Part shown: positions 1 to 50,382 of the stretch, piece after piece
How the letters are laid out: every line of letters begins with the position of its first letter
Numbering within the stretch: the stretch's first letter is position 1
Source of the DNA: Catajapyx aquilonaris
Lineage: Eukaryota
Direction: 5' to 3'
NCBI GenBank assembly: GCA_000934665.2
Contig: JYFJ02002839.1
Span: forward strand, 1 to 50,382
Length of the DNA: 50,382 bases
Made by a program: the position numbers and the translations under genes
The notes under the pieces: generated by a model
Databases searched by the model: none
What the model was told of the DNA's origin: nothing
What the model saw: the letters and a program-made list of their open reading frames with translations, nothing else

Positions 1-632
1 CGGGAAAGGAAACGGGCTGGACCAATCAGAGAGCCCCGTTGGCGGCACAGCTCACTTCAAAGGTTGACGCCACCTTTTCTATCTAGTCACCTTAGCTGAC
101 ACGGGAGGTGAGCGCCTCTGACGACGACGGTGTCTATTAACATAATTTGTCTTAAATTTTGAAAAGAAGCGCCTGTGTCGGAGGCAAAATCAACCCTAGA
201 GAAAATAAAGACCGTTTTGAAAAGTGGAACCACGAGGGGGACTGTACGATCAGAAGATGACTACCTGAAAACCCACGCGAGCACGAAGAGCCCTCCTAGA
301 CTTTGGATCCACTGGGCCGTTGCGGGGTAACCACGGGCACAGGTGATGGAAGTGTCGTAGGCTGAATCTGAGACATTGAAGCAGGTGTAAAGCATTCTTT
401 ATTATTGTTATCCGAGTTACTAGGCTGTTAAGACACCCGCTACACCTATACTTAAAATGATCACCTACAGTACCCTTCTACCATATCCTCCAATGTTTCG
501 ACAATGTAAATTCAGCACCCTGTAGCCTATGTAGTGGCAAAATGCGCAGCAAAAGCAGCATAATATTTATCTGCTCAAAAACAAGAAGTAAATGTCAATG
601 ACATGATTTATTTCCTGTTCCCAAACAAAATA

Positions 633-909
633 TAAGGTAAGTGTCCCAGCAGTCGACACGCCAACGGAAAAAATTCACGTCGGACACTTCCCAGGGAATC
701 TCTTAAAGAAATTCTCGATTAAAATATTGGTTGAATCGTCGAAACTTGCTTTTTCAGCCAGTGCATATTCTTGCCAAATTACACACGGTAATCTTGAGTT
801 AAAAATTCTTTTATCCAACTGTGCAAATGGTCCAGTAATCGACACCCAAAATGACGACTGTGTTCCAATAGTCGACACCAGTTATGTCCCAGTAGTCGAC
901 ATATCCCCT
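633..909. repeat. Cluster of four GTCCCA(G/A)YAGTCGACAC-like motifs; possible degenerate DNA-transposon MITE
   Basis: Related 17-18 nt motifs at ~643, ~830, ~862 and ~886; no clean TIR or TSD. Confidence 0.3.
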
Positions 910-989
910 GCACGGTCTTTAAGCGGTCGCCGTAACTAAACACAGACAGACACGTATTTACTGCTGTTGCGTAAATATCATCAGGGAAA

Positions 990-1412
990 GGTAGTTTTGA
1001 GTCATGTCGGGTCGACTTAACTTAATTCAGATTTTCAACTAATGCCGCAATAGATAACTGGAACGTGCAAAGTTTTAATTTTAATTTTTATAGCCATGGA
1101 AGGTGATTCCAATTTTTAGTCACATATTGCGTACTAAAACTGATATTAATGTAATATTATGCATGCATGCACCTGATTGCACTTGACATTTTTTTTCTCC
1201 AAATGGGGCGTTGCAATGGGGAATCATGAATGTGCACACATGAATTTCATTAAGTGGCAGTTTTATTGAACAATATGCGACTATAAAAATGGGCCATCAT
1301 CTGTCATTGCTCTCAATATTAAACAAATCAATCCTGGACCTTGCAAGCGTTTTCTGTGGCCATTTGAAATATGAACAAATTTCGCAATTTTAAAATCCGG
1401 ATGGTCAAAACT
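990..1412. mobile_element. Old, imperfectly palindromic MITE-like element centred near 1200
   Basis: atttttagtcacatattgcgtactaaaactg (~1111-1142) is the imperfect reverse complement of cagttttattgaacaatatgcgactataaaaat (~1258-1290). The outer segments ttttgagtcatgtcgg and ccggatggtcaaaa also pair loosely. Confidence 0.45.
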
Positions 1413-1984
1413 CTTATTATTGATAGGATATTTTATACTGTCTATCATTCACCTGGCATTATTATCTGATGGACTGGCTGAAACAACATGCCGCACCTTT
1501 TATTTTACTAGTACGGGCAAAAAAAAAAAAAGGTTAAGCAACATTACTGTAGCACATTACTGCAGCAACACTGCTGTTGGATTGATTGGTTGTTTAGAGG
1601 GTAATGGGGCGTACCTGGGAACCAGAAGGGTCTAAGGTACACCTCAATACCAACCCGACTACGGGTTGACCACCACTACTTATTGGCTTGTCCTCCTTTG
1701 CTCGTCTGCGACATTTCCCTATACTATACTGTTATATCGGAATTGGAGTGGTATATTTTTCAAATACAGAACATTATACACACAATCACACAATAGGGCC
1801 TACGTGGCACATTATGTCCTCAGGTATTGTGGGGGGGGGGGGCGAAACAAAAAAGTAAAAGTAAAAAAAAAAGAAGCAGAAATGTCACGCGTCGGCGACG
1901 ACGCTATAACATTTAGCACCTTCACAAAGCAGTAAAACTAAATCTCAACAGCTCAAATAAGAAAATATTATTTCCTAGGGCAAT

Positions 1985-2200
1985 AACACCGATCAACCTA
2001 AACCTCGGTTAACCGAAAGCGTTCGAGTCGGCAAATTCAAATTTGCGCGCGAGATTTAGCTGCCAAAACAAAACAAAACAAAACAAACAAAAAAAAACGA
2101 GTCTAAGCTCTGCGGAAGCAAAAGAAAATACATATATTGGACTTCTTTTCCTAAACTGTAGGCCTACTTTAATGCATGCACTATGCAGTGTACTGTATAC
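1985..2200. mobile_element. TIR-less fragment of the same Tigger/pogo-like MITE family as 39080-39422, in the opposite orientation
   Basis: aacaccgatcaacctaaacctcggttaaccgaa...gtcggcaaa...(aaaac)n...cctaaactgtaggcctacttt aligns by eye with the reverse complement of ~39290-39401. Confidence 0.6.
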
Positions 2201-2283
2201 TACTTTATGTATGGTCTAATTATGTATTATTAAGACGTGAACTCTGTAAACAATGTGTTGCGCTTGTTTACATGAGTCATGAT

Positions 2284-2637
2284 GTGTTTTATTTGTTTTA
2301 TTTTTTATTTTTTTACTGTACCATACCCCATTATCGGGCCCTGGGCCCTTGTTAGGGGAGTGGGATACCACCATGTTTGGAACCGTACATAATGTGTATG
2401 TTTTAATTGTTCCAAGGGTAAGTAGGAGGGGATGTGCAAAGTGCAAGTGCAATGTCGTATATTGGTCATTTTGTGAACTCCCCCGGGTAGATTAGTCTAG
2501 CGGAAATTTCCACTCGAGACGAAGCCAGAGATGGCCCAACTCTGCACGAGATGAAGGGGGGAACCCCGGGCTGGGATCGAACCCGGGACCTTAACATCCG
2601 TGGGCGCGTGCGTTACCGCAGCAGCACTCCTCCTCCC
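2284..2637 (-). mobile_element. tRNA-derived SINE with 13-bp TSD
   Basis: Minus strand carries a tRNA-like head with B box GGTTCGATCCC (~2572-2584) and an A-rich tail (~2287-2315). The direct repeat CATGAGTCATGAT lies at 2271-2283 and 2638-2650. Confidence 0.85.
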
Positions 2638-3851
2638 CATGAGTCATGATTGGTCCGCGGCGTCAACGCGACAAAAGAGCAAAACCGTCGACGGCCTGTG
2701 TGTATGGGCCTTTACACAGCGCCATGAAAACCGGACCCGTTCTGGAACGACTGACAATTTGAGTGCTACGGACAGTAATGCCAACCCACATTGTTGATCA
2801 TCTGGTTGCATGTCGACATAGGTGAACGTTGTTGGCACCAACGACAACAATATTTACCTTTACCAGCAGAATTCATTCTTGTTGATGTGAAAGGAGATGA
2901 TCAGTGAACAGTAGCTTAGGTGGCCAATAGTGTCAGTACCGACCGGTACCAACCAATTAAATAGTGAGCAGTTTCCGAAACGAGTCCGGTTTCAAGGGGG
3001 CTGCGTAAAATAATGCCTCCTATATAATTATTGTGATCCTCAGTGAGAGCCAATGGTTTCCCTATAGCTTTGACACGTAAACACTCATTGTTGCACATGA
3101 GGTTCCGTCAAGTCCGTCAAGTTCTAATTTACTCCCGAGGGACTTGCCATTTACTAGACAGCATCCAGGTTTGACTACCATCTCCTTCTAGTCGAGAAAG
3201 GCCCAATCCATTCTTCCAATATACTATACCAATCAACAAGTCGCAGGGTGGTGAGTTGCATAATATTCATCAGTTTTGTGTTTCCTAAGCTGCAGCTGGT
3301 GTGATATAAGTTGATGTAATCAGGATACAGGGTGTTCACCTCTATCGACAAACTTTGAGGGTGACCTTTTACGTGCCAGAGCGTCAATTTATATAGGGAC
3401 TGTCTCGTATTCCCCCTAGCTGGACATGATTTAGGACTCACATTCTGGTCATTTGATTTTTGAAATGCATTACCCTCGTTGACCAGCTTTTTGCATAGTT
3501 CTTCTCTGATTGAGATAGTCGACAGCAGACAACAATAAAAGGTGCGTGACTCTGGCCACCCTCCTGATAATAGTGTTGCGAGCAGCTTTTGGGAGTCGGA
3601 TCTTGGATGCTTAGCTAATGTCCTCCACTCTTGAGGACAATAATATTTTCTCCCGATTACATTTTCGCAACCTGCGAGTCCGATTTTCTTCCTTTGTGAT
3701 TCTACGCTACTTACGTTTGCCTGTTTGTGTGCTCTTATTTTTGGTGATATTTGCTTATTGTGATTTATTTAATATTCTTTGGTAGTTTAGTGTATCTTTG
3801 GCCCTTTCTGTCTTTGCTCACGTGGCAGGGAGGACCCTTGGTCTCCGCAGC

Positions 3852-3936
3852 CATAGACATCGGAATACTAAGTTATACTTTGTAGCCTAATAGTCTTGCT
3901 AATAGTAAATGTAATACTAGTATTCCGATATCTATG
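3852..3936. mobile_element. 85-bp MITE with CATAGA termini and 8-bp TSD (P-element- or hAT-type)
   Basis: TIR CATAGACATCGGAATACTA / TAGTATTCCGATATCTATG (1 mismatch in 19); TSD TCCGCAGC at 3844-3851 and 3937-3944. Confidence 0.85.
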
Positions 3937-4462
3937 TCCGCAGCCTAATCACAGAGAAAATGGGCAATTTATTATTTTGCATCCGACCCGTGTTCTATAA
4001 AGTTGTATGGGTGCAAGCTGCTTAAAGGGTGGACTTTTCGGACTCTGTCCTTTTGTGGTCAGATGCAAACCTTCCACTGTTCCAGGATACGTCATACCAA
4101 GAGATTAGCTCTTGGTCATACTGTCACGCCCAAAACCTACTCCCCCAAATCCTTCTTATTATCCCCATAATATACATATATATTTTACCTATCCTGTTTA
4201 CCAACACCAACGACCTTCTTGAGAATTCGCCCGATCAGCGAATTCTACGGATGGTCTCTGATCCCTCCAGCTGTAGAGGGCTGACACACTACCATTCCAA
4301 TCCGGCCATTCTTTTAGTGTGTCAGCGGGATGGTCTCTCAGAGACTATCTCATCAAATTATTAACTATTTCTTCACTCTAAATTTCGCTGCGTCTCTGGA
4401 TGCCAGCCCCAGGTTGTGCCATCCAGAGCCAGTATATAACCAACTAAATTCAGTAGAGTTAA

Positions 4463-4682
4463 GGTGCATTCACATATCGGCGACTGCGACTCCGTGCCCG
4501 AGCGACGTCGCGGCCATGGTGTCGCCCAGCTGCTGGAGGCCCTGTAGCAGAGCTCTTTGGGGCACTACACATTGTGACAGCATCCACTGGACGGGAACTC
4601 CGTCGCTGGGGGCACCGCGTCGTGGATCGACGGGGCACAGAATCGGTCGCTGGGCACGGAATCGCGGATATGTGAATGCACC
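4463..4682. mobile_element. 220-bp GC-rich palindromic MITE (TTAA or TA target; superfamily uncertain)
   Basis: TTAA-GGTGCATTCACATATC ... GATATGTGAATGCACC-TTAA. The internal segments (tccgtgcccgagcgac / gtcgctgggcacgga) also pair. Confidence 0.85.
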
Positions 4683-4954
4683 TTAATATTCGTTGCTTGC
4701 GTGATGATACTTGAGGTGCAGACATTTTCCGAAGATGGTGTGATAAGTTTGTATACTTAATGTATATGTGTTTTCTATGCCCCACAATTGGCACAATATA
4801 TTACGCATAGGCTACGACTGAAAGGGCACCACACCTATTGTTCTCATGGGACCCATAGTATAGCTATCTTTGTTAATTCCATGGCGCACTTACATGTCAC
4901 GCTCGAGGGATGAGAAACTACTTTTCTTTTTTCAGCTAATAATCTATACACAAA

Positions 4955-5068
4955 ATGGGAACCATACGAGCGTAATTTCGAAGTTCTTTGGCAAGAAGAC
5001 AGCCAGACTTACCATCCTAGGACTCGATGGCGATGGGAAGACAAGTATCCTTTAAATGCTGCAATTCA
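4955..5068 (+). pseudogene. Degenerate first coding exon of an ARF/ARL-family small GTPase
   Basis: Acceptor cttttcttttttcag at 4921-4935, then ATG GGA (MG) at 4955 and a 1-nt frameshift into VISKFFGKKTARLTILGLDGDGKTSIL*MLQF. This matches the ARF consensus [27 protein letters not shown]; TAA at 5053-5055 replaces the Tyr codon. Confidence 0.75.
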
Positions 5069-5236
5069 TGAGCACATAAGTTTAAATGGAGAATGCGCCT
5101 TTTTCCAACTTAAATAAGAGAAAACTTCAAAACGCTGCACTTTGCGCTATTTTTCCATTTACGTCGCCTTTTCCACCGTAAATTATTGCAGAATCTTTCT
5201 TCATATTATCTCTTTCTTACCATGTACCCGGTCGTC

Positions 5237-5263
5237 TCCCCCCCCCCCCCCCCNCCCCCCCCC
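5237..5263. repeat. Poly-C run (contains one N)
   Basis: Direct reading. Confidence 0.9.
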
Positions 5264-5962
5264 GCAAGGCTGTCTAGGCCATCGGGATAAAGAAAAAAAA
5301 TCTCTCTTTCTCACATAATTAATAATATTGCTGAACCTTTCCACTGCTTAATATACGGAAAATATAAGTGGAAGGGTGTAAGGGGAAAAGCCCAGAAGAG
5401 GAGAATGAAGAACTTTTCGTGGGAAAAAGCAGTGGAAATGTCTCTACTACTTGTTATTTCTGTTAAAAATCTTCACTTTCCACTAATGTTTTCCTTGTGT
5501 TAAGTAAAAATGTTTGGAATAGTTATTCTTTCCATTGATGTAGAAAAGCTGTAATGATTCTATACAATGGGGAAGTAGCCTTCATTTTGGAAACTACATA
5601 ATAAATTCGCCCATATTTTTTTGATTTTTTTGGCATATTCCGTTTTAAGATATCAGTTTCAGTTCCGGAGTAATTGGGGTTTTTATGTAGGCTAATGGTG
5701 ACGTCACTGTTAGCCTAGAAAATGTTGACGTCACGCGAAGTGAAATGAACGAAAAAATGGTGTTATAGAACGCGCCCCGTCATTGTTGTAAAATGCTTCG
5801 CTGTTGTTAGCAACGGTGTCGAGAAAGGGCCGAGAATGGCGGGGGGGCCAAGCCACGCCCCCAAGTCTACATGTCCTTGTTACCTTCACGCTCACTGCGG
5901 GGCCCCCTTTACGCGCCTATTTGAAAAGTGGCCCCTGTGGAGGTGATGGGGGACGCTGTTCC

Positions 5963-6066
5963 AACCTAACCTAACCTAACCTAACCTTCCTCCCTTGTGG
6001 ATACAGCCTATCTTCAGCGTATACAGGCCTATCTTCAGCAGATACAGGCCTATCTTTCAGCAGATA
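5963..6066. repeat. (CCTAA)n tract followed by ~3 copies of a ~21-nt unit GATACAGGCCTATCTTCAGCA
   Basis: aacctaacctaacctaacctaacc at 5963-5986; tandem units at ~6000-6066. Confidence 0.85.
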
Positions 6067-6347
6067 AACGCCCACGCCCTACACGCCTGTTATTATACAC
6101 CGTTATAGCATAGCAGCTATTGCAAAGTAGCATTCGAAGGGAGCTGCTTCGATCGAATGATTCTGATAATTATAAATAATTTAATAATAATTCCACAATA
6201 TATAAGGTCACATAATATTGCAGGTATTATTTATGATAATTTAATTATTATTAAAGCAACAGGAACCAAGCTCGGTCAGATTATGCTCAATCGGGGCCCC
6301 ACTTCCGTGAGGTAACAGGAAGTCTACATTCCGTGGGCCACTCAGTC

Positions 6348-6719
6348 TCATTCGCTGTAGAATAATCGTCCGGTTAGCAACCGTCCCATTCCGTGAGCAA
6401 GATAGCGGCAGGGGCGCGTATTTATTCCAGGCCGCTCAAGCCGCTTTGTATGATACACTGTCAGCGCGCCCCAGTTCAAGCTGATGTACTCCGGAGTGTG
6501 TATTACATCCTCTACGGTTTTCAAGTAAAAATGGATCCAGTTATTGAGGCTATACATGTCCATGTTTATTGCTAGGTTGAAGCTGGCAATTATAGCCGGG
6601 CCCAGGAGGGCAAACATCCATTTCCTTTGGTACGGGTTTTCGCGCGTGTTGGCAACTGGAAAGAGTCCGAATATCCGGGAAGTGAGGTCCACTGGACGAA
6701 AAGAATCGTACACGTCCAT
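6348..6719 (-). pseudogene. Possible gustatory-receptor-like N-terminal fragment
   Basis: MDVYDSFRPVDLTSRIFGLFPV resembles the arthropod GR start (xxPxxxxSRxFGLxP) and is followed by one hydrophobic segment. The downstream sequence shows no further TM helices. Confidence 0.25.
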
Positions 6720-8402
6720 GGTCCGGTCAGAACTAAAATAATGGTCCTCTTTCTTTTGGCAAATAATTTGCACATCCGTCAATATAATTAGTGACAGTTT
6801 GCGTAAGGTGTGGCAAGCTGCTTTCACCTGATTATAGGTGCGACAACTCCACATCGCATATGACCATTAGCGCTGTGACATTGAAAAATGTATGATGAGA
6901 TTATGACATTTAAATCGATTAATCAAGAGAGGAGACCAAGTTAAGGCTCGTGGTGTATATCGTAGCTGTATTCTGTCTGCACTTGAAGAGAACAGGGTTT
7001 GTTTATCAGAAGAAATCATTCTGAAGTAACTTATGTCCGTTTGGTGTACTTTATCGACAGTCTGATCCTTGTAGTAGAGACTGGGGTCCAAATGGAAGTA
7101 TGTAACAGGAAGTCCATGTTTATTTTGAATTAGCGATCATTTTGTTCAAAGAATGATTGCATATTATAATCAACTGATACATTGAAAAGTATTATATAAA
7201 AATTAATAAAAATTAAAATATGGCGTTGACTTCTAAAAGACCCCACGCACATTCATGTTGAATTATCTTTCCAGCTATTTCCCATCCATGTTTCCGGAAA
7301 TTCTTCAGTCTATTTTTCTTTGATGACGTCATAAAACCGCTACTTCCCACACTGAAGTACAAAAAATACCTTGGTGAACCAAATACTCGTATTTTTCTCT
7401 GCAGTATGTGTATACAATTTTATATACTGTACCTGTAAATAAATTATGTACTTTATGTGATAATTCTTATTCATGAAAATTGCAACGGCGAGGCCTTATG
7501 GCGAGTGAACGATTTTGTTGTGGCTGGACTTGGTAGCGGTGCTTAAAATTGGGACCGAAACTCTAATTCAGTAATTTCTCCTTTTTTTACATTATCTGAT
7601 AGATAATGTAAAAAAGGAGAAAATTTTGAAGCTATGATGATTAAAAGAGGGGGTGTTTGAAAATGATTGGCAAATACTGTAATTATGTAGGCTATGGATG
7701 TCACAGTGATTCCAAGCGTATGCTTGCTTAATTCCGGTACCATTTTCATAATGTTAAAGGTGAAGACAGGGATGCATTTCGCAACCATATTAACGAATCA
7801 GAGTGAATTAATATTACTGTCCTATTTTATATTTGCCACATTTTATGATATGGTACATTTCTCCCTGTGATGAAATCAAAATAACCTCAATGACTAGCGC
7901 TATGAAGAAGCGACTCCAAAATGAAACCTGAAGTACAATATTATTGTACGTGTCATTTTGGTGGTCAGGTGAAAATTACCACTTCCCTCGTTATCAAATT
8001 GTACATCGTTAGGCTATTTAGCTGACGCTTTTAGTTTTACATGGATAAACACTCCCATCAGCTAATAGTGTTTTGCATGGTATTGTGTCCAAAAACATCA
8101 CTACTAACAGGGTACAGTACTTCATACTGCTCATCATATAACTGTACCACCTTGTCCTTGTCGTCCATGTCGTTCATGAACGACATATGTAGATGGCCAA
8201 GGACAAGGTGGTACAATATGATGGTGTAAATCGTGCTCGGGCGACCTCTGACCCGACAGTCAACCTGTACAGTGTGCAATAAATATTGGAATGGACCGCA
8301 CATGGCGACAGTTTTTGTGGTGATGCAAATGACGACAGGAAAATTATTATGTGTGACCAGTAACATGTCATGTTCGGTGATCGGTCCATTTTTGTCTGGC
8401 AA

Positions 8403-8440
8403 CTTTTTTATTCGGTTCACGCGTGAACCGAATAAAAAAG
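8403..8440. repeat. Perfect 38-bp spacer-less palindrome
   Basis: CTTTTTTATTCGGTTCACG|CGTGAACCGAATAAAAAAG; 19+19 nt exact. Confidence 0.95.
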
Positions 8441-11400
8441 CTCAAACGTGTGTTTCAGAATTTAGCTCACATCCGCGTAGAAGGAATTCTTGCGATTCAC
8501 GTCACCTCACCACTGGCATATTGGTTGGCAGAGACAACGCATGCATAATAATTATTAGATTTATATTACGTAGAGTTTGAAATATTTCTGCCTCCACTGG
8601 GACAACTTTACCATTTTGGGGGGCTTATTTGTCTCCCGTCGTCACCCCTTTTGAGCTGAGGATTTGGATAGGCAAATTTCCTTCTTTGCTTTACAAGTTG
8701 GTTCAAGGTCGATTTTTAGGCTGTATTTGCGTCCTTTGAAAAATATACGAATAAAATTGGAATGAAATATTTAGCAGTATAAAATGTGTCACGCCCGATC
8801 GAACAGGCCATTCCCCAGGTAATCCTTCATACAGGAAAAAAAAAAACATGTTCCCATGAGCCTCTGCATGTCACGTGACTCGAGCCTTGCTTTGGGCTTA
8901 TCTTCTTCCTGAAGGCATAAAAATGGGCTGGTCAGCGTGACTTCTCTTTATTCGCCAGATTGTTGTCGGGATGATCGGAAGGTCCATCAGCGGGGATACT
9001 TCCCGCCCATCAAGTCAGTGGTGAGTGATGCAGGGTGTTTCACGATGTCAATCATTTTCATCTACTTTTTCCTCCCTTTACAGAGTGTCATCCTAAAGGA
9101 GACGATCATCTGCCTGCCTGCCCGCCTGCCCCATCTGACCCCCCATTTGATGTCAACCACCGCTGGAGTGTAAGGTGACTTGCAGACGAGAAAGGCCCCA
9201 CTCGGACAATGGTCCAACACAAGACACTTCCAGGTTCCCACACACTCGTCTTGTGAGAGGTTTGGTAATATGGCATCGGTGGGTCGGACCCTCGGACCGA
9301 TGCTCCAAACGTGTCTCTTGCAGACGTGTTGTGTCAATATTAATTACACTTTTTTTCTGGTTATCGTACACCAATCGGCCAAATATTGCGGACATATAGG
9401 TCTGAACAATATATTGTCCGTACTGGCAGGCGGTGGCATGCTTGGCTGAGTGTGTACGTGATAGGGATGTGGGGAGGAAGTGCATATGGCGTGGAGGTCG
9501 TCTGGCTGCCGTCATTTTTGGTGGGTTTAGTGTTCAAGGCAGGTCAAGTCAGGTCAAGGTCAATCAGACGGCAGCTGAAGAGGCGGCTGAGGAAACGCAG
9601 CACTTCCGCCTGGGAAGGACTTGGGGTCAAAAGGTCAAGAGGAGCTGTTTTGGTCTCCTCCGATCAGATCCGAGGCCTTCCCAGGGTGAGATGTTATGAG
9701 TGGAGCCTTTCTAATAAATTCAGGGGGGGAGGGACGCGTGATTTGAGCAGTCCGGCCATTGTTGATGGGAATGGCATTGTTGGATCAGACATGCCGAAAG
9801 TAATGTCATGTAAGGCCGACTATTAGGGGGTGGGGGGTCCATTTGACAAAAAATGCATTTTTCTAATTTGGTTCCTGTCTTTCCAGTGCACTGGTTGTCC
9901 CAAGCGATGCCTGACATCCCACTGTTGCAAATCCGGTACGAGGAGACCTTTTGTGAGATTGCTAGTAACTGTGGGCCAGTCTAATTGGAAGTGGGATTCA
10001 CGGCCTGACGTGTCCGTGAATTCTATTGCAATTATTATTGAACGGCCAAAACGGACTTTTTTTTTGTCATATTGCGGTTGCAGTTATGGTTGAACGAGAC
10101 GAATATTTGTCGCGTACGTGTTAGGTTAGGCGTTAGGTCATATTCGCCTCGATTAGCCAAACTGCAACACGGAAATGTGACAAAAAAGCCCTGTAACTGT
10201 AGTTGCAGCAATTTTGATTGCCTTTTGAAGATGTGCTAATATTTTCTAGTTGTATTTTTCAGGTGAAGCTGGTCCTACTACAGCTGGACGTAGCGTATGC
10301 GTAACGTATCCTTTTATTTGTACCTCAGTTTGCCGATTGTGTGTATAATTTCTTCTTTTTTGCAGAATGTCTTCAGTGCAGAAATCATTCCGGATATGAG
10401 CTAAAAAAATGTGCCGGTGTCCATAAAACTGACCTCCAACAAGGACAACGCTCTCGGCAAGATGACTAGCTTGGTAAGTGATAATCTTGGTGATAATATC
10501 GTGTGTGATTTATTTTTACTAATGTCTATTCACTTGCAGAAACTTTATTACATGACGTAATTCATCCTTATTGGGATCGGTGGTGCAGCAATAACCGAAA
10601 GCTCCGTAACCCGTTTGATTGTATCTGGCTACAATTCTTACCAATGCAGTACGTGGGGGACAAGCAGCCAGCATGCTTCATATGAGGTATGTAAATACGA
10701 GCAATTATCAATTTATGCATGGTCACTCATACAGCTTTGCATTTTCAGATGGTGGTTCATCTCCAGCAGTGACTGCTAGACCTACTACGACGCCACTATT
10801 TCCACCATACGCTGGATATGTACCAGGATAATTACAATTCTGCAGTGCCTGTTAAATATACGTAAAGACAACTTCTGTGGAGGGAAGGGTTGGGGTGCAT
10901 TGAACAAATGTTTCTGATTGGAAGGAAGGGGGAGGAAGTTGAGCGCTCGACTTTCACTGCCTTCCTTGCTCATCAGTCACATTATTTTGCTGCTTTGCAA
11001 TAATTGGGAATAATTACTCATGTAAAGGCACTTGCAGTCACCTGTGTTATTAGCAACTGTCAATAAATTGACTTGAAAATATTTGATTTTTGTTAATCGG
11101 AATCAACGGCATTGCTCGTCAGTCCTGTGATGTAAAAAATTGTGCAATAAATACGAATTTTGGCATAATATCTGTTTTCTGCAATGAAAACCTCCTTGAT
11201 ATGTGGCATCATGGCGTGTTACAACCCACTTTTGTCTCCTGCATTACTTGGGGAGAGGATATTGTAGGGAAGGTAGTCCCTATAGTAAGACCAAACAACC
11301 TAAAACAATATAAATTTTTCCGGGTTTTTCTTCTCCGTCAGAATTTCGCCAAGCATAACTCAAAAACCCTTACAGATAAAGGTGTCACAGTTTGAAGAAC

Positions 11401-12307
11401 TATTGGGATGGGTCGGTTACCAGTTAACTCGTTACTGAATAACCGTTACCGAAAAGTAACTGGAACGGATCTTAACCGCTATCTGTTCCTTTCTATTTCT
11501 CGTTTTCTCCCCGCCGTCACTCCAACTTCCACTATGATTCCCCGAGGGGAGTCCTCCTGCTCCTAATGACTCGTCCCTCCCCTCCTCCTCATCCAGTCCT
11601 GCATCGCATGTGGGGCACCTTGATGTGGGGGATGTGGCCTGTATAGTACAACCCAACCCAAACCCATCAAATGCATTTAGGGATTAACAACAAACATTCG
11701 TGTCGTGGGGAAAATGACATGGCCGCATTGACTAAGGACCAGATCTCCAGTGGCACGATCTTCATATTGATATTTTGATCACCTTTGTGAGTTTGTGTAG
11801 GGATTTTGGGCTCAGGTAATACCGACACCTCGTTCAAAAATCCCATCCCGTCCCATCGCCTGTCAATATTATTACAGTTAGAAAATCTAGTGCATCCAAT
11901 ATACATATGCAAGCTGGTCAGTTTTAATAACCGTTTAAAGGATTACCTTTCCACATGAGGCTGGGAAATATTACCATTATTCTCGTGTCATGCTGAAAAT
12001 TAACAAGTATTTAAATTATTATTATTATTACAAGGGCATATTACGAACGGCTTATCTGTATGTGTCGCATTGAACAAGTCGTATACATTTGTACACCAAA
12101 TTTCACTTTTATTAATTGATTATTATTTCCAACAATTAGTAAGAATACGAGATTCCTCAGCGTTGAACTTAGTCACCCTTGTGACCAGAAAATTTGTGAC
12201 TATTTTATTGTCTTTTCGTGGTGCGCACTCTGATGTGTCCCGTCTTCACCAGCAGGTAGACGCAGGCAGATGTATTGATTTGTTATTGGTTTTTCTTCAC
12301 TCTACAC

Positions 12308-14686
12308 TGTAACGGTATACCCGTTACCCCACTTGTCCTCCCTTCTTACAATGCACCCTGCCTAAAACAGCCCATCTTACATACCACCCTGGAATATCCA
12401 TCCTATCCCCTATTTATTGCCCTCCACCTTTCAGTCCAATTCCTGCCCCTACCTCCCATAAAAACCCTCCTTCAGTGAATGACACCCTGTTTGTCCAACT
12501 ACCCAACGAGACCATCCTCTCTTGACCTCGCCACCCTCCTTCTTCTTGACCACCCTCTTGCTTTCCCCTGCCTTTTTGAAGCAGTCTGGATAGCAACCTC
12601 ATCCAGATGACACCCATATTCCTCCTCCTGCACCTACAACATCTCCCGTACATCCTCCCTCGATCTACATTGTAATTGTTTATCTTGCCTCAATACATCA
12701 GTTATTCCATTACTATTGACTCCCCTTATTCATTCCTCACACCCCCGTGACACTTCCCTCCTGACTTGACGTAATAAGTGTTACAAAATGGCGCCCAACG
12801 TGATTCACCTGTGACCTGAGTTTTCACAACAACAAGTCCAGTCCATCCCCTCCTACATACACCTGTGCCCAAGTGCCTTTTCCCGTCTCCACTCTCGCGC
12901 CTCTACCATGCCCGGCGTGCACCGTGTGGGGTCGGCATCGCTCCAGCCTGCAGCCAGCGCATCATCCTGGCCCATCACACCAGCAGAGCCAGGTGATGCA
13001 GGGAGGATCCCCCTCAAGATGGTTCCTGAAATGTAGGAAGCCATCCTCCGCTTCCTCCGAGGTCGTCCCGCCATTCTTCGCAGCCCATCGACGCTGCCCT
13101 CTCGCCGGATGACCCTCGGGGTGAGTACCAGTGCCGTCAACAAGTCACAACCACTACCTTTCCCACCCTTCATACCCCCCTCCAAGCAAATGCTCACCCA
13201 CGGCGCGGCGTGACCCCGTGGTACCCAATCCAGGGATGTTCCAATCCCGCGGTACCCAATCCAGGGGCTGATCAAAGTGGCATTACTTCTCCTCCCACCC
13301 CCTTCATACCCCTCTCCAGGCAAATGCNCACCCTTCATACCCCCCTCCAAGCAAATGCTCACCGACGGCGTGACCCCGTGGTACCCAATCCAGGGATTTT
13401 CCAATCCCGTGGTACCCAATCCAGGGCGTGATCAAAGTGGCATTACTGCTCTTCCCACCCCCTTCATACCCCTCTCCAGGCAAATGCTCACCGACGGCGT
13501 GACCCCGTGGTACCCAATCCAGGGATGTTCCAATCCCGTAGTACCCAATCCAGGGCGTGATCAAAGTGGCATTACTGCTCCTCCCACCCCCTACCCACCC
13601 TCAAGTAATCTTCTCTCCCATCACCTGGCACTCCAGAGTGCAATCCTTACTATTTTCCCACTCCCTGCCCTTATTCGCCCATCTCGGAGTTTAAATTCCG
13701 CACCCTCCTCCTCACCTGGCACTGGTACAACCCCCATTGTTGACCCCTCATTGTTGGCTCTCCCTGCCAATTCAACGGCGACGGGGACATCGTCTCCACC
13801 AGCCTGCCGCCATCTTCCAGCAGCGCTCCTCCAGCCTGCACCGATACTGCCTCCGACACCGTCGAGGAAGACGCAGCTAACTCCTGAACATTTTTGTGCT
13901 CATCTAGTGACTGAAGTGACCCGATGAACCATACAGCGGACAGCCTAATCCTTTTTGTTGCTATTTATGAAAATATGTTTCGTGAATATTCGTGTAACAC
14001 TCTCTCATTGTTGTTCATCGATATGCCCCCTTCTTTACCCTTACCCGACCACCTCCCTCCCTGCACACCCCCCCCTTTTTTATTGCTTCGTATTGTATGA
14101 AGTTCTCCTTAAACCCCCCTTACCAACCGCCTGCCCAGATTCTCCAGATTTCACTTTCACCTTCACATGCCCCTCCCTACATCTCCTCCAAAAAATATTA
14201 GGGGGAGTTGTAACGGTATACCCGTTACCCCACTTGTCCTCCCTTCTTACAATGCACCCTGCCTAAAACAGCCCATCTTACATACCACCCTGCAATATCC
14301 ATCCTATCCCCTATTTATTGCCCTCCACCTTTCAGTCCAATTCCTGCCCCTACCTCCCATAAAAACCCTCCTTCAGTGAATGACACCCTGTTTGTCCAAC
14401 TACCCAACGAGACCATCCTCTCTTGACCTCGCCACCCTCCTTCTTCTTGACCACCCTCTTGCTTTCCCCTGCCTTTTTGAGGGAGTCTGGATTGCAACCT
14501 CCTCCAGATGACACCCATATTCCTCCTCCTGCACCTACAACATCCCCCGTACATCCTCCCTCGATCTACATTGTAATTGTTTATCTTGCCTAAATACATC
14601 AGTTATTCCATTACTATTGACTCCCCTTATTCATTCCTCACACCCCCGTGACACTTCCCTCCTGACTTGACGTAATAAGTGTTACA
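12308..14686 (+). mobile_element. Non-autonomous LTR retroelement (478-bp LTRs, tRNA-Lys PBS, no gag/pol, no TSD)
   Basis: LTRs 12308-12785 and 14209-14686, both TGTAAC...GTTACA, about 7 substitutions by eye. PBS TGGCGCCCAACGTG at 12789-12802 (Lys-CUU type) and purine tract AGGGGGAG before the 3' LTR. Flanks (ctacac / atggta) do not match. Confidence 0.9.
13164..13592. repeat. ~120-bp tandem repeat (3 copies plus a partial) inside the LTR element
   Basis: Unit cacccttcatacccc...caaatgctcacc...cccgtggtacccaatccagggatgttccaatcccgtggtacccaatccaggg...gatcaaagtggcattact; each unit holds two copies of GTACCCAATCCAGGG. Confidence 0.9.
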
Positions 14687-14780
14687 ATGGTAATAGGCTA
14701 TAATCAGTGTAGCAGACACTGGCCACCACATATACACTGGGGCAGTCATTATGCCACATTTAGCTAATTTTTATTCTTAC

Positions 14781-15108
14781 CTGTGGCTTCCCTATCCGCG
14801 GAATTGAGTGCTTCTCCGTTAAGGACTTGTATCCGCTTGTGGGCCACACCACATCTACTGCAGCCGGAGTCGAAACCCCATCACTTTCTCCCCTGAAGTC
14901 ATTGTTCTGCTCATATAGTACTCCAATCTGAAACACAATTTTGCATCACTACTTGTTGACAACATACTTTTAGATGTATATATATCTCATACCTCGCTAT
15001 CAATTCCGCTTTTTTCCCTCTCTTGCTTGCACCACGTAGCTCCAACTCCCACCGCAGTTTTTCGACAGTATGCGACCCATAATCTCTGGAAACAGGCGTG
15101 CCGGCCAT
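14781..15108 (-). pseudogene. SAP-domain gene fragment (two exons), probably the accessory gene of a DNA transposon
   Basis: MAGTPVSRDYGSHTVEKLRWELELRGASKRGKKAELIAR fits the SAP motif (xVxxLRxELxxRGxxxxGxKxELIxRL). Donor gtatga at ~14991, acceptor tttcag at ~14928 continuing LEYY..., next donor gtaaga at ~14780. The second exon may be frameshifted. Confidence 0.65.
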
Positions 15109-15206
15109 GCTTTCCTTATGCAGTCGGCCCGTCAAGAGAGAAAAACAATAACATTTTGCCCACTAACGCCGCCTGGCGGCCGAACTTTCGGTGAGCAAGA
15201 CCTATT

Positions 15207-17150
15207 CAAAGTTCTGACATATGTCCGATGCAGACCTGAAACGCGTTCCAATGTCTGAGATGATCTTGTCCAACGTTGGCTAGAACACATTGCAGCGAAA
15301 TGCTGCAGCTGCTCCTCCTCCTACAGGAACCTGTGAATACATATGTGCATCTTGGGCCTGAGATCTGGAACGCTTATTTCGCGATTCAGGAAGAAAAGGT
15401 TCAATGCCAAGGTAGGTTCTCTGCCACTAACTGGGCTTCTCTCATTATTTCGCGAAATCTGTCTCGCAGACACTGTAAGTCACTCAGCAAGTCTTTCATG
15501 AGTTGCACCTCCCTGTCTAGAGTCACCTCCGGGCACTTCATGACTTTGTTCCTGTCATCTATGTTGGTGAGCACCAATGAAGACATGACAATGCACAGAA
15601 AGGAACCAAAGTATTTCCTCAAGGATACAGCCTGAGTCCGTGCGTCAGATGGTAAATTAAGATCCAAAACTTCATCCAGCGCTTCGAGTATCAGTGGCAG
15701 ATGCATAGCTATTGGGCGGACGGCGTCCACTCTTGCCGACCACCTTGTTTGTGACTGTGCATGGAGACTTACATGTGCTGTATCTTTTAAAATCTTCCTC
15801 CATCGGGCGGGATGATTGCTGAAAAGCATGTACAATTGCTGAATATTTACAAAGAATGTGACCATATCGTGCTGTGACTCTGCCGCATGAACACCAACAA
15901 GGTTCAAGGAATGACATGCGCAAGGGGAAAACGTGGCTTGGGGATATTTCTTCAGAATTAGCTGCTGCACTCCACGATGCTTTCCAGCCATATTCGCCCC
16001 ATTGTCGTAGCCCTGGCCACGGCAGTCCATTATTGGTATCCCACATTTCTCCAGTTCATCCTCCAGCAAAGCAGCCAGATCAGCACCGGTCTTCTTCTCG
16101 AATGGTACAAACTTGAGGAAACGCTCTCGTACAACCCACTCACAACCTTGGCGGTCAGATTCACTGCATTGGGCGACGTATCTTAAAATGATGACATTTT
16201 CTTCACAGTGAGAGACATCGGGTGTTGCGTCGCAAATTTGAGAGAAATATTTTGCTGCACTTCTCTCATCCAGAATGGCAGTCTTCACCTTTTCGCCGCA
16301 TACAGCAATGAGTTCATTCTGTGACTGGGGTGATAAGTAGTGCACGTACATTTTCTTGCCATCTTTTTGATGTCTCACTTTTTCCAAAAATAGTCTTTCA
16401 GAAGGGGGTCATAATGAGAGATCAGTTCTAAAATTCCAAGAAAATTTCCATTGTGGGGATCGCCAATGGTGGAGCTTGATCCTCGGAAGGCAAGATTTCT
16501 CTCCGCCAAGAATAATGTCTCATCCAGCAAACGTGTTAGAATCTGCACCCAGCGCTCAGCTTCCATGTTAATATGAGCTTGAATTGCGCTGTCAATTCCA
16601 GACGCATTCGTTAATCTGTGTTCCACTTGCCTCCAATCTGTATACATCTTCTTGTGGTGTCCACTTGCCTCATGACTGGGAAGTTTATCATACATGCTCT
16701 TCCATGTCCCACCTGCAGGATCGAAACCAGCTTCTTGAGCAAGCTGAGGACTGTTATGTGCAGGCTGCACTGATAACAATCGACAAGGAAAACAGTACAA
16801 TGAGCGCTTGGACTCACTCCAAACAAGATAATCCCTCAATGTCCTTTCGCCATTCTTCAGAACCACTGATTGCAGACCTTGAGGAAATCGACGACCCAGG
16901 GAATCTTCGGATACTTTTTCTACCTGCATATTCAACCCAGATGCTGCTACTGAGATTATGACGGCATCTTTAAATTTTTGAGATGGATTACTTGGCCACA
17001 GTCCAGGATCACAGGAGACACGCAATGAGGGGTTGTCATCTGGCTGACTTGTAACTGTATTAGCTGGTCCAACTTCTTCAACTATATTACTGGTAGAGGT
17101 ACTGGTGCTGCTAGCCGTGATTGAAGCAATAGCATCAAGTTTGAGGTTCA
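15207..17150 (-). pseudogene. hAT (Tip100/ZMYM1-like) transposase, frameshifted and 3'-truncated
   Basis: TTF-type Zn finger (LVWSESKRSLYCFPCRL), DUF4371 (FLAERNLAFRG..NGNFLGILELISHYDP; YLSPQSQNELI), catalytic region (DATPDVSH; RGQGYDNGANMAG; CACHSLNL; TRWSAR). Frameshifts near 16380 and 15410; the reading continues FRCNVF*PTLDKIISDIGTRF to ~15207. Confidence 0.93.
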
Positions 17151-17568
17151 TGGAATGTGGCCGTGAGTAGTACAGTAAGTAGTAAGTAGTAAGTTGACCC
17201 AATAATAACAACGTGTGCTCTGAGCTAACACTAGCTTTAATCTGACTGCTTACAAACGCCTCCGCCAGGAGGAAGCATACGCCAAACCAAGCGCCAAACC
17301 CCCCCTTAGGAGGCGGTATGCTACAATAACCAAACACAAAACAATTACTGTAATGATGATTTCCTTACCTCTGTCGGGGTTGGTCTTCCCCTCCAAACAT
17401 ATGTATTGTGGGATAATGAAAAAAATATAATGAGCACCACCCACTCAAAAATCACTCCAGCTGCAGAGCACAACTCCGAATCCTCGCCGCTTACAGCACT
17501 TAACATCACATTCCCTTTTATCTGAATATATCACAACCCTTTTTATCTGAATGATGCACTAAATAACG

Positions 17569-18860
17569 TCATTCTGTTGATGCCTGTCCTGTAACGTTGT
17601 TCTGATTTGATGATCTGTGTGGGCGGTGAGATATCCTGTCTTTGAAGTGAAGGAGCCAGGATTTAATGTAGGTTTCTACATCTTTTTCAGTTGGATTCTT
17701 CACTTTTGCTACCATCTTTGCAGACTCTGGAAAGCACAGTATGTAGCATGTAAAGAGGACTGACTACTTCTATGCAACAGTCTAAAGCAATTCTGCACGT
17801 GTATACTCACCATGTAGTAATCTGGTTATTTGTGTAAACTGCTGGAACCTCACTTTCTTTGTCAGATTCAGTGGCGAACCATCAAGGTTGGTTGCCCCAG
17901 GGAGGGATGTTGATCCTGTCCAGTTAGTGAGATGGCACAGCTCATCAGCGATTAATTTAGGTAATGCTCGTGCCAAAAACTCGTTCAGAGAATTTCCCCC
18001 CAAATCTTTTAGATAGTCGGCCTGCAATAAGGGTGAAGGGAGACAATGCGAAGCCCAAATTAACTGGATGTTGGATACAGTACTTCTGTCTGTACCAGAT
18101 TCGCAGATTACGAATACTCGCTAAATCCATGATGTTGTTATCATTCAGCTTTTCGTGCAAGTTCCATCAATTGTGTAGACAGGTAGCACAGCATCACTAC
18201 CAAGACTTGGACAGCTCCTTCACTGATCCTTCCTGAAGTTGTCGCTGCGCTTCAGCTAATGATCGTTGTCCCTCAAGAATTGCATTCAGTTTTTGAAACA
18301 ATCGCTTTTCATAAACTGCAAAGTCAGCTGCACGAAGAGCAAACAAATAAAATACTTGAATAGATCAAGTAACTATGTTGATGTAACGCTCGAGAGAGAA
18401 GGATGATGTACCTTTGGTTATGTAGTCCGAATTTGTCTGGCAGAGGCTGCTGTTTGCTGAAGTAGTGCTTGTGAGAAGTGGGGTCACTGCTGCGGCTGAT
18501 GTCACTTCTCAAATTCAATGGAGTCAGGCCAAGTGTCATTTTGGAATTCCCTGGAAAACTGCAGTAGAAACAGTGATTTATCATTCTTTTACTGATGAGC
18601 AGTTTGTGAAATGAAAAATTAGAGATGGGGAGGATTAATTAAATGGTACCCTTCGAAATCATCATTGCTGATGCTGCTGGTTATGCTCTCGTTGTCTGTT
18701 GTCACTTCCACTACCTGAGGCGGTGACTCTTGTGTGGATTTCACAGGTGTACGCTTTTTCTTACTTTTCCTCCTCTTAGCTGGCAGTGGAACTTCTCTAG
18801 CCCTACTTTCTGATGAACTGACATTGTCACCTTCTGACTCAAGGTTTGAAGTAGTGCTTC
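17569..18860 (-). pseudogene. Multi-exon DUF4806-domain gene (usual accessory gene of some animal EnSpm/CACTA-type elements)
   Basis: Exon ~17810-18021 YLKDLGGNSLNEFLARALPKLIADELCHLTNWTG..KKVRF; last exon 17569-17726 ..EKDVETYIKSWLLHFKDR; upstream exons carry a basic NLS-like PAKRRKSKKKR. GT-AG sites visible; stops in the ~18130-18320 exon. Confidence 0.75.
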
Positions 18861-18865
18861 AACAT

Positions 18866-19032
18866 CTATCCGGATTCCCGGACTGTCCGGTATCCGGATA
18901 TCCGAGCCTGTTTCGGATCCCTCTTCCCAGATCCGCACATCCGGATAGTGTCGGACGGTCCGGATAGTCCGAGTTTCTGATCCGATCCGAGACACTTTGT
19001 ACCCATCGGGATCCGAGGATCCGGATCGAACG
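18866..19032. repeat. Array of short (A)TCCGG(A)/CGGAT motifs typical of hAT-type MITE interiors
   Basis: Repeated atccgg / ccggatatccg / ggatccg; termini not identified. Confidence 0.5.
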
Positions 19033-19327
19033 TTTGTTGTGAGAAATGAGCATATTTTATTCGCATAATTAAAAACGCATTTATTGGAGGCAGGTAAAAA
19101 CCTCCAGTCAAATGGTCCATCCCAAAGGCCTAGTGTCCATGTCAAAACATGAGGTTAATTCGATTTCCGTGCAGAAAAGCTCTCTTTCCTTCTTATTAGG
19201 CCTTCTTTCTTTTCAAATAATACTTTTAAGTCGGGTTTCTACATATACCGTACTTAGGCCTAAAGTGTTTCTTCGCATTTTGCTCGTTTAAATCGGATAG
19301 TGCAGGGCTACTCAATTGGAGGACCGT

Positions 19328-20190
19328 GAGCGAAGTCCAATCAGTTGGCAGTATGCCTGTTATCAAGATTAGATTAAAAACTTTCACTATTAACTCTATC
19401 AATTCATTCGATGACAATTTATAAAGTTCGTTGGGTAGTTTATCGGGTCCGCCCGCCTTCTTATTTTTCAAGTGTATTAACGCCCCCTGCAACTCACCAG
19501 TCGTTATGGGGCCATCTAATTTTAGTATGGAGAAGCCATTATATAAACTCATTGAAGCTATTTGGGCTCTCGATTCATGCCATATTTTGTAAGTGGTCTA
19601 ACCAGGTTTGTTCCTCTAATTTCGAAGCCACTTTACCATCTGTTTTGTATCTCTTAACAAGGGCCCAAAACTCCGCCGAGTTCTTCGTTGCTAACATCTT
19701 TTGCAATGTAACATTGCAATACAGCTTTTCTGTCGCTCTCAATATCTTCTTATATAGCGTGGCTCGTTTCCTATATTCCTTTCTCAAATCGTCCGTCGGG
19801 TTTGCTTTCCACTTCCGCATTGATTTCGAAAGTTCTCTTTTATGCTTTTTTTTGGGCTTCATCAAACCAAGGGTTGGCCTTTCTTTTGCATTTTCATTTG
19901 TGGTTTTAATTTCCCTTAATTTAGGATCACTTGCATCCCCTGTATCATTCGTCCGGCCAATCCCTGAGCTTCTGTATTTATTCTAAGTAATTCTCTGCAC
20001 AATTCTGTTACCCGTTGTTGTTCTAATTCCGTTTTGGACTGTTCCAATTTATTCCTGTCCAAAACTACTCTCGAGGCACGACATTGTTCCTCCCCCGACT
20101 CCTGCCCCACACAACTAATGTAAATCGGGAAATGGTCCTTTTGTGTCACCAATTTTGGTGAACACAAATGAGAGCGCTGTTGGTTCATTT
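19328..20190 (-). mobile_element. LINE (non-LTR retrotransposon) ORF2 fragment from the end of the endonuclease to the start of the RT region
   Basis: DHFPI (APE C-terminus), KNSAEFWALVKRYK, and GPITTGELQGALIHLKNKKAGGPDKLPNELYK..FNLILITGILPTDW (conserved pre-RT KAPGPDGxPNE block). Contains stops and frameshifts. Confidence 0.88.
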
Positions 20191-21957
20191 CAAGTCCCCA
20201 TTTATTCGAGCGGTATTTAAGGGCGGATGATTAGGTAAAAGGAATTGTCAGGTTATCTGGGTAGAGGGGTAGATCTGTACAATGTCGACAAGATCAATAA
20301 CGAATAGGTGACCCCATACAAAGGGGTGTTATACACCTATCCACGACACTATGTCAGGATATTCTCCCACGAGTGTCGGGCCAGTTCTCCGGGGTGAACC
20401 CCACGAGAAAAAGGCCTCGAATGGATGCGGTTGGTGGCTTATATACACTGTCAACTTTGAAGCAATAAATTTATTGGACTAAGACAATAAAAGTATTGCT
20501 CCCCATTCCAATGTTTCCCCCAATAAAAATATTAGGAAAGCAATACAGATATTGTGTTTACGCAATGAAGACATCGTGTCCACACAATTGAGTTATTGCA
20601 ACCCCTAAATAAATACATTGTGTTCTCACAGTACAATGTTTCGGGAATATATTTATTGTGGTCTCCACATATATTGATTGTGTTTGATAAATATGTTTAT
20701 TGAGATGATGCAATAACAGTATCGTTTCCACGACAAAATATACATTCAATAAATTTATTGAGCTTGTCAAGTATATTCATTGCATTGTCCCAATACGTTT
20801 ATTTCCATTGCTGATGAATCTGTTGTGTAAACTCAATAACTGAAATTCGCCTGGTCAATCCATTTATTGTGTTAGCCAAATACAGTTATTGTAAACACTC
20901 CGTAACTAATTACCCCATTTCAGATGTTTATTTCTGACATAAAACTATGGCAGTTTTAAATGAAATTAAGACACAGCCTTTTCCACACATTGGTGCTGCC
21001 CAAGACACACACAATCAAAGTGAAGAAAAAAAACTTAAAAACAAAAAACCCACCACCACATAAATAGGCCGTCCCAGTTATTTGGCTGTAATCTGCTTCC
21101 ACAAAGCTTTGGCCCTGTAGCTGGGGGAACAGTCATCAAGTCTGTAAATGTAATGGCCAATGAACTTTTGAAATTTTTTTTGATGTGAATTCAAGCCAGA
21201 ATGTGTATGCCGATGCGAAATAACACACAACTGCATGGCTGCCATCTTCGCACTGGCAAATCCTTCTTCCATCTATGACAAGGTGGTATTCATCGCTCAG
21301 GAAGATGTTGTCCTGGTCGTACGTAATGGCAACCAATGGCTTTGCCCTGTCGCAAGGTTCATCTCCACCCTCCCCCTATTAAATAAGAGCATTCATCATT
21401 AAAATCACACCTTTCCTTATTACAATTACCATATTCCTGCTTTGAGCAGACACCGGAGCTACACACAAGTGGGAAGGGAGGCAATTTTCCCTAGGCCCCA
21501 TGGCAGAGAACATACTAAAGCACCCTGAAGAAATACTAAAGCTTGAAATTCATGGTTACAATTTTCAAAAGGGGCCCCCATCAGAACTTTTCCCCTGGGC
21601 CCCAAGCCCTCCCAGACATTGCAGGCCCACGTGCATATGGTCAATGTGAACTAACCTGCTGCTGAAAAATGGAATCTACAGATTCCCCCATCTTCTCCAC
21701 CACAATGAGGGTCGCAGCAAAAGCTCCAAACCCCGAATGTCGGTGATGGTGCCCAAGTGTCTCTTGGCATCTGCCAAGTACCGCTTCACTGGGAACTCAA
21801 TGTCCCTTTTAGCCTTCTGGAGCAATGGTTGGACTAATGGACCCATGTTTTGCAGAAAGCATTTGTCGGCATCAGTCACACCCTTAATTCGTTGGAATTC
21901 CTTGATTATCTGCAATTTTAACATGAAAACAAATTCTTAATTTTGGACCCATACTAG

Positions 21958-24900
21958 TGTGACAGGATGGGCACATAGATCAAGTCTATGACCGGAGCAG
22001 AGGGGATGCCAAAGTAAACAGAGGCTAACCGTATGAACTGGGTGTTTATTTCCTTCGGGATGGAACGGGTACACATAGGTAGGGGAAAGGTGGTGATCAA
22101 GGGGCAAGCTGACAGTGCAAGACCCGGTGGTTGTGACCACCCCGACCAGAATATTCTCCTGGACCGGGAGAGGCCCCGACTGGTGGGTGACCGCGGTATA
22201 TATAGTACTCTGACGCCCCACAGCATGATGGGAAGTTTTATCAGGAGCCAACCAGAGGCGGGCGATTACACAGAGTCGCAAGATAACAAGGGGGTTCCAC
22301 GGTCAAAACACGCAAGGCAAGAAATGGGGTAGGACAGTGCAGCTGGTGCTGTCACACACCTCGCCAGGGAGACTCCGCCAAGGATTTAAACAATACGAAG
22401 GCGGGAGTAGAAAACAATACCATAAACATACGTCATACCCAGCCATACAGCATAGACACATGGTTCAAACAAACAGAACTAAAACATGATAATCTTCATT
22501 TCATTCAAAGCCAAAATCAAAACCATGTGTCAAGAGGATCAAAAGAGGCCCCAATACAAATGGGGTAGGTGGCTCTTGTGTGGTAAAAGCAAAATCAAAG
22601 AGGAGGGACACGGAGACAAACTCGTGACATAGTTACATGAGGTAGTCGGGAGCCTCATCTTCATCTGACGAGCTCACTATTATGACGTCATCTGTCCTTG
22701 GTGGTGGTGCTGGCTGCGCTGGGTGCGCCAGGGGCCTGGCTACATCAGGTGTTGAATGCTCCAGAACTCGAAGAGGTGTTTCAAAGTAGTCCTTTGGGGC
22801 TGGATCAGAAATCGGGGCACAGCCTATGAGACATCCGCGGTGGAAATCCAGCATGCAGTGGTGTGCTGCCAGAAAATCGGCACCCACCACCACGGAGGCC
22901 ACCGAATACGGGACGATCCAAAACGGGTGTGGGAGTAAGGCTCCTCCGATCTTCACCTCTGCTTCGCACCGGCCCACCGGACGAATCAGCTGACCGTCGC
23001 ACATGACCAGTCTGGGTAGGGGCTGGTTGGGTAGAAGCGCAGGGCGATGTTCTTCCGGCATTGCGTCCAAACAAGAGGCGGCAATGGAAGAAACGGCGGC
23101 ACCGCTGCTGACTAAGGCTGCAAACTGTAGTCCGCCAACGGTGACTGGCGTGGTTACAGCAACAATCAAGTCTGCAGGTGGGGTGTAACAAGCCATCGCT
23201 GTTGCTCGGGTTGCTCTTCTCAAAGGTGGTGGCAGGAACTGCTATCTGGTTATGAGGACCGTACCACACAACCCGGGAATTTATACCCACGGAAAATATC
23301 CATCATGCACTTGGCTCTGTATTCGAGGTCAGGTGGGACTGAGGTTAATACAGTCCGATTCAAGTTGGGTGCGAGGGGGCATTTAACCACAAATGACCAT
23401 AAAAGAAATGCAGAGTTAGTTGGGCGCGATTGTACGTACAGCACGTTATCAGAATCAGATGTTCTTATCAGGATCAAGTGTTCTTTTAACTGCCACAACA
23501 CATACGACGTCTAATTACGACTGGTTTCACTATTCACGGACATCAAACGTACACTCGAAATGCTGCAAGTAGACTTACTACAACGAGGTCAGCTCTTCTG
23601 CGTACGACTAGGAGTCTTCTGCTCTTCTGGCTGCTCGTAGTTTTACGTATACAGGGCGGATACTTCAGGTTGCGGCTCGGCGGCATCTTCGCAATGGACA
23701 GCTCGTAGTCTTGCTGTTGACGGGGTCGGCTAAGAGTCTTATGCTTTCCTGGCGGCTCGTAGACTTATGTAGACGGGGCGGATACATCCGGTCACTGCTA
23801 GGCGTCCAAGCGGACATCCCCGCATTTAAGGGGTGTGGAGTGGTTGATGTAGCGGTGTGTTCCTCGTTTTCTCGTGGCGACTTCTTCTCCATCCATGAGG
23901 GTCTTACGTGGAGGGAAGGAACGGGCAACGAACGGGATGGTGCTCGTTGGAAAAAAAGGAGGAAGGGAAAAGCATTTGACGCTCAAAAGGGAGGATGGAC
24001 GTGGTGAGGATACGTCCTCCAAATGACTAAACGTGTCGGGATTTCACGTAGTCGGTTACTTAAGAGTTCCGTGTGCAGAACACATGACGACCGTAGACTG
24101 CTCATACTCACGGTATGGTGTCGTCAAAAGGGTCAACGACGCGGGGTAAGGCGTCTGACCACCAACATCTGCTCCTCTGTCCATGTGGAAGGCACGGATA
24201 GAACAAAAGGGAACAGATTTGTGAGCCAACCGGCTCAAAGGAAGGGCAAAAGGGCGGAGGGATAGGGGTATGGTTAAATAGGGCTCACCAACGATGCTTG
24301 TAGACTCACCAAGGCACCTGAACGGAACGTGTTCAGTGCACGTGTGGCTTCTCGTGGAGCTGCACGTAGGTTTACGTCTACTTCTTGCTTCGTGATGGAG
24401 ACCATTAGTAGCGGAAGTCTGGTACACACAGGTAGGATTGCTCGTACACTTAAAGGACTTCTGCTTCGGCTCGTACTGGTTGTGGATGATGCTTCTCGTA
24501 GCCACAGCACAGGTGATCGTGCCACTGAGGTCGATCCAGACGCTGAGAAGGGAGTTCGGCTGCGAATGCTCGTAGGCACCGGGCTGCTCGTACTTCTGCT
24601 CGTATACATACGACTGCTTCTTCGCATCTGGGCTGCTCGTACTTCTGTTCGTAGCCGTAGGGGTTTCGGCTGGTGCGGCTCCGTACACGTAGGACGTCTC
24701 CCCGTGTTTGGGCTGCTTAGGCGGCAAGGGAAGTCTTCCAACGGTCCAGATTGTGAGTCGTATCCCGTACGTAAGTTGTACGGAGACAATAGGAAGGGTA
24801 GGAGAGAACAGGGTAAAGAGGTAGTGTTCGTGGGGTATTCGTGGGTAAGGGTAGGAGGGTCTAAGGAAAAGGGTAACTGACGGTTTATGTCAGTGGAGGA

Positions 24901-25478
24901 AAACGGACATCCCTGGCAGTCCGTAACAGTGTACGCAAGGACACCACAGATACATACGGTGAACACGCAAAACCCACGTAGGGATAACTGCAACGCTCCG
25001 AATACCTCTTAGGTTCCGTGATCCACACATACGTACTGTGAGAGCACATACTTTGGCAATCCCACTTCTGGCACCACTTTGTGACAGGATGGGCACATAG
25101 ATCAAGTCTATGACCGGAGCAGAGGGGATGCCAAAGTAAACAGAGGCTAACCGTATGAACTGGGTGTTTATTTCCTTCGGGATGGAACGGGTACACATAG
25201 GTAGGGGAAAGGTGGTGATCAAGGGGCAAGCTGACAGTGCAAGACCCCGTGGTTGTGACCACCCCGACCAGGATATTCTCCTGGACCGGGAGAGGCCCCG
25301 ACTGGTGGGTGACCGCGGTATATATAGTACTCTGACGCCCCACAGCATGATGGGAAGTTTTATCAGGAGCCAACCAGAGGCGGGCGATTACACAGAGTCG
25401 CAAGATAACAAGGGGGTTCCACGGTCAAAACACGCAAGGCAAGAAATGGGGTAGGACAGTGCAGCTGGTGCTGTCACA
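21958..25478 (-). mobile_element. Young non-autonomous Gypsy-type LTR retroelement inserted in an intron of the SAMD3-like gene
   Basis: LTRs 21958-22356 and 25080-25478 (399 bp, TGTGACA...TGTCACA, 2 mismatches seen). 4-bp TSD CTAG at 21954-21957 and 25479-25482. Minus-strand PBS TGGTGCCAGAAGTGGGATT (tRNA-Leu type) at 25058-25076. No RT, RNase H or integrase motifs. Confidence 0.95.
22633..23196 (-). CDS. Retropepsin-like (aspartic protease fold) protein with catalytic Asp replaced by Ser
   Basis: From ATG 23196: ..VTVGGLQFAALVSSGAAVSSI..RLVMCDGQLIRPVGRCEAEVKIGG..HPFWIVP..VVVGADFLAAHHCMLDF. This matches the Gypsy protease pattern ALVDSGAxxSxI...ILGxDFL, except for the D position (codon AGC). 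Confidence 0.8.
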   Translation of the reverse strand: MACYTPPADLIVAVTTPVTVGGLQFAALVSSGAAVSSIAASCLDAMPEEHRPALLPNQPLPRLVMCDGQLIRPVGRCEAEVKIGGALLPHPFWIVPYSVASVVVGADFLAAHHCMLDFHRGCLIGCAPISDPAPKDYFETPLRVLEHSTPDVARPLAHPAQPAPPPRTDDVIIVSSSDEDEAPDYLM

Positions 25479-26247
25479 CTAGCATATCTGCAATGAAAAA
25501 TGCTTCATTACCTGGACAGCAGTGGACAATGCTGGATATTCCCTTAGAATAGTGTCTAGTGGTGTGCCACTCTCAATCAGTCCCCTCCTGTGGTGGAGAG
25601 TATTAACCATTCGGTTATCTATTCGGCCCATATCAGGACAGCGCTAGGAAGAAAAACATGCACACGTTTCAATTCCAATCAGTCGAGAGAGAGAGAGTCC
25701 ATCCAGGTCCAGCTTCATGTCAGATGGTAGTAAAGATAATATCAAGATATAGAGTATTGTCAGTCATTGACTCACAGTTTCCTTCTTCATCCATGCCCTG
25801 TGCTTCTCAAGGCTTGCTTCATCCTCCGAAGCAGGTGTCACAGACAGTCTTGTTCGCTTCTTCAGCTCACCTACGCCAATACCTGTAGCAAGTATGCTGT
25901 GGCTGTTCACAGATGCAGCATGTTCAGTCTTCCTAATTGCAGCCCTTTCGTTGTTGAATTTCACTGTCAGCGAGAGTCGCCAAGAAGCCTGGAATGTATT
26001 AACAATTAATGTCTTCATCAGAATGTTTATGTATAAATAATCCTTGTACAGAATCCAAGACATTAGCTGCAAATATACCTTGTAATATAATTGTTGCAAT
26101 CATTTGGTAAACAGGCCACCAACAAAATGCTTACACTACTTTCCTCTCCTGCGGTGGTGTCGTCAGCTAGCATTGGAAATCTCCGAACAATGGTCAATGC
26201 AGCCTCCAAGTAATGGTCATGCTTTGATGTCCTGAAAGAGGTGATGA

Positions 26248-26250
<3 letters not shown>

Positions 26251-26324
<74 letters not shown>
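26251..26324. repeat. (ATT)n microsatellite in an intron of the SAMD3-like gene
   Basis: Direct reading. Confidence 0.95.
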
Positions 26325-27649
26325 GGTTAATAAATGCACTCCAGGTTTGTTCATACATTGTGTATCGCGACATCTCCTCATGCACTGATTGTATTATTTT
26401 TATCCTGAGACTGTGGCTCTTGACTCCCTTTGCCACCTGTTCTTCAATGGCCCGGCCCAAAGGTGGCAACTGAAACGGGACAGGCCACACACATTGGCCT
26501 GGTCCAACTGTAATGGTCACCTGTAATGAAAATCACTGTAGTTACATTACTGTCCAAACCCATGACATCTAGCTCACCTGCTGTCATGTGATGTTGATGG
26601 TAGTTGCATTGCTGAAGTACTTTATTTGTGAATTTTCTTGCCTGCAATGATATGAGTTTGTGGTATAAACAAGTATGATAAGCATGAGACACAAATGAGC
26701 CATTATGGCTGTACCTAGTGCTGTGGGACTGCCCATTGGTCGCTTGAAGCACATTAAGGGCCGATCTGCCTGTAGCATCATTATTCCCATGACTGGGAAA
26801 TGGGGAGAATGTAGGATATGTTAAAGTCTGTGATTATCAAATAATAGTAGGCCTATATTGTAATAGTGCTACTATATTATTTTGTCAAAGTTCCCTTCAT
26901 ACGTAATCCTCATCCGCTACTGCAAGCAGTCGCTTGACGGCAGATGACACCTCCCCGTCTTCCTCGAGATCCACCCAATCTCCAAAGCGCTCGTCATATT
27001 CTTGTATTTGAGGTAGGCAAGACAGCTGCAGTAGAATAACAGGCACAGAACAAAATTAATAAGTGGAGACAGCACTATAAGTAGATGTTCGATTTATTTC
27101 AGATGATCCTGTTTGGACAAGTTAATAAAAGTTTTATACTGCATAATAAAAAAATCTTATGCTGCTAGGTTTCTGCAGCATCAAGCATATTATAGCCTAT
27201 ATGCTTGATGGTAAGTGTAAATGTAGGTGTAATAGGTAAGTTAGATGCTAAGATAAGTGATATGCTGATGGCAAGCACAGGGCAAATACACCTTAACTTC
27301 ACTCACCGAGAAGGTATTTTCACTGCTATGCAGATATCCTTCACATTTCTACTTGAAGCAGAAATGATTTTCTTTTTTGTCCCACATGTGACATGGTACT
27401 CGCTGGAAGACATAATTGTAATACACATTAGATTCTTAGATGTAATGCTTACGGACATGAATGTAGAAAGTTGTTTTAGTACCTTCTATGCTGTGTTGTT
27501 GCTGTTGAGTGGTCATTAACATTTGTGTGGACGACATAATTATCATGCTACAGTTGTGGCAAATGTAAAGTATAGTGTAGCAAAACAGGTGTTTGAAACA
27601 CCCTCTATAGCAATGTGTGAATTTTTGTCAGTGAATTGGGTACATCACT

Positions 27650-29090
27650 TTAAGGACAACACATGTTTCCCTGTTGACAGTGTACATATGAAGTGGAACA
27701 TAGGTACTGAGTTCACTAATGTGCAATACGGAGCGAGCTGGTGTTTTTTTTACAACATAGGAAGCAGTGTGTCGTGCATAGTAGCCCTCCATTTCCTGAA
27801 GTAGTAAAAAAACCTATTCTTTGACTATGTACATTTGTATAATGACATGAAAATGAGGTACATACTCAATTACTTGTCCTATCACAACCATCCCACAACG
27901 ATACTTTGTACCACAATACTCAACCTGAGAGCAAACTGTGACATCATAATCACAGGTGTACCCCCACTCCTGTATCTTTTTATTTGCGTATATGCACTTC
28001 ACATTGCGGACAGTGCACTTCTTCATTATCTTTTTGATGTTACTGACACGTTTTAACAACTCTGATGCCCACAAATACTGCTGGTGGCTTTGATGCCGTT
28101 TGGCAAGTGTCAAAGCAAGGTTTTTTCTGTTTTTTGTTCTGTTTGCCCATTCCTTTAGTTCGCCATGTTTTGCCTCGAACCTAATGGTGCTGCATGTGAC
28201 TAATGGTCAAAAAAATTTTGATCATGGCAGGGTAATGCAATAAATAATGAAATTTAGGTGTCATGTGAGAATCTGGGATAGTTTTATATCGCTCCAGAAA
28301 CTCACGAATAAGCGTGGCTAAATAAGCTGTCATTGTAAATGTGAAGTATGGAGCCATGCAGTAGGTGACCAGGTCATGAAGTGACAGTATCACTTCCCAC
28401 AAGGGTTCTTGTTGTGGCATTATATCCCCAAGAAGGAGAGGCAAATATCTAATGAAACACCAAGCTTGGCTGCCTGTTTGCTTGAATGCACCATGACTTG
28501 CAATGGGTTTTGGCCTGGATCGTGAATCTGATCCTTTCAAAGGGAAGCATTGAAACCTTTCATTCACTACTGCAAGATTGAGAATTTTTTTGTCATGGGC
28601 TACTTTTAGGACTAGTGACACTACAGCAGGGATTATTCCTTCCATCAGATCGTGGAAAACATCCGGAGGAAGAAGTTCCGTGATGTGAGCATGTGAAAGC
28701 TGGCTGAAGGCGGATCTACATCTTAATCCATAAACACTACTAAATGTTTCATCTTCCTCTATTGACTGAATGTGTTCCTCATATAACTGTTTGTTTCTAA
28801 TCTGACATTTCTCCACATCCACACACACCTTCGCTTGGTCTTTGGTTACCATGCAGAATCTGCAGACTCTCAAAGTGGAGCTGAAATTTTTCACGTAGCC
28901 ACCAATAGTGTGTGCTCCAAGGTTATCAGCTAAGACGCTAATGACTGTTCCCTTTAATGTTTTGCTTTCATGCCCTATGCAAATGTCAATACCTGGGGTT
29001 TCCAATTGTTGGATCTCTGCCAGCAGTGGCTTCAGGATGACACTTAGTCCATATTTCTTTACAAGTACACTCCGGCATAAAATTGTAACA
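27650..29090 (-). pseudogene. EnSpm/CMC transposase 1 (C-terminal part, frameshifted)
   Basis: KPLLAEIQQLE; VLADNLGAHTIGGYVKNFS..CRFC; PPDVFHDLMEG; TPKFHYLLHYP; then, after a frameshift, IRFEAKH..NLALTLAKRHQ. Confidence 0.92.
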
Positions 29091-29190
29091 TTAACCCCTT
29101 CGGCTCCAGATCGGCCCGAACCACACAGTTTTCGTCTTACGCGTACTCCGAAGATACGGACAAGATATTTTGCAAATAATAACAGCTATA
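29091..29190. mobile_element. Possible piggyBac-type terminus that truncates the EnSpm transposase
   Basis: TTAA-CCCCTT at 29091 exactly where EnSpm homology ends; no partner end found. Confidence 0.35.
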
Positions 29191-29191
29191 C

Positions 29192-30985
29192 CAGAGCTGC
29201 CAACCCTACCCCCCAAAAATGAGGGGGAGGGAATGACATAATGAGGGGGATTGGCCATCTGAGAGGGGGATTTTCCTATAAAGTAAAAATCAAATTACAG
29301 GAATGTTTCAGGCACATTTTATTTACCACTATGTTCTTTATTATAATTAACCGTAGCTCTTTTGGCTGTATGGAGAATTTCCTTGGGTGGTTCAAATGTA
29401 ACTGAATTTAAGTTCTCCATTTTGATACTCATAATGGATGATAACGTTCCGGTTAATGACAGGCTTCCTCGAAATTCCGTTTTGTTTTTTCTTATCATAC
29501 TAAAGACCCGTTCCTCAGCTGCATTTGAGTGAGGTAGTACGAGTACCACTTTAGCTACCTTACTTAAGTGCTCAAATTTTAGTGAACCATCGGAACATCT
29601 CATTTTTGACAAGTAATTCCAAATGATGTCTGCATTATTGAAAGTAGGTTTTCCTTGTCCTTCCACAGTAATTTCTCCAGCCTCAGTTCTTACAGCATCT
29701 GGCACCTCAGAAACTCTGAGCAACTGATATTGCAAAAATTCAGCGTGCATTTTATCAATAGCAGCAGTATCAAAATTAAAATATGAGGAATACTTGTTAA
29801 CAAAAAATTCCACACTCTCAAAGTCTGTGTCATCTTTTGCAGCTATATCTACAAATTGTGCATATTTCAAAACTTCATCATGTAGAGGCAGTTTCTGAAT
29901 AGCATATGTAGTTTATACTAACAGTGTAGAACTGCTTTACAGACTCATAAAACCTGCATACCTGCCGTTCTGTTACCTCGCCCTCGCTGAGGAGCGTTGA
30001 TAACTTCTGCTTAGCAAAGGTACCCACAAACATATTTTTGTCAGGCAAGTGATTGTCACTGTTCTGTATAATTTCAGGAACTTTACTCAAATCATCATTA
30101 TCAATGAGGGTTTTCATTGAAGCAATTTTCAGCACATTTCCAAGCAAACTTTTCAAAAAATCATGCAATATGGAGCGCACAGAGAAAATGGATGGGTTTT
30201 CTCGCTGTAAATACTTGTTGGGTTTGGTAAATATAGGAAGAATACTATGAAAAAATGCTAAATAGCATTCAGTCATTGGATCTTGAAAGTGTGATTTGAG
30301 TCTTTTAAATCTAGTCATTGTAAAGCTACTTGAGAGAAAGTAACTCTTAAGACCTTCATATTGCTTCAAAATCCGTTCAACTGCTAGATGCAAGCTCAGC
30401 CAGCGTACATTTATATGTTTCACCAAGTCTCGGTACTCCATGTTGCAAAAATCATGAAATGAGGCAAGTTCATTTTTTCTCTTTGAGCTGCCATCAAACC
30501 AGAAGAACAGGTCAATGCAAAAATCTTCAATATCAAAATGTGATGTCTCTTGAAATGCACAATTCCCTTTTCTTGCCGTGTTATGCAGCACATGACAAGG
30601 ACAACCACCGACATATATACAAATTCATTCTTTGATTTCATTCTAGTCATTAATGAATCATGTCTGCCAATATTTACTTTGGCATTGTCTACACTAAATC
30701 CCACGCAATTATTCCATGGGATATTATTTGTCTGGATGGCTTGCTCAATCTGAGAAAATATCTCCCTGGCAGATCCAGCATTTTCTCCCCGAGTTACACA
30801 CATATCAAAAAACTTAGTAACGACACGGCCCCTATTAATGTCAAATAATGTAACAGTCAGAGGATTCATTTTGTCTCTACCCTTGTCATTACTACCATCA
30901 ATTGCAAGAGAAAATGCACCTTCACGCATTAAACTAATGGTTTTGTCCAAGAAGAATGGCCCCAAGCTACCATTTAGAATATTGT
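29192..30985 (-). mobile_element. hAT transposon 2: one terminus plus a frameshifted transposase
   Basis: Terminus CAGAGCTGCCAACC at 29192 with three TGAG(A)GGGG subterminal repeats. ORFs 29319-29870, 29878-30591 and 30420-~30985 carry FSLAIDGSND, GFSVDNAKVNIG, HINVRWLSL and the dimerisation domain LVLPHSNAAEERVFSMI. Confidence 0.9.
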
Positions 30986-32100
30986 GCGGTACCATGTCCA
31001 ACATCGCCTGTTTTTTTTTGCCAAGTCTCTGGCCGCAACATTAGAATGCTGAAAATGCTGGCCAACCAGCTTTCCCACTTTCTTGCTTAAATTACGCAGT
31101 GTGAACTAACTCATCGAAGCTTTTAGAAACACATAAATGTAGCGAATGAGCTGCGCAAGTTGTTTCTACCTTGTACTGCATAAAATGGCCTTCTCGTACA
31201 GCAGCGATCATGTTGGCAGCGTGTCACTTACCACCGCTACAATTTTGCCATTGATTTTCCAATCAGTTATCTTTTCAAGGCGATTGATTATGTTCACCGC
31301 TGCTTCGCGGTCTTCCATGGCGGTAGTGTCAAGTGTAAAAGTATGCGCCTTCCAATCGGAATCTATAAGGTGTACATTCACAGTTAGGTAATGATTCTGG
31401 GCTCTTGACGACCATCCATCTACACTCAAAGACACATAATTATGTGGCACTGTTCAGGTAACCGATGATTTCAGTTTTCAGCTCTTCTGCTAACGATTTC
31501 AGACGTTTCTTGATCTGCGGATCAGAAGGAATTGTGTAGTCTGGCTCAAGGGTATGCATATATTGCCGAAATCCTTTTCCTGAAAATATTTAAAAAAAAT
31601 CATATTAGAAAATGACTCATTATTAATCTGTTACGTTTTGGCAAAACATATAAGTTCAAGAAGAATGAAAATGTACACAGTGTCATTAAAAAGTGTAAAA
31701 TAATACGAATGTGAAACCGAGAAAAACAATAACCAGAAGCTAAAACTTTCAATTATAACACAATAGCATTTATATTTCTCTAATCTGACGAAACGAACGA
31801 TCAAGAACTACGTAGGTATACTCACAAAAAATTTAAAATTACTTTGACAGCCAAATTGAGAAGGCCGGAAATAAGAATTTAAAGTAATGTAAGTAATCGC
31901 ACTCACCTTTAACGCACGACAGTGGCAAATTGTCAATAGCAATCATCTTTGCTGCCAGGGATTGACTTATTTCTTCACAGCGTTCTGCGGAACACGTGGG
32001 ACGTTCTGAAGATATCCTGCGTTTTCGTCGGATTCTTTGGGGAGGCTCTCCACTTGATGTGGATGCAGTTGCTGGCAGCGAAGATGAATCATCAGAACTC
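30986..32100 (-). pseudogene. ZBED1/ZBED4-like (hAT-Ac) transposase fragment with an intron
   Basis: LAAKMIAIDNLPLSCVKG | intron ~31580-31906 | KGFRQYMHTLEPDYTIPS; VSLSVDGWSSRAQNHYLTVNVHLIDSDW; then, after frameshifts, AANMIAAV..CAAHSLHL and KLVGQHFQHSNVAARDL. Confidence 0.85.
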
Positions 32101-35100
32101 TCCGCTCTAGATTTTTAAAAAATTATACTTACAATTGATTAAGAACAATCTAAGCTTATCAGTTAGTGCAGCAAAAATTCTGGGTTGACCGGAAATTGTG
32201 GACCTGTTTGGACAGGTGAATGGAAAAAAAAGGTGGAAAAGGTGAACAAATTGGGTGGCCTGCTGGCCTATATAGGCATGACTGAAAAACTACTTGGCGT
32301 TAGACACATGGGAGTAATATATTGCTTTGGGACCGGAAGACCAATACCGACCAATACCAAGCACAAGGATGGACATCTTGCCATCATAGCCAAGCATGCG
32401 TGGGTCCCAAGAAGATCCGCCCTCATGATTATGCCACTTATTACTGATTGTAACCAGGTCTTTAAGATTTTGGCCGGCATTGTTCTGGTGTCGGCGGGGG
32501 GTTACTCCCCATATTTTGTAAAAATAAAAGCCAATAATAAAAAACAATAAAACGTGGTTTATCACATTAACACTTGGTTGCTTCACAATCAAAAACCTGC
32601 GTTCCTCAACAGCTTACAGAGGCCTTCCCAGAAAATCCGGGAGGGTACTGACAAAAGGAACGCAACGCGATGGTAAGCTGCAGCATGTTTGTGGTGGATG
32701 ATTCATGGTTGACAAAGCGTCGCATCTGGTTTGATAACGACGCGACGGGGAACATTGAATCCTTGTTATGTTCATGCTCATTTCCCAGTTCATACAGACA
32801 CCTACCATCAACGCTAAATATTTTGAACAGTCTGCTCAAGTCACAAACATCGGGCGGAAATCAAGTCGGAAGTGGTTCCAACTGGCAAAAAAAATTGAAA
32901 ATAATGAAACTTGATTTTGTTGGCCGCTCTTAAATTATTTGATGAGTTTCTCTTGGGCTTGTATACCGCAATGGGGAGAGACAGTCGAGTTATTTTAAAA
33001 TTTTATTTCAATCGCTCGCTGGCTGCGTCATTTGCCGTATCGGACCAAATATGGCGGCCGCCTCCTCCTCCTTTCCCGCTGGGCCATACTCTCCTGGATA
33101 GAGGTGCGCCAACCCTGCCATCTGACGGGGGAAGACGCAACCAGCCAACGACGCAGAAGGCAGAACGTTCTTTTCTTCCCTTCACTTTCTCACGGGATGG
33201 CGTCGCTTCTCTGCCTGCCCCTGGTCAGGGCCCTGGTCCGCCCCTGGCCCTCCCTGGCTGCTTGGACGGACCCCCCTGGGCTGCCCCTGGCCCCTCCAGC
33301 CACCACCTGCAGATGGGACCCGCCCCTGGACTGAACAGGTACGCGTCTCCCCCTCTTGCCCTAGGGCCCAACTCCAGGGCGTGCCCCACACTTTGCCCCG
33401 GGGAAGTAGGCTGAAGGGGGCAGGCTTCACTGCCAAGAGGGGCAGAGAGGGCTTCGAGCGTGCGGACAGGTAGCCTGCTGTCCTAGCTCCCCACTCCTTA
33501 CCGGTTCGCATGCTCCAAATATCAACTGTTGGATCAACGCTGGTTCTCATCAGGGTCCAGGCAGAGTTAATGTAGCCCCGCAAATGCAACCACCTCCCCT
33601 CGCTGCCGCATAATTATGAAAGGCTTTAACAATTACACACTGTCGTATTGGGCGCAATAGCACTAGGCCTAAGGAACCAATGCAAATGTGGAAATTATAC
33701 ATCAAGTAATCCGCAGCTAACTTGCGCTGCAAGTGCCGGAAATTATCATCAGAAGCACCATGTTAGCAAAATGTCACAAAGCGAGGTGTGCCTGTCTCCC
33801 ATGTGTAAGGCTGCGTAAACTATATGAGCCATTTGATCAGCGATGAAACCAATATTGGGCAGAAAGTAGGGGTCGCCTCTTGGAAGTGAGAGAATTGCTG
33901 ATGAAATTGCTTGGGTCCAATTGAAAGAGTCATGAGCAATGCCACATCTGTATGCATGAAGTCATTGACAAGTCAACCAATGAGGCAGCAGCATGCCACA
34001 CCGTATTCAAACGGAAATAGTGTATGGCGGCAGGCAGCAATGCAAGTGCGAGGGCTTCTGTAGTGATGTCAGAACATTACAGCTTGCATCATTCCGAGAT
34101 GCTAATCACTGGTCAAATCACTCACGTGTCAATGCGACCTAATACATACTAAGCCAAACATCTTTATGTGTGGAAGACATCAGACAATGGAAATGTGCCA
34201 ATTTGTGTTGGTGCATGTTGATAGGAACTTTGCTAAGTGTAATTCATTGGATAAAAATGAAGTAGATTAGTGCAAAGGAAAAAAAAAGCTGACAGAGAAA
34301 GGCAAGAAGGTTGATCATGTCTGATGCAAAATGCTTTAATTGACTGACTCATTGATGTTCATTATTTTCAGACAAAGCAACATCTGGCTGCTACCACAAA
34401 ATGATGGACAGTGTGGATGAACCCCAACTACCACCTTGCAACAGTTCAACAAGCTGGGCCTTCGCATAAGTGTCGACCGCAGTGATGGTGTCGCTGGTGC
34501 ATGAGGCGACTTCAGTGGAACTACTGTCCCTGTTGTATGGAACTGCGGCCATTCACCTGTGGCGTGAAACTACAGCTCAGTTGGGGTGAAATGGTGAACA
34601 GCATCATCACTTGGCTGATACACAGGTATGGTGTAACAAGGTGTGTCAATGTTTCTTCCAGGTGAAAGTTGCTGTAATTACTGTAGCATCCTCATTATCA
34701 TATTTAAAGAAAATATGGGTTGTTGGCTTATTAGCCCTTTGACGAAGAGTTAAAAATTGACCTCATTTTAAGTACCGGGGTGAATCAGATAAAGGCAATT
34801 TGTTTCAGCTGGAGGGGATAGGCCCGAGACTTGAAACTTGCCCCATAGCAAGATAGTATCTGTGCCTCCTAAATGCATGGGTAAGAGTCTGCCAGTGCAT
34901 AGCATGCCAGCCATTCCAAAGTGGTGTGCGCCCTGTCAATCAATCAGGCTAGGCCCGAGCAGGACCAGGGCATTGTTATTCCATTTCTAATGGCCAAGGG
35001 CAATAGATAGAACTGGAATAACAATGTGCACTCTCGACAGGGTACATGCATCTTGGATTGGCTGTGGTGGCGTGCACAGCATACATACTTTTACTTATGA

Positions 35101-35273
35101 ATTTAGAAGTTCTCTTGAGCTCAGTGGTATGTGAAAGGCTGCATTAGACTTTGCATCTCAATTGCGGTCATGTTGCGTTAATGGTTCATGTATCACATCA
35201 AATTGTGTCGAGAGATGGGCCAAATATGCTAGAGACATGGACCATTTCAGCAGTCCAACAAGGAAAATGTTGA

Positions 35274-36565
35274 CGTGAACCCGATAACATCGAACCCGCT
35301 CCGGAACAGTAGAGTCGGGTTCGGAGCGAGCGTGGGAATGTGGTTCGGGTTCATGCCTGTTCATGGGGAGAGTGGCGCCAAGGTCGGAGCGGGTTCGGGG
35401 TTTGGTTCAGGCCAACGGCTCTGGAGTTGAACCCGGTTCAGGAGCGGGTTCAGAGCGGTTCGGAGCTTGGTTAGGTACAGCATACCAACCCAACAGGGGG
35501 AAAGTCAGTAAATCCTCGGGATTTACTCCAGCGTATGCGTCACGCTTTCATGGTCGGAGAATGACATTTCCAAGCACCCGCGATACAGGGTGTACCGCAA
35601 ATGTCGCATTTTGATGTCATACGCATTTTTGTATGCCACAATGTCATAGGCCTATCCATTTTTTGGATGTCACATTTTCATGTCATACCAAGAGCTAATG
35701 GTCATACGCATTTGTTGTATGTGACATTTTCATGTCATACGCATTTTTGTATGTTACAAAATCATATTATTTGTACAGTGCTGGACATTATAGCCGTCGC
35801 TGAATGTTTTTTTTCGGCGGCGGCGGTGTTGCCTGGCAACCCCATCCGGCGGGCCAATTCAAACACCAGCACATGGAGAGCGCTTCCATTGTTGCCACTG
35901 TTTACAAATCGAGTGGGTGAGTGCGCAGGCAGAAGAGACCCGTCGCTGGGTCGTCCGCGTCACTCGTTCTATTTGTAAACAGTGGCAACAATGGAAGCGC
36001 TCTCCATGTGCTGGTGTTTGAATTGGCCCGTCGGACGGGGTTGCCAGGTAATGCAGCGCCGTCGCCGACGGAAAAAAAACATTCAGCGACGGCTAATTTG
36101 TCCAGCACTGTAACATACAAAAAATGCATATGACATGAGAATGTGACATCCAAAAAATGGGTATGACATATTGTGGCATACAATAATGCATATGACATTG
36201 TAAAGTACAAAAATGCTTATGACATAAATGTGACACCTGCGGTACACCCTGTATCGTGGGTGTTTGGAAATGTCATTCTCCAACCATGAAAGCATGATGC
36301 ATACACGCTGGAGTAAATCCAGCGGTTTTACTGCCTTTCCCCCTGTTGGGTTGGTATGCTGTACCTAACCAAACTCCGAACCGCTCTGAACCCGTTCCTG
36401 AACCAAACCCCGAACCCACTCCGACCTTGGCGCCACTCTCCCCATGAACCGGCATGAACCCGAACCACGTTCCCATGCTCGCTCCGAACCCGACTCTACT
36501 GTTCCGGAGTGGGTTGGATGTTATCGTGTTCACGGAACAAGGGTGCGGTTCGGTTCACAACCCTG
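35274..36565. mobile_element. ~1.3-kb fully palindromic hAT-like MITE (left tip missing)
   Basis: Arms 35274-35909 and 35971-36534 are reverse complements with ~60 bp between them. The right end ..GGTTCGGTTCACAACCCTG (36565) gives a CAGGGTTG hAT-type terminus; GAACCG/CGGTTC subterminal repeats. Confidence 0.85.
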
Positions 36566-38734
36566 GTTGATCCACAATACTCTCATATGGCTATTTGTTG
36601 GCATTAAGCTGCTTATTTTAGCAGTTACTTGAGGGGTTATGAAAGGATTAGCTGCAAGGTGAAAGATGTCTTTTGCCTGCTTATATCCCCCATATGAGCA
36701 GACCAGAGCAGACTAGGTATGAATATCATCGTGAATTCCAGGCTGGCGAAGACTATCTAAGTACGCTACCGTCACCATAAGGCTAGGACGGGAGTTGAGG
36801 AGGGCTGGTCTAAAGACATAAACTCACATAGGCTTGAACATGCCACTTGTGCACACAGGTTTCACTTGTACGTTTCCATGGGGAAGAGGTCTGCTTCCCC
36901 AAATCTGCTTGTGGGATCGACTTGTTCTCACAAGCAGTACTTATGTACATTCCTTTCCATCCCCATTGTGCATGTGCAAGTGCAGTTCAATCCACAAGAG
37001 GACATGCATGGTGTACTTTAATTGAACGATGCAAGCGTAGAAGGGCAACAATTGGCGTGGGTGACAAGGGAAGCGGAATGTGTGGCTTGGCAAACAGTGG
37101 GGGGTCCCCGTGCAACCGTAGACTGTGACAGGTAAACAGATGTGCTTGCTCGTATGATCTGTGACCTGAAGCAGGTCGTAACTGCAGTCACTAGGTTCCA
37201 ACAGTTGCACTTGGTGAGAATTAATAAGACACCTACCCTCACGCAATAATGGCATTACATCGCAAGCATTTGTCTCTTCCCGGCCCACAAGTCGGCATCA
37301 GCTTAGACCTGCCTCGTACTGCTTTTTGACAAAAGTGTTGAGCAATCCTCCATTTCATTAATGTCGTGATCAGAGATCATGCACTTGGAAATATCTTGAT
37401 TCACCTCCCATTGATATGAAAACTAAGATGAGAATCCTGCACATTTGGCTAACCACCTGCAGCCCTTAGAAATTTGCAATTTATTGTAACTTTTAAGCCT
37501 TGCTGATCATTTGAGTGTCACTTTTTGCTAATATTTTGGATTCCATGTTTTTCATTTACACCACTTTGCATCACTTGCTAGAAAAAGATTTTAATGGGGC
37601 AAGTAGGATTTCATTATTATTATTAGCACTGTTTCCAATAGCATAATTTTCATTCAAAAAGTTAGTGTGATTAATTATTATGATTTGATTGCTGCGGAAG
37701 TGAAACATGATAAGTGATGTGTCATACCCTGTCTAGTGCATTTCACCATGTCAATGTCTTGAATGGAGGCTGTGGCCCCAGAGGATGAGTGCTGAATTGA
37801 TAATGTTTCCACTGCTACCATTCCAACCACATGTAGCGGCAAGCCCTTCATTGTGAGCACATTTTGGTTCATATTGGCCCATATGTTCATTGCGTCCGGA
37901 TAATTTTTTGACCTTGGTGCTGGTCACAAGCACTTTTGTGACCATTTTTTCTTTTCGTGGTAAGTGTTGTTGCTGTTATGCAGTGCATTCCAAATGAGGC
38001 GTCCGGTGATTGGCAACTTGGCTTACTGCAAACAGTTAACTGTTAACTATTATAGCAGCTACTTTCAGATGGATATATTAGCTGGTAATTCTCTGAATTG
38101 CTGCATAATTTTTTAACTTTTGGCTTGTCCATGCTGAGAGACTGAATTGAAACCCAGAGATTAGATGATAAAGTGGTCAGACTACTAATATTATGCCCAT
38201 TCCTTCGACTCATTATTGCAGCATAACTTAATTCATGGACCTTGACATGCTCCATCCATTCTATTATGATATTAGTTGCTAATGCAGAATATCTAAGAGT
38301 GCCTCCTTCATATTAAGGTACTCTGCCAAAATGCTGCTAACCCCTAGGGACATTTCAGTAGGAATACACTGTAATTTTAGCAAAGCTCGGACAAAATATG
38401 ATAACAGTATGACAGTGGCCACGTCATTGTTGTGCAGTACGAGTATGCATGACGTGTTGGTTTTTCCACAACAGCAGCAAGATTTGCATTTGATAATTTT
38501 CTATGGATGTTATTGGTGCATCAATCCTGCAATGTATGCACTTGTCCAGATTTTTTCATGTTGGATGGGTTTTTCAAATAAATAATCTTGTTGCTTGATT
38601 TTAAATATATTAGGCCTACCCATTAATTTTAAATGGCCAATTTGAACTGCATGTGTGCACATACATGGGGAAGGGAAACTTCCGGACAAATGCCTGGGAG
38701 ACTGATGGTCCTCGCAACACTCATATAGAGGGCT

Positions 38735-38865
38735 GAAAACGAAATGACGATCTGACGTCCTCATTCTGTTCTGATGCAACAATAGGAGGGAACAATGTCC
38801 TTTTTGTTGACACTGTTTACTCATATGGTTGTGTGACGATGACATCAGATCGTCATTTCGTTTTC
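38735..38865. repeat. 25-bp inverted repeat around an 81-bp spacer
   Basis: GAAAACGAAATGACGATCTGACGTC (38735-38759) versus GACATCAGATCGTCATTTCGTTTTC (38841-38865), 1 mismatch; no TSD. Confidence 0.85.
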
Positions 38866-39079
38866 CACACTTAGGGATGTGCAGTTAGGAGCCCAAAATC
38901 AAGGGGTACAAGAGGAAATGAAGTCAACAAATTTTGTCATTTCATGTCCACTCCTACTTTTTTTCTACTTTATTGTATGGACAGGCAATATAACATTGCA
39001 CATAGACTTCTTCTGTTTCAACCAGACATTAACAGCTCACATGTTGAGGGAAAGTGCCACTTGCATTGTGATTAGAATA

Positions 39080-39422
39080 CAGTGGAGCATCGATTATCCG
39101 AACAGAGTCTGTCAAGGGGGTGTTCGGATAACTGATTGTTCGGATAACTGATCATTTAAGGGGGAAAATTGTACGGGTGTCGTAGGAGCAATATGAAACT
39201 AAGAAACAGTGATATTAACCACAGAACTGTATATTTTCTGTCACAGGCATGTCTTAAAAATACTGTACATGTACCTTACTGTCCTTACATGAAGTAGTCC
39301 TGCAGTTTAGGGGGGGAAAAGGCGTTTTTTTGGGTTTTTGTTTTTTGTTTTTTGCCGACCCGAAAATGTTCGGTTAACCGATGGTTTAGTTGATCGGTGT
39401 TCGGATAATCGATGCTCCACTG
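39080..39422. mobile_element. Tc1/mariner (Tigger/pogo-like) MITE
   Basis: TA-CAGTGGAGCATCGATTATCCGAACA ... TGTTCGGATAATCGATGCTCCACTG-TA. Confidence 0.92.
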
Positions 39423-40743
39423 TATTTGTAAAAAGTGTGGGTAAAGTGATTGGGTAATTGCATGACACCGAATCGTAATGTTGTCCTCTTTGTCTTTGAC
39501 AGGTTGTGCAGATATGAGCTGCCAAACCCCAGTCGGTGCAATGAGTATGACAGCGAGCAGAGCAACTGATACCTGGATTTGGCTGAAGACACTTGAAGCT
39601 AATTGCCCAAATGTCACAAAACTGGATGCTACAGGGTGGTTCTACAAGTGACATTTGTATGTGGAGACTTCAAGTGGCAACCTTTGGCCAAGCTGTCTTC
39701 TAGAGTTTCACCTGAATGCACCTACCCATTGGTGCAGCCAACCTGCCGTGTTCCTGTGCCATTCTCTTCTACAAGCAGTTTTCTGTGCCAAAGTACTGTC
39801 CACATTCAGCAACTTCAAGCATGCACCAAGTTATGAGCCATTCCAGTACTGGTGTGTTAGACTAAGTGCTTGCTAAGTGCACCTGCAATGAAGAAGACAG
39901 ATCCTGGGATCTGATAACACTTCATAGAACCAATGGATTAGGTCTTTAAGCTTTGCCAAGGGTCCAGACAGCTGAGGACTGAGTGGAAGGACTTGGAGAT
40001 GCAACATGGATACGGAGGCCTCTGGGACAATATGGGTGGGATGGGCTTCAGTCCCCCAACCATCAAGAGATCCCTTGCGGGATGCTGGCGGGGACAACGT
40101 GAGGGTTGCAGTTGGGAAGAAGACCCAGGGGCCTAATCCACGCCTTCTAATCGTTCAGGAGTAGACGCGACAGACGGAGTTAGACCATCACCAGAAAATC
40201 TGCATCGACGTCAACTGCCCCGCAGCATCTTAATGGACCATCCACCAGTCGTCAAAGAGTCATTCCATGTCAAATCATCCCACTGATTCTGCCTTGACCC
40301 GTCACATTTTCATGAAACTTGGTGTGCTATGGGTGACAAATGTATTGGCCGGTGTTGATGGGTATATAGAGCCGTCCATCGGCAGCGGGAGAAACTGACA
40401 TCAGGTTACGATCAAGTTACGAACCCTGCCGCTATTAGAGGTGCGTCGGTCGGGAGTCGAGACTGGGAGGGTGGGGGTGGGGATGGGGAGAGCATGCGAA
40501 GGAGGGAGACCAGATTAGAGGGGGGGAGTCCTATGTGTCAGGAGATGGTTAAATAGGAAAGCGATACAGATTATTTGGGCTTCGTCGGCTAAGAAGTGCA
40601 AGGTCACGGGCATTTTTAAGACTCGGAATTTGTGTATCACTTCGATTTCACAGTTATCTGTGATGCGTGTTGGCCGCGCTGTAAATGTGTCAGTTGTCAG
40701 ATCATTCTTTTATCGATGCAGTATTCCATGCGACGACGATACA

Positions 40744-40745
<2 letters not shown>

Positions 40746-40782
<37 letters not shown>

Positions 40783-41090
40783 AGTAATCATAAATAATAC
40801 AAATAATAAATAAATAATAGTAAATAAATAATAAATTAATTGGAAATAAATAATAAATTAATTGTAAATAAATAAATTGTAAATAATAGTAAATCAATAA
40901 TAAATGACTAATAGTGATAATAAATCAATAATAAATAACAGTAAATAAATAATAAATGACTAATAGTGATAATAAATCAATAATAAATAACAGTAAATAA
41001 ATAATAAATAACAGTAAATAAATAATAAAATGATAATTAATAATAAATTAATAATTAATTATAATTAATTATAATAAAAAATAATGAAAA
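40746..41090. repeat. Degenerate AAT/AAAT simple-repeat expansion in the left arm
   Basis: Direct reading; includes a duplicated ~50-nt unit. Confidence 0.9.
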
Positions 41091-42215
41091 CAATCCGATC
41101 GGATGTATGTGTTCATTTCATATTTGACTCGACAATATTAACAAGAATGAAAGCCATGATCCGACTGTGGTCCGATCGCGATGTTCAAGTCAGGCGTGAA
41201 AGGCGTCATTGAGGTGGGCCGTATCTCGGACATCATTGCTGAAAGAAACCATTGTCTTCGCCGCTCGCTAGTTTTTCACTTCCAGCAATGACTTCCGAAC
41301 AACTTCAACACAAATGCACGTTATTGTATCGTTTGATGTGTCGGTTATGAACAAACTCCAATGTTACTGGCAGCCAGAGAGGTTTTGAAGGCAAGTTAAG
41401 AGGAAACCCAGTCCTCAGCTGCCAAAAATGGGGTATCAGTTGTCATTTTATTTCATGTCTTTGTGTGCTTGCTAACGTCATGAAAATTATTTGGGGTGCT
41501 CTTCAGTGTAGCTACCTGGATTAGAGTTACTTAATTACGAAAAATTGAGAGGCTAGGTAGTGAAAATAAATTAATAATCAAGATGGATCACTAATTTTTA
41601 AAATTTATACGTCAAGCCATGCCCACCATCACAACACATGGATTCACATTTTTGAAGGACATACTTCACATGTTATGATCGAGATGGAATGGAAAAGAGC
41701 ACAATTTCGACACCTAACTTCGCGATTTATTTTCATTACCTAGCTTCTCAATTTTTCGTAATTAAGTAACTATAATCCAGGTAGCTACACTGAAGAGCAC
41801 CCCAAATAATTTTCATGACGTTAGCAAGCGCACAAAGACACGAAATAAAATGCCAACTGATACCTTTTTTTTGGGCTGCTCAGGACTGGGTTTCCTCTTA
41901 ACTTACCTTCAAAACCTCTCGGGCTGCCAGTAACATTGGAGTTTGTTCATAACCGACACATCAAACAATACAATAACGTGCATTTGTGTTGAAGTTATTC
42001 GGAAGTCATTGCTGGAAGTGAAAAACTAGCGAGCAGCGAAGACAATGGTTTCTTTCAGCAATGATGTCCGAGATACGGCCCACCTCAATGAAGCCATTCA
42101 CGCCGTACTTGAACATCGCGATCGGACCATGGTCGGATCATGGCTTTCATTGTTGTGAACATTGTCGAGTCAAAAATGAAATGAACACATACATCCGATC
42201 GGATTTTTTTCAGTG

Positions 42216-42217
<2 letters not shown>

Positions 42218-42248
<31 letters not shown>

Positions 42249-42267
42249 GTAGTAGTAGTAGTAGTAG

Positions 42268-42305
<38 letters not shown>

Positions 42306-42315
42306 TATTATTATT
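42218..42315. repeat. (AAT)n(AGT)n(ATT)n compound microsatellite in the right arm
   Basis: Direct reading. Confidence 0.9.
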
Positions 42316-44543
42316 CATGCATCGTCGTCACATGGAATACTGCATCGATAAAAGAATGATCTGACAACTGACACATTTACAGCGCGGCCGCCAACACGCA
42401 TCACAAATAACTGTGTGAAATCGAAGTGATACACAAATTCCGAGTCTTAAAAATGCCCGTGACCTTGCGCTTATTAGCCGCCGAAGCCCAAATAATCTCT
42501 CTCTTTCCTATTTAACCATCTCCTGACACATAGGACTCCCCCCCTCTAATCTGGTCTCCCTCCTTCGCATGCTCTCCCCATCCCCACCCCCACCCTCCCG
42601 GTCTCGACTCCCGACCGACGCGCCTCTAAGAGCGGCAGGGTTCGTAACTTGATCGTAACTTGATGTCCGTTTCTCCCGCTGCCGATGGACGGCTTTATAT
42701 ATACCCATAAACACCGGCCAATACATTTGTCATCCATAGTACCAAGTGTCCTTACCTAGTTATGAATGAAAACCACAAAGATTTTTTTTTTTTTTTGCCT
42801 GCAATTCAGAAGTAATGAAAGTTCAAATTTTTATGAAAAATTTCTGCATCTTGAAGTAGTTAAGCACTATTTGCTCAGGAACTAGATGAGATAGAGACCT
42901 GTGCAATGTCTCACTTCAAAAGTCTCTTGATACTTTTTTTCCCCCCATATGGTGGCTGTGAACTCAAGGCCATTGTTTTTTGTTGAACCCATGAACATTT
43001 TAGTGACATTATGCAACCTTCTTTTCACCTTCTGGTAAAGAAAAACCCAACCATTTGGCCTACAGGGATTCACTGTGCAAAGTATATCAGTAGAAGGAAT
43101 CCAGAGCACATCAGCACATGGTGAAGGGGAAATAAGAAGGTTCTGATGGGTGCAGAAATGTCATTTTCTAGAAATTTTGCAAAGTTGTGAATACTCTATC
43201 TCAACAATGTCAAATAGCCAACAGCTGTCCACAAGATATCTCTGCAGGTGATGTAGAAATCTCATGTCATGAGTTCCCTTGGGTTGATGACCTTGTCTCT
43301 CATATCTCCCATGGTGGCCAGTATCGGAGGATGTGTGTCACGCTGCTGGTGTGGAGGCAGGGAAAATGAGTGTGCAACCAGGGTTAACAATAACAACTTA
43401 GGTAGACAAATGTGGCCGTTTCTGTACTTTAAGCTCCGGCTCCATGTGATGCCAGAGTGTGCGTGGTTGCATTTCATCAGTGAGAAATTCTGCACAATAA
43501 TTTACATTGCAACCTTTGAAATATTGCTTTTAAATGGAATATCTATGAAGGTGGACCCTACAGGCTGTGAAACCTTAATATATGCATGTCAGAAGCCATT
43601 TTCATGTCATGTGTGCCATAAATGATTGCTCAGAAATTTCGCTGTTTCACCCATTGCTGGCACGATTCAGGGCAATCTGGTGTAGGATGGTATGTTGGTT
43701 CAAGGCTTGCTGCATAACTCATGGAATGCAGGAGAGGCAATGAAGGAAGTTGTTGGCCAGTCACTTTCTGCACGAGGTGCACAATTATCTGGGAAATGGA
43801 GTGCATGTTGACCAAGGGGTACGTCATAGACCTGCCAGGTCTGCCTTTCCTCCACCTCCAGCACCTCCACCTCCAGAATCGGGTTGAGCAGCGGTATCCA
43901 TGCGGCATTATTCCTGGTTGATGTGTCCCTGTAGCAATTCCAGAATGCCTTTATAGCCTCTGGTGTACCCCTAATTGGGCGGAACACCCTCCTCCATGTT
44001 CCTCCTCCATGAAGGAAGGTGGTCTGCTATGGAAGTCGAAAGTGAATGGTCCTCATTTGGCTGGCGGGTGAAGACGACATGAGGAGCCGTGGTGCATAGG
44101 GGCATATGTCCTTGACAAGGAGATTTGGGAAAAACACAAGAAACCGTTGCACTATGATCCCTGCAGCCTAGCTGTTTCATATCCTATGCTTACGTAGAGC
44201 AACATGATTGCATTAATTACCTGCAGCAACAAGTTACAAATATCCATAGTGACAGAGATATAAAACATTGAAAATTGAGATATGCCCCTTTGCTCCCAAG
44301 ATGAGTATCTTTGCCCCTTTGCTTGCCAGGCACTGTCACCGCCCCTTTGAATGCATAAAACATCATGAAAATAGTTGTTTTCCCCTCACTCTTGCTACTG
44401 AACCTCAACAATTGGCCTGGAGTATCTGTTAAGATTGGGAAATGAAGAATGGGATGTGATTAAAAATTTACTGGAAGAATAGTAATGGTCTACATCTACA
44501 CAGCCATACAAAATATTATATCACTGATATAATATCACTTCAC

Positions 44544-44959
44544 ACCGAAGCAGTGGTAGCGGAGGGGATTTGGTATCCGGCTGCAAATCGGGAGGTCCAG
44601 GGATCAAATCCCCAGGCCGGCAACTCTTACCGTGGTTTTCTGTGGTTTCCCACGGTCACCCCCAGGTGAATACCGGAGTTGTTTCCTAATCGTAGGCCAC
44701 AGCCGCTTCCTACCTTTCCTATCCATGTCCCACACTGGAGGAGGTGCGGTGTTTGTGGGAGGTCTCTTACCCGCACCTAGAGGGTCGTCTTTCAACCTAA
44801 GCCCTCTGGAGGACTGCACACGGCCTCCGCCATGAGACATTGCACTTGCACCACTGTCCCCCCTCCATCCTAGCACCGGAGAGATTGAAAATGGTCGAAA
44901 AACCTCCCCCCTATATAAGCCTGAAGGCTTCAAGGGTGTAATAAATAAAATAAAATAAA
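44544..44959 (+). mobile_element. tRNA-derived SINE with 15-bp TSD
   Basis: tRNA-like head (CTGCAAA loop, degenerate B box GGGATCAAATCCC); body ggttttctgtggtttccc..ccaggtgaataccgg..aggccacagccgcttcct, of the kind common in arthropod SINEs; (TAAAA)n tail. TSD ATAATATCACTTCAC at 44529-44543 and 44960-44974. Confidence 0.9.
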
Positions 44960-45099
44960 ATAATATCACTTCACGTAATGTGAGCAAAAGTCAACAAATC
45001 AAATTTTCACTCCCACGTCTTCTTCATTACACATGCAGTCTTCGTTTTCCTCCATACTTTCCCCATCTTTGTCATCAAGGATGCCAACGTACCATGACA

Positions 45100-46500
45100 A
45101 ATTTTGCTGGCTCCTCCACTCGTCACCAAAACTCTTTGCCAATAGCATGGCCACATCTTTTTTTTTTAGCTGGCTGAAGATGCTTTTGCATTGGCACTTG
45201 CCTCATCCTGAATTTGGGTGCTCTTCTCCGCTGCAATGATTTTGCCACTGAGTCCGCAAAATCACCACGGTAATTTGGCACACCAGTGACAGTCAATGGA
45301 TTCCGCTGAATCAATATTCTCTTCATTTCACTTATGCCCCAAGTTTAGCATAAGTCATGCATGCTGCCTTCCAGTCATATAGGAGCCAATCCTTCTCAAT
45401 TTGTAGAACTGTGCCGACCTGTTCATAGAGGGCACAATATTCCTCTGGAAGTGTTACGGTGGTCTTTCTCCTAAGCAACTTTTCAACTCTCCCAAACACA
45501 CGGTCAGCAGGAAGGAAGGAATGGCCGCGTACCGGAAAGGTAACTAAGATTTCAGTCAGTGTTTCAGGAGCCTTCGTCTTTAGGAAATGCATCAACATAT
45601 GAATAATGTGAGAGTTCTTATTCTGCCCTCCACATCCATCACAAAATAAGCGTAGCATTTTCACTCCTGCAAGGTCTGCGTAGGTGCACAGAAAGTGGTA
45701 CAGTGCAGAGCCTACTTAATTCGGTCCCCGCCCTGCTTGCACTTCCGTCCAGTTGTAAAATTTTGGTTGCACCGATGACGTGTCAACACATGTAAGTGAA
45801 TAGTAGTTAATCTGCCGACCGTAAAATTGCTCTTGTATCGGCACTTTCGGCAGGGGCTGCACTTGTTGCAGATCAAAGCAGTAGGTACGACTACTTTCTG
45901 GTGGATTCTTGAGTGCATCATAAAAAGCTTTGGCACGTAACTTGTGTACACGTTTGGCAATCATGGCCTCCAATTTGATGGCACCTGTTTTACTCGCTAT
46001 TTCATTGTCCAGTCTTGTACAGAGGCTGCAAACATCTGACGATGGTGCCCTGAACCCAATGTTATATTCGCGGAGGAAAATTCTCCGAAACATGTCTTAT
46101 GACACATGATGCTCACAGGCATGCGATTGTACATACATCATATGCAGACGAGCAATAGACAGTTCCGAAGAGAGAGATATCCGTCGTGATTTCGCCCTGT
46201 TGTAATGGCTTTCAGTAGCCTGCAACTTGCCTATGAATTGTCGAACATGATCCTTCTTGCTCCTTGACCGGTGGGACACTCGGTCACCACCACGTCTTGA
46301 TTGGGATGGGCTGACACCATCGTTGATGTTCTTCAGAATCCCACGCAGCCTTTTTCCACCTTTTGCATGTCCAATTGCATAAATGAAGAACACACGGCAA
46401 ACTTTAATCCTCCCATGTGCAGCAGTAGGAAACTAACAAGAGACACAACCATGATCATTCTGGTGCTCTTCTACAACATGGGCTCATGGCGACATACTGG
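45100..46500 (-). pseudogene. Sola1-type DDD transposase with in-frame stops
   Basis: VCRVFFIYAIG; ESHYNRAKSRRISLSSELSI; YNIGFRAPSSDVCSLC; CFDLQQVQPLP..FYGRQ; WTEVQAGRGPN*VGSAL; LFCDGCGGQNKN; FPVRGHSFLPADRVFGRVEK. Confidence 0.85.
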
Positions 46501-46875
46501 TATGACATGATAGGTTTTATTACTTATGTATTTGTATTATTTGCATGAAATGATTACATTACACTACTTACCGTGAATGTTTCTTGAAGGGTGTGCCTTT
46601 TTTTGCTCGACGAACCCGCAGTGTCTCGCTGTCTCTTGCGCATTGGCAGCTTCACGTGCAAGTAGATTGCCACCCGCCTGTCCTGTTCGGCCTTCGTGGG
46701 GAACTGGTAAATTTGGGCCCTAGCTGCATCTATGTCCTTTGCAGTTACCAGATCGCATTTATAAACTCCCTTCTTGTGCTGGCAGGGACATGACTATCTC
46801 CAGCGGTGGAGGACCCTTGTACCTGATTTGAAAACCAACGTATTACATTATGCTAACGTGACACAGTCTTGTAGG

Positions 46876-46930
46876 CAGCGGCGTAACCACGGTTTTGAGC
46901 TGGGGGGGGGGGNCGCCCCACCCCCCTTTT
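46876..46930. mobile_element. hAT/Tip100-like terminus
   Basis: CAGCGGCGTAACCA followed by G-run and C-run subterminal tracts; partner end not seen. Confidence 0.45.
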
Positions 46931-47571
46931 TGGTCGGAAAAATATGTATGTATGGCATAAGCTGTATGTCGTTGTACAGGAGAGGAGTTGAATTACTTTT
47001 CCTTCGACATTCTCAAAGAAATACATGTAAAATGAGAAGAATGTAGTTTAATAGGCACAAAAAACAGCGGAAGGGGCACGTAATTTGCTATCCAACAACA
47101 TTGATATGAGATGCATGAAATCTGATATATTACATCTTCGTTTTGTGCCACTACGTCTACCCCTGTATTTTCTTACGGTACCCCATTGGTTTTTATACTG
47201 TCCTTATTCCTTTTGTTCGGGGAAGTTGAATCCTTAGATCCTCGTTGTGTGACGTGATTAAAGGGTTTTAGTATTAAATCGTCATCTTTGATTTGGCCTG
47301 TACTAGTGCTAGGCTGTTGCATTTCGACATAATCTTCTGCCAGGTTAGTTAATGTTACTACATTGGATCGAAATGTTAAAGACTCGTCAAATAAGGATTC
47401 TACTTGTATTGCCCTTCTGCCTTCAATATCATATCTACGCACACTAGGGGTAAGATTTTGGAATTTGGGGTGGAATTTTGGAACTGAAGTGTCTCTTTTC
47501 TTCATAGCACATAACCTGAAGCTTTTAATTATCATGAGACCGCATAATTATGATAACAACAACTATTGCCA

Positions 47572-48647
47572 TCATACTCGTAGATGCCCATAAATACGTA
47601 ATTGAAGACTGCCACATTGATCCATCATTATTACTATCCATCCATGATGTTTCCGGAATTTCTTGTAATGAATCCAACTCGTTCTGCAATAATAATATTG
47701 CATAGCTATTGGTCGATCCATGTTCTTCTTAAATTGAGTGGATGTCCTCGACATAAAGGACTGATTTCGAGACAATGGATCTATCCAACTACTTTCTTCT
47801 GGTGTTAAAACACTTAAAATACGTGGAACTACTATGGATTGAATCAATGGGCAACCACTTGGTTGGTTAGCGATGTTGCGCCATTACCAATGACGCTACC
47901 ATTTATTCTGTCTATGAATGCTTCAGGATATTCTTGTAGAATTTTCATGCAAACAATGTTCAGTTGATTCTTAGTGGGCTTCAGGCATATGGCCTTGATA
48001 CCGTCACAAATGATCCGAACCATTTCTCGGCGGTCACTTGGTTGCCGACGCTTTCCCGACTTGCAGTCAGCCATCAGCTGTGGTGAAAATTTCCTCCATG
48101 GCGGAGAAAAAGACAGCTGCCACTCCCCCCTAATGGATGTTGAGGCAACAGCTGGTAGCACTGTCTGCTGAGATGTTACCTTGTCCTGACCAGCACTGGT
48201 ACAACATGCGGAAGCAATAAACTGATTAGTTGACATTCGTTTGTGATGGCATGGCATAGAGACGAATTTTTAAAATCCCTACACCAATGCTGGCCATCTA
48301 CTGCCAGAGGTGAAGCCTATGTGAATAGGGCATAAAAATTGCAACAAAACTAGTGGCCCACATGGTTGATTCAAACTGTGGGAATTTTCCATCACAAATT
48401 TAACAAAAACATGTTCAACTGACCAGATGCACAGCGGCCTTGCAGTGATGACGAAATCTTTCTCAAAAAGAGATTCGGCAGCACACCCTTTGAGGTCCTC
48501 TTCCACTCTCAAGAATGCCGCCAGGTCTTCTTCAGAGGTGTTGGCAGTTACACCCAACTCCTCAAGCCGCTGCCGACATGCACTCTCCTGCTCATGTGTC
48601 ACGCCTGGCATTGCTGCCCTCACTTCCTGGATAACTAAATCCATCAT
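47572..48647 (-). pseudogene. Accessory (SAMD3-like) gene of EnSpm element 2, 3'-truncated
   Basis: RLEELGV..EEDL N-terminal exon; WQLSFSPPWRKFSPQLMADCKSGKRRQPSDRREMVRII..LQEYPEAFIDRINGSVIGNG; located directly downstream of transposase 2. Confidence 0.65.
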
Positions 48648-48783
48648 CTCCTGCAACGAGAGCGACCATTATTAGTGTCATGTAATAACCGCAACATTTT
48701 TGTGACATCTTTTATGCAAGGTAAAAGGTACTTACTCCTCTATTTATTGTAGTGCAAGTACGGTCCGTTCAATGGCACGGTTG

Positions 48784-50288
48784 TTATGCGACAGCATGTT
48801 TCAAAATTACAAAGCTTCTACCTTGCATGTCATATTGGGCCAGTGTCTGATGGGTGCAAGCTAGTCTGGTCCAGCACAAGCAAATAATAGGATCTTTGCT
48901 TTTTGTAATTTCGAAAATGCCCAAATCATGCAAGTAATGACCCAACCAGGGTGACAGAACAAACGCTACATAATTGCTGTCTGTGTGCAACAGTATTGCA
49001 ACAATCTCTCCCAACAATAAATTGGGAGGACCTGATTTTTTTGACAATTACAAATTGTCCACGCTTGTACTCAATTCCATGAAGTATGATGGTCTCCCCA
49101 AGGACCAGGTCATTAATTGATGGCAAGTACTCATTCCTATGTACAGCCATTTGGATATTTTCACTGTACATATCCAAGTGAAATGGACTGCCTACTGCCA
49201 TGCTCACAGATGGCGGAAAGAGCTGACCTGCACTACAGTATGCCTGAAGGAGTTGATGGTGTTCAGCCATGAGGGATGTACAATTGATTGATTCTGATAC
49301 ACTGCTTCAAGTAACTGTGTTTACTTTCGAATCTCATAGTCCACACATTTAATAAAGGGCCAAACTTTATTATCAACAGAGGATAGTGCAGCATGTAGTG
49401 GTGCTTCGGGCGTAAATTGATGTCTCGGAAAAGTACCTTCCTACTATCAACATATTCCTCAATGAAAATCCTAACATGTCGCCTGCTCCTCTGAAATAAC
49501 TGGTGAGCATATGATTTCCACAATTTGCCTCAACTGCAGCAGAAGTTGCCATACTGGATTCTCAGTGTCTGTTATGTGCAAGCCAAGTATCAATAATGGT
49601 ATTATCCTCAACAAGCGCCAATTCTGGATTTCATGACCACCAGTTCGGTCCCCTTTGTTTGAAATACGATTGGGATTGTCCCTGGCTTCATTGGCTCTGC
49701 ACCGGAACTTATTCAAGGCCACATTCAGATTCTCATGTGTGAACCATCTCTTAGAGACAAAGTATCGCAGATAAATAGCAAGATCACACTGAACGATCCC
49801 CTCAAAAAAAATCGTGCGCAAGACAGGGAGGCAGTCCTGATTCACAAACTTGATATCCCTGCAATTCATTAAATATAGATCCTGATTTCACACCTTCCAT
49901 GCTAGCATCTGACACTCCATTTTGCTTTTGCTCCAGCACAAATGACACAGCAGTGTCATATGACTCCTTCGTTCGCAGGGCAAATGAATCCGGAATGGGA
50001 CATGCATGAAACTCACGCTTGGCCACAACGACAAAAGTAATGTACACTCCCAAAACTCTCCATGAAACCCCCAATACTGTGGCTGCCAAGATTATCGCCT
50101 GTGATGAACACAATCGAACCTTTAACTTTCGATGTAAATCCCAGATCCACACTCTCCGTCTCAATTTCCTTAATGTCCTCCACTAGCCTGCGATAGAAAG
50201 CCTCATGGCCAAATTTCTTGTAATGTTTCTCATGGCACAACATAGCCAACTGGATATTGTCCACCCTGGAACGGTTAAACCGGGGCGC
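48784..50288 (-). pseudogene. EnSpm/CMC transposase 2, multiply frameshifted, 5' part cut off
   Basis: RSRVDNIQLAMLC; ITGDNLGSHSIGGFMESF..YFCRC; GLPPCLAHDFF/EGIV; LRPKHHYMLHYPLLIIKFGPLLNVWTMRFESKHSY; MAEHHQLLQAY. Confidence 0.92.
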
Positions 50289-50382
50289 ATATTAACAAAC
50301 TGTACATGGCTAGAGAGACAGGCGGCCTGGGCCCCGCCCTCCCTCGCTCCGATTGGTCCTGCGTCTGGCGCGCTTTTAAAAA

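Follow-up and report, generated by a model that had tools for sequence, protein, structure and literature searches.

The minus strand carries every tool-recognisable coding relic of a transposon between positions 14700 and 50290, a span of about 35.6 kb in an arthropod-like genome. The span lies within a window of 50,382 nucleotides, the whole stretch of DNA analysed here, and contains the decayed and mostly truncated remains of transposon genes belonging to at least five unrelated families. Seven of the relics are solid and independent (7/7 on the minus strand), namely two hAT, two CACTA/EnSpm-like, one DUF7869-family, one LINE and one LTR element. DNA-transposon types (hAT, CACTA-like, DUF7869) account for 5/7 of them, which agrees with the original prediction of a locus built largely from DNA transposons. 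The same strand also holds three softer items (an ORF with a SAP domain, a DUF4806 match below threshold and an unclassified block of ORFs), bringing solid and soft items together to 10/10 (Table 1). Such a layout fits a one-strand piRNA source that would be read on the plus strand, and the reading we rate highest, and hold tentatively, is that the span may be part of a strand-polarised source locus of this kind.

Table 1 Features of the window with their positions, strand and main characteristics.
Feature	Position	Strand	Characteristics
Arf/Arl-like N-terminal fragment	4958..5052	+	only host-exon candidate of the plus strand; Pfam Arf E 1.1e-3, below cut-off
Non-autonomous LTR element	12308..14687	+	LTRs 12308-12786 and 14209-14687, 479 bp, 98.5% identical
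SAP-domain ORF, soft item	14914..15162	-	Pfam SAP E 2.5e-6, 27.4 bits (cut-off 23.9)
hAT-superfamily transposase relic 1 (DUF4371 type)	15404..17364	-	two long ORFs with a single frameshift between them
Possible DUF4806-like relic, soft item	17590..18120	-	Pfam DUF4806 (PF16064) E 0.19, 12.5 bits (cut-off 25)
LINE (non-LTR retrotransposon) ORF2 fragment	19256..19850	-	segment just upstream of the reverse-transcriptase core
Young LTR retroelement	21958..25479	-	400-bp LTRs, 99.5% identical
CACTA/EnSpm-like transposase relic 1	27634..29164	-	matches residues ~300-813 of ~810-aa relatives
hAT transposase relic 2	29322..31040	-	Dimer_Tnp_hAT E 1.6e-6, 28.2 bits (cut-off 21.4), at 29322-29912
1.26-kb palindrome, foldback-type inverted repeat	35274..36534	.	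within the relic-free middle stretch
2.4-kb palindrome	40314..42750	.	AT-rich microsatellites in the arms
SINE	44544..44960	+	identical 14-nt target duplication at 44530-44543 and 44961-44974; inside the span
DUF7869-family relic	45038..46411	-	two in-frame stops; Pfam DUF7869 E 7.2e-9
Unclassified ORF-dense block, soft item	47176..48668	-	four ORFs, 103-141 aa
CACTA/EnSpm-like transposase relic 2	49028..50288	-	matches residues ~298-650; tblastn matches on the minus strand only

Coding relics of the minus strand

Pfam domains were searched on both strands in all 747 ORFs, 312 of at least 60 aa and 435 of 38-59 aa, and none of the plus-strand ORFs in this set contained a transposon-type domain. 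In hAT relic 1, the segment 15404-16408 matches the C-terminal half of DUF4371 at E 1.2e-7 (32.3 bits, cut-off 32.1), and all 30 Atlas matches of the upstream ORF (30/30) fall into DUF4371 clusters at 0.93, although recognition is low at 2143 (mark, 2300); this relic lacks the C-terminal dimerisation domain. The three ORFs of hAT relic 2 lie in different reading frames, implying frameshifts. Three elements of this type had been listed originally (Tip100-hAT, hAT-2 and ZBED-hAT); two hAT relics are supported, by DUF4371 and Dimer_Tnp_hAT, while the Pfam scan of ORFs from both strands revealed neither a third hAT nor a zf-BED domain. The SAP ORF is treated as soft, being a domain match whose origin is not placed among transposons. 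The supposed DUF4806 gene is at most a possible relic, as PF16064 stays under its cut-off (Table 1), and stop-read-through frames of 17401-21000 yielded no family on either strand.

Pfam detected neither an RVT_1 nor an AP-endonuclease domain in the LINE relic itself. The relic has 1013 phmmer matches at E≤1e-3; ten relatives, picked for length among the 150 matches listed, were scanned, and RVT_1 was present in 10/10 and AP-endonuclease in 5/10. In addition, 44 proteins give 49 tblastn matches, every one of them within a single minus-strand interval. Both the domain content of the relatives and the minus-only tblastn matches bear out the predicted LINE on the minus strand. The young LTR retroelement has a primer-binding site on the minus strand beside its right LTR and, assuming that its LTRs end in CA, is flanked by its own target duplication, CTAG at both ends. 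Its content is limited to the gag-protease region, including a retroviral-like aspartic protease (E 1.1e-4, with a weak Pfam Asp_protease match). Reverse transcriptase and integrase are absent, which makes an assignment to the Gypsy superfamily, based on the order RT-RNase H-integrase, impossible.

For CACTA-like relic 1, nine relatives were found (best E 4.6e-62), with tblastn matches on the minus strand only. Three sub-threshold pointers converge on CACTA/EnSpm and suggest a CACTA-like origin: Plavaka in the relic itself (E 2e-3), Transposase_21 in 1/9 relatives (E 3e-4) and DUF4218 in another (E 2e-5). CACTA-like relic 2 shares 34% identity with relic 1 over 85 aa (E 8e-15) and may continue beyond the end of the window, where the relic block is open on the right. 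The two EnSpm elements of the original prediction are thus confirmed in their strand, whereas their superfamily is indicated by sub-threshold pointers. The DUF7869 relic is 50% identical to a beetle protein of 842 aa, with 97% of the query aligned (E 9e-114), again with minus-strand tblastn matches only. This relic had earlier been labelled Sola1; the family supported here is DUF7869. The unclassified block showed no Pfam match and no relative among longer proteins.

Plus-oriented elements and the strength of the strand bias

Two transposable elements at or within the borders of the span are plus-oriented. The SINE carries an A-rich, AATAAA-rich (ATAAA)n tail at its right end; its tRNA-like head was judged by eye only, and neither ARAGORN nor Rfam found anything there. 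The non-autonomous LTR element has a TGG-initiated primer-binding site after the left LTR, a purine tract before the right LTR and tandem repeats of 129-160 bp in its interior; it gave no Pfam match. It abuts the left edge, ending 13 nt before the span starts. Plus-oriented items had been described as non-coding or outside the span, which stands insofar as no transposon domain occurs on the plus strand, but the SINE sits inside and the LTR element stops just short of the start.

The two-sided binomial p value is 0.016 for 7/7 and 0.07 for 7/8, with the sense SINE counted. For 10/10 it is 0.002 and for 10/12, with the SINE and the abutting LTR element, 0.039; counting both plus-oriented elements gives a range of 0.039-0.18. 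The minus orientation of all ten coding relics, as first claimed, holds for the seven solid relics and for the strand of the three soft items, but only seven are tool-supported. With seven solid relics and a sense SINE inside the span, the corresponding figure of 10/10 at p ~0.002 was overstated, and a fair two-sided p is 0.016-0.07. Since 669 windows of the genome were scanned, several such windows are expected by chance: a 7/7-type result would arise about 10 times if each window had seven relics. Values of 0.016-0.07 are unremarkable among so many windows, and the strand pattern is weaker than originally claimed.

ORFs of at least 100 aa follow the same polarity in the span (45 on the minus vs 20 on the plus strand) and not upstream of it (1-12307; 5 vs 7). 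This asymmetry is absent from 31.1-45 kb, where about 14 kb of the 35.6 kb lack any coding relic and long ORFs are balanced between the strands (10 vs 9). AATAAA motifs, excluding microsatellites and the SINE tail, number 19 on the plus and 31 on the minus strand, a difference in the expected direction that is not significant. An AT-rich microsatellite at 40.7-41.1 kb contributes many AATAAA on the plus strand.

One possible though somewhat unlikely explanation of these numbers is chance, with 7-10 independent insertions in ordinary transposon-rich DNA sharing their orientation and being picked out because they are striking. The p values and the number of windows scanned speak for it, as do the symmetric middle 14 kb and the boundaries of the span, which were set after the fact, 13 nt past the plus-oriented LTR element. 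The count of 10/10 argues against it, as this result would be expected in about 1.3 of the 669 windows, provided that all three soft items are genuine and independent of one another.

A candidate piRNA source and its alternatives

The shared orientation of the relics, the variety of their families and their decay are seen directly; transcription, its direction, processing and function are inferred. In the proposed one-strand piRNA source, RNA polymerase II would start at or upstream of ~14.7 kb and run across the relics in the rightward, plus-strand direction. As these lie on the minus strand, the long transcript would be antisense to hAT, CACTA-like, DUF7869, LINE and LTR genes. It would then be cut into 24-32-nt piRNAs, through which PIWI proteins would find sense transcripts made by active copies at other sites. 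Selection would retain antisense insertions and purge sense ones, because the latter give useless piRNAs or import poly(A) signals. That the plus-oriented LTR at 14209-14687 serves as promoter of the long precursor is speculative.

Several observations are consistent with this source: the common minus orientation of the relics (7/7, or 10/10 with the soft items), zero plus-strand transposon domains in the 747 ORFs, reference proteins matching the minus strand only, the ORF asymmetry in the span and not upstream, the rarer AATAAA on the plus strand, and truncated relics representing at least five families, a trait of known clusters. Against it stand the sense SINE inside the span, whose target duplications are intact and whose tail is rich in AATAAA, the sense LTR element at the presumed 5' edge, the relic-free 14 kb, the plus-strand AATAAA at 40.7-41.1 kb, a p of 0.016 that corresponds to ~10 windows of 669, and the absence of LTR/Gypsy enrichment.

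We consider it unlikely that the span belongs to a plus-strand gene, either within an intron of great length or within a long transcript that is non-coding or 3' untranslated. In this case purifying selection would have purged sense insertions for the splice and poly(A) signals they bring along. In mammals, transposons in introns show a well-documented antisense bias according to the available text of PMC3088655, mainly for LTR elements and LINEs, whereas five of the seven solid relics here are DNA-transposon types. The rarer non-microsatellite AATAAA on the plus strand would suit such a transcript as well, and 10 kb upstream the plus strand bears the Arf-like fragment. This fragment of 29 residues matches Arf6 in the PDB at E 0.009 over 27 residues, but its ATG is one base out of frame, a stop follows directly and the donor site is poor. 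Neither a further Arf motif (switch-II, G4) nor an Arf domain was found on the plus strand of the window, and the Pfam scan of the 747 ORFs revealed no host-gene domain on plus-strand ORFs. Moreover, the antisense bias of transposons in introns is partial, not total.

It is highly improbable that the relics are not independent, several having arrived jointly within at most two composite units, such as a rearranged segment or carrier element, with far fewer than seven orientation events: CACTA-like relic 1 and hAT relic 2 lie within 160 nt of each other, and the SAP ORF, hAT relic 1 and the DUF4806-like stretch are contiguous, but long terminal or direct repeats bounding a larger unit are lacking, the LTR element at 21958-25479 has its own target duplication, decay differs widely among the relics, and the two CACTA-like relics are only 34% identical in protein, which argues against a recent duplication.

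If small RNAs confirm the one-strand piRNA source, strict antisense polarity would evolve in an arthropod beyond the Gypsy-trapping clusters of Drosophila, where it has mainly been documented so far, and could target DNA transposons, with a bearing on cluster selection and on the PIWI branch used. A broader version, which we regard as doubtful, is that the span belongs to a genome-wide series of strictly polarised one-strand clusters in the style of flamenco, in an arthropod outside the flies, and that it archives mainly cut-and-paste DNA transposons (hAT, CACTA-like, DUF7869); if true, it would mean that a ping-pong-independent PIWI pathway captures DNA transposons under selection for antisense orientation. 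If unconfirmed, the window would be ordinary transposon-rich DNA, and the lesson would be one of method: orientation counts need independent, tool-verified elements, non-coding ones included, and a correction for the number of windows scanned.

Comparison with known systems

As in mammalian introns, co-orientation in the span would stem from selection against sense insertions in a transcribed region. The antisense bias there concerns LTR elements and LINEs in an analysis that excluded DNA transposons, as far as the available text of PMC3088655 goes; the span, in contrast, holds mostly DNA transposons, and its only candidate exon is the Arf-like fragment.

The piRNA clusters of other arthropods need not be polarised, as illustrated by Rhodnius prolixus and Parhyale. 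One-strand clusters of Rhodnius prolixus contain transposons on both strands, with Mariner and a few hAT-type copies, in the accessible part of PMC11614815, and predicted clusters of Parhyale are mostly bidirectional (10.1101/2025.05.30.656998). The span shares with Rhodnius prolixus an arthropod host outside the flies and DNA transposons in a putative one-strand cluster; it differs in that Rhodnius prolixus lacks polarity, which is the only feature observed here. The 'flamenco-like' one-directional clusters of mosquitoes are defined by small-RNA data and have a lower transposon density and fewer piRNAs over transposons, according to the part of PMC7919454 available. Like these, the span would represent a one-strand type found beyond Drosophila, in a transposon-rich arthropod genome, although it is known from sequence alone. 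Aguiar et al. 2020 is reportedly the work cited for these mosquito clusters.

In Drosophila, flamenco and the flam-like clusters are defined by polarised antisense transposon fragments. As described in the available sections of PMC10643416, flam-like loci extend over 227-1085 kb, have a mapped promoter and one-strand piRNAs, are enriched in Gypsy-family LTR elements, the sole source of their strand bias, and rarely contain sense insertions near the 5' end. Here, 35.6 kb are visible and described from their letters only, and in place of LTR/Gypsy enrichment there is one LTR element among the seven solid relics (1/7) next to five DNA-transposon types (5/7). What the span has in common with flamenco and its flam-like relatives, as far as the source describes them, is a dense array of truncated fragments from many families, nearly all lying opposite to one presumed direction of transcription.

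Strand distribution of coding relics

The co-orientation of transposon relics between positions 14700 and 50290 is real but was overstated. The original prediction placed ten coding relics in this span, all on the minus strand. All transposon-type Pfam matches within it do lie on that strand, but neither a third hAT element nor a zf-BED domain was found, and the DUF4806-like stretch (17590-18120, minus strand) is matched with an E-value of only 0.19. The scan took every stop-to-stop ORF on both strands of the window, namely 312 of at least 60 aa (149 plus, 163 minus) and 435 of 38-59 aa. The window itself is AT-leaning DNA of animal type (50,382 bases, GC 0.38-0.52), in which Rfam and tRNA scans gave no match. 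A database-free count of ORFs of at least 100 aa points in the same direction as the Pfam scan, with 45 on the minus versus 20 on the plus strand across the whole span. By region, the minus and plus counts are 25 versus 10 at 14.7-31.1 kb, 10 versus 9 at 31.1-45 kb and 10 versus 1 at 45-50.4 kb; upstream, at 1-12.3 kb, they are 5 versus 7. Raw poly(A) hexamers number 44 on the plus and 31 on the minus strand; after masking of microsatellites and the SINE tail the counts are 19 and 31, a difference that is not significant.

Elements, ORFs and domain matches with their strand and distinguishing observations
Feature	Position	Strand	Observation
Non-autonomous LTR element	12308-14687	plus	Oriented by primer-binding site and purine tract
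SAP	14914-15162	minus	Above Pfam's own cut-off
hAT-1	15404-17364	minus	ORFs of 329 and 335 aa, one frameshift between
DUF4371	15404-16408	minus	Above Pfam's own cut-off
LINE	19256-19850	minus	123-aa ORF matches 1013 proteins (E<=1e-3; lowest E 3.7e-15)
LTR element	21958-25479	minus	400-bp LTRs, 99.5% identical; CTAG at both ends
Aspartic protease	22636-23241	minus	Below Pfam cut-off
CACTA-like 1	27634-29164	minus	Aligns to residues ~300-813 of ~810-aa uncharacterised proteins
DltX	27950-28090	plus	Non-transposon domain, far under cut-off
Plavaka	28184-29185	minus	Below Pfam cut-off
hAT-2	29322-31040	minus	hAT dimerisation domain present
Dimer_Tnp_hAT	29322-29912	minus	Above Pfam's own cut-off
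MSL2-CXC	33630-33815	plus	Non-transposon domain, far under cut-off
SINE	44544-44960	plus	14-nt target duplication on both sides, A-rich tail
DUF7869 relic	45038-46411	minus	50% identity to beetle protein, E 9e-114
DUF7869	45335-45715	minus	Above Pfam's own cut-off
ORF-dense block	47176-48668	minus	Four ORFs, 103-141 aa, without Pfam match
CACTA-like 2	49028-50288	minus	Aligns to residues ~298-650 of ~810-aa uncharacterised proteins
LysM3		plus	Non-transposon domain, far under cut-off
TRIP13 lid, TAF1D, ZZ, YueH, SapA, Suppressor_P21		minus	Non-transposon domains, far under cut-offs

Seven relics are solid, five of them of DNA-transposon type. In the first hAT relic (hAT-1), the downstream ORF carries the C-terminal half of DUF4371 according to Pfam, and the upstream ORF (16378-17364) represents the N-terminal half of the element. 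All Atlas matches of the latter (30/30, score 0.93) fall in DUF4371 clusters, an assignment that is weak on its own because the recognition value is below the mark. The two CACTA-like relics share 34% identity, and three sub-threshold matches converge on the CACTA superfamily. As for a third hAT or ZBED relic, the region 31-45.1 kb was covered by 140 ORFs of 38-59 aa, and neither these nor the ORFs of at least 60 aa showed a zf-BED or further hAT domain. When the hAT ORFs of the window served as tblastn queries, no match was better than E 0.38.

The remaining two solid relics are retroelements. Ten relatives of the LINE ORF, selected by length from the 150 matches listed, were scanned with Pfam; RVT_1 was present in 10/10 and an AP-endonuclease domain in 5/10, and the match lies immediately before RVT_1. 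Forty-four LINE-type proteins match this minus-strand interval only. The relic lacks the reverse-transcriptase core, and reading through stops on both strands of 17401-21000 yielded no Pfam family. The minus-strand LTR element, with a TGG-initiated primer-binding site beside its right LTR, codes for a retroviral-type protease; reverse transcriptase and integrase are absent.

Three minus-strand items, the DUF4806-like stretch among them, are softer. The ORF-dense block possibly encodes an unknown transposon protein or is a second gene belonging to the adjoining CACTA-like element; for its part at 47847-48668 (minus), a search among longer proteins returned no relative. The SAP-domain ORF is isolated, lies directly downstream of the truncated hAT-1, and may be a host gene fragment or a transposon part.

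Plus-oriented elements and the middle stretch

Two elements are oriented to the plus strand. The SINE has a tRNA-like head, as judged by eye only. The non-autonomous LTR element ends 13 nt before the start of the span; its 479-bp LTRs are 98.5% identical, its interior consists of 129-160-bp tandem repeats without coding capacity. The strongly negative GC skew seen at 12-16 kb is due to this element.

No coding relic lies in the middle 14 kb (31.1-45 kb); this stretch contains microsatellites and two large palindromes. The largest plus-strand ORF there (32908-33411) is not protein-like (Atlas recognition 878, best score 0.78), and a self-comparison of the window for orienting dispersed repeats returned LTR pairs, tandem repeats and palindromes only. 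The 2.4-kb palindrome at 40314-42750 is near-perfect, with arms 84-97% complementary and AT-rich microsatellites inside them. A transcript through it would form a long hairpin, making it a possible source of endogenous siRNAs. The unrelated 1.26-kb palindrome at 35274-36534 is of foldback type, its arm segments being 90-95% complementary and 78% across the entire gapped alignment. A MITE-like pair of perfect 29-nt inverted repeats, 350 bp apart, was found at 39076-39426, and a 52-nt stretch at 1985-2035 is related to it in inverted orientation. Pure (TTA)n microsatellites occur at 26251-26324 (25 units) and 42269-42315 (16 units).

Possible causes of the co-orientation

The probability of about 0.002 originally attached to the co-orientation is correct for ten of ten relics (two-sided binomial), but seven of seven gives 0.016, and the figure left the SINE and the abutting LTR element uncounted. 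Counting the SINE gives 0.07 (7/8), and counting both gives 0.18 (7/9); ten of twelve corresponds to 0.039. Across the 669 windows of the genome that were scanned, chance would produce 7/7 about 10 times if every window held seven relics, and 10/10 about once if every window held ten. Taken alone, the window thus offers moderate evidence of a non-random cause.

The readings were weighed by rough Bayesian inference, with no computation, assuming a prior of a few per cent for polarised clusters. Long introns were taken to make up about a third of the genome and to bias the orientation of DNA transposons little, and the remainder was treated as neutral. On these assumptions, a piRNA source, chance, and an intron or non-coding transcript come out as comparable. 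We tentatively consider the span a candidate one-strand piRNA source. Chance co-orientation, to which the binomial values above apply, is only slightly less probable. Insertion into a long intron or a non-coding transcript appears a little less probable still. Antisense bias in introns is documented chiefly for LINEs and LTR elements, as reported in PMC3088655, and the sole candidate plus-strand host exon in the window is an Arf/Arl-like N-terminal P-loop fragment at 4958-5052. It spans 29 residues, its ATG is shifted out of frame by one base, and a stop follows; it is either a decayed gene piece or the first coding exon of a gene whose remaining exons lie beyond the window. Neither Pfam nor a short-motif search found further Arf exons on the plus strand. 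That the relics are not independent of each other is very improbable.

Comparison with known piRNA clusters

In a non-exhaustive literature search, we came across no cluster described as both strictly polarised and composed mainly of DNA transposons. Among the clusters described, those of Rhodnius are one-strand and contain DNA transposons, with no polarity according to the account in PMC11614815, and predicted clusters in Parhyale are reported as bidirectional for the most part (10.1101/2025.05.30.656998). A few one-strand flamenco-like clusters are reported from mosquitoes (PMC7919454). The flam-like clusters of PMC10643416, as presented there, are defined by strand bias together with LTR/Gypsy enrichment, possess promoters, produce one-strand piRNAs and range from 227 to 1085 kb in length; the span differs from them in showing no such Gypsy enrichment. 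A putative piRNA cluster is a reasonable interpretation of the span, and it would be of a known kind.
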